From a virus: a stretch of 64,000 nt of DNA. The DNA lies in IMG/VR virus record IMGVR_UViG_3300036985_002546, positions 7,812-71,811 of that record; one strand, written 5' to 3'. The notes beneath the pieces are model-generated. The model had not been told where the DNA came from. It was given only the letters and a program-made list of their open reading frames with translations, and made no database searches. The position numbers and the translations under genes are program-made. Of this stretch, positions 1-64,000 are shown one piece after another (positions within the stretch are counted from its first letter, which is position 1; the number at the start of each line of letters is the position of its first letter).

Positions 1-120
1 ACCAATAAGAGAACTTTTGATTTTAAACATTACAGCTTTCATGGTATCCGCTAGCGTAGCACCATATTGTGCTGAGTTAACGTTAAATTGCCATACTTTT
101 GATTTAGCTGGTGCAGGCAT
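1..120 (-). CDS. Type-B array paralog, N-terminal 40 aa (runs off window edge)
   Basis: Manual translation MPAPAKSKVWQFNVNSAQYGATLADTMKAVMFKIKSSLIG matches the N-termini of 1429..2430 and 7371..8366; RBS TAAGGA upstream. Confidence 0.9.
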   Translation of the reverse strand, partial: MPAPAKSKVWQFNVNSAQYGATLADTMKAVMFKIKSSLIG

Positions 121-129
121 GATTAATCC

Positions 130-1116
130 TTATAGCATGTTTGTAGAACCGTCCCAAGGCAAAATTAAGTCATTAGTATAAACCCATTCTTTTGAAGGTG
201 TAGAATCAAATTGGACACCACGCATCAATCCAGGATCCCCAAAGTACATATCATAAGTTTCTCCCCAGATACCTCGTAATGGTGGCAAATCACAAATATA
301 AACTATCGGCCAATACTCTCGTACTCCTGTTAAATCGTTTACTAATTGACCTGTACCTCTTTCAATTATTGAACTTGAAACTACAAATGGTGTAGCCATG
401 TACAATAAACCGGAAGTTAATGACGAACTTGGTTTAAAATTTAACCTTGCTGTATCGTTCCAATCTTGTACCCGCGCTCCAGAAGTTGTGGTAGATGATG
501 AAGCTCTAAAACCCATAACCCAAGGAGTTGTCCAACCAGATATTGCGTTCTTTGGTTTATCAGCAATTAAAACAGTAACTGGATAGAGATTGTTGGTAAC
601 CAGTACACGAGTACAAGCACCATCAGTACTTTGCATGCAGTGTACGCGGTATAATTGGGTAGAGGATAAATTGTCACCCCACACGGTATTACTTAGAACC
701 ACGATCTCATCTGTAGCTGTAGGTCTAGCAGAAGTACTACCATTGGTACCTCCGTTGGCAGTACCAAATCCATTAGCTGGTGATAGTACAATAGTCATGT
801 TTACAGATGATGCATTACTTAAATCAAAGCATAGCTCAAATTTAGTAGCTAACCCTGTTTGACGTAAAACAATCCACGAATGAGCACCGGTTCCCCACAC
901 TAAATTTGTGGAAGTGCTCCAACGGTCTGTACCATCCATACTAGATGCAGAGCTATTGGAACTACCAGAAACCGTCCACGGTAGTGTGCTAAATCCTATT
1001 AAAGATGTTTTAATTTGCAGCATAGTTTGCTGCGTATCAGCTAAAACAGTACCACTAGCTCCTTTAGTATTGTTTACTGAATATTGCCATGTTTTATCTT
1101 TTGTAGGAAGTGCCAT
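130..1116 (-). CDS. Type-A array paralog (328 aa), putative virion appendage/receptor-binding protein
   Basis: Shared core SGSS..S.MDG.DRW / AHSWIVLRQ / SP.NGFGT.NGGT.GST.ARPTATDE; closest to 8376..9362; lies downstream of tail fibre genes. Confidence 0.75.
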   Translation of the reverse strand: MALPTKDKTWQYSVNNTKGASGTVLADTQQTMLQIKTSLIGFSTLPWTVSGSSNSSASSMDGTDRWSTSTNLVWGTGAHSWIVLRQTGLATKFELCFDLSNASSVNMTIVLSPANGFGTANGGTNGSTSARPTATDEIVVLSNTVWGDNLSSTQLYRVHCMQSTDGACTRVLVTNNLYPVTVLIADKPKNAISGWTTPWVMGFRASSSTTTSGARVQDWNDTARLNFKPSSSLTSGLLYMATPFVVSSSIIERGTGQLVNDLTGVREYWPIVYICDLPPLRGIWGETYDMYFGDPGLMRGVQFDSTPSKEWVYTNDLILPWDGSTNML

Positions 1117-1137
1117 AAGTACTCCAATTAAACTTTG

Positions 1138-1422
1138 TTAGCTAATCCGTTTTGATACAATTACGTTCGATAGTGATCCTGGTCCTGTGTAAATTAGACC
1201 TGTGTAATCAACAAATGATGCAGTCCAGTAAACTGTAGTAGATAAAGTATTATCAAAACCTCTCATACGATATATACGTTTACCTGTTGCACCAGCTGTT
1301 GATCCGCTTAATGCTCCTGTGGTTTCTTTCTCAGAAACACTTGTATAGCTACTACTAGAACCGCTTACAACAGCTCCACTTGTGTTTATCTGACCAGCTA
1401 ACAATTCAACAGCTATAGACAT
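1138..1422 (-). CDS. Type-C small array paralog (94 aa)
   Basis: YRMRG(F/Y)D.TL...VYW...YTGPG.L.N motif shared with 3454..3741 and 7071..7367. Confidence 0.8.
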   Translation of the reverse strand: MSIAVELLAGQINTSGAVVSGSSSSYTSVSEKETTGALSGSTAGATGKRIYRMRGFDNTLSTTVYWTASFVDYTGLIYTGPGSLSNVIVSKRIS

Positions 1423-1428
1423 TGTTCT

Positions 1429-2430
1429 TTATCCCATTCGTTTGATACTCGAACCGTCCCACGGAACTATAAGTGTTCCAAACTGTGCCCAAGACAGTGC
1501 TGAACCCGACATATAATAATCCATTGGAATCGTATTACTGTTAGCGTTAGTACCCCAATATAGATCATAAGCTGTACCAAATAAACCTAAGACGCTTGTA
1601 CTCGTACTTGCGAGTGTGATAGCAAAGAATGGCCATTCACCGCTTAAATCATGTGAAACTAGACCACCTGCGTGTTTTCCGAAAACAGAAGACACACAAC
1701 CTGGTGTAGCAAAATAGAATAAACCAGCTGTTGTGCTGTGCTTAAAGTTTACGTTAGCGTTTGTATTGTTATAATACGTATAATCTAACTGAGTTGCGGT
1801 AGAGTTTCCAATACCTTTAACCGAAAAATAAGCTTTTGTTCCTGTCCAACCAGACAATGCATTATTTGCATAATCAAACATGAACAACGACACCGGATAC
1901 CCGTTAGCGCAGATAATTACTCGTGTACACTTACCATCTGTGCTTTGCATACAATGTACTATACATGGCGTGTTATTTGCAGATCCAGTAATCCAATCTC
2001 CACCGTTCAGTATAACCATTTCATCTGTGGCCGTAGGTCTAGCAGCCGTACTCCCATCAGTACCACCATTTACAGTACCAAAGCCGTTCACGGGAGAAAC
2101 AACGACTGTAAGTAAATGTGTGTTGACGTTAGCACAGTCAAAACAAATTTCACATTTTGCAGCTAACCCTGTTTGACGTAAGACTATCCAAGAGTGTGGG
2201 TTTCCCGCACTGTTCCATTGCAGGTTAGTGGATGTCCATCTATCTGTTCCGTCCATACCAGAGGCAGAACTGTTAGAACTTCCAGACACTGTCCACGGAG
2301 TAGACCCAAATCCCTTTAGTTTATCCTTAATATAATTGAGTATTCGTATACGTGAAGTATCGTAGTTTGCTCCACGCTGGAGTGAGTTAAGATTAAACTG
2401 CCAAGTTTTTACTTTAGATGGTGCTGGCAT
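1429..2430 (-). CDS. Type-B array paralog (333 aa)
   Basis: Shared core plus B-type features EWPF, YDLYWG, WAQFG..I.PW.G; shares GWTGTKA with 7371..8366. Confidence 0.75.
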   Translation of the reverse strand: MPAPSKVKTWQFNLNSLQRGANYDTSRIRILNYIKDKLKGFGSTPWTVSGSSNSSASGMDGTDRWTSTNLQWNSAGNPHSWIVLRQTGLAAKCEICFDCANVNTHLLTVVVSPVNGFGTVNGGTDGSTAARPTATDEMVILNGGDWITGSANNTPCIVHCMQSTDGKCTRVIICANGYPVSLFMFDYANNALSGWTGTKAYFSVKGIGNSTATQLDYTYYNNTNANVNFKHSTTAGLFYFATPGCVSSVFGKHAGGLVSHDLSGEWPFFAITLASTSTSVLGLFGTAYDLYWGTNANSNTIPMDYYMSGSALSWAQFGTLIVPWDGSSIKRMG

Positions 2431-2454
2431 TGTGTTTACTCATATTATAACGGA

Positions 2455-3450
2455 CTACCACCAAATCGTTGAATTAATATATGTCCAAAAGTCTTTTACA
2501 TATGTCCATTTAGTATTATCTGTAGCAGTTGTAGGTAAGGTTATACCAGGATCACCAAAATATAAATCATGTAATTCTCCCCAAACACCACGTGTTCCGA
2601 CAGTATTGCTTATTAAAGTAATAGGATTAAAAGCTCTATTGGATGAGACTGAATTTGCGTTTTGTCCAGCAGTAGTTTCCATCCAAGTAGTGGTATTAAC
2701 AAATGCTGCACCCATAAATAAGTTACCTATAGGTGAAGTCGTTGTTGGTTGAAAATATAACAATGCTGTATCGTTCCAATCTAAGATTCTAGCTGACGAT
2801 GTAGAAGTTCCACCAGAACCTTTAATACCTGCGATCCATGGAGTAGTCCAACTTGATAGTGGATTTTTAGGTACAGCAAAAATAACAGTTGTAACCGGGT
2901 AGTTGTTAGTAATTACGTGCGTATGTGTACAAGTACCATCAGTACTTAGTGAAACACACACTTTATAACCATATGTGCTAAACGTACCAGGGTTATCATT
3001 CCATACAACGTTATTATGAATGATTATTTCGTCAGTAGCTGTCGGTCTAGCAGATGTACTACCGTCAGTACCCCCGTTAACTGTCCCAAATCCGTTATTT
3101 GGAGACACAACAACAGTCATAATACTGCTGTTAGAGTTACTTAAATCAAAACATACCTCAAACTTTGTCGCTATGGTGGGTTGACGTAGTACAATCCACG
3201 AATGAGCACCAGTACCCCAAATTAAATCTACGTAATTGGGCCATCTGTCTGTACTATCCATACCTGACGCAGAACTACTTGAACTACCAGATACCGTCCA
3301 TGGATTTGTTGGGGAGGTTTCTTGCCCACGAAAAGCACGTTTGACAAGCCACAATATCGCTTGGTTATCTGTAAGTTTGCTGCCATTAGGACCTATTTGA
3401 CCTTGGTTGGCTACACTTTGCCAAGTTTTTGTTGTAGATGGTGATGCCAT
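2455..3450 (-). CDS. Type-A array paralog (331 aa)
   Basis: Shared core plus A-type features PW.AG, AR..DW, GVWGE..DLYFG. Confidence 0.75.
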   Translation of the reverse strand: MASPSTTKTWQSVANQGQIGPNGSKLTDNQAILWLVKRAFRGQETSPTNPWTVSGSSSSSASGMDSTDRWPNYVDLIWGTGAHSWIVLRQPTIATKFEVCFDLSNSNSSIMTVVVSPNNGFGTVNGGTDGSTSARPTATDEIIIHNNVVWNDNPGTFSTYGYKVCVSLSTDGTCTHTHVITNNYPVTTVIFAVPKNPLSSWTTPWIAGIKGSGGTSTSSARILDWNDTALLYFQPTTTSPIGNLFMGAAFVNTTTWMETTAGQNANSVSSNRAFNPITLISNTVGTRGVWGELHDLYFGDPGITLPTTATDNTKWTYVKDFWTYINSTIWW

Positions 3451-3453
3451 GTA

Positions 3454-3741
3454 TTAACTCAGTATGTGTACAATTGTTATATTTGTTAATGGTCCTGGTC
3501 CTGTGTATTGCGCACCAGTACTATCTACTGACGTGGCTGTCCAGTATACCGTTGTAGTAAGTGTAGTATCATAACCACGCATTCTATAGTTATTTGTAGG
3601 TGTTACTAACGCTGTACCACTAAATGCTGCTGTGATTTTATTGTTGGGTTGAGGTAGTAATTCACCCGATACTCCTGCCAAAGCAGTAAGTGAAGTAGTC
3701 AGTTGACCTGCAACAATGTTATCAATAGCAAATGTCGCCAT
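3454..3741 (-). CDS. Type-C small array paralog (95 aa)
   Basis: YRMRGYDTTL...VYW...QYTGPGPL.NI. Confidence 0.8.
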   Translation of the reverse strand: MATFAIDNIVAGQLTTSLTALAGVSGELLPQPNNKITAAFSGTALVTPTNNYRMRGYDTTLTTTVYWTATSVDSTGAQYTGPGPLTNITIVHILS

Positions 3742-3744
3742 GTG

Positions 3745-4716
3745 TTAACCTAGTTTCTTTAGCGAAGATCCATCCCACGGAAGAATAAGGTCACCAAATT
3801 GTGTCCACGTGTATCCAGGATAGTCTACTTTACCCTGGAAGTTCTCACTACCCCAGTATAAATCATATGGAGTACCAAAGATCCCGCATCCATTAGTTCC
3901 GTTCCCAGCTAGACTTATAGGCATAAACGGCCACTCATTAGTAAAACTTGCAGTTTTACTACCACCTGGATTACGCCCGTAGGGTGCTGACGAATAACCC
4001 AAAGTAGCTAACCACACAGGAATATAAAAGGAATTTGCTTTTACAATTAAGTTTGCATTTTCGTTAAGTGTGGGGTAAGAAACAGCATTTCCAAGTTGAG
4101 AATATACACCAAACAATAGCCTTGGTGTATTCCAACCAGTTATTGCATTCTTTGGTGTATCAAATACCAATATATTGATAGGATACCCGTTAGAACAAAC
4201 AATTACTCTAGTACACGTACCGTCAGTACTTTGCATACAGTGTACTACGTATGCTGGTGATGCGTCACTACCACCCCAAGATGTACCAGGAAGTGTGTAC
4301 GAGTCAGTTGCTGTAGGTCTAGCAGTAGTACTACCGTTGGTGCCTCCGTTTGCTGTACCAAAGCCGTTTACAGGAGAAATTAAAAAGGTAGCTGTGTATG
4401 AAGAACTAGCTGAGTTACAATCAATGCACACTTCAAATTTAGTATTTAGTCCTGTCTGACGTAAAACGATCCATGAATGAGCACTACCATCGTTGTTATG
4501 TAATATTTTTGTGTAGTCAGTCCATCTATCAGTTCCATCCATACCTGATGTAGCACCATCTGAAGATCCTGAAATTGTCCAAGGGTTAGTTCCGAATCCT
4601 TTTAATGCGTTTTTAATTTGTAATGCCATTAAGTTTAGTCTATAAACTGGCGTAGAATCATAACATATGGCGTTTACATTGAATTGCCAGGTTTTAGATC
4701 TTGATGGGACACTCAT
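3745..4716 (-). CDS. Type-B array paralog (323 aa)
   Basis: Shared core plus EWPF, GIFGTPYDLYWG, WTQFG.LILPWDG. Confidence 0.75.
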   Translation of the reverse strand: MSVPSRSKTWQFNVNAICYDSTPVYRLNLMALQIKNALKGFGTNPWTISGSSDGATSGMDGTDRWTDYTKILHNNDGSAHSWIVLRQTGLNTKFEVCIDCNSASSSYTATFLISPVNGFGTANGGTNGSTTARPTATDSYTLPGTSWGGSDASPAYVVHCMQSTDGTCTRVIVCSNGYPINILVFDTPKNAITGWNTPRLLFGVYSQLGNAVSYPTLNENANLIVKANSFYIPVWLATLGYSSAPYGRNPGGSKTASFTNEWPFMPISLAGNGTNGCGIFGTPYDLYWGSENFQGKVDYPGYTWTQFGDLILPWDGSSLKKLG

Positions 4717-4734
4717 GTTAATTAGACCTTTTAT

Positions 4735-5748
4735 TTACCGCCAAACTTGTGAGGGCATAACAAACATCATTAAGTCAATAAACATAAAGGACGAAGAATC
4801 TGTAGGTATATCTCCATGTCCTGCAAAATTGTCTGTAAAATATAAATCGTACACCTCACCCCACACACCATTTGTACCTGCTGTATCACTAATTAATGCA
4901 ATAGGATAAATAGTGTAGTTTCCGCTAATTTTATTTGAATTTGGACTTATACTATAGTAGGCGTCAAAGAGTCCTCTAGTTCCTGTAAATGTTGTAGCCA
5001 TAAACAACTTGCCTACAGGAGAGGTAGTTGTGGGTTTAAAAAATAGTTTATCGTACCTATTATAATGATTATACGTATCATACTGATTTTTTAGTACACC
5101 CGAACCAGGTGATAAGGATGATGTTATTCCTGCTATCCATGGATTTGTCCAAGAGGATATAGGATTCTGTGGTTTTTCAATAAAAAACGCCATTACAGCA
5201 CACGTGGCATATGTGTACGATGTAGTTAGGAATATACGCACACAATCCAAGGTATCAGTACACACAGCGTTAATATAATAGCCAGATGTATTATAAAAAC
5301 TACCGATATTATCAGCCCAAGTAGCATTATTTACCACTACAATTTCATCTGTAGCTGTAGGTCTAGCAGAAGTACTTCCATCGGTACCACCATTTGCAGT
5401 ACCAAAACCGTTATTAGGTGAAATTACTATTGTAATAGTACTACAGGTAGTACTACTGACTAAATCAAAACATATCTCAAATTTACTTGTTATAGCTGTT
5501 TGACGTCGAACGATCCAGGAATGTGCTCCGGTACCCCACACTAAATTAGTGTAAGTAGACCAACGATTGCTTCCGTCCATACCTGACGTAGAGCTGTTAG
5601 AACTACCAGAGCACGTCCACCCGCTGTCTGATAACGCACTACTAATCTCAAAGATTACTTTTTGACCATTACTTAGCGCATCAGTACCTTTAATATTATT
5701 GGTAGTACCTCTACGGATCCAATTTTTACTTAACGATGGTGATGCCAT
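4735..5748 (-). CDS. Type-A array paralog (337 aa)
   Basis: Shared core; NP.SSWT.PWIAGI and PTTTSP.G.LFM shared with 2455..3450. Confidence 0.75.
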   Translation of the reverse strand: MASPSLSKNWIRRGTTNNIKGTDALSNGQKVIFEISSALSDSGWTCSGSSNSSTSGMDGSNRWSTYTNLVWGTGAHSWIVRRQTAITSKFEICFDLVSSTTCSTITIVISPNNGFGTANGGTDGSTSARPTATDEIVVVNNATWADNIGSFYNTSGYYINAVCTDTLDCVRIFLTTSYTYATCAVMAFFIEKPQNPISSWTNPWIAGITSSLSPGSGVLKNQYDTYNHYNRYDKLFFKPTTTSPVGKLFMATTFTGTRGLFDAYYSISPNSNKISGNYTIYPIALISDTAGTNGVWGEVYDLYFTDNFAGHGDIPTDSSSFMFIDLMMFVMPSQVWR

Positions 5749-5759
5749 AAAAAATTTTA

Positions 5760-5972
5760 TTAATCTATATAATTAGGAGTCAAGAATTGAAGACCATCTG
5801 CTGTTTGAGTGCCTATTAGCGTAATTTCATACACACTGCGATAGATCGCATCAGGTAAATTTATGTCACGCCATGCTTCAAATTTACTTTGAGCTTGTTC
5901 TGGGCTCTCTGCACGAACCATCGTGCAATTCATAGATAAATCACGAACCGAATAAATATTGTATGTTTCCAT
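5760..5972 (-). CDS. Type-E small protein (70 aa), unknown function
   Basis: Abuts the D gene; VRAE...A.SKFE.W...NLPDA..RSV shared with the uncalled frame at 9372..9572. Confidence 0.8.
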   Translation of the reverse strand: METYNIYSVRDLSMNCTMVRAESPEQAQSKFEAWRDINLPDAIYRSVYEITLIGTQTADGLQFLTPNYID

Positions 5973-6959
5973 TTAGTTCACCGTGTGTGTGATTTGTATG
6001 TAAGATCCACCCAATTCAACAGAATCAGCTGGATTTGATGGACTTGTAACCCAAACTTCTACTTGATACACTTTGGAAGACGTTTTTATATTTCCTGAAC
6101 TGCTTCCTATAGTAAGAGCTGCGTCAGAGAATGCTGGTGTAGTGCTTGTAAATGTTAACGTAGCTACAGTTTCTGAATCTGTTACATTAGTCAATCTAAC
6201 GTTACCTGTAGCCGTGTACCCGATAGCAGCTACAGCTCTAAACCTCATAGTTTTGGTAGTTCCAGTGATGCTATAATCAGATGGATTCAGTTCAAATTGG
6301 TGTACGATAAGGTGTGTATCACTGTTGTACGACGTACTAGATCCACACGACAATGGAATAGTTACCTTGTCACCTGTTGCACCAATTCCACCGCTAGCGG
6401 TGGAAGCTATAGTTAAAGTTTCATCAGCACCAGCACTACCTTTAGTTAAGGTAACGTTAGTACCAGCTACTAGTTTTCCTAAAAGATATCCAGGAGTTGT
6501 GTCTCCAGACGAGACAGTAGATTTTGCTTTAGCTGAATTTAACGTTCCGAGAGTAGAATCTGATTGACGCATAAACATCGTCATATCAGGTTGCCACCCC
6601 TTAATATTTCCACCTGCGTTATACTCCAGTTTTTCATCATATCCTGGAATACGTGCGCCAGTAGTTGCTAATGGCACAGCTATAACAACTACGGAGGTGT
6701 CAGAACCGTTTACTATACATCTTACACGGTATGAACCAGTGTGTGATGGTGAGAAGGTTGCTGTTGGTGTTGATGCACCGCTTAAAGATGATGTTGAACC
6801 AGTAGGAATATCTACTAAAGTCCATGCATACGCTGCACCACTGTTACCAGGTTCAGTGTCTGTTAAAGTAATAGTTTCATAGAGCACTAAGTCATTACGG
6901 CCTACACCAGTTACATCACCGGACGTACTGCCGCTACTTTTAATTATCGGTGTCGCCAT
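5973..6959 (-). CDS. Type-D protein: N-terminal PKD/Ig-like domain, fibre-like linker, C-terminal beta domain
   Basis: Y.WT..D.P..S...LSGASTPTATFSP..TGSYRV is a PKD-like signature; one DTT.GYL.GKL unit; paralog of 10765..11880. Confidence 0.7.
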   Translation of the reverse strand: MATPIIKSSGSTSGDVTGVGRNDLVLYETITLTDTEPGNSGAAYAWTLVDIPTGSTSSLSGASTPTATFSPSHTGSYRVRCIVNGSDTSVVVIAVPLATTGARIPGYDEKLEYNAGGNIKGWQPDMTMFMRQSDSTLGTLNSAKAKSTVSSGDTTPGYLLGKLVAGTNVTLTKGSAGADETLTIASTASGGIGATGDKVTIPLSCGSSTSYNSDTHLIVHQFELNPSDYSITGTTKTMRFRAVAAIGYTATGNVRLTNVTDSETVATLTFTSTTPAFSDAALTIGSSSGNIKTSSKVYQVEVWVTSPSNPADSVELGGSYIQITHTVN

Positions 6960-7023
6960 GTGTATTTTATTTCCTGTTAGTTGGTTGTGGCGATTTCAAA
7001 GATACTTTGTAATATACTAGTAA

Positions 7024-7052
7024 ATAGTACACCAATCGTGTTTCTTAGTCTA
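7024..7052 (-). promoter_or_regulatory. Candidate sigma70-type promoter in front of the second D-E-(ABC)n module
   Basis: TAGACT-N17-TACTAT in the largest intergenic gap (6960..7070) between array genes. Confidence 0.4.
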
Positions 7053-7070
7053 GAAGTAGTTCAAAGATTT

Positions 7071-7367
7071 TCAATGACCTACAACGTTATACACCACTAT
7101 ATTTGATAGTGGTCCCGGTCCTGTATACTGACTGCCTGCTGTGTCAATTGTTACAGCTAGCCAGTATACATTGTACCCCAAGGTAGTATCATATCCTCTC
7201 ATTCTATACACCAGCGAACCTCCTGACCCTATGGTAGAGCCGCTTATAGCTGCTGATGATGTAGAAGATACTTGTCCGGACATAAAATCACCACCAGCAC
7301 CATCTTGCACGCCACCAAATGTTGCGTCTATTTGGTTTGATACATAGTCACCATTAACATCGGCCAT
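7071..7367 (-). CDS. Type-C small array paralog (98 aa)
   Basis: YRMRGYDTTL...VYW...QYTGPGPLSNI. Confidence 0.8.
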   Translation of the reverse strand: MADVNGDYVSNQIDATFGGVQDGAGGDFMSGQVSSTSSAAISGSTIGSGGSLVYRMRGYDTTLGYNVYWLAVTIDTAGSQYTGPGPLSNIVVYNVVGH

Positions 7368-7370
7368 AGA

Positions 7371-8366
7371 TTATCCTATTCGCTGTGCAGCAGTACCATT
7401 CCATGGAAAAATCATGTTACCAAACTGTGCCCATGAAAATGGCACAGATGATAAGTCATAACTCACCATAGAGTTGGGTGTTGTAGAACCCCAATACAGG
7501 TCATACACTGTACCCCATTGTCCTCTAAGTGTGGAAGTTTCGCACCACAGCCCCATAGGACAAAAAGGCCATTCTTTTGTTATATCTTGCACAATGATCC
7601 CACCAGGCTGTCTTGGAAATGCTGAAGATCCATATCCTGGTGTTGAGAGGTAGAAGTTGCCGTTTGTGGTATTGTGTTTAAAAAACAATGTACTACTTGC
7701 GTCATTATAATTACCAAAAGTTAGTTGATTAGAAGCAGAACCTACACCCCAAAAACCATAAAAAGCCTTGGTTCCTGTCCATCCAGACAACCCATTATTT
7801 ACTGCATCAAAAATCATTAATGTACAAGGTACACCGCTAACACAAATAACAGCACGTGTACAAGCTCCATCAGAACTCTGCATTACGTGTACAGCTAGTG
7901 TTATGTTAGTAGCTCCGTTAACCCACCCATTTGCGTTAGATGTTGCTAGTACAGTTACCTCATCAGTAGCTGTAGGTCTAGCAGAAGTACTACCGTTGGT
8001 TCCCCCGTTTGCTGTCCCAAATCCATTCACAGGAGAAACCACAACGTTCATAATTGAGTCGGTTGCTGAAGCTAGGTCGAAGCACACTTCAAATTTAGTG
8101 GCCACACCTGTTTGACGTAAAACAATCCATGAATGTGCACCTGAACCCCAAACTAAATTTGTATACGCACTCCATCTATCTGTACCGTCCATACTTGATG
8201 CTGAACTACTAGAACTTCCGGATACAGTCCAAGGTGTAGAACCGAATCCGATCATGGATGATTTTATTTGGTATAATACGTTTTGGTGTAGTATTAACGT
8301 ACTCGTACCTGTTTGTAGGGAGTTTACGTTAAATTGCCAAGTTTTGGTTTTAGTTGGTGCGGGCAT
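7371..8366 (-). CDS. Type-B array paralog (331 aa)
   Basis: Shared core plus B-type C-terminal motifs. Confidence 0.75.
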   Translation of the reverse strand: MPAPTKTKTWQFNVNSLQTGTSTLILHQNVLYQIKSSMIGFGSTPWTVSGSSSSSASSMDGTDRWSAYTNLVWGSGAHSWIVLRQTGVATKFEVCFDLASATDSIMNVVVSPVNGFGTANGGTNGSTSARPTATDEVTVLATSNANGWVNGATNITLAVHVMQSSDGACTRAVICVSGVPCTLMIFDAVNNGLSGWTGTKAFYGFWGVGSASNQLTFGNYNDASSTLFFKHNTTNGNFYLSTPGYGSSAFPRQPGGIIVQDITKEWPFCPMGLWCETSTLRGQWGTVYDLYWGSTTPNSMVSYDLSSVPFSWAQFGNMIFPWNGTAAQRIG

Positions 8367-8375
8367 AATTAGTCC

Positions 8376-9362
8376 TTACTGCATGGCATTGGCGCCATCC
8401 CATGGAAGAATCATATCACTGACAAATACCCATTCATGTGATGGAGATGAATCAAATCCTGTACCTCTAGCCACTCCTGTAGACCCAAAATAAAGATCAT
8501 ACATTTCACCCCACATACCCCTCATTCCAGTAGATTCACTAATAACTGTAATAGGGAAGAATGGCCAATTACCTGACACATCGTTGGCTACAGTTCCTGC
8601 GGTTCTAACAGCTAATGTTTGTGTCAATACCATAGGTATAGATAGATAAGCACTTCCAACGGTTAACGTTGTTTTTGGTTGTAGTTTCATATTAGCTGCG
8701 GTAATCCAATCAGCTATTCTTGCTCCACTGGTAGTTGCTGATGCTGATGCTTTAAATCCAACTAACCACGGAGCATCCCAACCTGTTACTGCATTTTTTG
8801 GTCGATCTATGATCCAAACAGAAACAGGGTATAGGTTATTTGTAACTAAAATTCGTGTACATTGTCCGTCTGTACTCTGCATACAATGTACTTTATACGA
8901 TTGCCCAGAACCTGGTGCGTCATTCCACGTGGTATTACTTAAAACTACATATTCATCTGTGGCTGTAGGTCTTGCGGTAGTGCTACCATCAGTACCACCG
9001 TTTGTGGTACCGAAACCATTTGCAGGAGAAATTACAATTGTTGCTGAGTTAGAACTTGCGTTGGCTAGGTCTATACATAATTCAAATTTAGTTGCCATTC
9101 CGGTTTGACGCATGACAATCCAGGAATGAGCACCAGAGGCCCACACTAGATTTGTATCAGCAGCCCAACGGTTACTTCCGTCCATACCAGAAGCAGAACT
9201 GTCTGAAGAGCCAGAACAGGTCCACGGTTGTGTGCCGAAGGCAGTTAAAGCAACAGGAATCTGACGCATGGCTGCCCTGTTGTCTGTAAGTAAAGTACCG
9301 GAACCGCCTTTAGCTATATTTATTGTGTGTTGCCAAGTTTTTGATTTTGTTGGTAAACCCAT
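8376..9362 (-). CDS. Type-A array paralog (328 aa)
   Basis: Shared core; same length and similar termini as 130..1116; RBS AAGGAG. Confidence 0.75.
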   Translation of the reverse strand: MGLPTKSKTWQHTINIAKGGSGTLLTDNRAAMRQIPVALTAFGTQPWTCSGSSDSSASGMDGSNRWAADTNLVWASGAHSWIVMRQTGMATKFELCIDLANASSNSATIVISPANGFGTTNGGTDGSTTARPTATDEYVVLSNTTWNDAPGSGQSYKVHCMQSTDGQCTRILVTNNLYPVSVWIIDRPKNAVTGWDAPWLVGFKASASATTSGARIADWITAANMKLQPKTTLTVGSAYLSIPMVLTQTLAVRTAGTVANDVSGNWPFFPITVISESTGMRGMWGEMYDLYFGSTGVARGTGFDSSPSHEWVFVSDMILPWDGANAMQ

Positions 9363-9371
9363 TGACTCTCC

Positions 9372-9572
9372 TTAATCTAAGTAGACAGGTGTAATTAGCA
9401 TTTTCTCGCTACTTGGGGGTCCTACTAACCTAACATAATCAACAGATCGACAATCAGCGTCTGGTAAGTTGGCTAGGCACCATTCTTCAAATTTACTCTT
9501 GGCACCTTCTTCGGTCTCCGCTCTAACAAATGTTAGATGTCTTGAGTTGTCAAATACTTCGTATAAATTCGT
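9372..9572 (-). pseudogene. Type-E paralog separated from its ATG by the TnpB insertion; frame intact (66 codons), now beginning with ACG
   Basis: Manual translation (T)NLYEVFDNSRHLTFVRAETEEGAKSKFEEWCLANLPDADCRSVDYVRLVGPPSSEKMLITPVYLD* aligns with 5760..5972; the matching start ATG AAT TTA TA lies at 10763..10753. Confidence 0.75.
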
Positions 9573-10766
9573 GTTTCTACCCTTCTTCCTTATTTATTGT
9601 TGAGTATTTCTTCTGCAAGAGGCAGAACACTCTGCCCAAGTTTGAGTATATTCAAGGAAGAGTTTGTATCTCTGTCGTGTATTGTATTACAATTTGAACA
9701 TACCCATTCTCTTATTCCAAGACCTGCGATACCTTTCGGCCTCGACTCAGGTAGAGTACCACAAGTCGAACAGGTTTGGGTTGTAAATTTTTCGTTGACA
9801 ATTTTGAAATAAGCTTGATGCCTACTGGCTTTATACTCAAGCATAGTTCTAAACTTGTACCAACTTGAATTCATTACACTTTTAGCTAAGTGTGTCTTTG
9901 CAAGTTTGGTAGAGTTTACATTGCCTACGATTATTGTTTTGTTTTCTGCTGCTATTTTATGACTAGCTTTGTGTAAGAAATCCTTTCGTATATTTTTAAT
10001 TTTAGCGTGTATTGCTTTTACTCTTTTTTTATTGTGTGCTCTTTGTGCTACAGCTAATTTCTCTTCGTATTTGTAGTAAGTCTTTGGATTCTCTATCTTT
10101 TCTCCGGTAGACAAGGTAGCGAGTGTCTTTAATCCTAGGTCTATACCTACTTCACCTGTACCTGTAGGTAAATTAGGTACATCTACATACAAACATACAT
10201 ACCACTTACCTTGTGAATCCTCTACAAAACTACCTCCAGTAACTTTGTTTGGAATAGGTCTACGTTTAATTCCAAATAACTTAAAGATATTACCTAGATA
10301 GGATATAGAGTCTGTACCTACTTGTCTAGACTGTTCTTGGAAAGGAATCCAACCTAGAGATTTCTTGGATCCAAAACTAACTCTAAATTTAGGACATTTC
10401 TTGTGTTGATTTCTACTCTGTACAAATTGTTTGCATATACATTTAGATGTCTGTGCGTGTATTCCTAATTCTTTCGAGGTACCTTTTGTTAGAGATCCTA
10501 AATCAAAAAAACTAAGCCAATGTGTATTAGATCCTTGCTTATACAACAATTGTGTTTTCTTTTGTGTAGCTACACAAAAATTCCACACCTGATTTACAGA
10601 AAAAGACATACGTGACAAGATATTAATCTTGTTTTTGTCCTTAATTCTATATTTATAAGTAAGAATCATAGTTATGACTAATATATTAAAACAGTATTAA
10701 TAACGCAGTGTTTACTATACCTTAATTTTCAAAATTTAAACTTACTAGAGCATATAAATTCATGTT
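9562..10766 (-). mobile_element. TnpB-only insertion bounded by a 14-bp imperfect direct repeat
   Basis: TATAAATTCGTGTT (9562..9575) versus TATAAATTCATGTT (10753..10766); no tnpA; interrupts the D-E junction that is intact at 5972/5973. Confidence 0.75.
9590..10669 (-). CDS. tnpB: TnpB RNA-guided endonuclease (IS200/IS605/IS607 family)
   Basis: N-terminal TYKYRI, GIDLGLK (RuvC-I), VNEKFTTQTCSTCG and CSNC zinc finger, HDRDTNS (RuvC-III); GGCAGA-GTGT-TCTGCC hairpin in the 3' end where the omega-RNA is expected. Confidence 0.95.
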   Translation of the reverse strand: MILTYKYRIKDKNKINILSRMSFSVNQVWNFCVATQKKTQLLYKQGSNTHWLSFFDLGSLTKGTSKELGIHAQTSKCICKQFVQSRNQHKKCPKFRVSFGSKKSLGWIPFQEQSRQVGTDSISYLGNIFKLFGIKRRPIPNKVTGGSFVEDSQGKWYVCLYVDVPNLPTGTGEVGIDLGLKTLATLSTGEKIENPKTYYKYEEKLAVAQRAHNKKRVKAIHAKIKNIRKDFLHKASHKIAAENKTIIVGNVNSTKLAKTHLAKSVMNSSWYKFRTMLEYKASRHQAYFKIVNEKFTTQTCSTCGTLPESRPKGIAGLGIREWVCSNCNTIHDRDTNSSLNILKLGQSVLPLAEEILNNK

Positions 10767-11880
10767 AATTTACCGTATTAATGATGCGTATTTCAGCAAC
10801 ACCCAACTCTATAGAATCTAAAGATGATGCTGGACTGTTGACCCATATGTGTACTTCATAGAATTTGGAGGAATTTTTTAAATTACCTGAACTACTTCCT
10901 ATTGTTAGAGTAGAACTTTGTATGCTTAGTGTTGTAGAGCTGAAAGTTAAAGTAGCTACCGTTTCTGAATCTGACACGTTTATTAATCTTACATTTCCGG
11001 TTATTCCACTGTTACCCATTAAACCTGTAGCCCTAAACACAGCTGACATAGTCGTGCCTGCCACAGTAAAATCACTTGGATTAACTTCTATCACACCGAC
11101 TATTAGGTGTGTATCTGAGTAATAACTTTTATTTATTCCGCATAAAATAGGATTAATTAATTTATTAGTCGACGCACCAATACCACCTGCTGTGGAAGCT
11201 ATAGTTAGTGTTTGATCTGTACCTGGAGTACTAGGTGTTAACGTTATATTAGTACCAGCTGCTAGCTTTCCGTAAAGATATCCTAGAGTTGTGTCACTGG
11301 ATGATACAGTTGCCAGACCATCAGAGGAAATTTTTATATTTTCGTTAAAACCTGCATTCTGTTTAGTTAACGTTACTCCATCACCCTCAACTAATTTATC
11401 CCAAAGAAATCCAGATGTTGTGTCATTTGTAGTAATTTTTACTTTATTAGTTCCTACAGTAACTGTAGACAATGCAGCGTCAGTTTGACGCATAAATAAC
11501 GTTTGATCTGTATGCCATCCTTTAGTATTACCATCACCATCATATTGCGTTAATTCGTTATACGCCGGAATCCTTGCGGTAGTATAACTTAATGCAACGG
11601 CAATGATTTCCTCAGACGAAGAAATTCCGTTTACTAAACAATTAACTCTGTAAGATCCCGTAACATCAGGAGAAAATGTCGCGGTAGGTGTTGATGCTCC
11701 TGATAATGAAGCGGTAGAAGTAACTGGAGTATCTAAGAACGTCCAAATGTAGGTAGCGCCTACATTGGCTGTTTCGGCATCTGTAAGTGTTACTGTTTCT
11801 CCAATAATAAGATCTTTTCTGCCGTGTCCAGTGATAGTACCAGAACTAGAACCAGTACTTCTTATTATCGGTGTAGCCAT
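10765..11880 (-). CDS. Type-D protein (371 aa): PKD/Ig-like domain plus two DTT.G.L..KL fibre units
   Basis: Paralog of 5973..6959; directly follows the tail fibre gene. Confidence 0.7.
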   Translation of the reverse strand: MATPIIRSTGSSSGTITGHGRKDLIIGETVTLTDAETANVGATYIWTFLDTPVTSTASLSGASTPTATFSPDVTGSYRVNCLVNGISSSEEIIAVALSYTTARIPAYNELTQYDGDGNTKGWHTDQTLFMRQTDAALSTVTVGTNKVKITTNDTTSGFLWDKLVEGDGVTLTKQNAGFNENIKISSDGLATVSSSDTTLGYLYGKLAAGTNITLTPSTPGTDQTLTIASTAGGIGASTNKLINPILCGINKSYYSDTHLIVGVIEVNPSDFTVAGTTMSAVFRATGLMGNSGITGNVRLINVSDSETVATLTFSSTTLSIQSSTLTIGSSSGNLKNSSKFYEVHIWVNSPASSLDSIELGVAEIRIINTVN

Positions 11881-11895
11881 GGAATTATCTCTAAA

Positions 11896-14800
11896 TTAGA
11901 TGTGTATGTGTGCTCTAAAGTTTAATCCGATATCCGAATATCCGGTAGGTGCCGCAAATGGATTTCCACCTTCTGTGTCTGTGGTAGCTTGTGTTCCAGA
12001 ATCTGCTAAAAATGTCCCGTTCCTTTCTATGGCAAATCCGTCTCCGCTAGTCCAAGTTGCACCACTAACCACAGAGCAGACATTGGCGTATATTATACTG
12101 TGTGATGAACCCCATGTAGTAGGTACTCTAATTCCGTGTGCATATACCCTGTTAGTAGATGCATCTGCACCCCAGTAGCACACGTTACCTATAATTGATC
12201 CTACGACGTACTCTGGACCGCTAGAAGAGGGTACCTGTGATGCATCAATACAACAAGCGTCAGAGTTAGTATAACCTTTATAGATTACTGTATTTCCATT
12301 TATGTTAAACCACTTTTTATTTACAATAATGCCTGCATTGCTAGCAGCATTACCACTGATTAATATAGAATTTCCTGTAATAAAGTTACTTATACCTGCA
12401 ACATTAATACCTTGGTGTGGTGCATCTATGAAATTACCTTTTACAGTTACTTGAGGAGTTAGGGCAATAGTCACACCTGTTACGGTTACAGCAACTGCGC
12501 TAGTATAACTTAATGATATGTTGTTATCATTAATTAGTGTTGACGATAACTCATCGGTAGCAAGAACGTTAACACCCGTTTTTCCTGTATTTATTAAATT
12601 TCCTAATATGGAACAGTTCGATATAGAACCTACTGTATTGATTATTGAAACTGCATTACAGTACGGGTTATTAGAATCAATACTGTTGTTTTTGATAGTA
12701 ATCATATCCACTAATGACGCAGCTGTTAATAAACCTATACCGTGTACTACAACACCATACGGTGACGTGATACCCTTGATTTGGTTATTACTTATAGTTA
12801 TGCTTGTGCTATTTGTATCTAAATTTAAGAGTAAACTACTGATCCCAGTAGCTGTTGCACTAGTGTTACCGATAGTATGTATTTGGTTGTTGTTTTCTGT
12901 GATATTTATTAGCTCTCCCGTCAAGAAAATACCACTACAAGTACTATTAGTAGTTCCTAAACCTGAAGTACCTAAATGATCTATTTGGTTGTTAGATACA
13001 CTAAGTTCATTACATGTATCTGCATAGATACCATAACAAGTAGAATCTACGCCACTAGAGGTTGGATTGATGTTAGTGATTAAATTGTTCGATATAGAAA
13101 CTCGCTCTACTTCTTGTAATTCAATTCCACATGCGTTAGTTGTACCCCATACAGTGTCTAATTGGTTGTTACTGATTATTGTATCAGTTACAGATGGAGC
13201 ACTTATAAGAGAAATGCCTTTTGAGTTAGCAGCAGAAGTTTTTAATGAGTTAATATTGTTGCTACTAATCTCAGTCTTTGTGCATGTACTTTCAATTAAA
13301 ATTCCAGTTAGATTAACACCGAGTGTTGTGGTGGCTCCTATAGAATTGTTTGTGATGTTTGTTTTGGATATATAACTGGATGAAGTTCCATAAATACTGT
13401 TTACACAGTCTGTTATCGTGTTGTTTGCTACAGTACAAGCAGTACTACCATCCAGAATAATACCTTGAGCAGTAGTACTGGATGCCCCAGCTTTACAGAT
13501 TATGGTATTTCCTAACACATCACAGTTTGTTGGTTCGTTGTATAAATAAATACCAGTAGATGTGCCGCCTAAATACACGATATTATTTTGTATTCTACAT
13601 GTATCGGCTTTAGGCATCAATAGGGCATTTACAAACGGAACACCACCACTAAACGGATAGATAAACGTACAGTCTTCAATAGAAATACTTTGGGCACCAC
13701 CTGTAGCATCGGTACTGTTGATATACACTGCATGGTCTATAGCAGTACCAGTACTTGTAGAGCCAAAAATACAATTTCTAAGAGATACGTTAGAAGCTAC
13801 TCCTGCTTTTACAATACAGTCTGATGCGCTTACACCTGTTGATTGTGTAAACTTTACGTTGTCAAATACACAGTCTATTAGTGCTGTAACGTTAATTGGT
13901 TGTGTAGTCGAACCAATTACAACCTGACTAAAAGTTGAACTAGTGTTAAGATTTCCGCCTATACCACCTAAATCACAGTTATATGCGTTTATTTTACCAG
14001 TTCCGATAAAACACGCTGTTAGCGTGCTATAAGATACAGGTGCCCACATTATATTTTCTATTGTTAAGGATGTGGTTCGCGTTAGAGTAGCGGAAGAATG
14101 TGCAGGATTTACAATTGTTCTATTGCGTGATTCACCAACGATATGAATTGGTACTGTTGCTGTTAAACCTGTAGTTAAACTGTAGGTACCGTCTTTTATG
14201 TAGAGCGTTCCTCCACCCCTTGTGTTTAGGTAAGCTACAGCGTTTGTAAACGCTGTATTAACAGATACTGCGTTGGTATTAAAATCACCGAATGTGTTAA
14301 CACCATCACCTATAGAAACAGATACGCTTCTAGACGGGATAACACCACTGGATGGTGAATAGTATCTATTATTAGTTGTAAATGGACCAAGAGGTGGTGC
14401 AGTGTTGCCTAGTGTGGTGTTTTGTGACGCACCAAATTTTAGCTCTCTAATCTGACTTGATAGGTGGTCAATATAGTTTTTAAGTGATTTAAGTTCAGTA
14501 TCTGTACGAGTGTCTCCTACATCATTAGGATCTAGTCCGAGTAAATAACCTGTATTTTCATCCCCTGAAAAGAAGTGTGTTCGTTGGTCTAGTGATCCAG
14601 TTCCCTGTGTAGTAAGAAATACTGAACCAGTAACAGAGCAGCGGCTACCAATTGGGTGTGTGTTGCCTGGTGAGGAACCTAGTGTTAGAATACCATTTTC
14701 CTGATCGTTAGTACTTATTGTGACTGTCTCTGCAAGTCCCGTGCCAGGAGAGAGAACTAATGAAAAAGAATCTACGGGTAATTCTCTGGAGTTGGTAACA

Positions 14801-15414
14801 TAGATCTTAGAACTTGACGGTGTAACGGCTTGCAGTAGTACGGAACTTATAGAGTGTGTAGTTCCTGTTATTACACCACCAGCTACTATGACTTTAGCTA
14901 CCGGTATTTTAAGTGAATTTGGGTTTGTGTCAAGTTCAAACCCAGATGTAGAGATAGGGCTAACAATCTGCCAATCCGGAGTTATCCTGGTAGAAACGTT
15001 GTCGTTAACTTCCCTACCTTTTGGTCTCGCGTCACCCGATGGATCAGAACCGTTGGAATATGTAGGATCCCAAAAACCTCTCGAATCAGAATCTGAAGCT
15101 GTTTGGGTATAAATAACTTCTACGTAATAAGTATTATTTGACGTAAAGGTTATATCCCGTTTTGCTGCAAAATCGTCTTCATTATTGATTATTTGACCGT
15201 CTCTGTCAAATGCTACACCGTTATAAACTGTGATCCATTTAGTCGCTGCGTCAGTTACTTGAACTCTAAAACCATCTAGTACTACAGGTTTATTATCAAG
15301 TATAGTGCGTTCAGCTAAATGTTTTTGTCCATCTACAGACAAACCTACAGTTTGTTGTGTTAAGTCCGTAATATCTATACGAAGATTAGGGGATAAATTT
15401 ACTTGTTTAGGCAT
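11896..15414 (-). CDS. Tail fibre/spike with right-handed parallel beta-helix (pectin-lyase fold), putative depolymerase
   Basis: GGGTLYIKDGTY...IHIVGE helix cap followed by many I.NN.I / GI repeats; follows the baseplate genes. Confidence 0.8.
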   Translation of the reverse strand: MPKQVNLSPNLRIDITDLTQQTVGLSVDGQKHLAERTILDNKPVVLDGFRVQVTDAATKWITVYNGVAFDRDGQIINNEDDFAAKRDITFTSNNTYYVEVIYTQTASDSDSRGFWDPTYSNGSDPSGDARPKGREVNDNVSTRITPDWQIVSPISTSGFELDTNPNSLKIPVAKVIVAGGVITGTTHSISSVLLQAVTPSSSKIYVTNSRELPVDSFSLVLSPGTGLAETVTISTNDQENGILTLGSSPGNTHPIGSRCSVTGSVFLTTQGTGSLDQRTHFFSGDENTGYLLGLDPNDVGDTRTDTELKSLKNYIDHLSSQIRELKFGASQNTTLGNTAPPLGPFTTNNRYYSPSSGVIPSRSVSVSIGDGVNTFGDFNTNAVSVNTAFTNAVAYLNTRGGGTLYIKDGTYSLTTGLTATVPIHIVGESRNRTIVNPAHSSATLTRTTSLTIENIMWAPVSYSTLTACFIGTGKINAYNCDLGGIGGNLNTSSTFSQVVIGSTTQPINVTALIDCVFDNVKFTQSTGVSASDCIVKAGVASNVSLRNCIFGSTSTGTAIDHAVYINSTDATGGAQSISIEDCTFIYPFSGGVPFVNALLMPKADTCRIQNNIVYLGGTSTGIYLYNEPTNCDVLGNTIICKAGASSTTAQGIILDGSTACTVANNTITDCVNSIYGTSSSYISKTNITNNSIGATTTLGVNLTGILIESTCTKTEISSNNINSLKTSAANSKGISLISAPSVTDTIISNNQLDTVWGTTNACGIELQEVERVSISNNLITNINPTSSGVDSTCYGIYADTCNELSVSNNQIDHLGTSGLGTTNSTCSGIFLTGELINITENNNQIHTIGNTSATATGISSLLLNLDTNSTSITISNNQIKGITSPYGVVVHGIGLLTAASLVDMITIKNNSIDSNNPYCNAVSIINTVGSISNCSILGNLINTGKTGVNVLATDELSSTLINDNNISLSYTSAVAVTVTGVTIALTPQVTVKGNFIDAPHQGINVAGISNFITGNSILISGNAASNAGIIVNKKWFNINGNTVIYKGYTNSDACCIDASQVPSSSGPEYVVGSIIGNVCYWGADASTNRVYAHGIRVPTTWGSSHSIIYANVCSVVSGATWTSGDGFAIERNGTFLADSGTQATTDTEGGNPFAAPTGYSDIGLNFRAHIHI

Positions 15415-17871
15415 TTATAATCCAACTGGTTGATCGTTAATAAACACTTTGACTCCTGCCGCTCTAATTAACTTTATTAAGTTCGCAAAAATCTTTACAG
15501 GTTCTGGTGACATGTGAAATCCGTAACCCGTCCCGTCATCAGCAGGAAGACACAAACCTGGACTGTAAATAATAGATTCACCAATATCATGTAGCGTATC
15601 AAAGATTATATCATCCGTAAATGTAAAACTCGTAGTTCCTTTATCATTATACGGCACTGTAATTGGATCACCACTGTGATACTCAACATATTGTCCGTCA
15701 GAAAACGAACCAACTAATGGACTTTGTAGCGTTAGTTGTTTAAGAGTTGTGTCATTGTCTGTTACCAGTGCGTATTCTTGCTGAGGTATTCCTTGTCCAA
15801 CGGTTATTTGGTAAGGATATCCGGTAGTTGGAAAAGCACTGGTACTGTCAAATTCTAAAATTGAAGAAGAAATTACTGTAGAAATCTTTTGACGAACATT
15901 AGGTCTACCTGACCCAAAATTCAGCCAAATTACACCCGATGAAGGAAAACTTGAGGCGGACACTACATCTACTGTATTTACTATTTTTTCAATTTTTGCG
16001 TTGACAGCATGTGATAACAATAATGGTTCCGTAGTTATAACGTCATGCACCAATTCTACAGGTTCACCTGAACTGTGTGTAATTGTAGGTGTAGTATACA
16101 TAGTTAACGATCCAGGGGAACCTACAACAACTGAAAGTACTTTTAGTATTTCTTCGTTCGCATTGCCTCTATCAATTATTACGTTATAGCCACAAGGAGC
16201 ACCACTGATTGGACTCCGTGGAAATAAAGATGTACTCGCACAATTCACTACACTACCTGCTACAGATGTTACAGTTGTAACTGTAGCTACTTTCGTAGCG
16301 GTAAAGGTAGCTCTAACAGGTTCGTCTATCTCAGAATTTCTACCAACTTTTACGTTATAAAATGGAGATGGTGTGGGCCACAAAGAAATATCGTCTACTT
16401 CTATGCACGTCTGTGTAGGTGTTGCAGCTACTTGAATAATAGCCGCAGGTGGAATTCGTGAAGCTAGGGTAGTACTAACCATAGATCTACCATACTGCGT
16501 AGTGTCATAGAGATATGGTCCAGACCACTCAGGTGAAGAATTTATACTACCACCAGAAGTTCTTAAATTTCCTTTTTCTAATGAAGTTCCTAAATATGAA
16601 ACTGGTATAGAAGCAACAGGATCACCTGATGTAACATCAGCAGGTAATCCATTTGTTAGTTTAAAGTGTGTAGCATCAACTATATGTAAATATTGAACAG
16701 TGTGTACTCCGTCTATTAATAACGCACCAGTACCTTCCCTAAAACTAGAAGTTGATGTTACTTGTATTACCGTGTCTCCTGTTGTTCCGTTAGCTGTTAA
16801 GGTAGTGGAAACAGCAGCTGGTGATGTAGCGTGTAAGAATGATGCGTCAGTTAAACGATTAACGATACTCTCTGGTGTAAGATAAATTTTGACACGACGT
16901 GGTTCTGGTTGTGTAATACTCCAGTTTTTACCTCGTTGAATAATGTTCAGCGTAGAGACAACAGAACCTGGAGTTACTAGTTCGACTGATTCTCCCACGG
17001 AATGAATGTCAACTGTAGGCCAATTAAGGTTTAAAACTGAGTTGATAACATCGTTTGATATAAATTCAACTACTTCTTCAGTCACACCAGCAGAATTTAA
17101 CCTAACAAATCCAGAGGTACCAAATACCCTCGTTTTGTTAGCATCTAACTGTATAAACATACTTTTTGCTGGACTATCCTCATTTACATAGGTCCTAATA
17201 AATCCCTTGGATTTTGAGCCAATGTGCTCTTTTGTAGTTACGTTTTGTAAAGTTAAAACACCAGTTCCTCTGTTGTTGTTAGTAACAACTAGTAATTCTT
17301 CGTTTTTCTCACCCTGATCTATAATTATTGCATAAGGGTATCCAGAATTTGGTAACTCTGTTGTATTGTAGAGTGTTAACGTTCCAGATCCAACCGACGC
17401 CGTTACCTTTAAATAATTAAATGCCGAAACTACAACCGTGTGTGCATTAGCTAGTTTCGAGTCTAAGTATATGTAATTATTAGATAAGTCTCTATACCCA
17501 AAATCTAAGGTTTCTTCTGACGTAAGACCAGGATCTATAGTTATAGTTCCTATCTGCAATAGATTTTCGCTGTTTGTAGTCTGGAGTATCTGGTCATCTG
17601 ATAGAGAATTTAATGATAAGTGTGCAATTCTACTTTTTTGTGGACCTGCAACAACTTCTAATGCACGATAAAAAATGTTTTCAATTAGTTTTGGTTGTAA
17701 CGCAATAGACTTAACAAAAGCTCTCCACTCATCATCAGCCCCACTAATAACAGGTCTATTTAACCCTAAATTTGCTGACGTAACATTTAAATAGATATCA
17801 TCAGCTGTATCTAAAAACAGCTGATCCCTCATCTCACGAATAGCGCTTTGTTTCTTATCGTTGGCTCCCAT
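15415..17871 (-). CDS. Baseplate wedge subunit (gpI-like) with repeated inserted beta domains
   Basis: N-terminal LDTA...YL....NLGL.RP....DDEWR and C-terminal IRAAGVKV; follows baseplate J. Confidence 0.7.
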   Translation of the reverse strand: MGANDKKQSAIREMRDQLFLDTADDIYLNVTSANLGLNRPVISGADDEWRAFVKSIALQPKLIENIFYRALEVVAGPQKSRIAHLSLNSLSDDQILQTTNSENLLQIGTITIDPGLTSEETLDFGYRDLSNNYIYLDSKLANAHTVVVSAFNYLKVTASVGSGTLTLYNTTELPNSGYPYAIIIDQGEKNEELLVVTNNNRGTGVLTLQNVTTKEHIGSKSKGFIRTYVNEDSPAKSMFIQLDANKTRVFGTSGFVRLNSAGVTEEVVEFISNDVINSVLNLNWPTVDIHSVGESVELVTPGSVVSTLNIIQRGKNWSITQPEPRRVKIYLTPESIVNRLTDASFLHATSPAAVSTTLTANGTTGDTVIQVTSTSSFREGTGALLIDGVHTVQYLHIVDATHFKLTNGLPADVTSGDPVASIPVSYLGTSLEKGNLRTSGGSINSSPEWSGPYLYDTTQYGRSMVSTTLASRIPPAAIIQVAATPTQTCIEVDDISLWPTPSPFYNVKVGRNSEIDEPVRATFTATKVATVTTVTSVAGSVVNCASTSLFPRSPISGAPCGYNVIIDRGNANEEILKVLSVVVGSPGSLTMYTTPTITHSSGEPVELVHDVITTEPLLLSHAVNAKIEKIVNTVDVVSASSFPSSGVIWLNFGSGRPNVRQKISTVISSSILEFDSTSAFPTTGYPYQITVGQGIPQQEYALVTDNDTTLKQLTLQSPLVGSFSDGQYVEYHSGDPITVPYNDKGTTSFTFTDDIIFDTLHDIGESIIYSPGLCLPADDGTGYGFHMSPEPVKIFANLIKLIRAAGVKVFINDQPVGL

Positions 17872-17878
17872 GGTATCC

Positions 17879-19717
17879 TTAATTTACTGTAACTAATGAA
17901 TTACCTAATGCGTCAACAGCTCTAGGAAGTTCGTTTTCAAGAACAACTAAGTTTGACGCTGGAAAGACTACAGAAACATCTTTTACACCTGTTACTTGCA
18001 TACATCGTCTAATGATTTCTGCAACTATAACATCTTGCCCAATACCAAGGGAATTTATATATCCCTCAATAGATTCTTTAACGCTAGACACTAGATTAAT
18101 TTCCTGATATCCAGACATTGCTGAAATAGCTATACGTACAGTAATGCGTCTAATAATGGGTGTTTCTACAACTACATGAACGCCTTTTGCAGCAATTCCA
18201 GGGTAATTCACTTGATCGTTAGGGTCTCCTGATAGTACTTTTTGTACTGTAGCGATAAGTCCTGTGTAGTATGTGTAGTTCGCTACAACCATAGAACCCA
18301 CAGCCAAGCCCGTTGCAAATTCCACATCTCCAGTACCACGGTCTACTCTATAGTGAGTACCTTCTGTTTGGAGTTGTACCCCAGCTAGTGTTCTAACCCA
18401 TATCTTCAATGAGCCTCTCACTACAGGAATACCTGTTAAGCGGAATCTACGTTCTCCTAATTCTGTGGATTCAGATAGTACGTCAACAAATACTACTTCG
18501 TCGCTGCTGTTGTGTGTGTTTGCTAGTGCGTCAACTAAAGTTATTTCATTTGGAGGTGCTGTACTATAATCTATAGCTGAATATTGTACAATCTCTGTTT
18601 GTGCATCATCGTCTGGTGAAACTAAAATATATCCTTCACTTGGAAATGTCGATACTCCCACTGCTTGTATCGCTAGGGATGTGTAGGAATCTAATGACGC
18701 AATTGGCAGAGTAACGGAGTCTGGTGCAAAACCTGTGCCATCATCTACGTACACAAGAACTTCATCCGGATCAAACAGCTCAATAATGCTAGCGGTTTGC
18801 ACCTTTTGTTCTGTAACGGGATCTGTAACACCTAGAGCTGCTTCAGTTAATGCTACTGTATTTCCCTTAGATAAACTCTGAATATGTTGGTAACCCCTGT
18901 CTCTAAAATCAGCATCGGTCTCAAGGTCTCTTCCGCCTGATATAGGGTTGGGGTTAGAGACTAGAGCACCGTCAAAGGCAGGAGATGATGCAAATTTTGT
19001 AATTTTTTGTGAGCCAACGTTACCTATAGTACCAGGAGTTTCACACTTAACTCGTATAGGTGTGGAGTAGTAGTTACCTGCAATAATCGTGCCATTTGTT
19101 GTAGATACAAAGGTAATGGCTGGGTTTGTTCCCGTTGCTTGTACTTGGACTCTAATACCGGTCCCTAATTGTATGTCGGTTCCGGAAACTAAGGTTACTC
19201 TCACGTTCCCCATTTCGGAGATATCGTATTCCTGCGTTAACGCTAAACTTAGTGTCAATTCACCGGTGGCCGTGTCATTAGCTGTGATTGTAGTATCTAA
19301 TACTTTTATTGTTCCTTCTCCTATTCGTATCGTCGCAGGAAATCCAGTAGTAGGGAATTTAGAGGAATCTTCAACAAGAATACTTGTTGCCCCTAAATTT
19401 GCTGTAAACGATAGAAGCGAGGATGGTTGATTATCATTTGCAACATACACTACTCCAGAAGACGGAGAAGCTTGTAGTGGCCTTAGATTGTACTCCTTTA
19501 ACCTGTCATATAGGTCTTGACCAGATGCAGTAGAGATGTTGAAAGAATCCAGTAACTGTGCCATTTGGTAATACTGTTCATCATCTTCTAGAGCAGCCGC
19601 TTCTACCATGGTGCGTATAACAGATCCAATTTGGAAATCAGTTAAATTAGTCTGCATGCGGATAAAATTCCACATGTCATCTCTAATTTGTGTGAACGTT
19701 CGTGGAGTAAAAGCCAT
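17879..19717 (-). CDS. Baseplate J/gp47-like wedge protein
   Basis: TDFQIGSVIRTMVEA, G..GNV, GGRDLETDADFR.R, YINSLGIGQDV. Confidence 0.9.
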   Translation of the reverse strand: MAFTPRTFTQIRDDMWNFIRMQTNLTDFQIGSVIRTMVEAAALEDDEQYYQMAQLLDSFNISTASGQDLYDRLKEYNLRPLQASPSSGVVYVANDNQPSSLLSFTANLGATSILVEDSSKFPTTGFPATIRIGEGTIKVLDTTITANDTATGELTLSLALTQEYDISEMGNVRVTLVSGTDIQLGTGIRVQVQATGTNPAITFVSTTNGTIIAGNYYSTPIRVKCETPGTIGNVGSQKITKFASSPAFDGALVSNPNPISGGRDLETDADFRDRGYQHIQSLSKGNTVALTEAALGVTDPVTEQKVQTASIIELFDPDEVLVYVDDGTGFAPDSVTLPIASLDSYTSLAIQAVGVSTFPSEGYILVSPDDDAQTEIVQYSAIDYSTAPPNEITLVDALANTHNSSDEVVFVDVLSESTELGERRFRLTGIPVVRGSLKIWVRTLAGVQLQTEGTHYRVDRGTGDVEFATGLAVGSMVVANYTYYTGLIATVQKVLSGDPNDQVNYPGIAAKGVHVVVETPIIRRITVRIAISAMSGYQEINLVSSVKESIEGYINSLGIGQDVIVAEIIRRCMQVTGVKDVSVVFPASNLVVLENELPRAVDALGNSLVTVN

Positions 19718-19721
19718 CTAA

Positions 19722-21563
19722 TTATCTCCTAGTGTCGAAATTTACAGCTAATGATTGATTGACATCAGCTATAGTTAAGTTTGCTGTAACAGACAGGACA
19801 TTTCCATTTAAATCAAATGCTAATTTATTAATCGCATTAATTCTTTCGTCTGAAAGAAGACTATTTCTTACATTGATTTGCCAACCTACAAGTGTTCTAA
19901 TTTTCATTTTAGATCCAATTGGTGCTTGTACTCCGTATGTAGGGTGAAGTGGTAGACTTCCTTGTTCAGTAGAAAATCGTAGTTCAATGGCTTGTTTTAT
20001 ATTAGATAATCCTTCCGTAATATCTAAATCTCCACCATTACTAACCCCTAAATCCAACAAAACAGTTCCACTTAGTTCTGTGTAAGAAATTAGTTTTACA
20101 TCTCTTCCTAATCTAGCTACTAGAGGATCTACTACCAATAAATCTGGTGCTATGGATGAATCTGCCGATGTTGATGCGGAGGGATATAGTATTGGGTCTA
20201 GTGGTCTTAGAACTGTTCGACCATCTCCTGTAGGATCTACATAAGGAGGAGATAATCTGTTTGCAATTACTAATTCTTTCCAACGCGAAGCATCACCTAG
20301 TAGTCTATAAGCTAAACTATAAATATTATCGTTGCCAGAGATAGTAGCTACGCGTTTTGCGTTGCTGACAACAGTGTTAAGTACGTTAGTTGGATCCTTA
20401 CTTTTTCGAGGGAATTGATTACCTAGCGCAGGATCACTGTATGGGTACCGTCTTCTAGCAATTACGGACGTATCTTGATCTGTGTATAATTCGTCAATAT
20501 TAAATATTTGCGTTAAGGATTTAGCGAATTCTTTGGCGGAATGGCTGACGGTACAAGTTGCTGTAAGAGTGTTTGCATTAATTGGACGTGGTGTAGTTCC
20601 GTAACCTCTTGCTGCATAATCCAAATCTTGCAATTCAGCAAAAAATTCGTATGAGGTTTTTGATAATAAAGAAACACTAGATCTTGGCATACCTAGTATT
20701 CGAGTGGCGCCTGTAATGACATTGGTAACTGCGTTTAATACATCTGTACCGTTTGTAAGAAATCTGTTAACCGTTACTTGAGCTTTTGTACTCAGTTTAT
20801 CCATATTATTTTTCATATCAGTGATAGATTTGGATAAACGCTTTGATGACTCACTAAGACGTTCGTTAAATCGAGCTACACCAGTTAACTCTTTGTGAGA
20901 ATCTTGATTATCCTTGTGTGCTTTATCGACAAATTCTAACCTTCTAATCGTTCGCAATTGAATTTCATAGTTAAACGTAATTGGAGATGATGCATCACGA
21001 GGTGTTCTAAAAGACAAAGGTTCTACTTGGTAGAACTCACCTTCTTTACCATTCTGCCATACCATTTTGTATTTATAAGCTAGATTAGGATCTCTCTTAA
21101 TATCCATGTAGTTACGAAATAAATTTCGTAAATTCATAAAATCATCAAAGCCTGTGGTATCTCCTTCTTTGTATGATGCACCATTAGCAGTAGGACGTAC
21201 TCCGGTGGTTCCACGAATAGTAATGGTTTTGTATAAACTTCCTTGGTGTTCTATAAATTGGCTACCATCTTGTGTTGGTTGTATGTTTACTGCAACAGGT
21301 TCATCCATATCAATGCTTTTTGGATTTACAGTAAAAATATACTCTAGTTTAGAGAAGGTTTCTGAATCAGATGGAGTACTGTCAAGACTGGTAGAACTCA
21401 TAGGCATAATGGCTAATGCATAAAGATTATTCGCTCTTCCTGGTGTTGAGATAGACCAGTTTTTTCTTAGGTCATCTGACACACTCGTAGTTGTGGATTG
21501 CCCTTGTAACTGTGTAGGGATTAGTTCAAAACCTTTTTGAGAGTTTAGGTTATCTGTTGTCAT
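19722..21563 (-). CDS. Tail-tube initiator / LysM-like / gp25-like sheath initiator fusion
   Basis: FTVNP..I...E and TITIRGTTG N-terminal domain; DNIYSLAYRLLGDASRWKELVIAN LysM-like motif; G..NIKQAI..R..TE.GSL..HP.YG gp25-like C-terminus. Confidence 0.75.
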   Translation of the reverse strand: MTTDNLNSQKGFELIPTQLQGQSTTTSVSDDLRKNWSISTPGRANNLYALAIMPMSSTSLDSTPSDSETFSKLEYIFTVNPKSIDMDEPVAVNIQPTQDGSQFIEHQGSLYKTITIRGTTGVRPTANGASYKEGDTTGFDDFMNLRNLFRNYMDIKRDPNLAYKYKMVWQNGKEGEFYQVEPLSFRTPRDASSPITFNYEIQLRTIRRLEFVDKAHKDNQDSHKELTGVARFNERLSESSKRLSKSITDMKNNMDKLSTKAQVTVNRFLTNGTDVLNAVTNVITGATRILGMPRSSVSLLSKTSYEFFAELQDLDYAARGYGTTPRPINANTLTATCTVSHSAKEFAKSLTQIFNIDELYTDQDTSVIARRRYPYSDPALGNQFPRKSKDPTNVLNTVVSNAKRVATISGNDNIYSLAYRLLGDASRWKELVIANRLSPPYVDPTGDGRTVLRPLDPILYPSASTSADSSIAPDLLVVDPLVARLGRDVKLISYTELSGTVLLDLGVSNGGDLDITEGLSNIKQAIELRFSTEQGSLPLHPTYGVQAPIGSKMKIRTLVGWQINVRNSLLSDERINAINKLAFDLNGNVLSVTANLTIADVNQSLAVNFDTRR

Positions 21564-21565
21564 GA

Positions 21566-22087
21566 TTATACCAACTTACCTACTATGCTTGGTGGTGTAG
21601 CTGTAACTACAGTTTGTGTGTATGTGTCAAACAGTGTTGCATGTTGTTCCGCGGCTTCAACAGCAGTTATACCCGGAAGGGGTATTGTCATATTACTAAT
21701 CCACGTAGTTTCTAATGCACTGCTTAGTACTGTAGTACCAGCACTACTGTCTGTAACAGTAGAGGAATCAGTAAACAGCATACCAATCCAAAATGTTCCT
21801 AATGCGGAACCAACTCCGTTTGCAACTGAAGCTATATCTGTAGCTTGAAATGCTAATGTCAATAATCCGGATAATGCTGTTTCCGCTAAGTCTATCGAAG
21901 TCTGTATAGGTGTACCTCCACCAGGAGGCGTTGGTGTTGCATCTTTTGCATAGTTTGTGTATACTTTTGCCCACTTTTGACCAGCTTCCACTACATCCTT
22001 TGGCCAGGTATAATTACCTTGGTCGTCTAGTGGTTTACCTTCAAACAACTCTAATAAAGCATCTTTTAGTGCAGTTTTATTCAGCAT
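21566..22087 (-). CDS. Baseplate-associated hypothetical protein (possible spike tip/chaperone)
   Basis: Coupled to the spike gene (TAATG); position only. Confidence 0.5.
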   Translation of the reverse strand: MLNKTALKDALLELFEGKPLDDQGNYTWPKDVVEAGQKWAKVYTNYAKDATPTPPGGGTPIQTSIDLAETALSGLLTLAFQATDIASVANGVGSALGTFWIGMLFTDSSTVTDSSAGTTVLSSALETTWISNMTIPLPGITAVEAAEQHATLFDTYTQTVVTATPPSIVGKLV

Positions 22088-23136
22088 TATGCTTTATCTT
22101 TCTTTACAAATACAAACTGTGAAAGATGATTTTGTAATTCTAACTTCATACTTCCAAAAACATCAATATTTAATGGAACACTTGAAGTTCCTAACGGAGT
22201 AGATACAGTTATCAGCATTATATTGGTAATTAACTTATCTAAAAATGTATTCAGCAAATCACCCAGCACAGCGTGTTGATCTGCATCCATACCCAGCTTA
22301 ATATCGCCTTGTGGGGTGGATACGTTAACATTACCACGTTGTGCGGTTAAATTTACCTCTTCTCCAGCACAAGCAGATACAGATGTTTGTGTAAGCTTTA
22401 ATGACGTATTAGAAGTATTTCTAGATTGAGGTTGTTCATTTGGTCCCCAAAGGAACTCAGGTTCGTTTGGATCTCCTTTAACAAAAGGATTAAAGTTAAC
22501 CTCAAACTCCCTTTCAGGTTTCATAGAAACCCGAATGTCCCCTCCTACGGCTTCAGGTTTACGTGTATTACCTGAAGTTTTTGGTCTATTGGCTTCTTGT
22601 GTATCAACTAGTATTGAACCCTTACTTGTTGTAACTACTCTAGTACCTTGAAATCGTTTAGCAAATCTACGACCTTCGGTAACTATTGCTGCATCGGTTT
22701 TATTCGCTGGGTGTGGCCACCACGTTACCATAAAAGGTGACGCTATGTTTCCTCCGATAAAGTCCACAACGCACCAATCACCATTGTATCTAGTAGGATT
22801 CGTCTCCTTTTCAGTTTCGGCATCATCAATTGTACCCGTAGTGCCTCTCGGTAACTCTTCTTCATAGTTATCAAAACCTGTAGATCCACTTGGGGTTATT
22901 GTGACATTATCAATAATCCACGGACTATCTGAACCGTCGTTAACAACTAATACACGTGCTTGTGCGTGTGACCCAAAGCCATCTCTAGCATTAGAACTTG
23001 ATGTATTGTGTGGATCGTTGGATTTGAATACATTCAGCACTACACCCAACACAGGGTAGGTCACATTCATATGACCGTAATCACTAGCGTTGAAATTTAG
23101 GCCACTAGGTATTACAGTTCCGTCAATCGTTCTCAT
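22087..23136 (-). CDS. Baseplate central spike (gpV/gp5 OB-fold type)
   Basis: GDWCVVDFIGG....P OB-fold motif, beta-repeat C-terminus, AVLGD.L and PLGTSSVPLN end. Confidence 0.7.
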   Translation of the reverse strand: MRTIDGTVIPSGLNFNASDYGHMNVTYPVLGVVLNVFKSNDPHNTSSSNARDGFGSHAQARVLVVNDGSDSPWIIDNVTITPSGSTGFDNYEEELPRGTTGTIDDAETEKETNPTRYNGDWCVVDFIGGNIASPFMVTWWPHPANKTDAAIVTEGRRFAKRFQGTRVVTTSKGSILVDTQEANRPKTSGNTRKPEAVGGDIRVSMKPEREFEVNFNPFVKGDPNEPEFLWGPNEQPQSRNTSNTSLKLTQTSVSACAGEEVNLTAQRGNVNVSTPQGDIKLGMDADQHAVLGDLLNTFLDKLITNIMLITVSTPLGTSSVPLNIDVFGSMKLELQNHLSQFVFVKKDKA

Positions 23137-25889
23137 TATAAAGTCACCTTAGAATTAGGATCTGATGATAGTCCTACTTCTTGTTCAGCACGTGGGTAAT
23201 TTTGTACCCAGTTATCGCAGTAACTTTGAGCGTTAGGACTAATCACTCTAGGATCAAACCCTTGTTTTGCTGCATCATTCCAAGTTTTACTTCCACTACG
23301 CCAACCTACATATGCTAAACGAAGATGTTGATCTAGGGGTAATGGGTTTGGTTTACCATTGAGTGATTTGTTGATGGTAGTGAGACGTTGTCGCATTATC
23401 TCTGTTCCTAGCATGATATTAGTGTTTGGGTCATATAGGTCTTCAACACTAACCCCATATTTTGCCATTCTCTGATACTCTGACAACGCATTAATCTGCA
23501 TCAATCCATGACTTTGTTCATTGGACGAAATATTAGGTGGTGGGCTAATTTGTCCATTACTTTCAATTAAAATAGTATTTATCACCCAGACTAAATCTAG
23601 TTTTCTCGCTAAAGCCCACTTTCGTGCTATCTCTAGTACTTCTTTAGTAATGTGTCCCCCTTTACCTTTACTCTTGGTTGGCTTTTGCTTGGCTACAAGT
23701 TTAGGCGGTTGTGGTGCATCTGGAATATCAGCTTTTACACCATCTGGAATAGTTGACTTTCCGTTATAAGCTAACTCGTAACCTACGTTAGAATTATTAC
23801 TTACCAAACGCATCATTTCATCAGTTTCAATAGATGCTGTATTACTAGGACCGTTTGTACCCACATAGGCCATAGTATCATATACTCTAAACGCTTGTGC
23901 AAGTCGTCCAGTACTAGTTCTATTTCCACTTTTATTTCTAATTAATGTTTTACCTTGTGTAAAGAACATAGGGTATACATAGGACAAATACGGATCATTT
24001 CGTTGTCCGCGAGACACTTCTACCGTAGTCTGTAGTATACCTGCGTTAGATCCTGCTGTATACTGCCACGTATGATTTACTGAATCAACATAGTAACTTT
24101 CATGTCTACTTTCCCAATCCAATCTATACCCTACACGTATCTCAGGCATACCACGTAAAGTAATGGTTCCATTTAAGTATTCCACATTATGCTGATACCA
24201 ATGGTCTAGTAGCAGTGTCCACCGAGCTAAATTTTTACGAGGAAATGCGAAATCAGCATCTCCAGGATACACTGCAAACTCAGTTGGTATTTCCTTAGTT
24301 CTCAAACCATGACGTGCTATAGAAATCTGATTAACGATGGGAGAAAAACTAGATAACATTTCTCTCCAATACGTCTCTTGAACTCCTGGAATACGTGCAA
24401 ATATTTGGTGCAAGTTAAATACATGCTCATCACTACGTCCAAGCTTAACGTTGGAGACGTCACCGTTATCAATTTTAACAATATCAATATGTTTGATAGG
24501 TTTTTGTGACTTATCAAACCTATTTTTCATAGGGTGTAGTGGCTGTTTATACTCGTAAGTTTTTCGTCCTGATTGGTTACTTGGTGTAGCAAAAACTGGG
24601 CCAAGTAATATTAAACTAGAAGTATTAGACTCTATTGGATTCGAGTTTGCACTAGAAACTAAACCACCCAAATCTATTGACTCTACAACAGAGTAGGGAT
24701 ATTCTCTAAAAATTACAGAAGGTTGGTACTGGACTGCTGGAACGGTAATGCCAAACTCGCCCATACCGTTGGTGTTTATACCTAATTCGTCTGGTTCCGT
24801 AGAATAGGAATCACAATCAGCTAAACCACCACCAGGACCAATAGGTCTTAAATCGAAGATTAATTCATTGATAGTCTCGTGTGCGTGGCCATACAGATAC
24901 TGGGCTAGCGTAGGATTAGCCATGGTCCACATAGCTTCGTTGGTTCTGTAACCATCAATAGCTAGGTGTTCTATAAAATCTAGATTTAAAAGGTCAAATA
25001 AACCTGTAGGTGATGTAGGATCTGCTGATCTCTTAATTAGAGTTCTTAGTGCGTACAAGTCAGCGTTACCAGATAAATCTAACGCAGCTGCGTATTGCTC
25101 TTGATTTACTACTGATTGAGAATCTTCAGCTTTCTCTTTTTGTTCAGTAAGTTTGTTTACGTACTTAAATAATGCGTCAATTTCCTGATCAATTATAGTG
25201 GGATCCATTCCTAATGACGCAATAAGTTTTCTTACGTTATCAGGTAACTGATCTTTAGCTTGCTGAATTTTATCTTGACGTTTTGTTAATAAAAATGCGC
25301 GTCTAGATGCTGCGTAACTCGTTGGTAAATTCCACTGTTGTGCAAAACCTAGGATAATTTGTAGACAATTTCGTAGAAAATCTGCTGGAGAACCTGAAAT
25401 CTGCATACCCGCTTGTCGTAACGCAGTACCAAAACCAGACGACTGTCCAATAATAGCGGTTCCTTTGTAGAGATTAATTAAATCATCTAGTTTGGAACGC
25501 ATCATATCATTAAAATACAAGCTAGTTTTTTCAATAGCTTTTTGGAAGTCAGAACCTATAACAATGTAGCGTGTAATCATACCTCCGTTGCTATCCACAG
25601 ATTCACTACGCTCGATTCTATCAATATATCCGAACATTGTTCGAACGAACCCACGCTTCCCATCACCTGGATCGAAATAAATGTTAACTACATCATCCGG
25701 AGACAACAATCCCATGTAGTTCTGTGTTGGGATTAAGTGTACTTGAAACTTACCACTACTTTTTATAGACTTACTTGTAGTAACTTGTACTACATCTTTT
25801 GTTAAATCCACCATACCGTAGACGTGTGAGTCTACGCGAACAATAACACGTGTATGTTGGTATTCAGTTTTAGGCGCGGTTAAAGGCAT
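23136..25889 (-). CDS. Baseplate hub protein with C-terminal lytic transglycosylase (SLT) domain
   Basis: Hub motifs MFGYIDRI, GTITLRG.PEIRVG, YYVDSV.H; SLT motifs LIESNG, GLMQI, LYDP..NI..G. Confidence 0.8.
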   Translation of the reverse strand: MPLTAPKTEYQHTRVIVRVDSHVYGMVDLTKDVVQVTTSKSIKSSGKFQVHLIPTQNYMGLLSPDDVVNIYFDPGDGKRGFVRTMFGYIDRIERSESVDSNGGMITRYIVIGSDFQKAIEKTSLYFNDMMRSKLDDLINLYKGTAIIGQSSGFGTALRQAGMQISGSPADFLRNCLQIILGFAQQWNLPTSYAASRRAFLLTKRQDKIQQAKDQLPDNVRKLIASLGMDPTIIDQEIDALFKYVNKLTEQKEKAEDSQSVVNQEQYAAALDLSGNADLYALRTLIKRSADPTSPTGLFDLLNLDFIEHLAIDGYRTNEAMWTMANPTLAQYLYGHAHETINELIFDLRPIGPGGGLADCDSYSTEPDELGINTNGMGEFGITVPAVQYQPSVIFREYPYSVVESIDLGGLVSSANSNPIESNTSSLILLGPVFATPSNQSGRKTYEYKQPLHPMKNRFDKSQKPIKHIDIVKIDNGDVSNVKLGRSDEHVFNLHQIFARIPGVQETYWREMLSSFSPIVNQISIARHGLRTKEIPTEFAVYPGDADFAFPRKNLARWTLLLDHWYQHNVEYLNGTITLRGMPEIRVGYRLDWESRHESYYVDSVNHTWQYTAGSNAGILQTTVEVSRGQRNDPYLSYVYPMFFTQGKTLIRNKSGNRTSTGRLAQAFRVYDTMAYVGTNGPSNTASIETDEMMRLVSNNSNVGYELAYNGKSTIPDGVKADIPDAPQPPKLVAKQKPTKSKGKGGHITKEVLEIARKWALARKLDLVWVINTILIESNGQISPPPNISSNEQSHGLMQINALSEYQRMAKYGVSVEDLYDPNTNIMLGTEIMRQRLTTINKSLNGKPNPLPLDQHLRLAYVGWRSGSKTWNDAAKQGFDPRVISPNAQSYCDNWVQNYPRAEQEVGLSSDPNSKVTL

Positions 25890-25894
25890 ATGTA

Positions 25895-27964
25895 TTATTG
25901 ACGTCCTGGTTGATTTTTAGTCCAAGGATTCTTGTTTCGATAAGGAACAGACCCCATATTAACACCTGCATTTAATCCAACACCTACTGCATGATACACT
26001 AGGTTAGGATCCATGTTTGATGATTCTGGTACACTAGTCATATTACCACTAAAGGAACCAACAGCTGATGTTAAATCTTCCAGAGTTTTTTGTAGTTTAG
26101 TCAAATCTGATTCAACACTTTGAAATCGTTTAGCTTTTGTTGTAGCCTGAGTAACTTCTTCCGGAGTAAACTCTGTTCTAGGTCCTTGTAGAGGCCCTAG
26201 ATAACTACGTGCAGAACGAGCTACATCATTATCTCGTTGTATAGCAGCTAGTTGTTCTGGATTTAAATTACCAGGATTATCTGTTACTAGCTTTCTTCTC
26301 TTGCTTTCTAGTCTATCAAGAGCTTCAGTGTCTCCAATTCTTAAAGCTACAGCTTCTTGCTTCTTGTAGTGTTCTAATCGTCGTTGAACTAACTCTTCGT
26401 TAGGACCACCCCTAGCCCCAACAAACTTAAGAATGCCGTCAAGAATATCTTCTTGTACGTCAGTCATATATTCAAACATAGGAGCAGCATCTTCACCTAA
26501 CATGAAACTGCGGTCAAACTTTTGTGCCATTTTTTCTAGGTGTGTACCGGAATCCACCATAGCTTGTCTAGCTTTTTGTTCTAATGTTCCTTGATTATCC
26601 TCAATTACTTTTAATAGTTGCTTTTCAGTTTCTTCTGAAGCATCCCCACTTTCATAGATTTTCTGCAACAAGTCACCCTGTTGCATAGTAAACCCACCCT
26701 GCTGTCGTAGCATCAAAGACCGTACACCTTTTTGCTCAAAACCCGCACCTGGAGCTATTGTGTATAGGTTTTTCATTACTTGACGGAATTTATCTATTGC
26801 GTCTGTGCCTTTTTTACCTCCAAATAAACCCTCACCCATTTCGTATTCAGATTTCATGTAACTCTTTGTAGAACCTGGTAAACCATACCCAGTAGCTAGC
26901 ATACGCATCAAAGACTTACCCTCTTCACCACCGCCAGGATTTCGAACCATCTCGTCAAATGTATCTAATAAGTTAGTTGCTCGTTCGCCTTTAGCTCCTG
27001 TAAATCCAGCTTTGTTAAACAGTGCAGCAAGATTACCAATACCCTCCAAATTGACGTCACCAGCCATATATTTGACTTGTTTTTGAGCTAGCTGGTCAAC
27101 ACCTTTCATAAATTCTGGTGCTAGAGCTTTAGGTAACGTAGATGCGATTGCTGCTGCGTGTAATTTAGCTATAGCTTTTTCGCCAGTATCGGTTTCTCCT
27201 TGTTGCTGACCAAACTGATAGCCACTTAGACGTAATGTCTTCATAAGTTCGGCTACATCGCTCTCATTCATGCCGGTAGCACGTGTACCTGTCATCAATG
27301 CGCGGGTAGCGTTAGTACCTGTAACTCTAGCTGCGATATCTTGTAAATCAGCGCGATCTTGGATGTTGTAGCCAAGATTAGCACCTTCACCTGTTTCCAC
27401 AGCTCTATTACGTAAATTCCCTAACCCTAAACCAATTGATTTTCCAAATGATTTTTGCGTAGCTAAAAAGGTTTCATATCCTCTAGACAAACCACCCATG
27501 GCCATACCAGCGCCTGCACCAGCCAACAGTCCTAGTATGGGACCACCAATTTTACCAATTGCACCAAGACCACTAAATAAACCTCCTCCACCACCTCCAC
27601 CTCCTCCAGTAGCCCCTCCACCACCCCCTCTACCACCAGACAAAGCTTTTGAAATTCTCTGTATTAGAGGTACTTGCCGTGTTTGTTCCTTAGTGATTAC
27701 TTTTGCAGCATCTGATTGTTTTTTTAGTTCTTTAGATATATGAGTTTGTGCTTTTTGAGCTTTAAGTATATCCGGTAGATTTTCTGAGTAGCCATTACCT
27801 AGAATGTCATTCTGCGTCTTAAGTTCTTTTGCTTGTCGTACACGTCGTTTATGTTGTCTATCTTCAATAGTAACAGTTCTACCCGCAGCTTTTTCTAACT
27901 CATTAATAGCACGACGTATTTCAGAAATATCTGCATTAACTTTAAGCTTGAATTGCGACTCCAT
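25895..27964 (-). CDS. Tape measure protein
   Basis: Helical Ala/Gly/Leu-rich protein between tail chaperones and hub. Confidence 0.75.
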   Translation of the reverse strand: MESQFKLKVNADISEIRRAINELEKAAGRTVTIEDRQHKRRVRQAKELKTQNDILGNGYSENLPDILKAQKAQTHISKELKKQSDAAKVITKEQTRQVPLIQRISKALSGGRGGGGGATGGGGGGGGGLFSGLGAIGKIGGPILGLLAGAGAGMAMGGLSRGYETFLATQKSFGKSIGLGLGNLRNRAVETGEGANLGYNIQDRADLQDIAARVTGTNATRALMTGTRATGMNESDVAELMKTLRLSGYQFGQQQGETDTGEKAIAKLHAAAIASTLPKALAPEFMKGVDQLAQKQVKYMAGDVNLEGIGNLAALFNKAGFTGAKGERATNLLDTFDEMVRNPGGGEEGKSLMRMLATGYGLPGSTKSYMKSEYEMGEGLFGGKKGTDAIDKFRQVMKNLYTIAPGAGFEQKGVRSLMLRQQGGFTMQQGDLLQKIYESGDASEETEKQLLKVIEDNQGTLEQKARQAMVDSGTHLEKMAQKFDRSFMLGEDAAPMFEYMTDVQEDILDGILKFVGARGGPNEELVQRRLEHYKKQEAVALRIGDTEALDRLESKRRKLVTDNPGNLNPEQLAAIQRDNDVARSARSYLGPLQGPRTEFTPEEVTQATTKAKRFQSVESDLTKLQKTLEDLTSAVGSFSGNMTSVPESSNMDPNLVYHAVGVGLNAGVNMGSVPYRNKNPWTKNQPGRQ

Positions 27965-27965
27965 G

Positions 27966-28427
27966 TTATGTACCTAATATATCTATCCATTCATCAGATT
28001 TTTTGGATGATGCAGAAGTTCCTAACGTACTTAGGATTTTTTGTTTTTCTTTACCTAGCTTTTTTTCGATATTATTCTTTTCTTTTTCAGCAGGAGACAT
28101 ACCTTCTGTTAAGTCTGGAGTAAGACCAGCTGACAGCTCGGCTTCCCATTTATCAATCAAAGGATCTCCTGTGTCAGAAAACACATAATCTCCGTTATTA
28201 GCCAGTACTTTTCGTGCTTCTATTGGATTTTCTATGTAGTAATCTTCGTAAAACTCAACAAGTAAGTCTGAGATTGTAGAATTTTGTGCAGCAGCGTCAG
28301 TCCAAGGAAGCTTGTACTTCTTTACCCACCACAGCCTTAAGGACGTTTCCAGCGTCTGTTCCCTGAGATTTTTCGCTGCTGTTTTGCGCGCCCACGCCAC
28401 CAGATCCGTTAGTTCCTCCTCCTCCAC
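27966..28427 (-). CDS. Tail assembly chaperone, second (GT-like) frame
   Basis: Overlaps the upstream chaperone by 131 nt in the +1 frame; WW.KKY.LP and GDPLIDKWE; directly precedes tape measure. Confidence 0.7.
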   Translation of the reverse strand: MEEEELTDLVAWARKTAAKNLREQTLETSLRLWWVKKYKLPWTDAAAQNSTISDLLVEFYEDYYIENPIEARKVLANNGDYVFSDTGDPLIDKWEAELSAGLTPDLTEGMSPAEKEKNNIEKKLGKEKQKILSTLGTSASSKKSDEWIDILGT

Positions 28428-28800
28428 TTTTAAGACGAAGCTCGTGGTTTACCACTCGCTCGTATACCTCCCGCACTAACTGCATGTCATTCAGATTATT
28501 GAAATCAAACCACATTGGTTTCTGAATTAAAACAAGCTCCAAATGAGCTAACATTGTGTTGGTAAATTCAGTGTCTGCGGTAATACCTTGTCCTGTAGGT
28601 TCACCAGCATCGTCTCTAACACAATGCATGCCACCACACCGCTGAGAAACATTTACGCCTAATTTAGCCTTATCGTTTACTGTTAAACGTTTTGCAGTAA
28701 ATTGACCTTCTAACATCTGACCAGTATCTTGATCTTTATACTGAAAGTTAAATGTTATTAAGTTGTGCGGTGCGATTGGAACTTGACTTTTAATGTTCAT
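28297..28800 (-). CDS. Tail assembly chaperone (G-like)
   Basis: Follows tail tube; G.FT.KRL, A.L...L...P.WF. Confidence 0.75.
   Translation of the reverse strand: MNIKSQVPIAPHNLITFNFQYKDQDTGQMLEGQFTAKRLTVNDKAKLGVNVSQRCGGMHCVRDDAGEPTGQGITADTEFTNTMLAHLELVLIQKPMWFDFNNLNDMQLVREVYERVVNHELRLKSGGGGTNGSGGVGAQNSSEKSQGTDAGNVLKAVVGKEVQASLD
28429..28440 (-). promoter_or_regulatory. Candidate +1 programmed frameshift site CTT CGT CTT AAA
   Basis: The +1 frame has TAA at 28451..28449 and is then open into 27966..28427; the GTG at 28427 has no good RBS. Confidence 0.45.
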
Positions 28801-28830
28801 TTCTTAGTCCTCACTTGTTTGTTGTTTTAC

Positions 28831-29268
28831 TTACCCGTTAACAGGTGCGTCAGATTCATCCATCATTTTGATTGTTACGAAGTTGACATTCTCTGACACG
28901 ATGCCACGTGCTGTAATGTCAAAACTGTGTTCTTGTGCTTTGCAGTTTAGGAAGTTTGCCATGGTCTCACCGGTCATACGATCTTGTACAGAGCAGGTTA
29001 AATCACCTGATGTTAAGATCGTATCCATGTTGTTACGCGGGAAAATGGATTGTTTCTTTAAGGAATTCCCTATGATGCGAAAGATTTGTGCAGCAAGAGT
29101 AGCCCGATACGCAACTGGAACGAATTCTTTTACTTGAAGTAAATCGAGTACTTCAACAGGTTCGTAGTCAATTGATTCGGAACCATTTACACCAGATGCA
29201 TACCCAATTTCGTTTTGGTTGATTTTAAAAATTGCTCGTGCGCCAGAAAAAACAGGTGTGGAAGCCAT
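28831..29268 (-). CDS. Tail tube protein
   Basis: 145 aa; SGARA, IGYA.GV...E...YEPV..L......EFVP; strong RBS AAGGAG; between sheath and chaperones. Confidence 0.85.
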   Translation of the reverse strand: MASTPVFSGARAIFKINQNEIGYASGVNGSESIDYEPVEVLDLLQVKEFVPVAYRATLAAQIFRIIGNSLKKQSIFPRNNMDTILTSGDLTCSVQDRMTGETMANFLNCKAQEHSFDITARGIVSENVNFVTIKMMDESDAPVNG

Positions 29269-29427
29269 ACTACAATCTCCTTGTATTTATGCGTTAATGG
29301 AGTGTTCTCAACACAACGCCTTGAGTTGGCTTATAGTATTAAAACGGTATAGAACACCTTCTATACTGTTATGAGTCATTCTACTTAGAATAGACTACTA
29401 ATAATTTAACGTAGTATTGCGTATAAG

Positions 29428-29778
29428 TCAATACTTCCTAGACCACCAATTAGTAAAAGGTTGGTCATATTGATAAATAACTGTAGATTTAGTCTCAACG
29501 TTTAATTTAGTGTTTGGTATAGTAATTGCACTTAAAAATTTTTTTAGTTCCACATAAACCATTGACGCAGACTTAAAATCCTCAACGTTCCCACCATGAT
29601 CGGGATGCAATTCTTGTGCCAACTTTTTCCAATTCTTATTTATACGCTCTTTTAATTCACATAAATAAAGTGTAGCTAATTCAAATGATATAGCTGTTAG
29701 GATACAATCTATATCATCATTGGAAAATCCTAGTTTACTACACCAAACTTCTTGTTCTTTGTTTTTAAGTTTAAACAT
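29428..29778 (-). CDS. J-domain (DnaJ-like) protein
   Basis: INKNWKKLAQELHPDHGGNVEDFK: helix II, HPD motif, helix III. Confidence 0.8.
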   Translation of the reverse strand: MFKLKNKEQEVWCSKLGFSNDDIDCILTAISFELATLYLCELKERINKNWKKLAQELHPDHGGNVEDFKSASMVYVELKKFLSAITIPNTKLNVETKSTVIYQYDQPFTNWWSRKY

Positions 29779-29784
29779 GTTTAT

Positions 29785-29821
29785 AAAAAGCTAAAGCCGC
29801 TTTGTGTTAGAAAGCGGCTTT
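29785..29821 (-). terminator. Probable intrinsic terminator
   Basis: Perfect 11-bp stem AAAGCCGCTTT / 7-nt loop / AAAGCGGCTTT followed by AGCTTTTTA on the minus strand. Confidence 0.7.
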
Positions 29822-29860
29822 GTTACTCCTTCTACGTGTGGTAGATGAGCTATACTATTA

Positions 29861-30925
29861 TTATGATGCAGTTACTGAATTGAGGCTGAGAATCATCCAA
29901 CCAGAAGCGGTCCATTGAAGAACTGCACAATCATTAGCAGCATCAAATGCTAGTGAAGTGTAACCAAGAGCTGTAGCTGGTGTAACAGTACCTGCTGGTG
30001 TATTAATTGCCGCAGTACAGGAAATTACCTTAACTTGTCCTACTGTAGAACCGTTTGCGAGCGAGTATGCTTTTGTACCGTCTATGGTGATAAGAGTAGT
30101 TTTCTTAACAACAGAACAAACACCTGAAGCTACTGTTTCGATACCTGTGTCGTATGTTACCTGTGTGTTGAAAGCGGAGACTACAGCAGCATTAGCTGTG
30201 GTAGTCGTGTTGTCCATCATAATTCTAACCCAAGCAGTACCATTCCACTCTAGAGTAGCTGCATCACCTACAGTGTTAAATACGATAGTTGAAAAACCGA
30301 GTGCGTTGGCGGGTGTAAGCGTACCAACAGGGGTACTTGCGGCTACTGTACAAACGAGAATTTTCTTCTGTCCTACTGCGGTTCCGTCAGCTAGTGTGTA
30401 AGCTTGTGTTCCGGTTACAGATAACTGTGTAGTTTGTTTGGTGATAGAGCAAGCGCCAGAAGTAGTGGTTTCGATAGCAACATCATAAGCAGCTTGGGTA
30501 TTGAAAGCGGCAACTACAGCAGCATTAGCTGTGGTAGTTGTGTTGTCCATTACTTTACGTTCCCATGCTGTACCGTTCCAAACAAAAGTTACAGCGTCAC
30601 CAACTGTATTAAACACTACAGTAGAAAAACCTAGTGCGTGAGCTGGAGTTAGCGTACCTACAGGAGTACTTGCTGCTACAGAACAAACAAATACTTTTTC
30701 CTGACCTACAGAGGTACCGTCTGCTAGCGTATACCCTTTTGTCCCAGTTACAGATAACTGGGTAATTCGTTTGGTGATAGAGCATGCGCCAGTAGTTACA
30801 GTCTCTAATCCTGCGTCATATATAGCTTTTGCTTCAAAAGCAGCGTTGTTAGCTAAGGCGTTAGGCATATCATCTAAAACGTCTGCTTCTTCTGGACTTA
30901 ACAATGCTTTTAATGGATCAAACAT
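29861..30925 (-). CDS. Three-repeat structural (decoration/fibre-like) protein
   Basis: Three ~115-aa units YD...ET...G.CS..K..T......Y.LA.G..VGQ.K...C...TP.GT.TPA.ALG; strong RBS; follows sheath. Confidence 0.65.
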   Translation of the reverse strand: MFDPLKALLSPEEADVLDDMPNALANNAAFEAKAIYDAGLETVTTGACSITKRITQLSVTGTKGYTLADGTSVGQEKVFVCSVAASTPVGTLTPAHALGFSTVVFNTVGDAVTFVWNGTAWERKVMDNTTTTANAAVVAAFNTQAAYDVAIETTTSGACSITKQTTQLSVTGTQAYTLADGTAVGQKKILVCTVAASTPVGTLTPANALGFSTIVFNTVGDAATLEWNGTAWVRIMMDNTTTTANAAVVSAFNTQVTYDTGIETVASGVCSVVKKTTLITIDGTKAYSLANGSTVGQVKVISCTAAINTPAGTVTPATALGYTSLAFDAANDCAVLQWTASGWMILSLNSVTAS

Positions 30926-30956
30926 ATGAATTCTCCTTTAATTTTCTTGTGTTAAC

Positions 30957-33296
30957 TTACGCTGTTAGGTGAGGAATTTGGAGTGAAATATCGTTTAAAG
31001 TAAAACAAATACCGGGCGTTGGGAAAATTTCTACACGAATAGTTGCAACGTTTCCATCAATGAAAATTCTCAAACTCCTATACCCAGGTAAAGTTACTGA
31101 TAGCGTTTCAGGATCAAGAGATTGTGTAATAATCCCTTGGTTAAGATAACTATCCATTTTAGCTACTACGAAATCACGAATGCTAGCTGCTGTTGCCGGT
31201 TTAGCTTTTAGACCTGTAAATTGGTCTTCAATGCTTTGGCGTAAATCATATGCTATGTAACGAATTTCTTCACGAATATTACCGTCCATAAAACAAATGT
31301 TATCATCTTTGATGTAAGTAGTAAGGTCTCTTACCCACCGAATACCAGCAGGAGCAGATTCAGCAAACATGACGCCACCAGCAATAAGCTTATTGATTGA
31401 AGTTCGGTCCGTTGGTGCCCAGCTGGTATCTTGTGTGAACTGACTAGTTTTAATAAACTTGAAGGTAAGAGGATCACCCACTTCGTTAGTTCCTGCACGC
31501 ATACTTGCAGCTGCTACAGCTGATGCCCACTCAGGCATAAGCTTGAGTGTATTTTCGGCGCCAGCAAACATCATTTTCTGTGGGAATAGCTGAACATCTG
31601 TGTCATTTAATGCTTTAGCTTGGACTAGTACTTGTGTAAGAGTACCTTGCATACCTACATATCCGCCCATCTCGTTCTTACCCATACCGCGACCAAGTTG
31701 GACGTGTGACGAAAGTTGTGCTGCTATAGTAGCAAAATCTACCTTAGACGTAACCATACCATCACCTGTCATATCTGCACTGACAAGAGGTACACAGTGA
31801 TTACCGCGTTCTTGAATTAGTGCATCAAATCCGTTTTGGAAGTTAGTGTTTATACTAATACCACGCGTACCGCCTAATAGAAACACAGGAACATCTCTTA
31901 CTAGTGTTGAGTCTCCGCCAGTAACATTAGGTAATTGACTACCTTCAGTAGCGGCTGTAGTAGCTTTTGTAGCAGTAGCTAGCGTAGAAAAATTATTAAT
32001 CCAATCAACAACAACTTGTAAATCCCGTCTGAATGTTCCATGTGTACTAGGAGAATATTCTGCATCAAATCGGCAATTTACAGCAGTATTTCTAGTTCCA
32101 AAATCAAACGATGACATTAGTGTTGTATCTGGATTAACCCCATTTGGTGTGGTAGCAATCCAGTTTGTATTTGCATTGATGTATGTAACTAACTCCCTGA
32201 GTGTGGTTACTTGTATTGTAGCGAACGTTAAATCTAAGTTATCAGTAGTAGATGCAGGAGTACTGGTAACTGAAGAAGTAATTTTTGTTGCTAAGCCATT
32301 AGCACCAACAATTGTAGCTGTTGCAGCCGAAACATTTATAATTTCTGCCGAAGTAGCAGAGGCTTGCTGTTGTGTTGTGAGTGTGTGACCTGTAGCCAAG
32401 ACTACAGCAGTAGGATCAGCGGTATCGTGTGACGCAATTAGTCTTTGTATACCGTTGTTAAATCTAATTATTTTTGCATCCCAAGCGTTAGCAGAAGGAG
32501 CACTAGCTGGATTTACAACAAGATGAAGACCGTCTGTCCACGAAACTACAGGACCAGAAGCAAGAACTGGACCACCATCATAACGTAAGTTTAAAAATGA
32601 ATCTCCACCAAGAACACCGGACTGTTCTACGGTGTCTTCAAACGCAAGAGTTACAACAGAACCACTACCACTACTCTCAAATTCTACTGAGATTTGGTTT
32701 GTGTGGGATCCGTAATCTTTGCTAGTTAGTGAAAGCTGATTATTAAGAATTTTTACTGCGGTAGGAGAAACTGGCGCTGATGGAAATCCTGGATCGACTG
32801 TTACTGTGGTAGCAGTGTTGCTTAGAATGCGTCGTTTTACATCACTAATTAAAAGCCACCTACCTGCGTGTTGATTTATGGTTAACCCGCCCGTAGTTAG
32901 CTGAATAACTGTAGTTGTAGACGAGGGCGAAGCCGCCGTCGTGTCGGATACTAATGTATCAGAATCTACTCCAGAAAGTTTAATACCTGACCGTGTAGAG
33001 TTATTAGTTTTGTAAGCTAACACTCTAGATGCGCCACCAGGTACACGTGTATCTCCGCTAGCTGAAAATGCTACTTTAATAGCGTCAGCTAATGGACCAG
33101 ATCTAAAAAGCGATTTAGCAAGAGATGGATCATCAATTTGCTGTACAACACCAGGTTCACCACCCTCTGCTTCACCGATAAGTTGTATAATACCTGTAGG
33201 TGATGCGTTAATAGGAAGTGTACCGTCTGTGTTGATTCTAGTAAGGCCCCCTGGTTTGTACTGGGTCTGGCCACCAAAAGTTACTGAACGTGCCAT
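30957..33296 (-). CDS. Tail sheath protein
   Basis: YKPG, LIGEAEGGEPG, FRSG.L..A, SKDYG...NQI, EVGDPLTFK, VRDLTTY; Herelleviridae-like sheath. Confidence 0.92.
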   Translation of the reverse strand: MARSVTFGGQTQYKPGGLTRINTDGTLPINASPTGIIQLIGEAEGGEPGVVQQIDDPSLAKSLFRSGPLADAIKVAFSASGDTRVPGGASRVLAYKTNNSTRSGIKLSGVDSDTLVSDTTAASPSSTTTVIQLTTGGLTINQHAGRWLLISDVKRRILSNTATTVTVDPGFPSAPVSPTAVKILNNQLSLTSKDYGSHTNQISVEFESSGSGSVVTLAFEDTVEQSGVLGGDSFLNLRYDGGPVLASGPVVSWTDGLHLVVNPASAPSANAWDAKIIRFNNGIQRLIASHDTADPTAVVLATGHTLTTQQQASATSAEIINVSAATATIVGANGLATKITSSVTSTPASTTDNLDLTFATIQVTTLRELVTYINANTNWIATTPNGVNPDTTLMSSFDFGTRNTAVNCRFDAEYSPSTHGTFRRDLQVVVDWINNFSTLATATKATTAATEGSQLPNVTGGDSTLVRDVPVFLLGGTRGISINTNFQNGFDALIQERGNHCVPLVSADMTGDGMVTSKVDFATIAAQLSSHVQLGRGMGKNEMGGYVGMQGTLTQVLVQAKALNDTDVQLFPQKMMFAGAENTLKLMPEWASAVAAASMRAGTNEVGDPLTFKFIKTSQFTQDTSWAPTDRTSINKLIAGGVMFAESAPAGIRWVRDLTTYIKDDNICFMDGNIREEIRYIAYDLRQSIEDQFTGLKAKPATAASIRDFVVAKMDSYLNQGIITQSLDPETLSVTLPGYRSLRIFIDGNVATIRVEIFPTPGICFTLNDISLQIPHLTA

Positions 33297-33336
33297 TTGT
33301 TTTATTCTCCTTAGTGTTTTTTATAGGCGGTCAGTG

Positions 33337-33534
33337 TCAGTATGCCTTGAAAAGATTATCCCAGTCAGCTTTTGTTCGCTTTCCGAGAAAAGTGTTACGT
33401 AGATACGTAAGCATACCAGCTTTATGATGAATTGGTTTACCTGTAGTAGCAAACCAGCGATCGAACGACATTAAAGATGTCTTCTTTGTATTATCTTCTG
33501 TTTTACTGTTTTCTAATTCTAATTGATCCGACAT
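33337..33534 (-). CDS. Small pre-sheath protein (65 aa; start moved to MSDQLE)
   Basis: TAATG coupling at 33536..33532 with the upstream gene; small gene before sheath. Confidence 0.6.
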   Translation of the reverse strand: MSDQLELENSKTEDNTKKTSLMSFDRWFATTGKPIHHKAGMLTYLRNTFLGKRTKADWDNLFKAY

Positions 33535-34541
33535 TATTGTACCTGTGTATTTGACACTACCGTTAATATTCCATTTTGACAACTAGATTCTAACACAAGA
33601 TTAAAGCTTGTGGCGTACTCTGGTTGAATATAAATACTGAATGGATATTGGAAACTTACTTCTATAGCACGCATATATGCAAAATCTGGATAGTATTCTT
33701 TTCTTGGTGTAAAATCAGAAGCACTGAGCCTCATGTTAATTATACCTTGACTCTCCAGAAATATCCTAGACATTGTTAGAATACTTTTAACAATTGTGGA
33801 TAGGTACACTGTAATTTCTGGATTTTTATCAACTACTTGTAGTTGATACGTTGTGTTATAGTAACTTCCTTTACTTTCAACAAACTGAGATGTTTGATTC
33901 GGGTATAAAGACCTAGGCTCTCCTACAATTTCTTTTTCTTCACTTCTTATAACAAAAATAGAAGTGCTATCCGGAACAACATTCCAGTTAGGAGTAACCA
34001 TTAACGTATCGCGACTATTTGTAGTGATTTTACGTTGTTGGCCTACACCCTTACCACCTACAATGTGTACTGTGTAGTTTTTTATCCTATATTGGTCTAT
34101 ATTCCACGTAACTGATGGCAGTGAGATGGTGTTTAGTGTACCGTGATCCGCTTGAGCTGGACCGTAAACACATAAACCTTCTCCAGACATAGAAGAAACA
34201 CTTGCTGCACCGTGTATAATACCCCCACCTAAAACTTCCTCTGAAAAGTCATCGAACCCCATTCCGTCAGGAACCTCTCCGGTCGCCATGTGATCTCCCA
34301 GAAATGCCTGTGACTCACTTTCAGATTTTAAAAGTATAATAATTGCAGGTACTTTGGTAGCTTCACGCGGATAGTTAATGTCTATCCAAATCATATTTTG
34401 TTCAAAATACTCTCGCATTTGCGTAGCAGAATCTCTGTCCAAATTCCTAAACAATTGCTCTAAGTACTTAGGATTATTCCTAAAAGTTTCAATTCCTTTT
34501 ACGACTACCGTACGAAGTATTAATTCTGGGTTAATAGACAC
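33534..34541 (-). CDS. Tail terminator / neck protein with an inserted beta domain
   Basis: INYPRE...PAIII.L..E.E...FLGD motif; position before sheath. Confidence 0.65.
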   Translation of the reverse strand: MSINPELILRTVVVKGIETFRNNPKYLEQLFRNLDRDSATQMREYFEQNMIWIDINYPREATKVPAIIILLKSESESQAFLGDHMATGEVPDGMGFDDFSEEVLGGGIIHGAASVSSMSGEGLCVYGPAQADHGTLNTISLPSVTWNIDQYRIKNYTVHIVGGKGVGQQRKITTNSRDTLMVTPNWNVVPDSTSIFVIRSEEKEIVGEPRSLYPNQTSQFVESKGSYYNTTYQLQVVDKNPEITVYLSTIVKSILTMSRIFLESQGIINMRLSASDFTPRKEYYPDFAYMRAIEVSFQYPFSIYIQPEYATSFNLVLESSCQNGILTVVSNTQVQ

Positions 34542-34543
34542 AG

Positions 34544-34930
34544 TTACACCTCACTGTCAAAAGCTGATTTAAAGGCTGCATCAATGAGATTGTCAGAATT
34601 GTTTTTAATGTTTTCAATAGGATTTGCTGATTGTGTTCGGTCTACAGAGTTTATCGTGTGTATTGCTGGTTTCCAGCCATCAATACTCATTGTAACCCCA
34701 TCCGATTCTATTGTAACGTGAAGATTTTCCATATACGTGTTAGTATCGGATTCTGAACTTTGATCTTTAGAATCTATATAATACTGCGTTAAATTTTGTT
34801 GTAAATTTTTAAATGCAGTCGTTTGTGCTCTTTCAAGTACTTCGCTAGGAGATTTACCGGGTACTGGTACTAATTTTAGTTTAAAAGCCATATTAGCACG
34901 GAACCCTACCAGATAGCGGTTGTCTGTCAT
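34544..34930 (-). CDS. Hypothetical neck-region protein
   Basis: ORF within neck operon; start uncertain (MAFKL is an alternative). Confidence 0.5.
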   Translation of the reverse strand: MTDNRYLVGFRANMAFKLKLVPVPGKSPSEVLERAQTTAFKNLQQNLTQYYIDSKDQSSESDTNTYMENLHVTIESDGVTMSIDGWKPAIHTINSVDRTQSANPIENIKNNSDNLIDAAFKSAFDSEV

Positions 34931-35687
34931 CTTCAGTTACAAACGGACTTTCATTTATGTTAGCTATGTGTCGTTTTCGTAACATTAATAACTGACCTAA
35001 ATCTGTTTCTCCTCTATCAGTTCTTTCTTGTGGAGGAGCCCATACAATCCACTCTAGGAATGCTGTATATTTTAGTACGTATTTAGTACCAACGGCTGGT
35101 TTATTTCCAACCCAATTGATTAATTTTCCTGGTCCTAATGTAAAATCTGACCCATCATGGTATTTAACTCTATTTTCATCTTCACACCACAAACCGTGTT
35201 GTGGTTCATACCAAACGCGGTCTTCATTAGGATTTATGAACTTAGCAAATCGTGCGTTGGTGGATAAATGAGCAGCTCCACGAACTATCGTTTGACCGTC
35301 ATCTAACGGAGTATCCCAGAGTTGTGTTATTCTATCGTTTGCTGAAACGCGTCTAGGAGTGTTGGAACCAAAAGCTCCAGGTAATAGAGAAAATTGTATG
35401 TCACCAACTTGAACAATACCCACGTCAACAGGATTGGCTTGTTGGCGCATTGAGGTAGCCAATCCCAGAACTATTACGGGATCTCTATACAACCAGCCAT
35501 CACCACCACAATTAGGACAATCTGGTAATCTTCGTTGGAATTTTCCACCCTGTAACATGTTTGCTGCTGGGTCAGACGTCCTACATTTTGGACACGCTAG
35601 TGCCATTTCATGAACCATGCGTGTGCCTCGATCTCCAAAAAGACCTTCTTGTAATCCAGGAAAAAAATCTAGTCCAAGGCGCTCCAT
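34893..35687 (-). CDS. Head closure / neck protein with Cys motif
   Basis: ACPKC...CPNCGGDGWLY resembles the Cys-containing neck protein of SPO1/Twort-like phages. Confidence 0.65.
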   Translation of the reverse strand: MERLGLDFFPGLQEGLFGDRGTRMVHEMALACPKCRTSDPAANMLQGGKFQRRLPDCPNCGGDGWLYRDPVIVLGLATSMRQQANPVDVGIVQVGDIQFSLLPGAFGSNTPRRVSANDRITQLWDTPLDDGQTIVRGAAHLSTNARFAKFINPNEDRVWYEPQHGLWCEDENRVKYHDGSDFTLGPGKLINWVGNKPAVGTKYVLKYTAFLEWIVWAPPQERTDRGETDLGQLLMLRKRHIANINESPFVTEDDRQPLSGRVPC

Positions 35688-35692
35688 AAAGT

Positions 35693-37429
35693 TTACACCA
35701 CAATCATATTTGGACCACGGAATGCACCGCGTAGTAGAACTATGTTCTTATCAATCCAATCCTTATACTCTGTAACAGCCATACCGTAGGTACCAGCTTG
35801 TGCTGACTGAATATATGAAACAGACTCTGAAATTCCATCTCTATGTATCGAAGAACTAGTAATTCCTGGTCTATAAGCCATACCAGCTAGTGTTAGTATC
35901 TGTATTGCTGCTTTTTTAGCTACAAGTTCTAATAGAACCGGTGGTACTTCCCTGTGACCTACAAGTGCTGTAAAATTCCAAAAATTAGGTAATGGTACTT
36001 GACCTTGTAAACTTTGCATCAACATTAAACCAATAAAGTTAAATACGGTTTCTTGATTGAAAGGAACTAACTCTACGAATCCTGATTTTTCGTGCGCTTC
36101 CACCCATTCTAATGCAACGTCTAAAATTCTGGTATTTGATAACTTTCCGTATAATTCATCAAATCTAATTATTGGAATATATGGAAATTTGAAATTAATC
36201 CAGTGTCCGGCTGAGGGAATATAGTATGCCAAAGAATCAACTACTACGTCCCATGTTGCGTTAATTAATTGGGGAATATCGCTGTCTATAGGATAAGCCA
36301 GCACATCAGGATCTACTTCAGTTGTAATCACTGTAGGTTCTATGAATACAGATAGCGCGCTATCTTCTAGCCACGAAATCGACTCATCTATAGCCCGTCG
36401 CATAGTCTCAGTATCAAGAGGCTTTTTAGCTATCAATAAGTCTTCTGCACGACTCTGTGCTGGCATTAGAGACAAAGCCGGAACACGTACTTGAATACAA
36501 TTATTTGTGTTTCCTTGACGTAGTGTATAAGTTTTTTTACCTTCTGTTAAAACAACAGCAGGACCACCACACCAAGTGAGAAAGCGAGTAATATTCGCGA
36601 CATCAAATTTCCCTAATAAACCCAAGGTTGTAGTAGCTGTACCTGCTGGGTCTATAAGCAGTGATATTAATCCTCCAGTAATTCTTACTTTATTGGATTC
36701 AGCTACTGAGGTAACACCATAACTAGATAAACTGGACGAAATAACTGCGGCTACTTCTAACGCTGTAGCAGCAGAAATACTAACAAATTGACTAGTTAAA
36801 AATGTAACAGTTAACGGATCTCCGTTATCTAATCTTAAAATTAGTGTCTGTCCATTGGACAAAGCAAATGTCTGTGATGTTACACCTAATACTGTAGGGA
36901 CGTGATCTCCTGCAAAGTTATAGGATAAAGGATACCAACCTGTAGGGTGCCCTTGTGAAACACTAGACACGACAGTACCAGAAACAGCACTTGGTTGTTC
37001 TTGTACAGTTAAAACATCAGCAGCTAACCCGTGAGCCCCAAACATGAAATCTGTTTTTAATCTTTCTACGGAAACTAATGAAACTCTAAAATCTTCACTA
37101 TCCGCAGTCAAATTAGGATTAGAAACTGATGTAGCACGCAGAAAGTAATTACCTCTACGTACTTTTGAAACTGCTTCTTCATCTACTATATCAGGTAAAT
37201 AGAACTCTAATTGATAAGCTTGGGCTAAAGATGCAGGAATTGTGAAGGTTTTTGTTGCAACTAACTCATCTCTGTTTCGTCTGGCTTTTATTAATGTAAC
37301 ACTTATTTGTTCGTTGGTAAGGTTAGTTCCCGTAGGTGTAATCGTAGAGATTACAGTATTACGCTCTGATTCAAAACGACTGTATTCTTCTTGGTCTACA
37401 GTAATCGAAAGCGTAAGTGGGGCGCTCAT
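35693..37429 (-). CDS. Head-tail adaptor (neck) protein with N-terminal extra domains
   Basis: C-terminal AI......E..L...I.P, P..L...V.K.AAI..L, GI.S.SI..DG.SES.S. Confidence 0.7.
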   Translation of the reverse strand: MSAPLTLSITVDQEEYSRFESERNTVISTITPTGTNLTNEQISVTLIKARRNRDELVATKTFTIPASLAQAYQLEFYLPDIVDEEAVSKVRRGNYFLRATSVSNPNLTADSEDFRVSLVSVERLKTDFMFGAHGLAADVLTVQEQPSAVSGTVVSSVSQGHPTGWYPLSYNFAGDHVPTVLGVTSQTFALSNGQTLILRLDNGDPLTVTFLTSQFVSISAATALEVAAVISSSLSSYGVTSVAESNKVRITGGLISLLIDPAGTATTTLGLLGKFDVANITRFLTWCGGPAVVLTEGKKTYTLRQGNTNNCIQVRVPALSLMPAQSRAEDLLIAKKPLDTETMRRAIDESISWLEDSALSVFIEPTVITTEVDPDVLAYPIDSDIPQLINATWDVVVDSLAYYIPSAGHWINFKFPYIPIIRFDELYGKLSNTRILDVALEWVEAHEKSGFVELVPFNQETVFNFIGLMLMQSLQGQVPLPNFWNFTALVGHREVPPVLLELVAKKAAIQILTLAGMAYRPGITSSSIHRDGISESVSYIQSAQAGTYGMAVTEYKDWIDKNIVLLRGAFRGPNMIVV

Positions 37430-38032
37430 TTAAATAACACCGGTAAACAAGTTAGCTGAAGACTGGTTTGGAACCACCAATCTACGTCTAAATTCCACAG
37501 ACGGAATAAAGATTTCTACATCAGCTAATCTAACTAAAGACAAGAAAAACTGACCATTAGCGTCAGTCATGGTGGCAATTGGTATTTGTAATAGTGCTGC
37601 CTGTGATCCTTCTATAGAAGGTAATCCTATTACTTGAGCGGAAACAGAGATGTTGGCTTGTGGTACTCCGGTTGCATCTACTACATGACCCCAAAGTACA
37701 CACGTTTCAAAGGTTACACTCGTTCCAGGTATAATTCCACCACTAGCAGCTACTGTAGCAGTAGTGATTATCGTATCAATATCAGCTCCATCTACCATCA
37801 CAGAAATCGGACCAACTACACTTAAATCACTTGTAGTTAAGTCTATCTCATACGCACCGCTTCCAATTTCTCTGAAATTTCCAGCAGTTAGAGTTTTTGT
37901 AGCAAAAACTCCACTGTATTTTCTAATGCTACACCCTACATCACTATAAACTAGTCCTGTAACAGCTGTGTTGTTGTACGACAGTAATACAACTAGGGAC
38001 CCGGCTGTGTTTTGAGTAAACACCTGTGCCAT
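37430..38032 (-). CDS. Ig/carboxypeptidase-regulatory-like structural protein
   Basis: G.VVDATG.P..N..V and TDANGQF motifs; structural operon. Confidence 0.55.
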   Translation of the reverse strand: MAQVFTQNTAGSLVVLLSYNNTAVTGLVYSDVGCSIRKYSGVFATKTLTAGNFREIGSGAYEIDLTTSDLSVVGPISVMVDGADIDTIITTATVAASGGIIPGTSVTFETCVLWGHVVDATGVPQANISVSAQVIGLPSIEGSQAALLQIPIATMTDANGQFFLSLVRLADVEIFIPSVEFRRRLVVPNQSSANLFTGVI

Positions 38033-38034
38033 GG

Positions 38035-38304
38035 TTAACCCTCAAAGAATAAAGCGGAGTATGTAGTTCCAGAGTCTGATTTCAACCAAATATAATGGAA
38101 TTTTATATCTTCTGCAAACTCTTTTGCTGTACCAACAGGAAACCAATTTGTTCCATTGTTGAAGGAGATGTCAAGGGAGTTGGAACCTGTATTAAGGAGT
38201 TTAACTCGAAACCCAATACCACGTTTAATATCGATCTTTACAGGTGTTGCAGTAAGAGTACCTTCGTAGTGCGTAGCACGTAATGACGCCGGAATTGCAG
38301 GCAT
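38035..38304 (-). CDS. Small beta-rich structural (decoration-like) protein
   Basis: 89 aa; N.G.N.L.ISFN.G; RBS AGGAGG. Confidence 0.55.
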   Translation of the reverse strand: MPAIPASLRATHYEGTLTATPVKIDIKRGIGFRVKLLNTGSNSLDISFNNGTNWFPVGTAKEFAEDIKFHYIWLKSDSGTTYSALFFEG

Positions 38305-38328
38305 ATCGCCTCCTATATAACGAACAAT

Positions 38329-38353
38329 AGCGTAGAACTTAACGTTCTACGCT
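38329..38353 (-). terminator. Intergenic stem-loop (weak terminator or mRNA stabiliser)
   Basis: Perfect 10-bp stem AGCGTAGAAC/GTTCTACGCT with 5-nt loop; poor U-tract. Confidence 0.45.
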
Positions 38354-38359
38354 TATAAA

Positions 38360-38566
38360 TTATTGCTGTGGATCGGGAAGTTCGATGGATGTTACAATTT
38401 GCTCTAAAGTCTGTAGTGCGGTAATAAGATTACCAACTGTAGCTGTACTAGAATCTAGTGCAGCAACAACGGCAACCATCTCATTCCACTGTTTACGAAC
38501 TTCTTGAGAAACACGAGACGAGGTATCATCAATTATTTTCTTAGAAAGTGGGGTAATTGCGGCCAT
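38360..38566 (-). CDS. Small helical hypothetical virion protein
   Basis: 68 aa ORF with RBS AGGAG. Confidence 0.6.
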   Translation of the reverse strand: MAAITPLSKKIIDDTSSRVSQEVRKQWNEMVAVVAALDSSTATVGNLITALQTLEQIVTSIELPDPQQ

Positions 38567-38569
38567 TTA

Positions 38570-39187
38570 TTATTCTCCTGTGTTTTTTGTAGACGTAGCT
38601 AGCTCTGCGCGTATATCCTCTACAAGGTTAGTATTTTTTGTAGTATTAAGCAATGCTTTTTTATTTTTACGGGACATCTTTTTCTGACCTTCAGCAGTAT
38701 CTGGCTCAACCCTATAGGGAAGATTAATCTCCGGTTGTTCAATTCTAGTGTTATCACTAGGTACTACTGGTAGGGAACTTCTAGGTAATTCTTGGGCTTT
38801 TGCAGGTTCCACACTCTGAGTAGGAGGTACACTTACATCCTTCTGTGTAGGAATAGTTCCGTCCTTATCGAGTTCCGTTATTCCGTTCATTTTAACCAAC
38901 TGTTCAAAGTCTTCGATACACGTAGCCCTATAAGTATTTTTAAAAGTACAAATACCTTTAGCATCAAAATTAAATACTGTATTACCAATAACAGTTTGAC
39001 GATTAGCGAATCTAGGACAATACGCTTTTCTCACTTTTTTACTCTCCTTACCTACTGGAGTAGGTTGCGTTAAAGGTAGAAGTGCTAATAAACTCTCTAA
39101 ACTTTGAGACGGTGTGTTATTTACAACTTCTGCTTTACGTTGTTCTCTTGCAGTGCGTTGATGTTCATCTTCTGAAGGCAATGGCAT
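38570..39187 (-). CDS. Hypothetical protein (first gene of the neck block)
   Basis: 205 aa; small folded core (FNFDAKG) with disordered flanks. Confidence 0.55.
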   Translation of the reverse strand: MPLPSEDEHQRTAREQRKAEVVNNTPSQSLESLLALLPLTQPTPVGKESKKVRKAYCPRFANRQTVIGNTVFNFDAKGICTFKNTYRATCIEDFEQLVKMNGITELDKDGTIPTQKDVSVPPTQSVEPAKAQELPRSSLPVVPSDNTRIEQPEINLPYRVEPDTAEGQKKMSRKNKKALLNTTKNTNLVEDIRAELATSTKNTGE

Positions 39188-39221
39188 GTTGGTAGTTTAA
39201 CACACCTAAGTTGTGTGTGTA

Positions 39222-39656
39222 CTAGTAATTTTCAAATGACGGAGTTTCACAGTTTTCTACAGCCCAACGCATCCAAAACTCAAACCAAATTAATCTTGCT
39301 AAATCATAGTCATAGGTTTTCTCATCGTCTGACCAACCTGGTGGTAGCGTTGCTGTGTTTTTATAAAGTTGTAGTGCGTTAAATACGGCATCTACGTCTT
39401 CTTTAGTTACAGGAAGACAGTTAGGATGTTTTTCAGTAAATTTACCTAGAATGTGCTTGGTATTGGTTTTTTTAAGAAAACCTTCCCAACCCGTATATGA
39501 AGGATATCTAGAATTGGACATTCCACAATTTGAACACCCAGGAAATATAGGAGCACTATCTAACGTTTGATTCTCTACTCTAATTAGTAGAGGTAGTTCT
39601 TCTGAGTGCTCTATCTCGTTAATTACTGCATTACCAATTCGTAATGTGTATCCCAT
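39222..39656 (-). CDS. Accessory hypothetical protein (start MGYTLRIG)
   Basis: ATG at 39656 just after the stop of 39659..39781; N.RYPSY..W and RL.W..FW..WA...CE.P motifs. Confidence 0.65.
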   Translation of the reverse strand: MGYTLRIGNAVINEIEHSEELPLLIRVENQTLDSAPIFPGCSNCGMSNSRYPSYTGWEGFLKKTNTKHILGKFTEKHPNCLPVTKEDVDAVFNALQLYKNTATLPPGWSDDEKTYDYDLARLIWFEFWMRWAVENCETPSFENY

Positions 39657-39658
39657 GA

Positions 39659-39781
39659 CTAAAAACACACAGCAATACTAATAGCTGCCAAAGTTACTAG
39701 AAAACTTAGCGCCCAAATACGTAATTTCCTAGTACGACGTTGACTTAGTTGTTCCCATTCCAAATACCAATCTTTGTTCAT
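39659..39781 (-). CDS. 40-aa single-pass membrane protein, not in the ORF track
   Basis: MNKDWYLEWEQLSQRRTRKLRIWALSFLVTLAAISIAVCF*; RBS AGGAG; basic patch then hydrophobic helix. Confidence 0.65.
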   Translation of the reverse strand: MNKDWYLEWEQLSQRRTRKLRIWALSFLVTLAAISIAVCF

Positions 39782-39828
39782 GTCCGTTTGCTCCTACGAA
39801 TCAATTTAGAAGTTTTATTAGTCATAAC

Positions 39829-40200
39829 TTAATTGCACACAAATGAATCATATAGATAACTATTAAATGCATCTTTCATTTCAGTTTCAGGATGATTATA
39901 GATAAATGTGGCTGCGGTACGCATATCCATTACAGATGATTCTCTACGCATTTCTGCTTCAATTTCAAGGTCTGAAAGACTACTCCAGCCACCATACAGT
40001 TCATAAGTATCAAAAAAGTAGTGATAATAGAAAAATTTACTGTCAGGTAGTTGGGCTAATATATGTACAGAACCTCCATGACCATCATAATCATCCTCAT
40101 CCTCATAACTGTCTTCATAAATGATTTCAGCATCTTTAATGATTTTTCCTAAAATGTCTCCGTATGTACACTTGGATGCTACAGTATCACAATATCGCAT
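39829..40200 (-). CDS. Acidic accessory hypothetical protein (cassette gene)
   Basis: 123 aa; ATG is the last 3 nt of 78-bp repeat copy 1. Confidence 0.7.
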   Translation of the reverse strand: MRYCDTVASKCTYGDILGKIIKDAEIIYEDSYEDEDDYDGHGGSVHILAQLPDSKFFYYHYFFDTYELYGGWSSLSDLEIEAEMRRESSVMDMRTAATFIYNHPETEMKDAFNSYLYDSFVCN

Positions 40201-40275
40201 TGGGGTTCTTCTTTCTAAAGTTTATGGTCTAGGTATATAGCAGGTTACTTGGAAATTGAATCTACGGACTCCGGA
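40198..40275 (-). repeat. 78-bp leader repeat, copy 1
   Basis: 76/78 identical to 40555..40632; begins TCCGGA and ends at the ATG on the minus strand. Confidence 0.95.
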
Positions 40276-40557
40276 TCATCCTTCAACACATGAACAACTA
40301 ATTAGCTGACCACAGCAGTTTGGACATCTTTCGACGTCGCACCCTGGTACGTGATATTCACCTAAAATAGCACAACAGTCATGACAAGGTAAGTTATTAT
40401 GTTCTTCACCATACTTAATATGTTCTTCACCATACTTAATACGAGGTAGTTCAACATCATCAATCTTTATAGTTGTTATAAGTTGTGCTTTACGAAGTCT
40501 ATTAGGCCAATTGGGTGACACTTCATAACCACGAAATATAATCAATTTTTTGGACAT
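40276..40557 (-). CDS. Cys-rich (zinc-binding) accessory protein (cassette gene)
   Basis: CHDC......YH.PGCDVERCP.C.GQLISC.C; internal 21-nt duplication IKYGEEH x2. Confidence 0.75.
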   Translation of the reverse strand: MSKKLIIFRGYEVSPNWPNRLRKAQLITTIKIDDVELPRIKYGEEHIKYGEEHNNLPCHDCCAILGEYHVPGCDVERCPNCCGQLISCSCVEG

Positions 40558-40632
40558 TGGGGTTCTTCTTTCTAAAGTTTAAGGTCTAGGTATATAGCAG
40601 GTTACTCGGAAATTGAATCTACGGACTCCGGA
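40555..40632 (-). repeat. 78-bp leader repeat, copy 2
   Basis: See copy 1; period 357 bp. Confidence 0.95.
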
Positions 40633-40648
40633 GGGTCGTAGTTTTAGT

Positions 40649-40689
40649 AAAAAAAGGCTAGAAGAAAGCTTATCACCTTCTTCTAGCCT
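40649..40689 (-). terminator. Intrinsic terminator of the capsid operon
   Basis: AGGCTAGAAGAA stem / TTCTTCTAGCC followed by T7; a second hairpin at 40718..40742. Confidence 0.85.
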
Positions 40690-40752
40690 GTCAATTCAAG
40701 TCTACTAGTCTAATGGATGATTCTTCTCTTAGAGGAGAATCAATTTACCTAG

Positions 40753-42195
40753 TTAGCGAGTAAGAGATCCAATGTTTACGTAGCGTAACCATTTCCGTGC
40801 GGCGAACAGGATCGGGGTCCCATACAGTAGGATCATCCAGCGGAAGGCAGGACCCATTACAGCAAGGTCCATACGTAACATCGGTAGTAACTGACGGAAG
40901 GTTAATACCGATGGAGTCATTTCACCCATGTAAGCAATCGAGGTGAAGGGGAGGAGGAAGTTTACATCGTGGAATGCTGTGGTTCCCGATGGTGCTTGCG
41001 ATGCAGCAGGTAGTTGACCTACGAGGGAGAACTTCGAAAGATCAGAACCTACAGCCGAACTTCCTGCACGTGCAACCGTGCGGTAGACACGGAAGAACTC
41101 TGGAGGATATGTGCCGATTGTGCCTGCGTTGGTGATTGTTAAGTCAATCCGACGATATGCATTCTTCTCAGACTGAGTGATGTCTTGGCTGGAGCCAATT
41201 AGTACAGGAGCGGACTCACCAAAGCGGTTAGCTGCGGTGACTGCGTAAGCGTAGTTATTGGTACCAGTGAATCCACCTTTGTTGAAGTTACCGTTGGTAA
41301 CGCCAGTATTTACAGTGGATGCAACGCTAGCCGGTGTGGCAGGTGCGTTAGCGGAGGTAGCAGCGGCGTGAGGAGAAGGAAGTGCCTTTAGGAATACGTT
41401 TGGATTTAACTCCATTACGCCTGCTTGTGTCATTACGGAATTGACAGAGAGACCGACCATTCCGTTCTGAGGAGCAGGAAGACTGATACGCTCTTTGGGA
41501 TAGAAACCCTTTACTAGGTCTGAGTTGTTGCGATTGCCGAGCCAGAGATCTGTTGGATAAGCAAAGTTATCCACGAGCTTCTGGGCGCCTTCCTCGATGT
41601 CAGCTTCTTGAAGAGCTTCACCTTCTAGATCAATGAAGTTCGAAGGATCGATTAGTGCGTCAAGACCGTTCCATTGTTGTGCTTCACCGCTGTAAGCGAG
41701 CGAGGCATCGCCTTGGAATAGAGACTTTTCAATGCGCTCTAGGAGCCAAAGAATACCGTTCTGATTCTCAAGTGCGATTACATCTCCGTGTGCTGGGTGC
41801 ACAACGGTCATGGGGTGGTCAACTTCTCGTGTGGTACCAATGTACTTGATTAGTGCGGTCCGACGTGCATAGTTACTGTCCTGTGCAGGAGGTAATTCAC
41901 CAGGCATTAGGAATGCCGAGGAATCCGAACCGTAATCAATTAATTGGGTGTACTCTTCGTTGGTGCTGAATGCTGGAGACTTGGGAATCTTCTTCCACAT
42001 TTTGATGTGGTGCGCCGAGTAAGTTACGACCTTCAACGAACCTTCTAGTGATTGTACGCGTAAAGCGGAACCACCAGTCTGATTCACGATGTCATAGCCA
42101 GGCGTAAGGGCTTTGGCTAGTTCCTGTACATCTGTAGAGGTACCAGTACCAAATCCATTAAGAGTCCCACCATTGTAATTCTGGAGACCGATCAT
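40753..42195 (-). CDS. Major capsid protein (480 aa; true start MIGLQN)
   Basis: ELAKALTPGY, GGSALRVQSLE..LK..T, IEKSLFQGD, YGTPIL.A.RKW as in SPO1/Twort-like capsid proteins; RBS AGGAG before ATG 42195. Confidence 0.93.
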   Translation of the reverse strand: MIGLQNYNGGTLNGFGTGTSTDVQELAKALTPGYDIVNQTGGSALRVQSLEGSLKVVTYSAHHIKMWKKIPKSPAFSTNEEYTQLIDYGSDSSAFLMPGELPPAQDSNYARRTALIKYIGTTREVDHPMTVVHPAHGDVIALENQNGILWLLERIEKSLFQGDASLAYSGEAQQWNGLDALIDPSNFIDLEGEALQEADIEEGAQKLVDNFAYPTDLWLGNRNNSDLVKGFYPKERISLPAPQNGMVGLSVNSVMTQAGVMELNPNVFLKALPSPHAAATSANAPATPASVASTVNTGVTNGNFNKGGFTGTNNYAYAVTAANRFGESAPVLIGSSQDITQSEKNAYRRIDLTITNAGTIGTYPPEFFRVYRTVARAGSSAVGSDLSKFSLVGQLPAASQAPSGTTAFHDVNFLLPFTSIAYMGEMTPSVLTFRQLLPMLRMDLAVMGPAFRWMILLYGTPILFAARKWLRYVNIGSLTR

Positions 42196-42223
42196 TTGTA
42201 TACTCCTTTTTCTTTTAGTGGGG

Positions 42224-43273
42224 TTACTTGCCCGCCACAGCGGCTTGGACAAGAGCTAGTGTTGATGGCGAAATGTCGCCACCTGTTTCATATTTAACTA
42301 CATCGAGAGGATGAAGTTTATTGCTCTTTACTAGGTCACACATTACGTCTACGATTTGGCTCTTAGCCATGCTCTCAGTAGATAGGTCTAGACCACCAGG
42401 TCCAAAACTCTTATTCATTACTTGAAGACGGCTCTTAGGCGCGCCTACAGGAGATGAAACTTCCTGAATTTGAGCTTGCGAGGTGCCTGCAATGTGCTGA
42501 CCGATACCAGCAACGGCTTCAGCAATCGACTTCGAGAACTCACCTTGATTAGAGGCAAATCCTTGAAGAGCGTTTTCTAGACGCTCGATACGATTGAATA
42601 CTGGAGCTAGCGACTTGTTGACCTTAGCAACTACACCAGCCTCTACACCAGCAAGACCCTCACCAATGGCGCGAGTAACCTCAAAGAGGATAGGCGACAT
42701 TTCAATACCTTTACGTAGATTGGTAGAATTATTTACTGCGTTAGTAAAAGATTTCTTAGCGTCAGTGCCATCACCATCTAGATCTTCATCTGTCGTATCT
42801 TTGTTTGGATTCGTTTCCGGAACTTTCTTCGAATCACTCTGAGTGCCCGAAGCAGGCGCAGGAGAGGGCTTAGTAGAAGCCTTTGCCACGTCCTTTTCGT
42901 CTTCATCTTCATCTTCTTTTTCAAATGGAAAACCCTTTTTTACTGCCCATGCTTCAGCAGAAGTAAGCTTCTGACCCTTAGCAATCTTGTTGCCGATTAG
43001 GGTAAGAGGGTTGGTGTTCTTTACAATAGCAACTTCAGCCGGAGTAAGAGCTTTGCTCTTAGCGACTTTCGAAGCTAGTGCTTTCTTTACACCGTTGTAG
43101 TCAGTACCATTCTCGTCGATGCCATCATCATGTTCATCGACATCTTCTTGGGATGTTCCTGCCCAAGTACCCGGATTCGAATCAGAAGGGGTAGCGAAAA
43201 GCTGGGTTTGACCAGTGCCTTTGGCTAACCGTTCGAGACGATTCAGGGAAGCAGCGAAGTCTTCAGTCTTCAT
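42224..43273 (-). CDS. Capsid scaffolding protein
   Basis: Between protease and capsid gene; acidic/helical; many K-S/K-A sites. Confidence 0.75.
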   Translation of the reverse strand: MKTEDFAASLNRLERLAKGTGQTQLFATPSDSNPGTWAGTSQEDVDEHDDGIDENGTDYNGVKKALASKVAKSKALTPAEVAIVKNTNPLTLIGNKIAKGQKLTSAEAWAVKKGFPFEKEDEDEDEKDVAKASTKPSPAPASGTQSDSKKVPETNPNKDTTDEDLDGDGTDAKKSFTNAVNNSTNLRKGIEMSPILFEVTRAIGEGLAGVEAGVVAKVNKSLAPVFNRIERLENALQGFASNQGEFSKSIAEAVAGIGQHIAGTSQAQIQEVSSPVGAPKSRLQVMNKSFGPGGLDLSTESMAKSQIVDVMCDLVKSNKLHPLDVVKYETGGDISPSTLALVQAAVAGK

Positions 43274-43282
43274 CGTGTCCTC

Positions 43283-44080
43283 CTATCGTTTTAGTTGATT
43301 TACAAAAATGGCGTTGGCAAATGCCCGCGCCATGGGAAGTGAGTAACCCTTTGATTTCACCATGAAATCAACAGCCTCACCATAATTTACATCAGCAGAC
43401 TTAAAGGTCTGTACTATCGGTTTACCCTCTAAAGATTGGGGTATTAGTAAGCTACCCATACCGTTTACCGATAAAGCTTTCTCTTCCTCTTCTAGCCGTG
43501 CTTTATTGGCTAAACCTTTTGGACAACAAGTACCTTTACACGTTGCGCTACCTGGATTTTTGCACCAAGGATTTTCATTCAAAGATTTCATAATCTCTGC
43601 ATAACTATGTGTATTTACAGGGGAAGCAGTAATTGCTATGTCCTGCAACCAGCACTTGACAATAGTATTGCCATCGCGCTTTAGAACCTTACCCTGTATA
43701 GAGAAGCCAACCTTTCGGTTTGACTTGTTCTCTTCAAGTGTCTTAAGGTGTTCCCACCAGTATTCTGCCCGTTCTTTACCCTTGTATAAGAACGCACTGA
43801 TCCATAAACCGTCTGGAGTAGCTTTACAGTCTAAAGGCTCTCCAACCTTGTTCTCAGGACCATCTTTGTGATCATCATTGATATAACCGTATTTTAAGAA
43901 ATACGATGTATCAATGCCTTTTTGAGTTACAACTTCACCTTGTAAATCACGATGATCCGTTGATGCAACGCCTTGAATTCTACGACGTTTGTCTGTAGAT
44001 TCAGCTTTTGCAAACGATTCTATCGGTGCAAAAAATTGAAAGGTATCTGTTGTTAAGTGTGTGTGCTCTTGATGTTGCAT
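43283..44080 (-). CDS. Prohead protease (HK97/herpes-type fold)
   Basis: IQGVAST...D.QGE.V.Q.GID, IN.DH, GFSIQG, IAITASPVN. Confidence 0.93.
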   Translation of the reverse strand: MQHQEHTHLTTDTFQFFAPIESFAKAESTDKRRRIQGVASTDHRDLQGEVVTQKGIDTSYFLKYGYINDDHKDGPENKVGEPLDCKATPDGLWISAFLYKGKERAEYWWEHLKTLEENKSNRKVGFSIQGKVLKRDGNTIVKCWLQDIAITASPVNTHSYAEIMKSLNENPWCKNPGSATCKGTCCPKGLANKARLEEEEKALSVNGMGSLLIPQSLEGKPIVQTFKSADVNYGEAVDFMVKSKGYSLPMARAFANAIFVNQLKR

Positions 44081-44109
44081 AAAGGATGGTCATTTTCTGA
44101 CCTCCCTTT
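44081..44109 (-). promoter_or_regulatory. Hairpin occluding a strong Shine-Dalgarno and an out-of-frame ATG immediately before the protease start
   Basis: AAAGGGAGGTCA-GAAAA-TGACCATCCTTT|ATG: 12-position stem with one mismatch and one GU pair. Confidence 0.6.
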
Positions 44110-44130
44110 ACTGGAGCATCACATACTAAA

Positions 44131-44158
44131 ACAATACTAAATTCTGGGTTATTGTCAA
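44131..44158 (-). promoter_or_regulatory. Candidate sigma70-type promoter for protease-scaffold-capsid genes
   Basis: TTGACA-N16-TATTGT in the intergenic gap. Confidence 0.45.
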
Positions 44159-44181
44159 GACTGAAATAGAAGAAAGTTTAC

Positions 44182-44397
44182 TCATTTGTTTAAGTAAAGA
44201 GGTGGTCCAGAATCTAATGTATCATCAACCACTCTAAAGGGTAGTTGTACTTCTGCGTTACAACTTTTGCACACAGTATAAAGTAAGTTACCTTTACGTA
44301 ACCACACTTTACCGTGAATTTTTTCTTCTGAAGGAGACAATGATTTAGCTACGACTTTGTCACAATTTGGACAGAGTAGCGTTGCACAATTAATCAC
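44182..44397 (-). CDS. Small zinc-ribbon protein
   Basis: CPNC...CKSC; immediately upstream of the protease gene. Confidence 0.7.
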   Translation of the reverse strand: MINCATLLCPNCDKVVAKSLSPSEEKIHGKVWLRKGNLLYTVCKSCNAEVQLPFRVVDDTLDSGPPLYLNK

Positions 44398-47300
44398 TAT
44401 TGGGTTACCTCGTTATTTAGTGATTTGTACGTAGTTTCATCGACTTCAGCGTGTTCATGTATAGGATGAAAGTGTAGCCAACCAGAAAATTCTTTTTCTT
44501 CGTATGTACGATCTGTTAAGTCCATGGATACGTGAGGTATTATGTAGGTATTAGGAACACTTTCTATTTCTTGTGGTGGCTTCTTTTTTGAATATGATTG
44601 CTGTAGCAACTCAACAACAATTGGATCTACTAACGAAGCTAAAATTAACTCTACTGTTTGGTGTGGATCTACGTCAGCAGCTAGGCCATAACCCCATTCA
44701 TGTGCTATCGTACGACACGCTCTGTCAATGGCAGTTTCAAATGCAGCACCAGCAGAAAGATAACGAATGACGTCCCTAGCAAATGTCATTGTAGCATGAT
44801 ATGTCTGTATAGAATACAAACTAATTCCTTGAGATTCTACAACTCTAGATAAATAATGAGGCCCTATTCGTCTACGTAATCCATTATCGTCAGGTTTACC
44901 GTCTTTATCCTGCTTTGGTATAGCAAATAAAGGTTCGTCTTTTTGTTTTGTGCTTACTAACTCAGACAATATGGAACGAATTCGTTCATCTACGTGTATT
45001 TTACGTGTACCTAACTGTACGACACTATCTGACACTCGTACTTCAGCTGGAGTTAGCGAGGCTAGTTCAGTTACTCGCATACGTCCTTGATCCAACAACG
45101 CAAGACACACAGCAGTAACTTTATCCTTTATTAAATAACTGTTAAATAAATCTATATAATACTGTCTAAATGACGTAATTCTCGCGTCAAATAACGCATT
45201 TTGTTGATTTATAGCAAGTTTAGGGATTTGTTTTATGTCACTGTGTACATAAGTGTGTTTATGCTCGCCCGAGTCTGGATCTCGCCATCTAGCTGCCCAT
45301 AAGTTCTTAGGATCAAATTTATTATAATTTTGATTCCATTCTATTGTTGAAGGATCTTGTGCCGCTGGTGCTCTAGAAAGTTTTTTACCTTCTGGTGTGA
45401 AATACTCTGGATTTTGATCTATAGAAGGTTCAGATGGGTGAACTTTAGCCTCTCCATGAGCTGAATGCCTATCAGCGTGCCCAGTTGGTGCGTTAGTGTA
45501 TCGTATAAAGTTATTGGCTTGGTCTTTGTAATAGTGCTTTGGATGGTCTTCATCACCTTCCATGTGGCTGTAGGTGTGAGACGGATCTACGTTTTTATCC
45601 CGAGTTAGGATACCTAACGCTGCTTTACTTAATTCCCACTCCGCATAAGCTAGTTGAGCTAATTCCAAAGATTTCCCAAAATCAGGTTCTACGAAGTGTT
45701 CTCCGTGTTTCTGAGAATGCATTATCTGTTTAAGTTGCTGAATTGCAGCATTTTGTTGTTCTTTTGGAACACTATTTACAATTTGATTGATATAGCCTGC
45801 ATATTGATCAGCGTGTCCAGACGCTAAACCAGGAGATCTACTAGACCAATCCTCAAGTGAACCTATTTGTGCATCTGCCCATCGTTCGATTGGTGTTTGA
45901 GCTTGAGAAGAACCCGCAAGAGTTGGTGTTTCTTCTCCAGACATTAGAGCTTCTTCTGGATTTAATAGGTGGGCCCTACCTTCAGATGCCTGAGAGATTA
46001 GATTAGGGTCATCTAGACGATTATAACCTTCTCCTGTTCTAGACATTACGTCCACAGGTGTTCCTAATGCTTCAGATATTAGTTCACCTTGTGGATTTTC
46101 ATCATTCTTTTCTGTATTAGGTATGTACGTAGCGCGTCGCATATACTGAAATAACTCACCACCCGCTCCAGCAATTAAACCTCCGAATGACTTGTGTTTG
46201 TATGGATCAAACCGGTCAATTGCTCTTGATATAGCTTTATAGGCAGGTGAATTTTCATCTGATAAACCGATTACTTGTGGTATTTTATACCCTTCGGATT
46301 CTAGTTTCGGATCATATCCTACCTGTGGTGGTAGTGTAGGACCTGTGCCTATTAGCCGAGACATCCAGTATTGCTGTTGTTCTGGATTTTTTCCTAAAAT
46401 AGGACTCTTTGATACTGCTTGCTTGGCCATTTTAACAATATAGGGCCAATACTGTTTAGCAACATCGTCAACAATATTTCTACGTTCTTCTGGACTTACA
46501 TTTAACTCAACTCTAGTACGCTTAAAAGTTCTAACACGTCCAGTTTTGTCTGTAACAACACTAACTTCTTCTTTTGGTCTCCATTGCTTACCACCAGTGC
46601 CTATAGCATTGCGTCGTATGCGATCTTCAAAAGAACCTGGAGTGATGTGAAATGCTTCTGAAGCAGCGCTTTTATCGGCTTCAGATTCGTTAGTACTTTC
46701 TGTAGGGGTACTCTGAACCGGTTCAATAGGCTGAGATTGTCCTTCAGGAGTATTTATAACAGTTGGAGTATCTGGTGTAAGTTCTACAGAACCAGCAGAC
46801 TCAATTTGTGTAGGAGTTTCAGGTGGAGTTCCTCCAGATAGACGCAACTCATCAGATAATTGTGTCTGTACGTATCTCTGTGCTAATTCCCTACTTTGTT
46901 TTTTTAGTATAGGAGCGTCAGGATTTTGTAAGTCAGTTACTTTCCACCTAAGTTTGTCTGGTGGTACTAATCCATCTTTTGTAATAGTCCCTACAATTGG
47001 TGAAATCGTATAACGTGCTTTACCGTCTAAACCTGGATAAGCTTCTGAATGACTCGATATAGCGTACCAAGCTTCAAAGTGTCCTTTACTCTTTGCGTGA
47101 AAAAGTACTGTTTTGTTGTCTGGATTAAAGACATCAAATTCTGTTTCACCTTTTTTGTTCTTTACGGGATGAATTTCTAGGTCTGGACCACCTTGCATGG
47201 GGTGTGTAATGGGAATTTTAGAACCTGCAGTTAACGCGGTGTTCATCCCGTGTTCGTAGTCGGACTTAGCCTGTTCTTCTGGATTTTCTGTTGTTGGAGC

Positions 47301-47519
47301 CGTCTCCGGTACATCCATAGAGTGTTCACGGGATAAATCTGTATATGCAGGTTGTTGTCCAGATCCGTGAGCAGCAGATGGCATCTGTGTGTATTGGTAT
47401 ACCCACCTTTCACCATTCCACTTTCGAGAGATGTATTTGCCACCTCTTGGTGGTCCCATGGGTTGTGCAGATTTTTGCAGTATTCCACTTTGTGGAAAGA
47501 GAATATCTAAAAAGTCCAA
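44397..47519 (-). CDS. Multidomain putative head-cargo protein: sigma70 region-2-like domain plus inactive-looking topoisomerase IB-like domain
   Basis: AISRAIDRFDPYKHKSF and NPEEAL (sigma-like); ARWRDP, AVCLALLDQGRMRV, LASL...V.V, QTYHAT, TIAHEWG, SLVDP (TopIB-like); RBS GGAGG before TTG. Confidence 0.65.
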   Translation of the reverse strand: MDFLDILFPQSGILQKSAQPMGPPRGGKYISRKWNGERWVYQYTQMPSAAHGSGQQPAYTDLSREHSMDVPETAPTTENPEEQAKSDYEHGMNTALTAGSKIPITHPMQGGPDLEIHPVKNKKGETEFDVFNPDNKTVLFHAKSKGHFEAWYAISSHSEAYPGLDGKARYTISPIVGTITKDGLVPPDKLRWKVTDLQNPDAPILKKQSRELAQRYVQTQLSDELRLSGGTPPETPTQIESAGSVELTPDTPTVINTPEGQSQPIEPVQSTPTESTNESEADKSAASEAFHITPGSFEDRIRRNAIGTGGKQWRPKEEVSVVTDKTGRVRTFKRTRVELNVSPEERRNIVDDVAKQYWPYIVKMAKQAVSKSPILGKNPEQQQYWMSRLIGTGPTLPPQVGYDPKLESEGYKIPQVIGLSDENSPAYKAISRAIDRFDPYKHKSFGGLIAGAGGELFQYMRRATYIPNTEKNDENPQGELISEALGTPVDVMSRTGEGYNRLDDPNLISQASEGRAHLLNPEEALMSGEETPTLAGSSQAQTPIERWADAQIGSLEDWSSRSPGLASGHADQYAGYINQIVNSVPKEQQNAAIQQLKQIMHSQKHGEHFVEPDFGKSLELAQLAYAEWELSKAALGILTRDKNVDPSHTYSHMEGDEDHPKHYYKDQANNFIRYTNAPTGHADRHSAHGEAKVHPSEPSIDQNPEYFTPEGKKLSRAPAAQDPSTIEWNQNYNKFDPKNLWAARWRDPDSGEHKHTYVHSDIKQIPKLAINQQNALFDARITSFRQYYIDLFNSYLIKDKVTAVCLALLDQGRMRVTELASLTPAEVRVSDSVVQLGTRKIHVDERIRSILSELVSTKQKDEPLFAIPKQDKDGKPDDNGLRRRIGPHYLSRVVESQGISLYSIQTYHATMTFARDVIRYLSAGAAFETAIDRACRTIAHEWGYGLAADVDPHQTVELILASLVDPIVVELLQQSYSKKKPPQEIESVPNTYIIPHVSMDLTDRTYEEKEFSGWLHFHPIHEHAEVDETTYKSLNNEVTQ

Positions 47520-47532
47520 AATTAGTCCTCCG

Positions 47533-48849
47533 TTACACGGTAGGTTTTAACGCCTGATTGTGTTGATTCTGTGAGGAATCCGGCGTTGACAAGTTGTTTA
47601 AGGATCCGTCCGTTGATTCCAAATTTGGCGCATTCCCAGTAAGTTCGGGGTTTTGTTCCGAAATTGGATAACCATTGTTGGAGTCGTTCGGTTGCTCCAG
47701 TTCCATATCTTCTTGCAAAGGTAGTATGTTTTGAGCTACCCCTAACAAATCCCGTTGATCCATCAGGAATCCTATTATCTCTTCCCGTGCTGATTCTGGT
47801 GTTTGTCCTTGGAAGTTGCATCCGGGTCCCCATATCTCACTAGCAATTTGCATTAATTCTGCGTCTTTAGAGTCTCCAATTCTACTCAATATAGCACGAA
47901 CACCGTCAAACGTCTCTACATCTATTGGAGGTGGTCCCATCATACCAGGGAACATAGACATACCAGGCATACCGGGCATAAAAGCCTTCTTAACTGCACG
48001 TGTTTTAGGTCCGTCTGAAGCTATCATACGCTTAAAGGCGTCTATAGTAGTCTCAGTCATTTCACCGAAAAACTTAGGAGTATCATAATGTTCCAGATAT
48101 GCAGCTTTAGCTTCTCTAGGAGAAATAAATCCAAGCATAACCTTATCTTCGTCATACTGCGTAAACTTTGGCGCTTTTAGTTGGTGAATAACAAACACCT
48201 TATTAGACTCGTCATCGGTACCAACATAAACGTCTATGCTATCACCATCATTACCTTCAGTACGTTTAATGAACCCATAAGGATAGTTCATTTTAGTTTT
48301 TCTCGTGGTTCTAGTTCCTGGGTCGTACCAGTGTCTATACTCACCCTTATCAGTTTCTATACCGATAGAAAAACCTTGGAATTGTATAGTTCGTTTTACT
48401 TTTCCATTACTTTTTAGGGCTTTCCACACTAAATCTGTAGTTTGTCTAACTTCAAAACAATCAAAATGTTCAGAAACAAACGACTTATCTACCGCTTCAA
48501 TTTGCTTTAGTTTGGTGTAGTATTCAGCATCTTCTTTTAGATGGTCTACAGCAATCTGTTGAGCAACTTTAGGATCATTAGTATGTTCTAACTCGTGCTC
48601 TGTGCCAGTTTTTAATTCTTTTTTATCAAAATCTTCTGCTGGACCTTTTAACTTTTTTATTTCCTGCTGTTTACTAGACCAAAGAATACAGTGTCCTTTA
48701 GTAGACACCTTAGCATCTTGTTGTCCGTCACTCAGTAAATTACAAGTTTCAATTTCTGACCTAAAATTAACGCAAGTATCACAAACTTCTTCAGAAGTTG
48801 TGTATAGAACTTGTGTAGGTGTAGGCCGTTTAGTAAGAAGATCCGCCAT
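47533..48849 (-). CDS. Multidomain protein: HiPIP-like 4-Cys domain, DUF5661-like domain, phage inorganic-pyrophosphatase-like domain
   Basis: CDTCVNF..C..VSTKGHCILW; G.EHELEHT.D...A..IA.DHL.E...YY.KL; YGFI..TEG.DGD.IDVYVG...YDEDKVMLGF; start MADLL with RBS GAGGA. Confidence 0.75.
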   Translation of the reverse strand: MADLLTKRPTPTQVLYTTSEEVCDTCVNFRSEIETCNLLSDGQQDAKVSTKGHCILWSSKQQEIKKLKGPAEDFDKKELKTGTEHELEHTNDPKVAQQIAVDHLKEDAEYYTKLKQIEAVDKSFVSEHFDCFEVRQTTDLVWKALKSNGKVKRTIQFQGFSIGIETDKGEYRHWYDPGTRTTRKTKMNYPYGFIKRTEGNDGDSIDVYVGTDDESNKVFVIHQLKAPKFTQYDEDKVMLGFISPREAKAAYLEHYDTPKFFGEMTETTIDAFKRMIASDGPKTRAVKKAFMPGMPGMSMFPGMMGPPPIDVETFDGVRAILSRIGDSKDAELMQIASEIWGPGCNFQGQTPESAREEIIGFLMDQRDLLGVAQNILPLQEDMELEQPNDSNNGYPISEQNPELTGNAPNLESTDGSLNNLSTPDSSQNQHNQALKPTV

Positions 48850-49159
48850 CGGAGAGTTCCTCATCTAACCACGATCCAAGTCCATCGTTTGGTTCTGTTG
48901 GTATAGAAGAGGATTGTATTCCTTTGGCTCTCATAAAGTCTAACAGTGACTGAAGTTGTTGTGGACAACCAAGTTCTTGTGCTTCCTGTACTAACTCTTC
49001 TAATTCCTTAACCGGCATTTCTTCTAAGTCAGTAGGATCATACACAGAATCACCAATCATAGGAGGATCTACAGAGTCATCTATAAGTCCATCAACTCCG
49101 TATTGAAGCTGAACGTGTTCTGGTGATAATGGCATGATTTGCCCGAATAATAGTCCCAT
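48830..49159 (-). CDS. Acidic hypothetical protein
   Basis: 109 aa ORF in operon. Confidence 0.55.
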   Translation of the reverse strand: MGLLFGQIMPLSPEHVQLQYGVDGLIDDSVDPPMIGDSVYDPTDLEEMPVKELEELVQEAQELGCPQQLQSLLDFMRAKGIQSSSIPTEPNDGLGSWLDEELSDGGSSY

Positions 49160-49171
49160 TTATATTCCTTT

Positions 49172-50734
49172 TTATTGTTGCATTAAACCTAAAAATTGGT
49201 TCATATTGTCTTGTTGTGGACGTTGCTTAATAACTGAGGGTTCAATTGCTGTCTGTTGTGATCCTGCGTTAGTAGGTGGTGCGTTAATTCCTATATTTTT
49301 TGGTGGAGTCGAGAAGGTCTCAAGCTGTTTTGTAGAAGAACCGGATGAAGGCATTTGGGGTGGCGACGTCATGGCTGCTTGAGGAGGAGCCGGTTTTTGT
49401 AACATTCCTGGAATAGGACCTTGACGATCTGCACCAGAAGGTAATCCTACTGGAGGTTTATTCTGAAATGGAGTCATTTGTGGTACTGGTTTAGGTGCTG
49501 CTAATGCAGGAGGAGCACCAGGACCTGTACCTGGAGGTGTTGAAGCTAGAGACGTACTAGTACTGTCTGGTTTACTAAAAATACCCATTGCTTGTGGTCC
49601 AATACCACCTACACCTTGTTGCATGTTTTGAGGAGAACCAAACCCTTGACGACCACCTTGTGGTTCGTTAGAACGCGGTACTTCACCACGTTGCGCTACT
49701 TGCTCTGAAACACGAGCCATAGGACTCATGACATCCTTTGCTAGCTCACGATGTATCTGTGCGTGTTGTGCATGCATAGGATCTTCCTGTGCGTGTTCAT
49801 CGTGTAGATTCGCAGCTGCTTCGTGATCATCTTTACCGAAATCTTTATGTTCCGGGTGGAATGGATCGTTGTGTACAGTCAAACCGTTTGGAGTGAATCC
49901 TAACGGAGGTTGTTGTGGCTGTTGCTGTTCTTGAGAAGCGGATGTGTTATTAGGGATTTCGCTCTCGCCTGGTTGTTTGTTAGGTGTAGACTGTTGTTGC
50001 TGTTGTAGCGGAACTTTTGGTACACCAAAGTTCTTAAGAATATCAATAGCTTGTCTAAAACTCTTGTTATATGTGGGGGCGCTAAAGTTTTGATTAGACC
50101 CGTGTGCGTGTGTTGGGTAGTGTTGTTTCCCTGTAGAAGTGATGGTATACTTTCCACCGCGTGGACCAATACCTTGTTTTGCTGCATTAAGTTGTTGTTC
50201 TTGTCCTGGAGTTGTTCCACCTAATGGCGTTATTGGTGGTGGTCCGGAAATCAAAGGAGATGCCGACGAAGCAGCATGGATAGCAGCTAATACTTCCGCA
50301 GAGTGTGGATCTATAACTTTACTTTGCTGAGACGTTGGAGCCTGTTGATCACTATGCCCATCACCTAATTGTCCTGCATCCATGAGCAGCGAATCATATA
50401 CTCTGCTATCAGACACAACATCACCAAATAGCGGTTGATCATTTGGATTTGATTCTTGTTGAATTAAATCCTGCATAGATGTGTCTGGGTTAGCTTGGTT
50501 AGGTTGTTTATTTTGTGCGTGATTTAGAAATAAATTTGGACCTGGATCTTTAGGAGCCTTTAGTTGAGAAGGTTGTCCTTGAAAAGATCCTGGTCTAGTT
50601 ATCGGAGGTGGTTGTGATGCTTGTCTGTATGGAGAACCTTGTGTTGGAGCAGGTTGATTTGGTAAAACTGGGATAGTGGATTGGGGTAATGCTTTATCTA
50701 CCCAGTTACATGGTTTTCGACTTCCGTGGTCCAT
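49172..50734 (-). CDS. Pro/Gln-rich intrinsically disordered putative head protein
   Basis: Low complexity; GPRGGKY motif; His-rich helix HEAAANLH...HAQHAQIH. Confidence 0.65.
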   Translation of the reverse strand: MDHGSRKPCNWVDKALPQSTIPVLPNQPAPTQGSPYRQASQPPPITRPGSFQGQPSQLKAPKDPGPNLFLNHAQNKQPNQANPDTSMQDLIQQESNPNDQPLFGDVVSDSRVYDSLLMDAGQLGDGHSDQQAPTSQQSKVIDPHSAEVLAAIHAASSASPLISGPPPITPLGGTTPGQEQQLNAAKQGIGPRGGKYTITSTGKQHYPTHAHGSNQNFSAPTYNKSFRQAIDILKNFGVPKVPLQQQQQSTPNKQPGESEIPNNTSASQEQQQPQQPPLGFTPNGLTVHNDPFHPEHKDFGKDDHEAAANLHDEHAQEDPMHAQHAQIHRELAKDVMSPMARVSEQVAQRGEVPRSNEPQGGRQGFGSPQNMQQGVGGIGPQAMGIFSKPDSTSTSLASTPPGTGPGAPPALAAPKPVPQMTPFQNKPPVGLPSGADRQGPIPGMLQKPAPPQAAMTSPPQMPSSGSSTKQLETFSTPPKNIGINAPPTNAGSQQTAIEPSVIKQRPQQDNMNQFLGLMQQ

Positions 50735-51462
50735 TAGCCTACTCCATTTAATGTGCTTGACCGTCCTTCAACAGACCCACCTAGACAAACATATGACGTC
50801 AAAATGTTGTTTGCAATTTGTTTTTTTCTGTCCAAGGAAACCTCCGTAGTTTCATATAATATACGTATTATAGTTAATGCTTGTGTACCCTCAATAGAAA
50901 AATTAAATATATTTTTTCTAGGACGAACAGTAGCTTCTGTATAAACAATACCTTTAATAAACATTCTAAATTGAGCTAACAAATCATGTGAACCATATAG
51001 CTTAAGAACAGGGTAACCCCTAGTATGCATAAATATAGTGCCGTTTCCATCAATAACACCACGCCAAAAGTCACTACTACACACTACAGAATCCGATGCT
51101 TTAGCAACCATACTTTTTCTAGGAACCACCCCGTATAGGGCTAGGTCATTCACTAATTTTGAACTCCTAACATGTATACTACACCTATTTCCTGTGCCTA
51201 ATGTAGTAACACGCCTATAATGCCTTATTTTATGTTTAGACCCTAAAAATGTCTTGAATTTAATTAGATGGTCTGTATCTATGTCACTAAGACATAGGGA
51301 TATTGTTGGTGCCCCTACTGAGTAATTAACGCACCCATCTGCCATTAAAAAACCAATCCAGTAACAAGATTCAGGTGTTAATGAACTAAATGCATCGTCC
51401 TTTAACGGAAAACGACTACGCCAAGCAGATGTGTTACAGCCTTGTGGCTGACCTGTCAACAA
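50734..51462 (-). CDS. Free-standing two-motif LAGLIDADG homing endonuclease
   Basis: YWIGFLMADG and FWRGVIDGNG motifs, GVVPRKS, SLDRK; AGGAGG before the TTG TTG start. Confidence 0.92.
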   Translation of the reverse strand: MLTGQPQGCNTSAWRSRFPLKDDAFSSLTPESCYWIGFLMADGCVNYSVGAPTISLCLSDIDTDHLIKFKTFLGSKHKIRHYRRVTTLGTGNRCSIHVRSSKLVNDLALYGVVPRKSMVAKASDSVVCSSDFWRGVIDGNGTIFMHTRGYPVLKLYGSHDLLAQFRMFIKGIVYTEATVRPRKNIFNFSIEGTQALTIIRILYETTEVSLDRKKQIANNILTSYVCLGGSVEGRSSTLNGVG

Positions 51463-51907
51463 TTGAGCCTCCTAATCCGGCGTTATAATTTAATTCTTCC
51501 TTCATTTGAGCTTCTACAATTGCACGTACTTTATTTTTTTCAGTATCTGAGAACTGCGTTAAAATGTTGGCTTGCATTGGTTCCATGATTTTAAATTTAT
51601 CAGGAAACACTACAGATATTAGTGCCATTTCTGTAGGTAATAGAGAGTTAGGATACTGCATTTTATGTATAGCGTCAATAATTATGTTCTTCGCCCACTG
51701 GTAGTCTAGTGTACCATCTGGGTATCTACGAATCACTGACATTGCGTGTGTAGTAGGTCTGTCGTCAGACCACAGTGTTTTGTATTGTGGCGTGAAAACT
51801 TGATGTGGCGCAAATGACTCATACGAAGGATTTATTTGAGCACCAGTAGCTTTGACTAAATTTGGTTGCTGAAGATGAAGAGGTATTCTAGAACCGTGAT
51901 CACTCAT
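51434..51907 (-). CDS. Hypothetical protein; target gene of the homing endonuclease insertion
   Basis: C-terminus LGGSIVDRSAT is echoed as LGGSVEGRSST at the end of the endonuclease ORF. Confidence 0.7.
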   Translation of the reverse strand: MSDHGSRIPLHLQQPNLVKATGAQINPSYESFAPHQVFTPQYKTLWSDDRPTTHAMSVIRRYPDGTLDYQWAKNIIIDAIHKMQYPNSLLPTEMALISVVFPDKFKIMEPMQANILTQFSDTEKNKVRAIVEAQMKEELNYNAGLGGSIVDRSATRL

Positions 51908-51910
51908 AAT

Positions 51911-52153
51911 TTATTTATCCTTTGCAATTTTGCTTTCAGGCATTTGATCTAATAAAGCTGTAACTGCGTCGTCCAACTCTTTTGATCCGGGTTTAATACC
52001 CTTATGACTTCCACCAGAAATATATTGCCCAACAGAGGGATCTCTATTAGGATTAGCTTTTAAAAACAATTCTGGATCCTCCTCCACAATACTTTTAAGT
52101 ACAAGGTCAGGAGATTCCGGAATATCTAAATAAAGTTGTGGAGTAGAACCCAT
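51911..52153 (-). CDS. Small putative head protein
   Basis: LVLKS and LFLKA followed by NPNRDP..GQY.SGG. Confidence 0.6.
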   Translation of the reverse strand: MGSTPQLYLDIPESPDLVLKSIVEEDPELFLKANPNRDPSVGQYISGGSHKGIKPGSKELDDAVTALLDQMPESKIAKDK

Positions 52154-52162
52154 TTTAATTCC

Positions 52163-53830
52163 TTACTTCAAGTTAGTTTTCATACCACCAAACGGATCGA
52201 ATGGACTTCTCATAAACTCTTGACTGCTTCTACAAATTGGGCACACTGAGTTACTTTTGTGCAGTAATCCGTGTACAACACAAGATTTATATGTATTGTG
52301 TGTTCTAATCTGTTCATCTTCAACTACATTGTTCAGTGTATCACGAATTGGGTCGGCAAGAGAGGTATACATGCGATTTGTTTGAGTAGTAGCTGATCTA
52401 AGTATAGCATTCGGATCATATGAATCAGACCGCAGATAAAAGGGTGTAGAAGATAATGGAACACTGTACCAAGACTTTTTGGTTGTAGGTGGTGTAGCTG
52501 TGTTGTTCTCAGGAAATGGTAGTGGTGCTTGAGGTGCTATTGGAGGTTTTTTGTATCCAAATTGCCCACCTTTACCTCTGTTAGGATTACCTGTACCTGG
52601 TCCTCCTGGACTACCTCTACCTCGTTTTTGTGCCGACATTGGAGTAGGTGTAGCCTTTGGTGCAGCAATAGGTGTAGGTGTAGGTCTTGGAGCGGGTGTA
52701 GGAGCAGGTGCGGAAGGTCTTGGAATTACAGCAGGTTTTGGTGCTGCTTGTGGTGCTTGAGGTAGCGCAGGTCTCGGAATCTTTACCGTTTGTGGAGAAT
52801 TTGCAAACTCATTTACGGTCTTAGGTGCCGTCTTAAAGTCATTTGTGGTCCTAGGTGCCGTCTTAAAGTCATTGGTGGTCTTAGGTGCGTTCGCAAAAGC
52901 ATTAGAGGTAGCAGGAGCAGGTGCTGCTATAGGTTTACTTGGTGGTACAAGAGCCGGACCTATGTTACTACTATGAACTTGAGGTAATGCAGGACCAATA
53001 TTTCCTCCAAAGTTTTCCGACTGAGAAGACATATCTACAGGTTTATTAGTTGGAGCTAATTTTAAATTAGCAGGCATTTTTGGTGCAGGTGGAGTTGCAG
53101 GACCTTGTGGCACTAATGGAGCTAATTTAGTTGTCGGTGGTGCACTAATAGGTGAAGCTGCTTGTGTAGATTGTTTATTCCACCCAGCTCCTGGTCCTAC
53201 CGACGGAGGCGGTGGTTGTGCTGGTGCGGCAGCAGCAACCTGATCCATAAAATGTGGACCAACTGTTGGAGGAGTACTAGGTACAGACGGTTCCGATCGG
53301 GGTGGTAGAGGTATGGACTGCGGATTATACTGAACCCCTGGAACGTGTACACCCTCTTGTGGATTTAATGCTTGTTCTGCATCCTGAACCTGCTGTTCTT
53401 TGAACGATCCTCCTCTACCCATCATACGTCCTACAGTACGTGGTGCTTGAGCAGCAGCACTAATTACTGTATTGGGTGCCTGTAGTTGAGAAGAACCGGC
53501 TTCAGAACCCATACCGTAACCAATATTGTAACCAATTCCAAGTGGATTGAAAGCGTACTGTGAGTTAGGACCTACACCTCCTACAGCCTTTTTAATTTTA
53601 CTGCAAGAACAATTAAGACCTTTCCCACAACTACACTCAATACCTTCTCCTTTATTAATCAATAATTCCAGTAGTTTCAAATCTGAAGAATTGCTTGATT
53701 TTTTAGTTTTTGCTTCGCGTTGTACATCTAGCGCAATCGCAACCGCTTGTTCCTGTGGTTTACCTGCACCTAACTCCCGTTTAATATTAGTTCCCACGGC
53801 AGAATCTTTTTTGCTGTGTATTAATGGCAT
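52163..53830 (-). CDS. Pro/Ala-rich disordered putative head protein
   Basis: N-terminal MPL....K..AV..NI..E...GKPQ.QAVAIAL module familiar from small phage proteins; C-terminal C..H...H....C..C. Confidence 0.65.
   Translation of the reverse strand: MPLIHSKKDSAVGTNIKRELGAGKPQEQAVAIALDVQREAKTKKSSNSSDLKLLELLINKGEGIECSCGKGLNCSCSKIKKAVGGVGPNSQYAFNPLGIGYNIGYGMGSEAGSSQLQAPNTVISAAAQAPRTVGRMMGRGGSFKEQQVQDAEQALNPQEGVHVPGVQYNPQSIPLPPRSEPSVPSTPPTVGPHFMDQVAAAAPAQPPPPSVGPGAGWNKQSTQAASPISAPPTTKLAPLVPQGPATPPAPKMPANLKLAPTNKPVDMSSQSENFGGNIGPALPQVHSSNIGPALVPPSKPIAAPAPATSNAFANAPKTTNDFKTAPRTTNDFKTAPKTVNEFANSPQTVKIPRPALPQAPQAAPKPAVIPRPSAPAPTPAPRPTPTPIAAPKATPTPMSAQKRGRGSPGGPGTGNPNRGKGGQFGYKKPPIAPQAPLPFPENNTATPPTTKKSWYSVPLSSTPFYLRSDSYDPNAILRSATTQTNRMYTSLADPIRDTLNNVVEDEQIRTHNTYKSCVVHGLLHKSNSVCPICRSSQEFMRSPFDPFGGMKTNLK
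52787..52903 (-). repeat. In-frame 30-nt tandem repeat (about 4 units, N.F..AP.T.)
   Basis: NAFANAPKTT NDFKTAPRTT NDFKTAPKTV NEFANSPQTV; boundaries approximate. Confidence 0.8.
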
Positions 53831-53840
53831 ATTGTAACCT

Positions 53841-55961
53841 TTACTGTTTATTCAGACCAGCATGGTCTGCATACTGAGTGTTTGGATCTGCACTATCCTG
53901 TTCACTAGCATCCGGTTGTGGCTGCTGTTGTGCAGATTGTTGAAGAGCTTGTTGGTATACAGGATTAAGCACAGTATCACCACCTGGTAGAGGCGGTAAT
54001 CCGATAGACACGCGACCTTCATTCAGAGTCTTGTAAGATGAAATTTGCTCTACTAACATTTGATGTTTTTCAGTTTCCGATAATTCATCTAGACCTACAA
54101 ACTCAAATGCAAAATGGTCGTCAATCTTGTCTATTATATTTCTATTAAGTAGTTTTGCCATAAAACGAAGTAATGGCTTTAAACCACGATCTCTAGAGGC
54201 TTTAATTTTCCATTCTTGTGAAGATTCGAACAGCGGAGTTTGTTGTTGTCCTCCGTGCATATCAAAGTTCAATTCAGCAGGATCAATTTGATACACTGCG
54301 GTAGATAATTTTATTAAATAATCTAGCCATTTACCAAATTCCATTTCTGAATTTGATTTAGCTAAATCCACCCACTCTAAACCTTCTGTTTGTAGTATTG
54401 GTGTGGTCCAACTACTTTCCACACCTGACGCTTGAGCAGCCCATTGTCTTCTAAAACCTTCTAGTTGTTCTTGTGTAAAATTATCACCTTTTAAGTTTAA
54501 AATTCCTTTAGCTTGTGTGCCGTGGGAAAAAAACCGACGATTATATAATTCTGTGAACAAATGTGCCGTAACTACTGTTATTAATTGCTCTAATTCGCCA
54601 TATCCGTAACCTTGAATATAAATATCACTCCGTGGATTACGTACACCAAATGCTAATTCATCAGAACTGTATACGTTTTCTATTTGTCCGTTTATTATTT
54701 GTACATAAGAAATAGGAGCTTTTCCACCTGATGAAGGTACTCCATATTCTCTTCCTTGGTACAGGTTAGCGAACCTAGCTGGCATGGACGGTACAAAGCC
54801 AGATCTATCGTGGTAGCTCGCGTTTACACCTACATATCGATCATCTGCTGCAATTCTTATAGTTGATGCATCAACAGTCAAAAATTCAAACGGAATATTT
54901 AATCGATCAGGAACAATTTCGAAACAACAGTTGTGGCTTACAAATCCGTTAGCTATATAACTGTGGTCTTCTTCCACCTCTAAGTTGAACACAGGTAGGT
55001 TTTCTACCCACTCCTTAGATACCTTTCCTATTTTGATATAGAAATATTCATCTTGACTGTCAGTAACAGAATACTTAGGCTTCGGATAGCAGAGATAGTG
55101 GTCTTCCGTTAGATTCTCTGCATCCACCCACTCTGGTTTTATATTCTTTTCTCTATATGGGGTCAGTCTAAACCACTTTTCAGTTATTGCTAAGAACGGA
55201 TGTTCTGCTGTTGCACTAATAGACTGCGAACCAGATTTTAATGTAATAAGGTCCCCAGTGTAGTTGCTGTGTTTCTTAGCCACAACAGTACGAAGATTAC
55301 CTGTGTGTGTTCGCACTACATCACCAATCTCTACACTCTCAATAGGTGTAGGCGCCCCATTAACACCCTCAACCATAGTACCCGCAGGCAAACATTGGTC
55401 AAAAAGTAGGCTGTCACGCGTCATTTTTCGTAGAAAAGTCTCAAAGTCATCGCGTTGTACATTACTGTACGGATTTCTCTCTGCTTTGCCACAACGCATA
55501 ATGAAGTCTTCTAACTCTTTAATAAAGGCAACTTCAGCCGGTGTTGTAGTGTGATCAGGATCTTTATGCTTAACCACAAATCCTAGTGATTTAGTCCATC
55601 TATATGGTTGAGCAAAAGTAGCAACTTGTGAACAACGTGTGTTAATAATTGCAGATATAATTGATAATTGACCTGCAATTCTCTTTAAAACATCATAAGT
55701 TAGGCTAAATCTACGATCTTTATACCCAAGACTATACTGCAACGCAAGAGGATCATGCATCCATGATTTTTGCGATCTATCTGCATCTGAGTTAGGTAAC
55801 TGTTTCCATGATTTTTCTAGTTCTTTACGTACTAACGCAGGAATGTGTGCAGTAGCTGATTGGGCAGCTACAACACTTTTTACTACATCTTCCATATCAA
55901 AAGAAGATGTATTTTTTGCAGTCCTACGATTTTTAGTCGTGTTTCTCTGGTTAGTTGCCAT
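53841..55961 (-). CDS. Portal protein (intein-containing)
   Basis: AIINTR..QV..F, RNPRSD....GYG..ELE, FF.HG...KGIL, MEF.KW..YL......YQIDP.E.NF, S.DRGL.PLL.F. Confidence 0.93.
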   Translation of the reverse strand: MATNQRNTTKNRRTAKNTSSFDMEDVVKSVVAAQSATAHIPALVRKELEKSWKQLPNSDADRSQKSWMHDPLALQYSLGYKDRRFSLTYDVLKRIAGQLSIISAIINTRCSQVATFAQPYRWTKSLGFVVKHKDPDHTTTPAEVAFIKELEDFIMRCGKAERNPYSNVQRDDFETFLRKMTRDSLLFDQCLPAGTMVEGVNGAPTPIESVEIGDVVRTHTGNLRTVVAKKHSNYTGDLITLKSGSQSISATAEHPFLAITEKWFRLTPYREKNIKPEWVDAENLTEDHYLCYPKPKYSVTDSQDEYFYIKIGKVSKEWVENLPVFNLEVEEDHSYIANGFVSHNCCFEIVPDRLNIPFEFLTVDASTIRIAADDRYVGVNASYHDRSGFVPSMPARFANLYQGREYGVPSSGGKAPISYVQIINGQIENVYSSDELAFGVRNPRSDIYIQGYGYGELEQLITVVTAHLFTELYNRRFFSHGTQAKGILNLKGDNFTQEQLEGFRRQWAAQASGVESSWTTPILQTEGLEWVDLAKSNSEMEFGKWLDYLIKLSTAVYQIDPAELNFDMHGGQQQTPLFESSQEWKIKASRDRGLKPLLRFMAKLLNRNIIDKIDDHFAFEFVGLDELSETEKHQMLVEQISSYKTLNEGRVSIGLPPLPGGDTVLNPVYQQALQQSAQQQPQPDASEQDSADPNTQYADHAGLNKQ
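54930..55394 (-). mobile_element. Mini-intein (155 aa) in the portal protein
   Basis: Q|CLPAGT block A, TAEHPF block B, VFNLEV..DHSYIANG block F, SHN|C splice junction; no endonuclease domain. Confidence 0.93.
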
Positions 55962-56165
55962 TTAACTTACCCAGCTTTCTTCTACAAGAGGCATAACACT
56001 CTGCCCGGTAGTTTCTGTCTCTACCTTATTTCTGTTTAGCGTTACATTTCTGCTACTCTTACGAGAGTTAAACAGAGAAATATTAGTATTTAGGTTACGT
56101 TGCATAGGTTGCCTACTGGCTGAATAATCCTTTGCAATACTACCTAACACTATTGTATTAGCCAT
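55962..56165 (-). CDS. Small hypothetical protein (start MANTI)
   Basis: ATG overlaps the upstream stop; its own stop abuts the portal ATG. Confidence 0.5.
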   Translation of the reverse strand: MANTIVLGSIAKDYSASRQPMQRNLNTNISLFNSRKSSRNVTLNRNKVETETTGQSVMPLVEESWVS

Positions 56166-57018
56166 TATTATTTTTTCCAATCCAATTATACAAAGAATCT
56201 AATTTACTGTGCAATCTTTGTGATTTCCACTGCACAAATCCTAATTTATGTCGTGGTGGAAGAGACATACACTTGCGTATGTCACTATGTGACATCCCTA
56301 AAACTTCTTCCATATACTGTTTTTCTAAAGGTTCTAAATGCGTGACATACTTAGATTTTTTAATTTCATTGGTCCAAGCTTTAACCAGATCAACTGTAGA
56401 CCAATATGGTGGAGTTTCTGGTGTATTGGGTGGTGTTAAACTCTTTGTAGCATCTCCGTGCCAATTTTGTGTATTTTGACCGTCATCAGGAGAAGCTGCT
56501 GCGGTAGAACCAGGATGTACCATCGTAGCTGTGTTATTCTGACTATCTACCCACTCTTGTTCTGGAATGGATGGTAGTGCTGGAAGACCGGGTTGTACTG
56601 CCTTGTCTTCTTTATCTTCTGTCGATTCTTCTATAGATTCACCTGAATCTATTGGATCTTCTATCTTTTTTAAGTCACAACCACTTTTACACACAGTATA
56701 AAATCTAGTAGCTTCAGCTATACGCTCTGCATCAGCAGCTTTTATTAGTTTAAAATTAGTATTAGGAGTCCATTGAAAATAATGCAAAGAACCATCTGTA
56801 GACTTTATAATACCTCGATATACTTCGTAATCACGGTGTTTCATTACCGTGTAACGTAGTGATTCCGGTACCACCTTCAGTTGTATAGATTTCTCTACAA
56901 ACTCTTCATCTTTGTCTAAAGATAAAAGATTTTGAGACCGATACACGTCTAAAAAAGACCCAGGTTCGTCTGTTGTGTGTTGTGCCGCAGATAAAGGATC
57001 TGACTCGTCTGTAATCAT
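56158..57018 (-). CDS. Hypothetical protein rich in K-S/K-A sites (start MITDE)
   Basis: ATGA coupling at 57018..57015; VEKS, IIKS, LIKA, VCKS, LVKA, IKKS. Confidence 0.65.
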   Translation of the reverse strand: MITDESDPLSAAQHTTDEPGSFLDVYRSQNLLSLDKDEEFVEKSIQLKVVPESLRYTVMKHRDYEVYRGIIKSTDGSLHYFQWTPNTNFKLIKAADAERIAEATRFYTVCKSGCDLKKIEDPIDSGESIEESTEDKEDKAVQPGLPALPSIPEQEWVDSQNNTATMVHPGSTAAASPDDGQNTQNWHGDATKSLTPPNTPETPPYWSTVDLVKAWTNEIKKSKYVTHLEPLEKQYMEEVLGMSHSDIRKCMSLPPRHKLGFVQWKSQRLHSKLDSLYNWIGKNNNG

Positions 57019-57479
57019 AAGTTCCCACCATATTTTAACTGCCACTCACGAAGTCTATCTAAATACTTTGCTTGCTCTCCCTGCATATGACTACTAACGT
57101 CACTAAATTTGTTTTGATTTTCAGAAGCAAAGTCTACTGGATGTTCTTCTGTAGCAGGCTTGTCAAATAAAAACGAAGTAAAGGATTCCGGAAGTTGTGT
57201 CGTACTGGCTGGTTCTGTGTTAAACGATACACTTTTCATGTTAAAACAAACTGTCCCTAACCTATGATTTCTCCCACAACTAGGACAAACAGTACTCCCT
57301 GGAGACCGTTTAGCAGCTCCAATCAGTGGATTACCTTGTCCCATCATCTTGTTAGCTTGTTTTTCCGCCGTAGACTGGTGTGGCAAAAAGAAATCCGAAT
57401 CTTTAGTCACACCAGTTTCAGACCTAACTAGGTCTGCATAATTTATCATATTCGATTTGATAAATATCGGCGATTTCAT
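57015..57479 (-). CDS. Hypothetical protein with CPSCG..H....C metal-binding motif
   Basis: 154 aa; IFIKS near the N-terminus. Confidence 0.6.
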   Translation of the reverse strand: MKSPIFIKSNMINYADLVRSETGVTKDSDFFLPHQSTAEKQANKMMGQGNPLIGAAKRSPGSTVCPSCGRNHRLGTVCFNMKSVSFNTEPASTTQLPESFTSFLFDKPATEEHPVDFASENQNKFSDVSSHMQGEQAKYLDRLREWQLKYGGNL

Positions 57480-57486
57480 GTATTAT

Positions 57487-58182
57487 TTAGTACTCAAACG
57501 CTCCTGGACCTAACGGTTTAGGACTGATACCGAGCACAGCATCAGAGTTAGGGCTATCTACAAGAATGTTTATCGTTTTGTGTGTGTTTTCTTTCTTACT
57601 ATTACGTACTTTAGCAATTTCTAACGAAGCTTCAAGAGATTTACTTTGATCAGACGTACGCACACGAGGTGGTGTCGTTTCTTCTAGGCCGCTCATTAAG
57701 GACGATGTATCCATTGCACGTACATTACCTTCAGATAAAACTTTGACATTACTAGCATAATCTGGTTCTTCAATAAATACAAGCTCTACATCAGTATTAC
57801 CTAATGTAGCTATTTCATATTCTTCTTTTTTCTTTGCTACGAACACATTTCCAGCTTTTATTTGACGCGGAATTTCTTCCTTATTTACTAAGACACAAAG
57901 CGTACCTTTTTGGACTAGTATAACTCTGTCTTTTTTAGAGTTTACAATCTTACCTGAACTGTTACCAGCCGACATAAGTTCTGAACGAACTACAAACGGT
58001 CCTGAAAATAACTCTACAGCGATTCCTGTAGCGGTGTTTACACGGTTTTGGTTAGGAAGCGTGCTACCTATACCGTGTCGTTTCATAATTTCGCCATGTG
58101 TGGTGCCCGCCCTAAAATCAGGAGCATGACGAGGTTGTGTAGTTTTATAAAAATTTGCTGATAAATGTGGATTGTAAGACAT
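57487..58182 (-). CDS. Cupin-like protein lacking metal-binding histidines
   Basis: DRVILVQKG.L, IKAGNVFV, YEIA..G..DVELVFIE; RBS AAGGAG. Confidence 0.55.
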   Translation of the reverse strand: MSYNPHLSANFYKTTQPRHAPDFRAGTTHGEIMKRHGIGSTLPNQNRVNTATGIAVELFSGPFVVRSELMSAGNSSGKIVNSKKDRVILVQKGTLCVLVNKEEIPRQIKAGNVFVAKKKEEYEIATLGNTDVELVFIEEPDYASNVKVLSEGNVRAMDTSSLMSGLEETTPPRVRTSDQSKSLEASLEIAKVRNSKKENTHKTINILVDSPNSDAVLGISPKPLGPGAFEY

Positions 58183-58193
58183 AATTCTCCTTT

Positions 58194-58466
58194 TTAGTTA
58201 ATTTGTTCCAAAACCGTATCTTCTGCGTAACCTACCGCGTTAGTTAGTTTTTTGACTGATTCTTCACCATTTGCAAGATAACCACCAATTAAAAATATAT
58301 CATTTATTAAAAACTCTCTATCACACCCCCCACAAGCTAAATCCCATAAACCTAAAACCCAAGCTGTAGCGTTTAGAATAGTGCACGCGGGAAACATAAC
58401 TGTTGACCCACAGTGTTCACATTGTAGTAAACTTTGTTTTTCTACACACAACCACTCTAGTCGCAT
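58194..58466 (-). CDS. Small zinc-finger hypothetical protein
   Basis: CEHC...CGGC. Confidence 0.55.
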   Translation of the reverse strand: MRLEWLCVEKQSLLQCEHCGSTVMFPACTILNATAWVLGLWDLACGGCDREFLINDIFLIGGYLANGEESVKKLTNAVGYAEDTVLEQIN

Positions 58467-58736
58467 TTAAATAACTTCTTTTTGTCCTACTAAGTGCTCT
58501 ACAACTGGGTGTATGTTATAAACTACCGTCTTTTCTCCTAATGCGATCTGCCATTGACTAGCTCTCTGTCTAGATACGCTAAACGCATAACCAATCTTAG
58601 TACACGACTCTCCGCGTTGAAAAAGTTCTAGTAATAGCAAAAACTGTGACATTCCATATTTCTTAATTAGTCTTGACGCAAGACTTCTTACAGAATCGGA
58701 ACTATGTTGTGTGACTTTATGCAGTGTAGCGTTCAT
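58467..58736 (-). CDS. Helix-turn-helix DNA-binding protein (sigma region-4-like)
   Basis: GES.TKIG..FSVSRQRASQW. Confidence 0.65.
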   Translation of the reverse strand: MNATLHKVTQHSSDSVRSLASRLIKKYGMSQFLLLLELFQRGESCTKIGYAFSVSRQRASQWQIALGEKTVVYNIHPVVEHLVGQKEVI

Positions 58737-58767
58737 TATGTATACAATACAACGTATACTTTACATG

Positions 58768-59070
58768 TCAATCAAAAACTTTACACTTAGCCCAAACAAC
58801 GCCTAAGCTTTCTGTTGAACCGAAATATCCTGTTAAAATATAAGCTTGTTTCGTACCCTTATCTATAATTACATCTCCTATTTTAAATGGTCTAGCAAAT
58901 TCAAAAGGAGTAGTTTCACTGTCTTCAGTGAATTTGTGTGCTTGTCCATAAGCCTCACGTGGACATGATGCTATCATTTCTCCTGCTTCAGTGTAGTATT
59001 TGTCCAGCAAAACCAATTCAGGAGCACGATTATCTCTACAAATTCGGTACCATACTTCATACTTTGGCAT
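58768..59070 (-). CDS. Hypothetical protein
   Basis: 100 aa; RP..IGDVII motif. Confidence 0.55.
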   Translation of the reverse strand: MPKYEVWYRICRDNRAPELVLLDKYYTEAGEMIASCPREAYGQAHKFTEDSETTPFEFARPFKIGDVIIDKGTKQAYILTGYFGSTESLGVVWAKCKVFD

Positions 59071-59082
59071 GATTCTTGCTTT

Positions 59083-60156
59083 CTATGCACACGATTTTAA
59101 CATTCTATATTGAAAAAACGTAGGACTTTTTATATCTATCCGTTGACTAAACGCGTCTTTAATATACTCAACCACTTCAGCTTTTACCAACGCATCACCA
59201 GCGTCTACTTTAGTATCTGCGTTGTCATTTACTTTATCGAATGTAAGTACAGATATTTTAGGAAATATGTGTGATACTTTGTCTACAGTACTGAGTGTAG
59301 ACTTGTAAGCGTCTAAATCCCAAGCAAATACTACTTCGACAGGTCTTAACTCTTGTAATAGCTGTAACTGAGTAGTTGAAAGTGACTTACCAAACGTACA
59401 CAACGCAGGCATACCTACACTAAGAAAACCTAGTGCATCAAAAACACCCTCTGTTAATATTACAGTTTTATTCTTGTAGAATTGGAAAAACAAATCAGAT
59501 AACGGCCACACCCATTCCTTAATATTTGCGTTTCCGAAATATTTGGGATCTTGTTTAGAACCTACTCTACGACCTTGCCAGGCTACAGGTTTTTTACCAA
59601 AAAATACAGGAAACAACAACCAAGGACCAACAACGTCATACCCTTTGTTAGTTGGTAACTTTGGTGCATACCGAAGCTGTAGATAACTAACCATTTCAGG
59701 AGTTAAACCGCGACTGTATGCGTAGTTTAATACAGGGTGAGTAATTATGGAGTTCCAGTTGTCTGTGCCAGGTAACTCAATTTCCTTTGGTTCAGGAACG
59801 TTGATATTAAAGTTAATTTCAGGGTTAAATATGTTCTCTAACTTAGTCACTAGGTTGGTATTCGTTGATGGAATAACTGTTTTAAGAAGTTCTGAATAGA
59901 TCTCAGACTTCAATTTATTTGACACACTAGCTAAAAAGTCAATAAAACTAGACTTCCCTCTACCCCAATCACAGTTGAAACAAATCCAAGTTTTCTTTTG
60001 TATGTTTACATACAATTTATGTCTATTATCAAGACATTTTGGACAAACTTCTATACGACGCTCATCTCCACCAGCTTTTTTAATACTAGACGTAGCATTG
60101 GATTCAATCCAACTTTCTAGATCTAAGAGTTCTATTGCCTCATAAATCGCAGACAT
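59083..60156 (-). CDS. DnaG-type DNA primase (zinc finger plus TOPRIM)
   Basis: CPKC/CFNC, Y..SRGL, WQGR, PKY, TEGVFDAL, FAWDLDA. Confidence 0.88.
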   Translation of the reverse strand: MSAIYEAIELLDLESWIESNATSSIKKAGGDERRIEVCPKCLDNRHKLYVNIQKKTWICFNCDWGRGKSSFIDFLASVSNKLKSEIYSELLKTVIPSTNTNLVTKLENIFNPEINFNINVPEPKEIELPGTDNWNSIITHPVLNYAYSRGLTPEMVSYLQLRYAPKLPTNKGYDVVGPWLLFPVFFGKKPVAWQGRRVGSKQDPKYFGNANIKEWVWPLSDLFFQFYKNKTVILTEGVFDALGFLSVGMPALCTFGKSLSTTQLQLLQELRPVEVVFAWDLDAYKSTLSTVDKVSHIFPKISVLTFDKVNDNADTKVDAGDALVKAEVVEYIKDAFSQRIDIKSPTFFQYRMLKSCA

Positions 60157-60157
60157 A

Positions 60158-60604
60158 TTACTTAGTCTTTTTTAACCAACGTCCTTTTGCATCACGTGGC
60201 CACTCCAACATTTCATTTTTTAAAGTTTCTATGTAGGATGTAGCGTATGGTTGTGGTATTAAGTAACGCAATGGTATATTTTTCGTATCATCTTTTAATG
60301 ATTCATCTAAATCATCATCCAGTACTTTAACTTCTTTATTCGTAAATCCAAACCTAACTAACCACACATACACAGTTTTTTCTGGAGTAAAATGGTTAGG
60401 ATCACCGTATTGTCCACTACTCCAGATACCCTCAATAATATAGGTGCCTCCAGTTATCCACCCAACCCTAAAAGGACTCAATTCTTTCCGTTGTATAACA
60501 CGCTTGTAGGTGCTCCATTGATCGTCACAGTTTATGGAGTCAATATCAGCTAGTGCACGTACAATTACAGGACTTCCAACAGTAAATCGTTTTTTATCAA
60601 TCAC
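60158..60604 (-). CDS. Hypothetical protein
   Basis: 148 aa; ends in WPRDAKGRW. Confidence 0.6.
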   Translation of the reverse strand: MIDKKRFTVGSPVIVRALADIDSINCDDQWSTYKRVIQRKELSPFRVGWITGGTYIIEGIWSSGQYGDPNHFTPEKTVYVWLVRFGFTNKEVKVLDDDLDESLKDDTKNIPLRYLIPQPYATSYIETLKNEMLEWPRDAKGRWLKKTK

Positions 60605-60615
60605 AGTACAACTCC

Positions 60616-61461
60616 TTACAGTTCATATTTATTTTTAACTAAATCTACAAGACACTTTACAGCAGTAGTAGTGCGAAGCGTTACACGGTGTGTACACGGA
60701 TAGTGTTTATCCTTACATTTTTCTTTTACGCGAACAGGTACTTCTAGTTGTTTGACTAGCTGACTAGACTTTAACGCGTTAGGTTTAATAGTGTGTAACT
60801 GCACAGTACCTAACGTATATGATAACTGTTTGATGTCATCAACTAATTCTGGTACTACGTCCACAACTGCATGCCACGGTGTTATTGTCCAAAATCGGAC
60901 GATTGTTACACCTTCGGATTCTTCTTCAGCTGAATTATCTCTCGGCATAAGAATAATGCTGATGTAACTTGATGTTCTAGCTGAAACAACACTACCTAAA
61001 TGCTTGTATTTATTGTAAAAATTAGAATTATGCCATATTTTTGGTAATACAGGAATAGTACCTAATTCTTGTATAAATCCTGTAGCTAACGTATCTACCC
61101 ATCGTCCTGAAGGCTCATAACCGGTTCTGATAAATTTCGGTATACCAAGTTTTTTCCATTTACCCCTTCGTATACCGTTTTTGTAACTGGTTTTTTTCCA
61201 AGCATTTTCATCTAATAAATCATCATCTACAGTGTATAGGGATGACAATCCAGCCAGATGTTGATTTTTTACTATCTCACAATATTGTCTAATCGCACAC
61301 TTGTCCTCCGGACACTCTCCGTCTTCATCAGAAAACAACCACCCAAAGCAAGGAGAATTGTCTATAAAATCTGAAGTCTTGTCATCAACTTGAGCTTTTA
61401 CAGATTCTATTAGGGGCACATAGGATTCTACTTGTTTCCAAGTTTTAGTTTCGTCATCCAT
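60616..61461 (-). CDS. Hypothetical protein with PCFG...EC...C.....C motif
   Basis: 281 aa ORF. Confidence 0.6.
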   Translation of the reverse strand: MDDETKTWKQVESYVPLIESVKAQVDDKTSDFIDNSPCFGWLFSDEDGECPEDKCAIRQYCEIVKNQHLAGLSSLYTVDDDLLDENAWKKTSYKNGIRRGKWKKLGIPKFIRTGYEPSGRWVDTLATGFIQELGTIPVLPKIWHNSNFYNKYKHLGSVVSARTSSYISIILMPRDNSAEEESEGVTIVRFWTITPWHAVVDVVPELVDDIKQLSYTLGTVQLHTIKPNALKSSQLVKQLEVPVRVKEKCKDKHYPCTHRVTLRTTTAVKCLVDLVKNKYEL

Positions 61462-61463
61462 GA

Positions 61464-61655
61464 TTATTTTTTGAAATATTTTTCAAACCACTGCTTTTTA
61501 ATAGGTTTTCTACGAAATTGAGGTTTATTTGATAGTTGGCATAGTTCTTGCTTGAACCAATAAGGAACATCACCAATGTAGTGAACAGGTAATTTATTGT
61601 CGATTAAAGGTACACAACCACCACACCTAGGACAAGTTACAAAGTTATAAATCAC
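61464..61655 (-). CDS. Small zinc-binding hypothetical protein
   Basis: CPRC...H...C. Confidence 0.5.
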   Translation of the reverse strand: MIYNFVTCPRCGGCVPLIDNKLPVHYIGDVPYWFKQELCQLSNKPQFRRKPIKKQWFEKYFKK

Positions 61656-61664
61656 ATCGTTACT

Positions 61665-61946
61665 CTACTGCATATAAAGAATAGTAATACTCCCGTTAGA
61701 TTCTTGTTTTGGTATGGCGTATACAAACTCGTCCCAAGCCCACTTTGCGCGTTCAGCTGCGGTTTTAACGGCTTTAAGAATTTCATCTACATCAGGATTC
61801 TTAGTAGTAGTTTCATAAAACCGTACGGTTATTAAAGCCCCATGCCAATCATTTTTATAGAATTCGATATGAAAATCGCTTGTGTACAGAACATTGACCT
61901 TCCATCCTCTGGAGTACATATCCTGAAGTAGAACAGCCAGCTCCAT
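61665..61946 (-). CDS. Hypothetical protein
   Basis: 93 aa ORF co-oriented in the accessory cluster. Confidence 0.55.
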   Translation of the reverse strand: MELAVLLQDMYSRGWKVNVLYTSDFHIEFYKNDWHGALITVRFYETTTKNPDVDEILKAVKTAAERAKWAWDEFVYAIPKQESNGSITILYMQ

Positions 61947-61977
61947 ATCTCATACAGTATACACCAACTCCGACGTG

Positions 61978-62196
61978 TTAGCTAGACGGTATGCAATCTA
62001 CCACGGGAAGCACACCAAAGTACATTTCCCAAGTACGTAGTGCATCGTCTAACTCGTCAACACGAATAGAAATACTACGACCGTCCTCATGTGGACATGT
62101 AATGTGTACAAAGGTATCACCTACGCACACTCCTGGATACTTACCACACACTTTACAAGGCACAAACACAACATTTAACTTCTTAGTTCCAAACAT
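61978..62196 (-). CDS. Lar-like zinc-ribbon protein
   Basis: PCKVCG..P...ITC.H...DDALRTW resembles Lar-family ribbons. Confidence 0.45.
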   Translation of the reverse strand: MFGTKKLNVVFVPCKVCGKYPGVCVGDTFVHITCPHEDGRSISIRVDELDDALRTWEMYFGVLPVVDCIPSS

Positions 62197-62211
62197 TTCT
62201 AATTTTCCTTT

Positions 62212-62427
62212 CTACTTTTTCGTTAATGAATTCACTTGTGTTTCTAGTACAGCAACACGTTCCCTCAGTTTAATAACCTCTTCACGAAGATATTGTAACT
62301 CTGTGTCATTTTGCTTAGTAATAAATTTCTCGTTATTAAAGAAAATTTCTGAAATGACTTCTGTCTTTTCACGAACACCCTCATCTGGAAATGGTGCAGC
62401 ATACATATAAATTCCGTTATCTTTCAT
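62212..62427 (-). CDS. Small coiled-coil protein
   Basis: LREEVIKLRERVAVLETQV; RBS GGAGG. Confidence 0.6.
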   Translation of the reverse strand: MKDNGIYMYAAPFPDEGVREKTEVISEIFFNNEKFITKQNDTELQYLREEVIKLRERVAVLETQVNSLTKK

Positions 62428-62459
62428 AATTAAAGTCCTCCGGTTAAAAAACTCATCGT

Positions 62460-64000
62460 TTACGAACAGCCACTCGTTGTACCACAGTTAGTACACCGGT
62501 GGCAACTACCATTTGGCACCATGATGGAACCACAATCAGCACACGTAGGAGCATCCGTCCTTTGTACCAATCCAGTTTTTGCAAAACCAATAACTGGTGT
62601 AATTGGTAAATCGTGCGTAACTTCTTGTACTTCTTTTGGAGTCAAAAACTTCAACTCTAACCACCTGAAAACATAATCTAAAATTGATGACGCACGTTGA
62701 ATACTCATGTTTCCGGTAAATCCGGATGGTTCAAATCTGGTTCTAGAAAACTTATCCACAAGAGAACGTAGAGGTACCCCATACTGAAGTGCAATAGACA
62801 CCGCTGTAGCAAAGCCGTCTATTAGACCGGAGACAGTACTACCCTCTTTCGCCATTTTAATGAAGAGTTCTCCCGGCTCTCCGTTGTCATACAATCCTAC
62901 ATGTAAGTAACCTTCGTACCCCGCTACAGAAAATTTGTGGGCAATAGCTTTACGTTCATCAGGTAATCGGTTCCGTACAGCTCCTACAGGTGCTAACACT
63001 GACACTTCTCCTTTTTTGTTTGTTGTTTCTGTGCTGCTAGTAGATAAAGGTTGCGTCAACTTACAACCATCGCGATACACGGCTACGGATTTTAGACCTA
63101 ACTGCCAGGCTAACATGTAGATATTCTCAATATCTTGTATAGTTGTAGTTGCTGGAGCATTGACTGTTTTTGATACAGCACCGGAAAGAAATGGTTGCGC
63201 TGCTGCCATCATTCGTAAATGTCCTTCAGAGGATATACACCGAGTACCGTTAGCAGGTTTAAATGCACAGTCAAAGACAGGTAGATCACTAACCTTAAGT
63301 AAAGGACAACCCTCGATCGTATCGTGTTCTTCTACATAAGAACAAATTTTGTCAATATCAATTTTTTCATATCCAAGGGATTCTAACGCAGCAGGAATAA
63401 CGGTGTTAATTGTTTTTATTGTACCACCACCTACTAATTTTTTATATTTAACCAAAGCTAACTCAGGTTCAATACCTGTAGTAGCACAATCCATCATCAT
63501 TCCACAGGTTCCCGTTGGAGCTAAGACTGTTACTTGCGCATTTCTAAATCCAAAATTTTCACCCCATTTAATAGCTTCGTAAAACATAATACCTAAAATT
63601 TCATCTCCAGTATTACCGTTATAATCAGCTAATCCTTTATAGTTTTGATGTTCCTCCAGTACAGTCAACATTGCGCATTTATTTTCTTTGTACGCGTCAA
63701 AAGGACCTGTAACGTCTCTACTGATTTTAGCAGACGTACCATATGCAGTTGCTGTCATGATACCCGTAATAAGGCTACACATAGAACGTCCTAGGTCAGA
63801 ATCGTAGGGTATCCCTCTACTCAATAGATACGCTCCCAGATTTGCATATCCTAGCCCTAATGGCCTAAATCTTAGTGCATTTGTCTCAATTTTCTTAGTT
63901 GGATAACTTGAATTACCTACAATAATTTCTTGAGCAATAATTACTCGTTTGATCACTTCATCAAATGAGTCGTCATAAGTATCTTCGTCGTGTTCAACGG
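62460..64000 (-). CDS. nrdJ: Class II (B12-dependent) ribonucleotide reductase, 3' part; frame stays open to the window end
   Basis: RPLGLGYANLG, APTGT, GIEP, SKTVN, YRDG, TSCPD-type domain (PGELFI...KEGS, RFEPSG) and C-terminal C..C/C..CG.TSGCS. Confidence 0.93.
   Translation of the reverse strand, partial: VEHDEDTYDDSFDEVIKRVIIAQEIIVGNSSYPTKKIETNALRFRPLGLGYANLGAYLLSRGIPYDSDLGRSMCSLITGIMTATAYGTSAKISRDVTGPFDAYKENKCAMLTVLEEHQNYKGLADYNGNTGDEILGIMFYEAIKWGENFGFRNAQVTVLAPTGTCGMMMDCATTGIEPELALVKYKKLVGGGTIKTINTVIPAALESLGYEKIDIDKICSYVEEHDTIEGCPLLKVSDLPVFDCAFKPANGTRCISSEGHLRMMAAAQPFLSGAVSKTVNAPATTTIQDIENIYMLAWQLGLKSVAVYRDGCKLTQPLSTSSTETTNKKGEVSVLAPVGAVRNRLPDERKAIAHKFSVAGYEGYLHVGLYDNGEPGELFIKMAKEGSTVSGLIDGFATAVSIALQYGVPLRSLVDKFSRTRFEPSGFTGNMSIQRASSILDYVFRWLELKFLTPKEVQEVTHDLPITPVIGFAKTGLVQRTDAPTCADCGSIMVPNGSCHRCTNCGTTSGCS

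What the first reader, a model, noticed from the sequence alone, without database searches (positions are those of the whole stretch)
1..11880. Modular paralog array D-E-(A-B-C)n downstream of the tail fibre: candidate combinatorial adsorption apparatus
Seen: eight homologous ~330-aa genes (one partial) strictly alternate between two subtypes, A then B. Each complete pair is followed by a ~95-aa C gene. A header of D (PKD/Ig-like fibre) plus E (66-70 aa) occurs twice. Transcription order is D,[TnpB],E,A,B,C, then D,E,A,B,C,A,B,C,A,B... and continues off the window. All frames are intact and tightly coupled, and copies are clearly diverged, so this is not a fresh duplication. Conserved blocks alternate with variable Trp/Tyr/Asn-rich segments, as expected of ligand-binding surfaces on a shared scaffold. 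I do not recognise the A/B or C families. Inference: each ABC triplet is a heteromeric tip docked on a D fibre, giving one virion several specificities.
Basis: partly seen in the sequence, partly recalled or inferred. Interest (0 to 1): 0.85.

Follow-up and report, generated by a model that had tools for sequence, protein, structure and literature searches.

The report
Paralog array for phage baseplate appendages
A phage from sediment metagenomes carries four tandem pairs of related genes, plus small partner genes and two lectin-tipped fibre genes, that most likely build the side appendages of its tail baseplate used to grip the host, and the same unnamed gene cassette occurs in many uncultured phages.

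Summary
Eight homologous ~330-aa genes on the minus strand alternate A,B,A,B. Three ~95-aa C genes follow pairs 1-3, and D (fibre) plus E occur twice. Corrections: the array ends just outside the window after the eighth copy, and pair 4 is followed by a 264-aa gene, not a C. E1 is split by a 1191-bp TnpB insertion that another sample lacks. Trp is enriched in conserved blocks, not variable ones.

A/B belong to a large unnamed phage family: 2732 representative clusters, no Pfam or PHROG model, and no cultured phage found with two queries. A confident model of A1 matches only JBD30 gp47 and gp48, adjacent paralogs that pair and stack into pilus-binding baseplate arms. The match is fold-level only and borderline.

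D ends in a TNF-like, lectin-like head. Genes ending in that head sit directly upstream of A/B genes in 26 loci, and small C-like ORFs follow A/B runs.

Best reading: A:B heterodimers, D fibres and C form baseplate-peripheral adsorption appendages, expanded here from one cassette to four pairs.

The parts
1..120 (-). B4, first 40 codons only. The full 336-aa gene is G000:C1:6921-7931 (= L009 6921-7931). It is the last A/B copy of the array.
130..1116 (-). A4 (328 aa), A subtype
1138..1422 (-). C3 (94 aa), small partner gene with a conserved C-terminal ~50 aa
1429..2430 (-). B3 (333 aa), B subtype
2455..3450 (-). A3 (331 aa), A subtype
3454..3741 (-). C2 (95 aa)
3745..4716 (-). B2 (323 aa), B subtype
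4735..5748 (-). A2 (337 aa), A subtype
5760..5972 (-). E2 (70 aa). Small gene directly after D2, found only in this phage among the loci searched. A role as D-specific assembly factor is inferred only.
5973..6959 (-). D2 (328 aa). Short fibre: N-terminal beta-sandwich, helix, one shaft repeat, C-terminal TNF-like jelly-roll head (residues ~198-328).
7071..7367 (-). C1 (98 aa)
7371..8366 (-). B1 (331 aa), B subtype
8376..9362 (-). A1 (328 aa), A subtype; the copy that was modelled (pLDDT 92.7)
9375..9575 (-). E1, downstream piece. Homologous to E2 (47% identity) but without an ATG/GTG/TTG start; ACG stands where the start would be.
9562..10752 (-). 1191-bp insertion carrying TnpB (ORF 9590-10669, 359 aa), bounded by a 14-nt near-identical direct repeat (9562-9575 and 10753-10766). 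A contig of run X2 lacks it.
10753..10763 (-). E1, upstream piece: start codon at 10763-10761 and the next few codons, one base after the D1 stop
10765..11880 (-). D1 (371 aa). Same architecture as D2, with a second copy of the ~43-aa shaft repeat.
11896..15414 (-). 1172-aa right-handed beta-helix protein (tailspike-like) immediately upstream of the array
17879..21563 (-). Two baseplate wedge/baseplate genes (612 and 613 aa) that set the context

Best explanation
The region encodes the outermost, host-contacting parts of the baseplate of a contractile-tailed phage.

A and B are two subtypes of a two-domain, mostly beta protein. I propose that one A and one B pair into a heterodimer (inferred). 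These heterodimers would be the building blocks of lateral baseplate appendages, like the gp47:gp48 heterodimers that stack into the pilus-gripping arms of Pseudomonas phage JBD30. The conserved N-terminal half would serve assembly and docking. The variable C-terminal half, which also tells A from B, would be exposed.

D is a short, probably trimeric fibre ending in a TNF-like, lectin-like head. Because a gene ending in that head sits next to A/B genes in many phages, I infer it belongs to the same appendage. C is a small cognate partner made together with each A:B pair, either a cap or adaptor, or an assembly factor (inferred; its role is the least certain). E may be a D-specific assembly factor (inferred).

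The ancestral unit is one cassette, D-A-B-C, as in the nearest relative. This phage has expanded it to D1-E1-A1-B1-C1 and D2-E2-A2-B2-C2-A3-B3-C3-A4-B4. One virion probably therefore carries at least two structurally different appendages.

Shown: gene order, homology, subtype split, synteny in other phages, fold resemblance and purifying selection. Inferred: heterodimer formation, virion location, receptor contact and the roles of C and E.
For: 1. Context. Tail sheath, hub-like and baseplate wedge genes lie directly upstream, followed by a beta-helix tailspike-like gene. In other phages A/B runs start immediately after a baseplate wedge gene (L022) or one gene after it (L031, L033).
2. Fold. 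The AlphaFold2 model of A1 has pLDDT 92.7 and pTM 0.91. In the PDB the two best Foldseek hits are 8rk3_K and 8rk3_G, with probability 0.99 and 0.97, TM 0.45-0.50 and near full-length alignment. The third hit has TM 0.07.
3. Identity of those chains. They are 317 and 305 residues long, matching JBD30 gp47 (318 aa) and gp48 (307 aa). The JBD30 paper states that each arm consists of three gp47:gp48 heterodimers, that the two folds are similar, and that the arms bind the type IV pilus (passages read).
4. Same genetic logic. gp47 and gp48 are adjacent paralogs, both in phrog_687 'structural protein'.
5. The pair behaves as a unit. The A/B split predates the divergence from L010. In an independent lineage (L031/L033/L044/L047) first-of-pair and second-of-pair copies also form separate clades.
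6. D has a TNF-like head. Best matches are the lectins PLTL and BC2L-C N-terminal domain (E 2e-5 to 6e-5, TM by target 0.44-0.52). D also shares a shaft repeat with proteins carrying T7 tail-fibre and collar Pfam domains.
7. Synteny. The D head domain always lies at the extreme C-terminus of proteins of 139-906 aa, and that gene ends right before an A/B gene in 26 loci. C-profile hits follow A/B in 20 of 76 loci with room. A 60-130-aa ORF follows 66 of 92 A/B run ends against 128 of 447 other genes of 200 aa or more (the loci are related, so the p-value is not clean).
8. Lectin fusions. Rare long forms fuse an A/B domain to ConA/LamG-like lectin domains.
9. The genes are maintained. Contigs from an independent study (X2) cover most of the array at ~99% identity. 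Listed differences are 14 synonymous to 1 nonsynonymous in A1 and 3 to 1 in B1.
Against: - The link to gp47/gp48 is by fold only. hhalign probability is below 1% for both, and phrog_687 does not hit A1, B1 or three other family members even at E<=10.
- Foldseek E-values (4.4e-3 and 1.1e-2) lie above the tool's 1e-3 mark and TM is only about 0.5. The second-look aligners were not available.
- JBD30 is a siphophage with a threefold baseplate. It has no D-head or C gene beside gp47/gp48.
- No family member was found in 50,697 cultured-phage records with two queries. No virion proteome or structure therefore exists for the family.
- Pairs are not universal. Many phages have 1 copy, and some have runs of 3 or 5 before the small ORF.
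- Heterodimer formation itself was not tested here.
Confidence: 0.55

Rival explanations
1. First reader's architecture. Each A-B-C triplet is a separate heteromeric receptor-binding tip that docks on the end of a D fibre, in the way T-even gp38 adhesins sit on the fibre tip (recalled knowledge). One virion then displays several specificities.
For: - A gene ending in the D head lies directly upstream of A/B in 26 loci.
- One protein (P0222) appears to join a weak D-head-like domain to an A/B domain (14.7 bits, E 7e-6 in a 9-sequence set).
- C was duplicated and diverged together with each pair.
- The C-terminal half of A/B is far more variable than the N-terminal half.
- Lectin-domain fusions exist.
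Against: - There are two D genes for four pairs, and pair 4 lacks C.
- D's conserved part is its own lectin-like head, while its N-terminal part varies in length between phages (139-906 aa).
- The only solved look-alikes of A/B are baseplate arms, not fibre tips.
- Listed strain-level differences are nearly all synonymous.
Confidence: 0.2
2. One serial arm with position-specific paralogs. The A/B copies of a cassette stack in a fixed order into a single appendage of defined length. The D gene comes first in the cassette's gene order and the C gene last. The number of genes sets the number of positions.
For: - JBD30 arms are stacks of three heterodimers.
- The second cassette here holds exactly three pairs after one D.
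- In other phages one D-head gene and one small ORF bracket runs of 1, 2, 3 or 4 A/B genes, and a run of 5 precedes a small ORF in L058.
- Near-complete jumbo phage records have a single copy, which would then have to self-stack.
Against: - C genes stand between the pairs of the second cassette, which fits separate units better.
- There is no direct evidence for any stacking order.
- Copies are only 41-59% identical within a subtype, so the interfaces may not be conserved.
Confidence: 0.15
3. A/B are not virion parts. They are assembly chaperones or enzymes (for example surface-glycan modifying or degrading) that act with the neighbouring fibres.
For: - Family-wide invariant or nearly invariant polar residues cluster in the N-terminal half: D61, D64, R65, W66, H79, S80, W81, R131-P-T-A-T-D-E137, Q162, S163, D165, C168, T169, R170.
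- The JBD30 authors themselves suggested a hydrolase role for gp47 (passage read).
Against: - No Pfam, PHROG or PDB sequence match to any enzyme.
- JBD30 gp47 gave no Pfam hit at E<=0.1 either.
- gp47/gp48 are resolved in the virion.
- Eight diverged copies fit structural diversification better than catalysis.
Confidence: 0.08

Closest known systems
Pseudomonas phage JBD30 gp47 and gp48, 'tail fibre forming proteins' (PDB 8rk3 chains K and G; phrog_687)
   Same: - About 310-330 aa.
- Adjacent paralogous genes in the tail/baseplate module.
- Best and only convincing fold match of the A1 model.
- In JBD30 they form heterodimers that stack into lateral arms binding the host's type IV pilus.
   Different: - No detectable sequence or profile similarity.
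- JBD30 is a siphophage with one pair, placed between the tape measure and distal tail protein genes.
- Here a myophage has four pairs downstream of the wedge and tailspike genes, each cassette with a lectin-headed fibre gene and small C genes that JBD30 lacks beside gp47/gp48.
Pseudomonas phage Lydia gp67/gp68 (Mesyanzhinovviridae), predicted JBD30-like two-protein fibres
   Same: Two adjacent proteins of similar fold, proposed to form heterodimer-based baseplate fibres (passages read).
   Different: A cultured siphophage with one pair, identified by similarity to JBD30. I did not compare its sequences with A/B.
Branched multi-tailspike complexes of Ackermannviridae phages
   Same: Several receptor-binding proteins encoded side by side and mounted together on one baseplate, which widens host recognition (abstract seen in the search listing).
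   Different: Those are beta-helix tailspikes joined through dedicated N-terminal adaptor domains. A/B have a different fold and no tailspike features. The comparison is functional only and was not tested.
TNF-like bacterial lectins (Photorhabdus PLTL; Burkholderia BC2L-C N-terminal domain) and the Chlamydia Pgp3 C-terminal domain
   Same: The C-terminal ~130 residues of D adopt the same jelly-roll fold (probability 1.0, E 2e-5 to 3e-4, TM by target about 0.5).
   Different: - 10-16% identity.
- No PDB sequence match.
- Trimer formation and sugar-binding residues were not examined.
- Here the domain is the end of a phage fibre.
IS200/IS605-family TnpB (IS1341-like, TnpB-only) elements
   Same: OrfB_IS605 and Cas12f1-like TNB domains score above the Pfam cut-offs. 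There is no TnpA ORF. The insertion is present or absent between samples.
   Different: It is bounded by a 14-nt near-identical direct repeat that contains the start codon of the gene it splits. By my recollection this is not typical of the family. Element ends and guide RNA were not analysed.

Membership tests
JBD30 gp47/gp48-type fibre-forming proteins (phrog_687) | Sequence membership in the family profile | tested here: not met
   phrog_687 hits gp47 (1.4e-101) and gp48 (5.5e-97), but not A1, B1 or three other family members at E<=10. hhalign of the A/B profile against gp47 and gp48 gives probability 0.2% and 0.5%.
JBD30 gp47/gp48-type fibre-forming proteins (phrog_687) | Same overall fold | tested here: inconclusive
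   Foldseek ranks 8rk3_K and 8rk3_G first: probability 0.99/0.97, TM 0.45-0.50, E 4.4e-3/1.1e-2, near full length; the next hit has TM 0.07. The E-values are above the tool's 1e-3 mark, and VIA-align was unavailable.
JBD30 gp47/gp48-type fibre-forming proteins (phrog_687) | Two adjacent paralogous genes in the tail/baseplate module | tested here: met
   A and B alternate, with 9-24-nt spacers. The A/B clades appear.
JBD30 gp47/gp48-type fibre-forming proteins (phrog_687) | The two proteins form a heterodimer that stacks into a baseplate arm | not tested
It needs multimer prediction scored on A against B, or co-purification.
JBD30 gp47/gp48-type fibre-forming proteins (phrog_687) | Present in the virion and contacting a host surface structure | not testable with these tools
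   No cultured phage with the family was found, and no proteomic data are at hand.
TNF-like (C1q/TNF jelly-roll) lectin head, for the D C-terminal domain | Jelly-roll fold matching TNF-like lectins | tested here: met
   The model has pLDDT 94-98 over residues 200-328. Foldseek finds PLTL 9ib9_B at E 2.2e-5 and BC2L-C 2wq4 at E 4.6e-5, with TM by target 0.44-0.52.
TNF-like (C1q/TNF jelly-roll) lectin head, for the D C-terminal domain | Trimeric assembly and a sugar-binding site at subunit interfaces | not tested
   Only a monomer was modelled, and no ligand residues were compared.
IS200/IS605-family TnpB element | TnpB protein domains (OrfB_IS605, zinc-ribbon/TNB) | tested here: met
   PF07282 scores 77.3 bits (cut-off 26.3) and PF01385 scores 65.3 bits (cut-off 30.5). 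phrog_506 transposase hits at 4.2e-71.
IS200/IS605-family TnpB element | Mobility (presence/absence polymorphism) | tested here: met
   A contig of run X2 joins 9561 to 10753 and skips 1191 bases, with 201 letters on the shorter side. X2 also has diverged TnpB copies joined to other places of the array.
   No Pfam family at E<=0.1 for D1 or D2. The model shows only a beta-sandwich at residues 1-95.

The most novel reading that the evidence does not exclude
The cassette [fibre ending in a TNF-like head] - [1 to 5 A/B genes] - [small C gene] would be a widespread, so far undescribed modular system for building baseplate appendages in uncultured (often jumbo) phages. In it, a homotypic stack of the JBD30 kind has repeatedly been turned, by tandem duplication, into a defined hetero-oligomer. 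Gene number would set the length or number of arms, and each extra pair would add a new binding surface. In this phage, one cassette with one pair and one cassette with exactly three pairs would give two different arms on one virion. That would be a multi-receptor adsorption device built on a fold unrelated to tailspikes.
Probability: 0.2. Interest if true: 0.7.

Novelty: new variant of a known kind. Interest (0 to 1): 0.55.

Why it matters
- **Family size.** The A/B family is large: 2732 representative clusters at E<=1e-3 in a library of 1.84 billion representatives. It has no Pfam or PHROG model and no cultured member found. A functional lead therefore annotates many 'hypothetical' genes in environmental and jumbo phage genomes.
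- **Generality of the JBD30 arm.** The fold link suggests that the two-protein heterodimer arm, so far described in Pseudomonas siphophages, is a much more general way of building host-contacting appendages, including on contractile tails.
- **Evolution of hetero-oligomers.** Copy number runs from 1 to 8 in tandem, and first/second subtypes arose more than once. This offers a natural series for studying how homo-oligomeric virion parts turn into hetero-oligomers, and how host range may be widened by cassette duplication.

Tried and rejected
**Searches and predictions that led nowhere**
- Complex prediction of A1 + B1 + C1, with C1 as the scored partner: no verdict (score 0.00; the partner's own fold was uncertain). 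It is not used as evidence either way. The A:B interface was not scored.
- VIA-align libraries pdb_via_wide and pdb_via: not on the machine.
- Sequence routes to a known family:
  - Pfam and PHROGs gave nothing for A, B, C, D or E.
  - PDB profile searches gave 0 hits at E<=1 for A/B and for D. For C they gave only nanobody and antibody chains at E 0.3-0.74 (chance).
  - ESM Atlas returned only unnamed viral clusters for A1 and nothing reliable for C1 (Atlas model pLDDT 0.37).
- Cultured phages: megablast of 1-12000, and tblastn with A1 and with P0079, found no match.
The allowed second scan with alignment A2 found 65 more distant loci.
- Rfam on 1-16000: no family.
- Promoter and terminator scans: fewer sites than in shuffles, and no minus-strand terminator in the array.
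- E homologs: none in the loci outside this phage.
- Expression: no RNA holder listed among the sequencing runs.
- Joints other than the 1191-bp skip and the TnpB-linked ones (for example 7822>8857 and 3871>7795) come from a contig of the B4 region matching paralogs with many mismatches. I read them as paralog cross-matches, not rearrangements.

**Ideas considered and rejected**
- A diversity-generating retroelement or other hypermutation. No reverse transcriptase was noticed among the ORFs examined, and strain differences are mostly synonymous. I did not search for one specifically.
- A fresh duplication or assembly artefact. Copies are only 30-59% identical.
- The nitrilase label for gp47. 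No Pfam hit at E<=0.1.

**Not seen.** Supplements of the JBD30 paper (Appendix Fig. S6, Table S3) are closed. They may show the gp47:gp48 interface in detail.

Full report
**1. What is in the sequence**

The window is bases 7812-71811 of a 71,811-bp linear virus record, estimated 42% complete. Every gene in the region lies on the minus strand.

In the order of transcription, a 1172-aa right-handed beta-helix protein comes first (11896-15414). It matches Pfam Beta_helix at 3.6e-5, below the cut-off, and the PHROG 'tail spike protein' at 4.2e-8. After it come:
- D1, TnpB, an E1 remnant, A1, B1, C1;
- D2, E2, A2, B2, C2;
- A3, B3, C3;
- A4 and the first 40 codons of B4.

Searching the whole record gives exactly eight A/B copies. 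The eighth, B4, is complete (336 aa) just outside the window. After B4 there is no C. Instead come a 264-aa ORF, two paralogous ORFs of 284 and 183 aa (32% identical), a sigma-region-4-like ORF and a helicase. The array therefore has four pairs and ends there. Spacers are 0-24 nt, except 111 nt between C1 and D2 (coordinates). The consensus scans found no minus-strand terminator in the array.

**2. Two subtypes**

Pairwise identity is 41-59% within A, 44-55% within B and 30-48% between them.

I built a quick tree of 72 family members. Left out were seven near-duplicate loci, two ORFs longer than 450 aa and the 40-aa fragment. The eight copies plus the two copies of the nearest relative, L010, form one clade (SH-aLRT 100), which splits into A (99) and B (87).

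A careful 20-row tree (8 + 2 + 10 outgroup rows that I chose from the nearest clades) gives B 95/87. A is one side of a branch in the best tree at 54/99.

The N-terminal half (A1 residues 1-190) is 48% identical on average and hardly separates the subtypes (46% between them). The C-terminal half is 26% identical overall and 22% between subtypes, and it holds most of the 15 subtype-discriminating columns. Trp sits in conserved columns, not variable ones.

**3. The family**

A/B, C, D and E hit no Pfam or PHROG family.

A1 has 299 relatives at E<=1e-3 in the word-indexed search, all 'hypothetical'. A profile finds 2732 representative clusters at E<=1e-3, of which 1253 are at <=1e-30.

None was found in 50,697 cultured-phage records with two tblastn queries. 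Among 185,579 species genomes only 5 MAG contigs matched.

The N-terminus itself (M1, P4, K8, W10) and a block around R131-P-T-A-T-D-E137 are invariant or nearly so across 52 diverse members.

**4. Fold of A/B**

The AlphaFold2 model of A1, built from a 52-row alignment, is confident: pLDDT 92.7, pTM 0.91.

Against the PDB, the only hits with a meaningful TM-score are chains K and G of 8rk3, the phage JBD30 baseplate. Their probability is 0.99 and 0.97, TM is 0.45-0.50, and the alignments span nearly the full length. The next hit has TM 0.07. The chain lengths (317 and 305) correspond to the adjacent JBD30 genes 47 (318 aa) and 48 (307 aa). Both belong to phrog_687, 'structural protein'.

In the passages of the JBD30 paper that I read (PMC11445458):
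- each of three lateral 'tail fibres resembling bent arms' is made of three gp47:gp48 heterodimers;
- the two proteins have similar folds;
- the arms embrace the type IV pilus.

A later paper predicts the same two-protein arrangement in phage Lydia (PMC11946847; passages read).

In the viral predicted-structure library the best matches are uncharacterised proteins of cultured phages (Bacillus phage G Gp371 and others). E ranges from 6e-6 to 3e-3 and TM from 0.38 to 0.53.

Caveats:
- There is no sequence or profile similarity to gp47/gp48.
- The Foldseek E-values are above the tool's 1e-3 mark.
- No second structural aligner was available.

**5. D, C and E**

The D2 model (pLDDT 85.3) shows four parts:
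- an N-terminal beta-sandwich (residues 1-95);
- a helix (125-142);
- a low-confidence shaft;
- a very confident C-terminal jelly-roll (198-328).

The jelly-roll matches TNF-like lectins (PLTL, the BC2L-C N-terminal domain) and the Pgp3 C-terminal domain. D1 differs from D2 mainly by a second ~43-aa shaft repeat. That repeat is shared with proteins carrying T7 tail-fibre and collar Pfam domains.

C has a variable Ser/Gly-rich N-terminal half after a conserved 'MA-D-x-D/N-G'-like start. Its C-terminal ~50 residues are conserved (Y-x-M-R ... W ... D ... G). Its fold could not be established.

E (E2 70 aa; E1 66 aa in the insertion-free form) was found only in this phage.

**6. The cassette recurs**

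I examined 108 related loci: 38 viral, 65 metagenomic and 5 from MAGs. After removing duplicates, 91 distinct loci had at least one A/B ORF of 250 aa or more. Tandem copy number is as follows:

| Copies per locus | 1 | 2 | 3 | 4 | 6 | 7 |
|---|---|---|---|---|---|---|
| Loci | 58 | 19 | 5 | 5 | 2 | 2 |

These are lower bounds, because many contigs are short. Whole records of 380 kb and 363 kb have a single copy, L010's 68-kb record has 2, and others have 4 and 7. The window's 8 is the largest seen.

A profile of the D head, iterated on the loci, finds 37 ORFs. The domain is always at the extreme C-terminus of proteins of 139-906 aa. In 26 loci that gene ends right before an A/B gene.

The C profile hits the ORF next to an A/B gene in 20 of 76 loci with at least 500 bp of room. 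A 60-130-aa ORF starts within -60 to +120 nt of 66 of 92 A/B run ends, against 128 of 447 other genes of 200 aa or more in the same loci. The loci are related, so this is descriptive.

Layouts such as 'AB AB c AB AB c' (L033, L095, L101), 'Dc AB AB AB C' (L054) and 'Dc o74 AB AB C' (L092) occur. Here Dc is a gene ending in the D head, c a small ORF the C profile does not detect, and o74 an unassigned 74-aa ORF.

In L031/L033/L044/L047 the first and second members of pairs again fall into separate clades. That is an independent case of the alternation.

A/B runs begin directly after a baseplate wedge gene in L022, and one gene after it in L031 and L033.

Rare long forms join an A/B domain to ConA/LamG-type lectin domains. 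One protein, P0222, appears to join a weak D-head-like domain to an A/B domain.

**7. Population data**

Contigs of three further runs from other studies hold parts of the array. X2 covers most of it at about 99% identity.

Only 40 of 228 differences were listed. Among those, A1 has 14 synonymous and 1 nonsynonymous, B1 has 3 and 1, B2 has 1 and 0, and D2 has 1 and 0. The genes are therefore under purifying selection at this time scale.

**8. The insertion**

TnpB (359 aa; Pfam OrfB_IS605 and Cas12f1-like TNB above their cut-offs) lies in a 1191-bp segment. That segment is bounded by a 14-nt direct repeat matching at 13 of 14 positions.

The upstream repeat copy contains an ATG one base after the D1 stop. 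The downstream copy has ACG at that place and continues into the E1 reading frame. E1 is thus split a few codons after its start.

A contig of X2 joins 9561 to 10753, skipping exactly these 1191 bases. The insertion-free form with D1 directly followed by an uninterrupted E1 therefore exists in another sample.

X2 also shows diverged TnpB copies joined to 9361 and to 1403. TnpB depth there is higher than in the flanks: 15-21 in the two bins from 9592 to 10425, against about 4-8 in the neighbouring bins. This suggests further insertion sites in or near the array. The record itself has one TnpB copy.

**9. Interpretation**

The best-supported reading is a baseplate-peripheral adsorption apparatus. 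Its core building block is an A:B heterodimer of the JBD30 gp47:gp48 kind, accompanied by a lectin-headed fibre (D) and a small cognate partner (C). It has been expanded here from one cassette to four pairs.

Three points remain open:
- whether the pairs stack in one arm or form separate appendages;
- whether D carries A/B or merely sits beside them;
- what C does.

The specific architecture of a triplet tip on a D fibre, and the claim of several specificities, are not shown.

I rate it a new variant of a known kind. The two-protein heterodimer arm is known from JBD30 (2024) and predicted for Lydia. The family, its D-A/B-C cassette, its spread in uncultured phages and its tandem expansion are not described in the papers I could find.

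Noticed in passing
window 9562-10752 (TnpB ORF 9590-10669); repeats 9562-9575 and 10753-10766: A TnpB-only insertion splits the small gene E1 a few codons after its start. It is bounded by a 14-nt direct repeat (13 of 14 identical) in which the upstream copy carries E1's ATG and the downstream copy has ACG. A contig from another study (run X2) has the insertion-free junction.
   Followed up: yes
window ~9361 and ~1403 (joints in run X2): In X2, diverged copies of the TnpB gene (about 88-90% identical over the aligned pieces) are joined to other places of the array: next to the A1 start and next to the C3 start. TnpB depth there is about 2-3 times that of the flanks. The element seems to move within intergenic sites of this array.
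   Followed up: partly
L009 4707-6900 (G000:C1, just outside the window): After the last A/B gene come a 264-aa ORF and two paralogous ORFs of 284 and 183 aa (32% identical over ~140 aa). None has a reliable Pfam or PHROG family: only the 264-aa ORF has a weak short hit, to an unknown-function PHROG (E 0.0036). They probably still belong to the structural module.
   Followed up: partly
L009 1-1011 (record end): A 337-aa open-ended ORF hits PHROGs annotated as head decoration, virion structural protein and tail fibre (best 3e-15). It is separated from the array by a helicase and regulator-like genes.
   Followed up: no
A/B proteins, e.g. window 8376-9362 (A1 residues 1-10 and 126-137): Across 52 diverse family members the very N-terminus (M1, P4, K8, T9, W10, Q11) and the block G126...R131-P-T-A-T-D-E137 are invariant or nearly so. 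That is unusually strict for a phage surface protein. It points to a conserved docking strand or a ligand or metal site.
   Followed up: no
L046 13703-15883; proteins P0348, P0349, P0351: Rare long family members fuse the A/B domain to ConA/LamG-like lectin domains (Pfam Laminin_G_3 at 8.9e-13 in L046).
   Followed up: partly
L020 9647-9991 and 10988-11293: In one single-copy phage, C-like small genes flank the A/B gene on both sides.
   Followed up: no
L092 (gene order Dc281 - o74 - AB596 - AB334 - C120): Another phage has a small 74-aa ORF between the D-head gene and the first A/B gene, in the position that E holds here. Homology to E was not detected or examined further.
   Followed up: no
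window 15415-17871 and 44397-47519: Two large ORFs (818 and 1040 aa) have no PHROG match. The 818-aa one also has no Pfam match and lies between the baseplate wedge genes and the tailspike-like gene.
   Followed up: no

What the first reader, a model, noticed from the sequence alone, without database searches (positions are those of the whole stretch)
9372..10766. TnpA-less TnpB inserted at the start codon of gene E with a 14-bp duplication that nearly rebuilds the start
Seen: after gene D the E start ATG AAT TTA TA runs into foreign DNA and stops after 13 codons. Past tnpB the same 14-mer recurs as AAC ACG AAT TTA TA and continues into an intact E frame preceded by a purine-rich AAGGAAGAAGGG. 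Known: IS200/IS605 transposition makes no target duplication and needs subterminal hairpins, which I cannot see here; TnpB guides derive from the right flank; AT-rich TAMs are typical, and TTTAT lies inside the duplicated word. Inference: this TnpB may behave as an RNA-guided homing endonuclease that cuts empty E alleles of co-infecting phages, with E either rescued by an ACG start or complemented by its paralog at 5760..5972.
Basis: partly seen in the sequence, partly recalled or inferred. Interest (0 to 1): 0.75.

Follow-up and report, generated by a model that had tools for sequence, protein, structure and literature searches.

The report
TnpB transposon behind a phage start codon
A small guide-RNA nuclease transposon sits right behind the start codon of a phage tail-region gene, flanked by an 8-base target duplication, and a related phage still carries the uninterrupted gene that its guide RNA would match.

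Summary
A 1,183-nt tnpB element (9570..10752, minus strand) splits phage gene E directly after its ATG. A contig of another sediment run (X3) joins 9561 to 10753, which is the uninterrupted allele.

Only 8-9 nt of the "14-mer" are duplicated (AATTTATA, plus the G before it). The AACACG part is the element's own right-end tip: it is shared with relatives at other sites, and homology stops exactly after CACG.

Exact 8-nt repeats recur at element ends in relatives. In one complete 117-kb phage record the same inverted-repeat ends and an 8-bp repeat bound a copy encoding an IS1595-family DDE transposase. IS1595 elements usually make 8-bp duplications. So the repeat is best read as a target-site duplication made in trans, not by IS200/IS605 chemistry. 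The window copy itself lacks clear inverted repeats.

The omega-RNA scaffold is conserved (23 of 62 pairs covary). Its guide would be E codons 2-7, so cutting empty alleles is plausible but untested, and the idea is already in print.

Relatives carry an outward ATG eight codons before the right-end tip. Here that codon is ATA, so E is probably poorly translated. A fossil right end at 55938..56008 supplies the portal gene's ATG.

The parts
10765..11880 (-). Gene D (371 aa), tail-region gene upstream of the insertion. Its paralog is 5973..6959.
   Evidence: 51% identity to the paralog; no Pfam or PHROG hit
10761..10763 (-). Original ATG of gene E, now separated from the rest of E. It lies in the position expected for the TAM (…AACATG).
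10753..10760 (-). Left copy of the 8-nt target-site duplication AATTTATA.
   Evidence: the X3 empty allele has one copy
10722..10763 (-). 13-codon ORF from E's ATG into the left end (MNLYALVSLNFEN*). It stops 53 nt before the tnpB ATG.
10670..10752 (-). Left end of the element (83 nt). No hairpin and no significant inverted repeat with the right end.
   Evidence: z +1.0; 92% of shuffles score as well
10685..10720 (-). 36-nt piece of the left end that also lies in another 13.9-kb contig of the source sample, with other flanks.
   Evidence: X1 record 6, 2 other letters; also X2, X3; only one copy in the own record
9590..10669 (-). tnpB (359 aa), intact ORF. D177, E293 and D334 are invariant in relatives. 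The canonical RuvC-II glutamate position holds N250.
9570..9781 (-). Omega-RNA scaffold, overlapping the 3' end of tnpB and the right end. The tip is ...GGGTAGAAACACG.
   Evidence: 62 pairs, 23 with compensatory changes; nhmmer E 6.8e-51
9591..9593 (-). ATA, eight codons before the tip. It sits where 11 relatives carry an outward ATG overlapping the tnpB stop.
9562..9569 (-). Right copy of the 8-nt duplication. It is also the first 8 nt of the predicted guide.
9550..9569 (-). Predicted omega-RNA guide (about 16-20 nt, AATTTATACGAAGTAT...). It equals E codons 2-7.
   Evidence: Position inferred from where family homology ends. The 16-mer has no other match in the window at up to 3 mismatches. 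The length is inferred.
9372..9572 (-). Gene E without its ATG. ACG (9572-9570) stands where ATG stood, and the frame is open to TAA at 9374-9372.
   Evidence: 0 differences from the X3 allele over 9361..9561
5760..5972 (-). Intact paralog E' (70 aa) in the second D'-E'-F' cassette.
55938..56008 (-). Fossil right end (3' part of an omega-RNA scaffold) of the same family. Its internal ATG (55961-55959) is the start codon of the portal gene 53841..55961.
   Evidence: (E 7.9e-6)

Best explanation
The feature is a non-autonomous transposon of 1,183 nt (9570..10752). It carries only tnpB and its omega-RNA.

It belongs to a family found almost only in phage contigs. Canonical members of that family end in 15-30-nt terminal inverted repeats (CATGCTTATCCGG...CCGGATAAGCACG). 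They are often flanked by exact 8-bp target duplications, and they share those ends with an element that encodes an IS1595-family DDE transposase.

The element landed directly behind the ATG of phage gene E and duplicated the next 8 nt (AATTTATA). The look of a 14-bp duplication arises because the element's conserved right tip (...AACACG) happens to resemble the D-E junction (...AACATG).

Because the omega-RNA reads out of the right end, its guide is E codons 2-7. Uninterrupted E alleles carry ...CATG followed by a perfect match. The occupied allele carries CACG in front of the full match, and only an 8-nt match on the left.

Inferred steps:
1. TnpB with this RNA cuts empty alleles of co-infecting relatives but not its own genome.
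2. Recombinational repair then copies the element in, or excludes the rival marker.

E keeps its whole frame but has lost its ATG. The family normally supplies an outward ATG eight codons before the tip, overlapping the tnpB stop. Here that codon is ATA, so E is probably translated weakly, and the paralog E' may cover for it.
For: SHOWN

- Boundaries. In 5 aligned relatives, homology ends exactly after CACG. L013 and L041 share GGGGTAGAAACACG with different flanks. Three small contigs of the source run stop exactly at 9570, and depth rises over the right end.
- Empty allele. X3 record 16 skips 9562..10752. An intact homolog begins MNLYEVFD.
- 8-nt repeats in relatives. Of 33 distinct right-end junctions, 7 have the exact first 8 flank bases again within the 1.44 kb searched upstream. 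About 0.7 such matches are expected by chance at any position. The 7 are the window, L055, L073, L085, two in L096, and L041. Six lie at the left boundary; L041 lies inside tnpB at the start of a tandem partial copy.
- Record G003 (117,459 nt, CheckV 100%). 6 of about 11-12 paired copies have perfect 8-bp repeats.
- Transposase. The 2.25-kb copy L141:8172-10421 has the same ends and the repeat ATCGGGAT. It encodes DDE_Tnp_IS1595 (1.3e-34) plus Zn_ribbon_IS1595 (1e-11).
- IS1595 members are 'usually flanked by 8-bp TSDs' (PMC8101967, passage read).
- Omega-RNA. 62 consensus pairs, 23 with compensatory changes, in 12 sequences.
- TnpB. Matches ISDra2 TnpB at 4.2e-21. D177, E293, D334 and four zinc-finger cysteines are invariant in 24 sequences.
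- Tips. Omega-RNA-bearing copies in G003 have one CATG tip and one CACG tip. The transposase copy has CATG at both.
- Outward ATG. 23 of 36 distinct right ends have an in-frame ATG before any stop. In 11 it lies exactly 8 codons from the tip.
- The portal gene starts at such an ATG inside a fossil right end.

INFERRED: the TAM, self-avoidance, cleavage, homing, and E's expression level.
Against: - The window copy has no significant inverted repeat: left end against reverse-complemented right end scores 6, and 92% of shuffles do as well. Only ATGCT at the tip matches the canonical left end. Its closest relative L013 has neither inverted repeat nor 8-nt repeat.
- No IS1595 transposase is in the own record, nor in five other relatives' records. 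All are incomplete.
- 26 of 33 right-end junctions show no 8-nt repeat, and about half of the G003 copies lack one. I have no tested explanation for these.
- The wider TnpB clade is linked to Y1 transposases: Ralstonia phage Hyacinthe, and a separate IS605 in G003.
- The canonical RuvC-II glutamate is N250 here. Activity rests on a relocated glutamate (E293), inferred from conservation and from Altae-Tran 2023 (PMC10691335, section 8 read). I could not measure distances in the model.
- In G003 the triplet before the repeat varies (GCT, ATG, ATA, ATC, GTT, and ACT, which reads CTC in the element's own orientation). A TAM of NATG therefore rests on 3 tnpB-bearing cases only.
- Over 24 tnpB-bearing junctions, the frame continuing from the tip is the longest ORF in only 9, against 6 and 5 for the other two frames. 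Landing at start codons is recurrent, not a rule.
Confidence: 0.6

Rival explanations
1. An ordinary IS200/IS605 (IS1341-type) element, moved by a Y1 TnpA in trans and inserted 3' of (C)ATG without duplication. On this reading the 8-nt repeat is chance, or left-flank DNA carried along from an earlier site.
For: - Sister-group elements in cultured phages are IS605-like, and one has a tnpA fragment.
- G003 holds a complete Y1 tnpA (4.2e-42).
- L041 carries a tandem extra copy of the last 112 nt, bounded by GCG| and ACG|, as if cut at look-alike sites.
- Many copies lack any repeat.
- The window has no inverted repeats.
Against: - Exact 8-nt repeats recur at element boundaries in independent copies, against about 0.7 chance matches expected anywhere in the searched stretches.
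- The left end has no hairpin.
- Canonical members have long inverted repeats, which Y1 elements lack.
- The Y1 element in G003 does not carry these ends.
- No Y1 gene is in the own record.
Confidence: 0.2
2. One reading: a transposase-free homing element that spreads only by RNA-guided cutting and repair. The duplication would be a repair scar that nearly rebuilds the start, and E would be rescued from ACG.
For: - Empty and occupied alleles coexist in nature, and the guide matches E.
- An SD-like AAGGAAGAAGGG lies 7 nt before the ACG.
- E shows 0 differences from the X3 allele over 201 nt.
Against: - Repeats of the same length occur at unrelated sites, including MITE copies without tnpB.
- The right-end tip, ACG included, is conserved in relatives at other sites, so it was not built at this site.
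- The purine-rich stretch is part of the scaffold and is also present in L013.
- Copies about 90% alike sit at different start codons in backbones about 98% alike, which points to separate insertions.
Confidence: 0.1
3. A decaying, immobile remnant. The left end is degenerate, both translational couplings are lost, and TnpB may be inactive (N250). On this reading the locus is a neutral scar and E is on its way to loss.
For: - No inverted repeat.
- The host-ATG ORF stops 53 nt before tnpB.
- ATA stands in place of the outward ATG.
- The canonical glutamate is absent.
- A fossil of the same family lies elsewhere in the window.
Against: - The tnpB ORF is intact over 359 aa, with all clade-invariant residues.
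- The scaffold keeps its pairs, partly through compensatory changes.
- The 8-nt repeat is still perfect, and E is unchanged relative to X3, which argues for a recent event.
- N or D at position 250 is the rule in the whole clade.
Confidence: 0.1

Closest known systems
IS200/IS605-family tnpB-only elements (IS1341 group) with TnpB/omega-RNA, e.g. ISDra2
   Same: - TnpB with OrfB_IS605 and TNB domains, alignable to ISDra2 TnpB.
- Structured RNA overlapping the 3' end of tnpB, with the guide taken from the right flank.
- No transposase in cis.
   Different: - An 8-bp target duplication is present.
- No subterminal hairpin at the left end.
- Canonical relatives have terminal inverted repeats.
- The RuvC-II glutamate is relocated.
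- The right-end tip differs by one base from the sequence left of the target.
IS1595-family insertion sequences and their non-autonomous derivatives (MITEs)
   Same: - 8-bp target duplications, and inverted-repeat ends in relatives.
- A copy with the same ends encodes DDE_Tnp_IS1595 plus its zinc ribbon.
   Different: - The cargo is tnpB and an omega-RNA, or the omega-RNA alone in the MITEs.
- The window copy lacks recognisable inverted repeats and any transposase.
- I found no paper linking IS1595 with TnpB: search 'IS1595' + 'TnpB' gave 9 papers, none on this link by title or abstract.
- Altae-Tran 2023 reports DDE-associated TnpBs with inverted repeats, but its main text names only IS630. 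Its supplements were not readable here.
Transposon homing by TnpB (Meers et al.; plasmid IS gene drive PMC11870625; 'non-restorative homing' in review PMC13565253)
   Same: A guide that matches the vacant site, occupied and vacant alleles in related genomes, and a predicted cut-and-copy.
   Different: - The setting is a phage tail-gene cassette.
- The vacant allele is seen in a natural population rather than made in the laboratory.
- No cleavage data exist here.
Free-standing homing endonucleases of T-even phages (SegF, SegB; marker exclusion)
   Same: Works alike in principle: a nuclease gene wedged between conserved phage genes that would cut the rival's allele (review passages).
   Different: RNA-guided rather than protein-guided. 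Self is told from non-self by the interruption and by one base at the tip.
IStrons (group I intron + IS605/IS607 tnpB)
   Same: A tnpB element placed so that the interrupted gene can still be expressed.
   Different: - No intron: 0 Rfam matches at E up to 1 in 9000..11200.
- Any rescue here would be at translation (outward start codon), not at splicing.

Membership tests
TnpB RNA-guided nuclease | OrfB_IS605 / TNB (zinc-finger) domains and homology to characterised TnpB | tested here: met
   Pfam 7.5e-18 and 9.8e-22. ISDra2 TnpB chains 4.2e-21. C300, C303, C324 and C327 are invariant.
TnpB RNA-guided nuclease | RuvC D-E-D catalytic triad | tested here: inconclusive
   D177 and D334 align with the ISDra2 catalytic aspartates. 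The glutamate position holds N250, and is N, D or H across the clade. An alternative E293 is invariant in 24 sequences, as described for rearranged RuvC-II branches (PMC10691335, section 8). The geometry in the AF2 model (pLDDT 84) could not be measured.
TnpB RNA-guided nuclease | Conserved structured omega-RNA at the 3' end of tnpB, running to the transposon end | tested here: met
   62 pairs, 23 with compensatory changes, 12 sequences. No Rfam family matched.
TnpB RNA-guided nuclease | Guide- and TAM-dependent DNA cleavage | not testable with these tools
   Needs expression and a cleavage or interference assay.
IS200/IS605 (IS1341 group) | No target-site duplication | tested here: not met
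   8-nt direct repeat at both junctions; the empty allele has one copy.
IS200/IS605 (IS1341 group) | Subterminal hairpins at both ends, no terminal inverted repeats | tested here: not met
   Left-end fold is not better than shuffles (z +1.0 and +0.66). Canonical relatives have 21-nt inverted repeats.
IS200/IS605 (IS1341 group) | Y1 (HUH) TnpA in cis or in the same genome | tested here: not met
   PF01797 is absent from the 71.8-kb record, which is 42% complete, so absence from the phage is not proven.
IS1595 family (non-autonomous derivative) | 8-bp target-site duplication | tested here: met
   AATTTATA twice. The family property is cited from PMC8101967.
IS1595 family (non-autonomous derivative) | Terminal inverted repeats shared with a transposase-bearing copy | tested here: not met
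   Window: no significant inverted repeat. Met only in relatives (L003, L055, L073, G003 copies).
IS1595 family (non-autonomous derivative) | DDE_Tnp_IS1595 transposase available | tested here: not met
   Absent from the own record. Present in G003 inside the same ends.
Homing element (function, not descent) | A vacant allele exists, and the nuclease's specificity matches it but not the occupied allele | tested here: met
   X3 joint 9561->10753, with 0 differences over 9361..9561. The guide 16-mer has no other match in the window at up to 3 mismatches. Self-avoidance through CACG versus CATG is inferred.
IStron / group I intron | Self-splicing intron structure around tnpB | tested here: not met
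   0 Rfam matches at E up to 1 in 9000..11200.

The most novel reading that the evidence does not exclude
This phage-borne family may be a TnpB/omega-RNA cargo riding on IS1595-type ends, built as an in-line translational cassette for sites directly behind start codons.

- The left tip (C-ATG) opens a short leader ORF. With an 8-bp duplication this ORF is in frame with the captured host ATG, and it stops on the tnpB start codon.
- The tnpB stop overlaps an outward ATG that reads eight codons (M-x-x-N-R-I-G/S-T) across the right tip (ACG) into the duplicated codons 2-4 of the host gene.
- The host protein would then still be made, with a short N-terminal extension.
- The right tip CACG would be a dead copy of the TAM.
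- Omega-RNA-only MITEs (12 partial scaffold hits in one 117-kb phage record) would be driven in trans.
- The window holds a young copy at E and a fossil whose outward ATG has become the portal gene's start codon.
Probability: 0.4. Interest if true: 0.75.

Novelty: new variant of a known kind. Interest (0 to 1): 0.6.

Why it matters
TnpB elements are the ancestors of Cas12, and their natural biology has mostly been studied in IS605 and IS607 elements of bacteria.

This locus offers three things:
1. A natural pair of occupied and empty alleles in related phages. That makes RNA-guided homing or marker exclusion between co-infecting phages directly testable.
2. Evidence that a phage-borne TnpB lineage travels on ends that make 8-bp duplications and are shared with an IS1595-type DDE transposase. 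I did not find this link named in print. It also explains a duplication that IS200/IS605 chemistry cannot produce.
3. A possible way for a transposon to sit on a start codon in a tightly packed phage genome without killing the gene. A fossil elsewhere in the window suggests that such an end has supplied the start codon of an essential portal gene.

Compact TnpBs with short TAMs and relocated catalytic residues are also of practical interest as genome editors.

Tried and rejected
- DNA search of 9000..11200 against cultured phages: no match.
- Gene D against IMG/VR: 7 pattern matches, none confirmed.
- Empty site for L005: its left-flank gene has a 48%-identical homolog in G001, but a different gene follows it, so nothing could be compared.
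- Sigma-70 and terminator scan of 9300..10900: 1 promoter-like site inside tnpB against 5.5 expected, and 0 terminators. Nothing at the left end.
- Idea that the last ~50 nt of gene D resemble the right end, which would hint at recombination: local score 11.5, reached by 0.75% of shuffles and 2.7% of random windows. Too weak; dropped.
- Idea that ATG before the repeat is required by the transposase: rejected, because G003 copies have GCT, ATA, ATC, GTT, ACT as well.
- Idea that the family always lands on start codons: rejected as a rule (9, 6 and 5 of 24 junctions for the three frames). It holds for the window's E, X3's F, L048 (a RuvC-like IFVGIDPG reading frame follows a GTG), L055 and L073.
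- Composite element carrying both the transposase and tnpB in G003: not found. The 4.5-kb stretch between two ends holds ordinary phage genes.
- 8-nt repeat for the fossil at 55938: only one match, 2.2 kb away, taken as chance. The TnpB remnant there is 10 aa at E 0.97.
- The X3 left junction at gene F (..GTCAAT + TTTA + tnpB from its fourth codon, with no left end and no ATG) remains unexplained. I could not see the contig itself.
- RNA runs: none hold the stretch, so expression is unknown.
- Supplements of Altae-Tran 2023 (transposon ends, DDE branches) were closed and may already list this association.
Full report
**What is there**

The window is bases 7812-71811 of a 71.8-kb IMG/VR virus record that CheckV rates 42% complete. 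Around the finding all genes lie on the minus strand.

- Gene D (10765..11880) ends in TAA.
- One base later stands ATG (10763-10761), followed by AATTTATA (10760-10753).
- The frame then enters unrelated, AT-rich DNA and stops after 13 codons.
- tnpB follows (9590..10669, 359 aa; Pfam OrfB_IS605 7.5e-18 and Cas12f1-like_TNB 9.8e-22).
- After its TAA comes AAGGAAGAAGGGTAGAAACACG (tip at 9570).
- AATTTATA then appears again (9569-9562) and runs on in frame to 9372.

That frame is 47% identical to the 70-aa paralog at 5760..5972. The paralog follows a D paralog in the same way. A 66-aa protein in the large protein collection is 91% identical and begins MNLYEVFD. So the uninterrupted gene E began ATG AAT TTA TAC GAA.

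The gene upstream of D is a tail-spike-like protein. D, E and the F-like genes have no family hits.

**The empty allele exists**

I laid contigs of four sediment or metagenome runs on 8000..12200. One X3 contig (record 16, 1,558 nt, depth 5.2) joins 9561 to 10753. It skips 1,191 nt, and 9 letters fit either side. That is exactly the element plus one copy of the repeat.

- This contig has 0 differences from the window over 9361..9561, and 17 over 965 nt of gene D.
- The same contig runs on behind E into a tnpB-like sequence: 12 of 107 and 14 of 165 letters differ in the two aligned pieces.
- Another X3 contig (record 15) joins the last 31 nt of a right end to gene F just behind F's ATG.
- So in that relative a copy about 90% alike sits at F's start codon instead of E's. 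The phage backbones are about 98% alike, so I read these as two separate insertions.
- In the likely source run X1, three small contigs cover 9570..9625 and stop exactly at 9570. Depth also rises over the right end. The same right end therefore occurs with other flanks in that sample.

**Where the element ends**

TnpB relatives of 60-66% identity lie in other IMG/VR contigs. Aligned, their homology to the window ends exactly after CACG, and the flanks then differ.

A conserved 34-nt block in the tnpB 3' end found 36 viral loci. An extended pattern found 13 metagenome and 5 genome loci. Two groups appear:

- One group ends ...GGAGGATGTCAA. It includes the cultured Acinetobacter, Salmonella and Ralstonia phage copies, which are intergenic. 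One of them has a Y1 tnpA fragment.
- The window's group ends ...C(A/G)CG. L013 and L041 have the same tip GGGGTAGAAACACG as the window, with other flanks.

Hence AACACG belongs to the element. Only AATTTATA (plus the preceding G) is duplicated.

**Why there is an 8-nt repeat**

IS200/IS605 elements make no duplication, and the window's left end has no hairpin above chance. The same arrangement, however, recurs in relatives.

- Of 33 distinct right-end junctions, 7 have their first 8 flank bases again, exactly, within the 1.44 kb searched upstream. About 0.7 chance matches would be expected anywhere in those stretches.
- The 7 are the window, L055, L073, L085, two copies in L096, and L041. Six lie at the left boundary. 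In L041 the repeat lies inside tnpB, at the start of a tandem partial copy.
- Canonical members are bounded by inverted repeats CATGCTTATCCGGTT...AACCGGATAAGCACG. In L003 these are 21 nt with 2 mismatches, and 0 of 3000 shuffles score as well.

I fetched L096's record whole (G003, 117,459 nt, CheckV 100%).

- It holds about 15 copies of these ends. Most are roughly 240-nt elements made of a left end plus the 3' half of the omega-RNA scaffold.
- An omega-RNA profile finds 4 full and 12 partial hits there.
- Six of about 11-12 paired copies have perfect 8-bp repeats.
- One 2.25-kb copy (L141:8172-10421, repeat ATCGGGAT) encodes a 347-aa protein with DDE_Tnp_IS1595 (1.3e-34) and Zn_ribbon_IS1595 (1e-11).
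- IS1595 members are 'usually flanked by 8-bp TSDs' (PMC8101967, passage read).

The simplest reading is that this TnpB lineage rides on IS1595-type ends and is moved in trans, and that the window's repeat is the resulting target duplication.

Against this:

- The window copy has no significant inverted repeat (92% of shuffles score as well). Only ATGCT at the left tip matches the canonical end.
- L013 has neither feature.
- 26 of 33 junctions lack the repeat.
- No IS1595 gene is in the own record or in five relatives' incomplete records.
- G003 also holds a separate Y1 IS605 without these ends.

**Nuclease and RNA**

TnpB aligns with ISDra2 TnpB (4.2e-21). The two aspartates are kept (D177, D334), but the glutamate position holds N250. 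Across 24-36 clade members that position is N, D or H, while E293 in the next strand is invariant. This matches the 'rearranged RuvC-II' branches, some of them virus-rich, described by Altae-Tran et al. (PMC10691335, section 8 read). The AF2 model is confident (pLDDT 84), but I could not measure distances in it.

The 3' 212 nt fold into a conserved structure: 62 pairs, 23 with compensatory changes, in 12 sequences.

The scaffold ends at 9570, so the guide would be AATTTATACGAAGTAT..., which is E codons 2-7. At up to 3 mismatches this 16-mer has no other match in the window.

- The vacant allele has ...CATG in front of it.
- The occupied allele has CACG in front of the full match, and only 8 matching bases on the left.
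- In G003 every omega-RNA-bearing copy has one CATG tip and one CACG tip. The transposase copy has CATG at both.

I infer that CACG is a TAM-dead version of the tip that prevents self-cutting. With only three tnpB-bearing duplicated cases (CATG, TATG, TATG before the repeat), the TAM remains a guess.

**How the interrupted gene may be fed**

Left end. In 9 of 9 tnpB-bearing canonical left ends, the ORF opened by the tip's ATG stops within 10 nt of the tnpB start. Six of these are ATGA or GTGA overlaps. With an 8-bp duplication behind a host ATG, that leader is in frame with the host start.

Right end. 23 of 36 distinct right ends have an in-frame ATG before any stop. In 11 it lies exactly eight codons from the tip (M-x-x-N-R-I-G/S-T) and overlaps the tnpB stop. 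Ribosomes leaving tnpB could therefore restart and read across the tip into the duplicated codons.

The window copy departs from this on both sides:

- The host-ATG ORF stops 53 nt before tnpB.
- The eighth codon is ATA (9593-9591; I-R-K-K-G-R-N-T-N-L-Y...).

E thus has only ATA or ACG to start from and is probably made at a low level. This is inference.

A second, fossil right end lies at 55938..56008 (profile E 7.9e-6; aligned). Its internal ATG is the annotated start of the portal gene (Phage_portal 1.3e-13, with an intein).

Landing at start codons is recurrent: E, F in X3, L048 before a RuvC-like gene, L055 and L073. It is not a rule: over 24 junctions, the frame continuing from the tip is the longest ORF in 9, against 6 and 5 for the other two frames.

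**Comparison and verdict**

By content this is a tnpB-only element like the IS1341 group. It fails three defining features of IS200/IS605:

- It has a duplication.
- It has no left-end hairpin.
- No Y1 gene is found.

It meets the IS1595 hallmark of an 8-bp duplication, but not the inverted repeats. It works like a homing element on paper.

That concept is published for chromosomes and plasmids, and is listed for coinfected phages in a 2026 review (PMC13565253, passages read; PMC11870625 and the Meers preprint seen as listing and abstract only). The link to IS1595-type ends, the omega-RNA-only MITEs in a phage genome, and the outward start codon are, as far as my searches went, not described.

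Noticed in passing
window 55938..56008 (-) and 53841..55961 (-): A solo, degenerate right end of the same family (3' part of the omega-RNA scaffold, tip ...GAGAAACACG). It lies directly before and over the start of the portal gene, and the gene's ATG and first 8 codons (MATNQRNT) lie inside it. The 72-aa ORF upstream (55962..56180) ends ...GQSVMPLVEESWVS, like a TnpB C-terminus.
   Followed up: partly
window 53841..55961 (-), about residues 190-344: The portal protein carries an intein-like insert (Intein_splicing 2.7e-6, Hint_2 0.0044; both below Pfam's cut-offs).
   Followed up: no
window 10685..10720 (-): A 36-nt piece of the element's left end occurs, with 2 differences and other flanks, in a 13.9-kb contig of the source run at the same depth, and also in X2 and X3. 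It occurs only once in the own record. Its nature (promoter, end remnant, abutted tips) is open.
   Followed up: partly
run X3, contigs laid on window 9358..9569 and 9361..10660: In a phage about 98% alike, a tnpB copy about 90% alike sits between E and F. Its right end abuts F just behind F's ATG. On the left, F's ribosome-binding region is joined straight to tnpB's fourth codon (..GTCAAT+TTTA+ACTTAT..), with no left end and no ATG.
   Followed up: partly
L141-L146 (record G003, 117,459 nt): A complete phage record with about 15 copies of one inverted-repeat family. These are three tnpB copies, one IS1595-transposase copy and about a dozen ~240-nt omega-RNA-only MITEs, several clustered within 6 kb. 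A separate IS605 with Y1 tnpA and a divergent tnpB is also present.
   Followed up: partly
L041:8901-9190 (also L051): The last 112 nt of the element (from just after a GCG inside tnpB to the CACG tip) are repeated in tandem behind the right end. The first scaffold's 'guide' therefore matches tnpB itself. L013 is the same site without the extra copy.
   Followed up: partly
L048:2400-2800: A 5'-truncated copy (last ~110 codons of tnpB plus the scaffold). It sits between ...GGAGGTTAGAAAG GTG and ATT TTC GTC GGC ATC GAC CCA GGC, a RuvC-like N-terminus lacking only its start codon. The tnpB remnant is in frame with that GTG.
   Followed up: no
L005:5000-5235: An AT-rich solo scaffold remnant ending ...CCGGATAGGCACG lies 1.1 kb downstream of the full element in the same contig.
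   Followed up: no
window 130..9362 and 5973..6959 / 10765..11880: The tail region holds two D-E cassettes and at least seven F-like genes of 323-337 aa. They share motifs such as TWQ..N, SG.DG..RW and HSWIV.RQTG (seen in the translations; not formally aligned).
   Followed up: no
window 10778..10794 vs 9594..9610: The last codons of gene D resemble the last codons of tnpB (14 of 17 nt, spacing 1184). Local alignment is only marginally above chance: reached by 0.75% of shuffles and 2.7% of random windows.
   Followed up: yes

Follow-up and report, generated by a model that had tools for sequence, protein, structure and literature searches.

A conserved cassette between the portal and prohead protease genes encodes candidate protease-processed polyvalent cargo in an uncultured SPO1-like phage clade

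The window analyzed here is a stretch of 64,000 nt of the virus record IMGVR_UViG_3300036985_002546 (record positions 7,812 to 71,811), and it appears to carry the head module of a myovirus, uncultured and distantly SPO1-like (Herelleviridae-type). Between the portal and protease genes of this module lie 9761 bp, compared with 84 bp in Bacillus phage Nachito and 99 bp in Listeria phage A511, which agrees with the gap of about 9.7 kb, short in SPO1-like phages, that a preliminary description had noted. The gene order portal, cassette, c71, protease, scaffold, and major capsid protein (MCP) is kept in all eight related loci that have flanks, with a cassette of 10-14 kb across the clade. The 9.76-kb insert is a conserved cassette of an uncultured SPO1-like phage clade. 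A search of 50,697 phage records returned no match to the cassette among cultured relatives, and A511 and Nachito have neither the cassette nor a tblastn match to the insert proteins.

Table 1. Genes and features of the head module, in window coordinates
Feature	Coordinates	Strand	Basis or remark
Major capsid protein (MCP)	40753..42195	-	phrog_752 E 1e-92; 42.5% identity to Bacillus phage Nachito MCP
Predicted MCP propeptide, 28 residues, ends ...ELAK, cut before ALTPGY	42112..42195	-	A511 alignment
Scaffolding protein, 349 aa, densest motif carrier	42224..43273	-	Position between protease and MCP
Prohead (head maturation) protease, 265 aa	43283..44080	-	phrog_1028 E 5e-52
c71, 71-aa zinc-ribbon protein, always directly upstream of protease	44182..44397	-	CxxC...CxxC
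c1040 putative cargo protein, 1040 aa	44397..47519	-	TTG start with GGAGG Shine-Dalgarno
TopIB-fold domain, c1040 residues 634-1040, degenerate active site	44397..45620	-	AF2 model, Foldseek
443-aa protein: DUF5661 (residues 77-123) and InPase (157-281)	47533..48864	-	Pfam
c109, 109-aa acidic ORF	48830..49159	-	Motif site and family match both absent
c520, 520-aa P/Q-rich protein, 14-residue leader ending VDK/A	49172..50734	-	
LAGLIDADG-like homing endonuclease, selfish insert	50734..51462	-	phrog_4645 'endonuclease' E 4e-34
c157, 157-aa protein, 19-residue leader ending LVK/A	51434..51907	-	Leader like that of c520
c80, 80-aa protein, sites K20 and K32	51911..52153	-	2 sites vs 0.35 expected
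c555, 555-aa Cys-rich protein	52163..53830	-	phrog_2423 E 4.5e-18
Portal protein, 706 aa including intein	53841..55961	-	Pfam Phage_portal, several portal PHROGs
Portal mini-intein, residues 190-344	54930..55394	-	TIGR01443 intein_Cterm 37.7 bits vs cut-off 15.6
Three ORFs upstream of portal: 72, 295, and 154 aa	55962..57479	-	

The MCP, protease, and portal are homologous to those of A511 (SPO1-like, Herelleviridae). Codon 20 of the capsid ORF (40753-42252) is an ATG preceded by an AGGAG Shine-Dalgarno motif and is probably the true start, giving a protein of 480 aa and thereby the 28-residue propeptide. The ELAK/ALTPGY of this ORF, previously equated with the A511 maturation site, indeed falls in the same alignment columns as the cps cut of A511, ALK/SFTTGY, and both capsid proteins place Lys before the cut. 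The A511 record annotates the cps mat_peptide from residue 24 (boundary K23/S24), with a loss of 23 residues. This is the sole experimentally anchored site, taken as annotated in GenBank, and due to its Ala at P3 it falls outside the motif definition used below. A511 itself lacks head-wide enrichment of the motif (protease 2 vs 0.88, scaffold 2 vs 1.41, MCP 0).

The window protease shares 39% identity with the annotated Nachito protease and 32% with that of A511, and Pfam, NCBIfam, and PDB sequence searches gave it no curated family placement. Putative self-cleavage sites near K25 and K165 are conserved in 6/6 sequences out to A511 (31-35% identity), the N-terminal one in 9/9 loci of the clade. 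The scaffold, which had no match in family searches, carries 8 sites where within-protein shuffles predict 1.6, and four of them keep their position in 3/3 full-length relatives. Together, the A511 alignment, the conserved self-sites, and this positional conservation suggest that the shared tetrapeptide is probably the cut site of the prohead protease.

To quantify the motif, we scored [LIVMFYW]-x-K-[SA] (HxK[SA]) in 68 non-nested minus-strand ORFs out of 144 in total, with expectations drawn from within-protein shuffles; ORFs on the plus strand, each of them nested within a minus-strand gene, were left out of the set. Every tetrapeptide listed in the preliminary description is present. The head region (40753-57479; 16 ORFs, 5557 aa) holds 43 sites against 14.9 expected (z 7.5), a count reached in 0 of 2000 shuffles, which upholds the proposed head enrichment. 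The tail and other ORFs hold 30 sites (21.8 expected, 28 ORFs), the array ORFs 2 (4.8, 12 ORFs), and the upstream replication genes 5 (6.75, 12 ORFs), amounting to 1.1-fold outside the head region. The suggestion that tail and array genes are sparser in the motif was likewise correct, except for a putative tape measure (7 vs 2.0, p 0.004). That nearly every head gene carries the motif holds for most of the region, but the 109-aa and 72-aa ORFs have no site.

Within the head region, HxKS is enriched 3.66-fold and HxKA 2.13-fold, while control motifs (HxR/E/D/Q/N[SA], HxK[TG], the reversed motif, and non-hydrophobic-xK[SA]) are at 0.8-1.7-fold. An unbiased scan of 400 H-x-a-b motifs ranked HxKS first (28 vs 7.66, Bonferroni p 4.8e-6), compared with 17 sites against 18 expected in the remaining window. 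The enrichment is therefore specific to the head module and to the HxK[SA] tetrapeptide. Only five of the 16 head ORFs, namely the MCP, the scaffold, and the 71-, 80-, and 295-aa proteins, are individually significant at p<0.05. Most insert proteins taken singly give p 0.1-0.5, and the large ones are significant only jointly (9 ORFs, 17 sites vs 7.67, p 0.002). In 8/16 head ORFs, as against 4/52 others (Fisher p 5e-4), the cut-site Lys is among the first 30 residues, and Shine-Dalgarno motifs support the start codons used for this N-terminal bias.

The same pattern recurs in related loci. In the independent relative G001, HxKS again ranks first among the 400 motifs (27 vs 6.15), and the insert holds 30 sites vs 11.8 (0/3000 shuffles). 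The insert ORFs of eight further loci are enriched 2.1-3.4-fold, all at p<=0.016, and the genes downstream of the MCP in these loci sum to 24 sites vs 20.2. In these comparisons, the near-identical L014-L016 were counted as one lineage, the insert of loci without a portal comprised every ORF upstream of the protease, and homolog counts refer to related sequences and not to independent events. A leader with the cut motif is kept across the clade in c520 (7/7), c157 (7/7), the protease (9/9), and c1040 (6/9), and c520 and c157, although from unrelated families, have a common leader pattern.

The largest insert protein, c1040, is built from a 16-residue leader (...ILQK/S), a beta-hairpin module, a middle region, two sites (K616 and K632), and the C-terminal TopIB-fold domain. 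Exhaustive HMMER searches yielded a family of 106 representatives, and among divergent relatives 21/26 have HxK[SA] within the first ~20 residues. The AF2 model of the terminal domain (pLDDT 91.4) adopts the two-domain clamp fold of type IB topoisomerases, and Foldseek matched it to D. radiodurans TopIB (E 2e-9), human Top1, and the variola topoisomerase. Poxviruses package TopIB in their virions. Since the window clade has Gln in place of the second catalytic Arg (Q905) and Leu in place of the Tyr nucleophile (L963), we do not classify the domain as an active topoisomerase. R-H-Y is retained in the giant relatives P0065 and P0066. Some proteins with a TopIB-like fold in phages Motura and PaBG are annotated as topoisomerases.

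The surroundings of this domain were compared in 59 rows of multi-domain TopIB-like proteins (58 proteins), taken as sequences irrespective of genomic context. In 56/59 rows, the 40 residues preceding the domain contain sites (111 vs 6.4 expected), and inside the domain sites are depleted (14 vs 46.2 expected, P 3e-8). The linker sequence around the border sites is otherwise not conserved. Stand-alone forms either begin at the border itself, in which case flanking motifs are missing, or bear a leader, as short as 7-10 residues, that ends in the motif at exactly -14.

A comparable arrangement surrounds the InPase domain of the 443-aa protein (InPase E 3e-35, DUF5661 E 5e-9), where the sites K127, K148, and K293 lie between domains. 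Among its relatives, a site is found upstream of InPase in 22/31 and downstream in 25/31, with only 2/170 sites inside. As proposed earlier for domain boundaries, motif sites mark N-terminal leaders and domain borders and are depleted inside domains. The flanking sites stand at constant offsets (-14, -6, +3/+11), which could also reflect conserved structural elements, a reading partly answered by a distant InPase clade and the leaderless stand-alone forms, both of which lack flanking sites. In the giant relatives, Topoisom_I (31-58 bits, cut-off 23.7), InPase, DUF5661, and ART-PolyVal are joined in one protein, and the G001 cassette adds Zeta_toxin and ATLF-like domains. Judged by its predicted domains, the cassette is a polyvalent protein split into separate genes, with InPase and DUF5661 as hallmark domains next to a TopIB-fold protein.

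The remaining insert proteins are smaller or lack an assigned function. The CxxC...CxxC pattern of c71 gives weak zinc-ribbon Pfam matches, and the protein is found at 8/9 related loci; its HxKS site, present in 9/9, lies inside the zinc ribbon and may be structural. The c520 protein is 27% identical to a 509-aa ORF of G001 and has only three relatives in a word-indexed search. Identity of c157 ranges between 45 and 66% over six loci, and its site is kept in 7/7, six times within the first 40 residues and once at residue 41, where the ORF was called longer. Homologs of c80 have the N-terminal site in 3/3. The first 48 residues of c555 match the small phage protein family phrog_2423, and its C-terminal part is kept in four loci.

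One ORF of the insert was rejected as cargo. The product of 50734..51462 is a LAGLIDADG-like homing endonuclease by its PHROG match; its Pfam LAGLIDADG_3 match (E 0.012) is below cut-off, and no homolog was found in nine related loci.

The portal carries motif sites at K28, K50, K124, and K535. Its mini-intein starts with Cys after LFDQ and ends in ...VSHN, followed by a +1 Cys; the L013, L014, and L017 portals lack this intein. Further upstream, the 295-aa protein (u295) has 7 sites vs 1.74 expected (p 0.0003), and its homologs in L013, L014, and L017 are likewise placed upstream of the portal gene. Its first site (VEK/S, VTK/A, VHK/S) falls in similar local sequence in the annotated ORFs of L014 and L017.

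These data are consistent with a prohead protease that would cleave after Lys, with a hydrophobic residue at P3 and Ser or Ala following the cut. As it does in relatives, it would remove the MCP propeptide, degrade the scaffold at its eight sites, and cleave itself near K25 and K165, the latter cut stripping its C-terminal ~100 residues; the portal is probably cut as well. Because the motif is the probable cut site and also marks protein starts and domain borders, the insert proteins are probably cut by this protease inside the forming head, in analogy to the packaged proteins of T4. The clade-specific part would be a split polyvalent effector set between the portal and protease genes, made up of the DUF5661-InPase protein, a protein whose C-terminal domain is a TopIB-fold DNA-binding one, and conserved proteins lacking an assigned function, joined in relatives by a Zeta-toxin-like kinase and a zincin-like domain. 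The insert proteins would co-assemble into the prohead, the protease would then take off their leaders and part their domains, and the mature pieces would remain in the head alongside the DNA. The depletion of sites inside folded domains suggests that these are meant to survive cleavage. We infer cleavage of the insert proteins and, by analogy, their residence in prohead and virion and their delivery into the host, and consider it likely that packaged polyvalent cargo is processed by the prohead protease with its domains remaining in the head. The earlier proposal of protease-cut, polyprotein-like cargo is thus supported by the A511-aligned site and by leaders and borders in >50 divergent relatives, but does not extend to the homing endonuclease.

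The insert proteins may instead be true substrates that serve as assembly parts (core, inner body, or auxiliary scaffold) and are degraded, expelled, or retained as filler, not delivered to the host as effectors. The conserved order of c157, c520, c80, c71, and the C-terminal part of c555 resembles that of core structural genes, the P/Q-rich c520 and acidic c109 have no enzyme-like matches, the window TopIB-like domain lacks the catalytic Tyr, and the T4 core proteins gp22, gp67, and gp68 are described as degraded by gp21 (PMC9958956). We nevertheless regard this as unlikely, as the effector-type domains of polyvalent proteins include InPase, ART-PolyVal, and the Zeta-toxin-like and zincin-like ones (PMC5512222), and the folded domains are site-poor whereas the scaffold has its eight sites spread over 349 aa. 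Rather than effectors, some of the conserved small insert proteins could still be components of the core or scaffold.

More doubtful still is that only the canonical MCP, scaffold, protease, and portal are cut and that the insert tetrapeptide is structural or compositional, for instance at helix ends in Lys/Ser/Ala-rich linkers, and inherited with the domains. The fixed offsets from domain cores, the c71 site within its zinc ribbon, the enriched tape measure, and the insert proteins that are not significant singly would all fit. Against this, three unrelated domains are flanked by the tetrapeptide, which also terminates the leaders in no fewer than four unrelated families, the linkers around it are otherwise unconserved, control motifs are not enriched, leaderless stand-alone forms start where the cut would fall, and the distant InPase clade is without the flanks. 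That another protease (an embedded zincin-like MPTase/ATLF-like domain or a host enzyme) processes the insert proteins and shares the motif by coincidence is highly improbable, even though Iyer et al. propose MPTase-mediated processing (PMC5512222) and a 910-aa ORF of G001 has an ATLF-like match (28.7 bits vs cut-off 27.4), as family and profile searches of the window insert show no peptidase domain besides the prohead protease, and the motif equals that at the MCP maturation site and the conserved self-sites.

Processing of packaged cargo by the prohead protease can be compared with several known systems. The T4 protease motif is the Glu-specific L/I-x-E, whereas the window protease is SPO1-type (phrog_1028) with Lys at P1. 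As described in PMC9958956, T4 gp21 is activated by N-terminal self-cleavage and trims the MCP, and the non-essential IPI-III and Alt enter the prohead core, lose short N-terminal peptides, and are injected with the DNA. The window resembles T4 in its short conserved leaders ending in the motif, the N-terminal self-site of the protease, and a leader common to two unrelated families. It differs in that its putative cargo is multi-domain, predicted to be cut also between domains, and encoded in one portal-protease cassette, and in that targeting is a candidate role of the leader only. In SPN3US, phiKZ, and 201phi2-1, a single motif of the prohead protease gp245/gp175 defines many head substrates, whose propeptides are mostly N-terminal with several motifs each, and self-cleavage drops the C-terminal part of the protease (PMC10052503), a likeness to the conserved site near K165. 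These proteases, however, are described as cutting after Glu at A/S/G-x-E type motifs, in genomes above 200 kb, and the ejection proteins there do not come from a portal-protease cassette of polyvalent-domain proteins.

A parallel in domain content is offered by the polyvalent proteins of phages and conjugative elements, with which the window and its relatives share InPase, DUF5661, ART-PolyVal, a Zeta-toxin-like kinase, and a zincin-like peptidase beside virion genes. Iyer, Burroughs, Anand, de Souza, and Aravind (2017) predicted that InPase polyvalent proteins are packaged, processed, and injected, with processing mainly by an embedded MPTase and assemblin-like peptidases described only as rare C-terminal fusions (PMC5512222). 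In the window, by contrast, the set is split into genes, an MPTase was not found, and a Lys-specific motif lies at the borders. The main text of that paper has 'topoisomerase' only in a reference title (PMC5512222); the TopIB-like domain or the leader may already be in its supplementary domain lists under an LPD name. The Dar proteins of phage P1 (DarA, DarB, Hdf, DdrB) are anti-defense proteins that are packaged in the head, processed by proteolysis, and incorporated in a way linked to head morphogenesis (PMC5512222; see also PMC12810830 and PMC9024508). The window cassette belongs to another phage lineage and lies at another gene location, and no homology was detected besides the common InPase-type PHROG match annotated 'DarB-like'. 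Specific to the present clade would be a portal-protease cassette of polyvalent cargo with a Lys-specific motif at its leaders and borders.

The long ORFs of the window all lie on the minus strand, and the assembly is a single virus contig of 71.8 kb. The virus is a distant, uncultured SPO1-like myovirus with homologous major capsid protein (MCP), portal and protease genes. Its MCP is at best 42.5% identical to Spounavirinae capsid proteins (range 40–43%), each of the 775 phage records that match the MCP stays below 60% identity, and the portal and protease share 43% and 39% identity with their counterparts in Bacillus phage Nachito. Primase and ribonucleotide reductase genes are located further upstream. 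In Herelleviridae-type SPO1-like phages the protease gene comes right after the portal, the gap being 84 bp for Nachito and 99 bp for Listeria phage A511. In contrast, the two genes are 9761 bp apart in the window and about 14 kb apart in the relative contig G001.

Features of the head module and other regions in the window and in related loci (cN, insert protein of N amino acids between portal and protease; L010 and L011, related loci)
Feature	Location	Strand	Remarks
Three small ORFs, 154, 295, 72 aa	first in coding-strand order, before portal	minus	
Portal	53841-55961	minus	
Portal mini-intein	54930-55394	minus	portal residues 190-344, 155 residues
Nine insert ORFs, in coding-strand order 555, 80, 157, 242, 520, 109, 443, 1040, 71 aa	between portal and protease	minus	
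c555	52163-53830	minus	
c80	51911-52153	minus	
242-aa ORF	50734-51462	minus	
c71	44182-44397	minus	zinc-ribbon protein
Protease	43283-44080	minus	phrog_1028
Scaffold, MCP, then tail genes (sheath, lysin-type tail protein, fibers)	after protease in coding-strand order	minus	
MCP	40753-42252	minus	phrog_752
Two overlapping chaperone-like ORFs	27966-28800		
Putative tape measure	25895-27964	minus	689 aa
Array of alternating ~330-aa and ~70-98-aa ORFs	130-9362	minus	eight large and four small ORFs
Interrupted protease gene	L010, 17069-18700		interrupted by about 0.8-1.2 kb
Interrupted portal and InPase genes	L011, 2-2020 and 6248-7278		interrupted by about 0.8-1.2 kb
Extra cassette ORFs	G001 (L009), 5442-6545 and 2356-5088	minus	Zeta-toxin-like kinase (E 1.5e-25) and marginal ATLF-type zincin match

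The same portal–insert–protease arrangement recurs in the close relatives of the protease (loci L001–L004, 56–63% identity) and in G001. When the C-terminal domain of c1040 served as query against viral contigs, nine loci were retrieved, the longest contig measuring 171 kb; the whole 1040-aa protein found no related loci in such contigs. None of the deposited phage genomes matches the domain, so that the search among them yielded no cultured relative. In all eight loci with enough flanking sequence the order, wherever covered, is (u295)-portal-c555-c80-c157-c520-InPase protein-c1040-variable extras-c71-protease-scaffold-MCP, where u295 is the 295-aa protein upstream of the portal and the InPase protein is the 443-aa insert protein. 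This shared synteny excludes a random recent insertion. A 538-aa ORF of L003 that had been considered as its portal is the counterpart of the InPase protein; the actual portal is found 4 kb beyond it.

The portal mini-intein starts at Cys190 after LFDQ and ends with VSHN344, followed by Cys345 at the +1 position. It has TIGR01443 and Pfam Intein_splicing matches, and its flanks rejoin the conserved FDQ / CFEIVPDR as in Nachito; the portals of L013, L014 and L017 are intein-free. The preliminary description had taken the insert genes as cargo, which does not hold for the 242-aa ORF. This ORF matches phrog_4645 ('endonuclease') and, weakly, LAGLIDADG_3, has a strong AGGAGG Shine-Dalgarno sequence and shares 29 nt with the 3' end of c157. 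It is without counterpart in nine of nine related loci and is best read as a putative LAGLIDADG-like homing endonuclease. The gene interruptions in L010 and L011 suggest further inteins, introns or homing endonucleases in the head module of relatives.

A motif of the form [LIVMFYW]-x-K-[S/A] (HxK[SA]; HxKS and HxKA for its two forms) had been described as richer in the head region than in tail and array genes, and each instance listed at that time is present in the translated ORFs. We counted the motif in 68 translated, non-nested minus-strand ORFs out of 144 ORFs in total, with the expectation taken from residue shuffles within each protein. The 16 head-region ORFs hold 43 sites against 14.9 expected (z 7.5; 0 of 2000 shuffles reach 43), compared with 30 against 21.8 in 28 tail and other ORFs, 5 against 6.75 in 12 replication genes and 2 against 4.8 in the 12 array ORFs, so that the visual impression was borne out. 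The almost motif-free array is also Lys-poor (2.8%), and its ORFs are presumably tail-fiber or receptor-binding paralogs with chaperones. The putative tape measure, so named for its position after the chaperone-like ORFs and before the tail lysin, has no PHROG match and carries 7 HxK[SA] sites against 2.0 expected (p 0.004), all within its first 370 residues.

Since the motif had originally been picked by eye, 18 control motifs were run, in which Lys was replaced by Arg, Glu, Asp, Gln or Asn, Ser/Ala by Thr or Gly, the order was reversed or the hydrophobic residue removed. These reach 0.8–1.7-fold in the head region, against 3.66-fold for HxKS and 2.13-fold for HxKA. In an exhaustive scan of 400 hydrophobic-x-a-b combinations, KS came out on top (28 vs 7.66, Bonferroni p 4.8e-6; rest of the window 17 vs 18). 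A compositional artifact is excluded by the within-protein shuffles, the control motifs and the 400-motif scan, all of which point to HxKS, and helical periodicity was rejected, with shifted or reversed motifs at only 1.4–1.7-fold. The enrichment is real and specific. In the extended context of the sites, P4/P5 are acidic, P3 is occupied by Val>Leu>Ile/Phe, and P2' by Leu/Phe.

Within the head region, the canonical head proteins hold 19 sites against 5.55 expected, the three ORFs upstream of the portal 7 against 1.74 (p 0.0003) and the nine insert ORFs 17 against 7.67 (p 0.002), with most of the large insert proteins individually non-significant. The insert thereby shares the motif of the MCP and scaffold, as would be expected of packaged head-protein substrates. 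This is replicated by the ten insert ORFs of G001 (30 vs 11.8; 0 of 3000 shuffles) and by eight further loci, among which L014–L016 are near-identical and, where the portal is missing, everything upstream of the protease was counted as insert; there the insert ORFs reach 2.1–3.4-fold (all p≤0.016), and genes downstream of the MCP total 24 vs 20.2.

According to the annotation in the GenBank record of A511, residue 24 is the first of the mature capsid protein; this is the sole annotated anchor site. In a MAFFT alignment this boundary, ALK/SFTTGY, falls in the same columns as ELAK/ALTPGY of the window MCP, DLQK/ALEAGY of relatives and NLSK/ALEAGY of Nachito, in agreement with the earlier proposal that the window site is the equivalent of the A511 cut. 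Given a Shine-Dalgarno-supported start at codon 20, the propeptide of the window MCP comprises 28 residues. Two self-sites of the protease, near residues 25 and 165, are kept in six of six sequences including Nachito and A511 (31–35% identity), and four scaffold sites are kept in all three full-length scaffolds. Nachito shows enrichment in both the protease (7 vs 0.87) and the scaffold (5 vs 1.06). A511 is an exception, with 2 vs 0.88 and 2 vs 1.41, respectively, and Ala at P3 of its MCP site. From these observations, cleavage between Lys and a following Ser/Ala seems to be a trait of this protease family, and the preference for a hydrophobic P3 appears strongest outside the A511 branch. A literature search on the cleavage specificity of Herelleviridae proteases returned no paper.

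The window protease has no curated family match in Pfam, NCBIfam or a PDB sequence search (phmmer), nor through a profile of 10 proteases. H71 and S127 are invariant across 10 aligned proteases, which, as judged by alignment alone, is compatible with a His/Ser catalytic pair as in the HK97/XkdF-type (S78) serine prohead proteases. The protease also lacks similarity to the Peptidase_S78_2 domain of P0118, a 513-aa metagenomic protein in which precomputed Pfam annotation places an InPase fused to this XkdF-type prohead protease, and which has zero HxK[SA] sites.

Where the sites lie is more informative than how many there are. Of the 16 head ORFs, 8 have a cut-site Lys among their first 30 residues, compared with 4 of 52 others (Fisher p 5e-4). 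Across the clade, leader sites are found in all examples of c520 (7/7), c157 (7/7, including a longer ORF call with its site at residue 41), c80 (3/3), c71 (9/9, inside the zinc ribbon) and the protease (9/9), and in six of nine examples of c1040. Divergent c1040 relatives carry the motif within the first ~20 residues in 21 of 26 cases; behind it come a variable linker of Pro/Ala/Gly and then a conserved hairpin. One common leader pattern is shared by c520 and c157, between which BLAST finds no other similarity. At the sequence level, these leaders have the features of N-terminal propeptides or targeting sequences. A beta-hairpin module (GNYKYxY / GGKY..R.W..W.Y.Y) after cut sites is found only 12 times, in 10 cases with a site ≤60 residues upstream; it is confined to c1040 and the G001 extras and makes a weak general rule. 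Always directly upstream of the protease, c71 has its conserved HxKS within the zinc ribbon, and a role as regulator or pseudo-substrate is a guess. The C-terminus of c71-type proteins reads G-P-x-L-Y-L-D/N, and ...L-Y-L... stands at the start of the c80 family; this shared 'LYL' element was also read from homologs in L010–L017.

Regarding domain content, the 443-aa protein contains DUF5661 (residues 77–123) and InPase (157–281, E 3e-35). The adjacent c1040 has no Pfam, PHROG or Atlas match, and its A1 profile matched nothing in the PDB. An exhaustive HMMER search with c1040 yielded 106 representatives; its last ~400 residues, a TopIB-like domain, occur as stand-alone proteins or within multi-domain proteins of 1400–1800 aa. 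When five of these giants were scanned with Pfam, InPase was found in four (P0065, P0066, P0092 and P0056), DUF5661 in three, ART-PolyVal in P0092, and Topoisom_I at 31–58 bits (cut-off 23.7) in four (P0065, P0066, P0081 and P0092). Because the giants fuse a Topoisom_I-type domain with InPase and DUF5661, which are domains of polyvalent proteins, the 443-aa and 1040-aa genes can be read as the split form of a fused polyvalent protein. Each window protein has 2–3 modules vs the 2–15 domains per polypeptide of the polyvalent definition, and full fusion is seen only in the 1400–1800 aa relatives. Hallmark effector domains (InPase and DUF5661, with ART-PolyVal and Zeta_toxin in relatives) are thus located in a virion-gene neighborhood, between portal and protease. 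In the two extra ORFs of G001, the kinase domain and the zincin match are each preceded by a cut motif and then a '...GxPGNYKYxY' hairpin module.

The insert ORFs of the window contain no peptidase domain, including an embedded zincin-like metallopeptidase (MPTase), at Pfam E≤1 or PHROGs E≤1e-3, and the marginal ATLF match is limited to the 910-aa ORF of G001. For c555 and c520, Atlas, relaxed Pfam and homolog searches gave nothing informative. Residues 1–48 of c555 match ~52-aa stand-alone phage proteins (phrog_2423, E 4.5e-18), and c555 seems to be a small protein fused to a large Cys-rich one. Phage InPase proteins have been predicted to be packaged and injected (Iyer et al. 2017, PMC5512222). 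In the accessible part of that work, processing is assigned mainly to embedded MPTases, and assemblin-like peptidases figure as rare C-terminal fusions only, presumed to act in virion assembly. As the window protease gene closes the cassette, prohead-protease processing is anticipated there in outline; our search for literature joining polyvalent proteins with a prohead protease found nothing describing such processing.

The full-length AF2 model of c1040 was unusable (pLDDT 41.9), and a domain-level model from a 33-sequence alignment reached pLDDT 91.4. With this model, Foldseek returned 26 chains of the PDB at E≤1e-3; TopIB enzymes head the list (best D. radiodurans TopIB, 2f4q, E 2e-9, then human Top1 and variola topoisomerase), with tyrosine recombinases lower; profile matches to vaccinia and variola TopIB are at about E 1e-5. 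The predicted structure has the two-domain clamp fold of TopIB. Active-site columns were mapped by profile alignment to vaccinia/variola TopIB and column counts, using vaccinia TopIB residue numbers. The window has R815 and R839/K840, but Q905 takes the place of Arg II, Y944 that of His and L963 that of Tyr. Its 10 nearest relatives read R-R-K-Q-H-L, departing from the catalytic pentad Arg-Lys-Arg-His/Asn-Tyr, and some giants retain R-H-Y. An active topoisomerase was rejected for the window clade on account of Gln in place of the second catalytic Arg and Leu in place of the Tyr nucleophile, and because of these replacements the TopIB-fold domain is probably non-cleaving. A search for literature on phage topoisomerase IB packaged in virions found no relevant paper.

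The cut motif is concentrated at the borders of these domains. Among 59 rows (58 proteins) of multi-domain relatives, 56 have one or more sites in the 40 residues upstream of the TopIB-like domain, for a total of 111 sites against 6.4 expected, counts that are non-independent across related homologs; apart from the sites, these linkers show no sequence conservation. Over 300 residues within the domain itself, 14 sites occur vs 46.2 expected (P 3e-8). A site precedes the domain anchor in 15 of 38 stand-alone forms; in 12 of the 15 the distance is exactly 14 residues, and the leaders before the site can be as short as 7–10 residues. Many of the remaining forms begin just after the cut position. 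Similarly, among 31 InPase proteins a site lies ≤40 residues upstream of the domain in 22 (mode -6) and ≤40 downstream in 25 (mode +11), with only 2 of 170 sites inside it; in the window protein, K127, K148 and K293 fall between DUF5661, InPase and the C-terminal part. Such fixed offsets could instead reflect structure. However, a distant InPase clade on ~190 kb contigs lacks the downstream flank site and the S78_2-fused homolog is site-free, which argues that the tetrapeptide is not structurally required by the InPase fold.

The best explanation, which we consider likely, is that the cassette proteins are predicted prohead-protease substrates and prohead contents, with their leaders removed and their domains separated. 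Prohead proteases act inside the assembled prohead, so their substrates would be prohead contents. The protease would strip the short leaders and part the domains, which would be meant to survive cleavage, since sites are depleted inside them. Of the original idea of protease-cut polyproteins packaged in the prohead and ejected with the DNA, the processing and polyprotein logic is strongly supported by leaders and domain borders; packaging in the head and the proposed ejection we infer by analogy. The T4 prohead protease acts inside the assembled prohead, and IPI-III and Alt of T4 are trimmed and injected by way of a capsid-targeting sequence and gp21 (PMC9958956). The same logic applies to gp245/gp175 of SPN3US/phiKZ (PMC10052503). 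In contrast to these systems, the one proposed here would combine a Lys-specific SPO1-type protease with polyvalent-type cargo.

A more far-reaching and rather doubtful reading is a two-part head-loading code, in which the shared leader (G-S/P-R/K-x-P-L-N/H-W...) would be a capsid-targeting zip code for unrelated cargo and the Lys-specific prohead protease would serve as universal scissors, taking off the leader and cutting out every domain of polyvalent effectors at hydrophobic-x-K/S or K/A. If this were true, a large class of polyvalent proteins would owe its processing to the prohead protease rather than to an embedded metallopeptidase, and cargo could be read directly from sequence in such phages. 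Among the released products would then be a TopIB clamp devoid of catalytic activity that rides on the packaged genome and may protect or mark the DNA as it enters.

Proteins that phages package and inject ahead of expression are first-strike tools against host defenses. To our knowledge, they are known in detail for few models only, namely T4, P1, N4 and phiKZ-like phages. Here, a simple sequence rule, hydrophobic-x-K before Ser/Ala in leaders and at the edges of domains, with one annotated maturation site as its anchor, appears to pick out cargo across an uncultured SPO1-like branch and more than 50 divergent polyvalent proteins. The candidate capsid-targeting leader might be of use for bringing foreign proteins into phage heads, and the nucleophile-less TopIB-fold protein represents a new kind of candidate genome-associated cargo. 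For polyvalent proteins, whose processing has until now mainly been ascribed to embedded metallopeptidases, these results suggest that the prohead protease is the enzyme that turns them into separate effectors.
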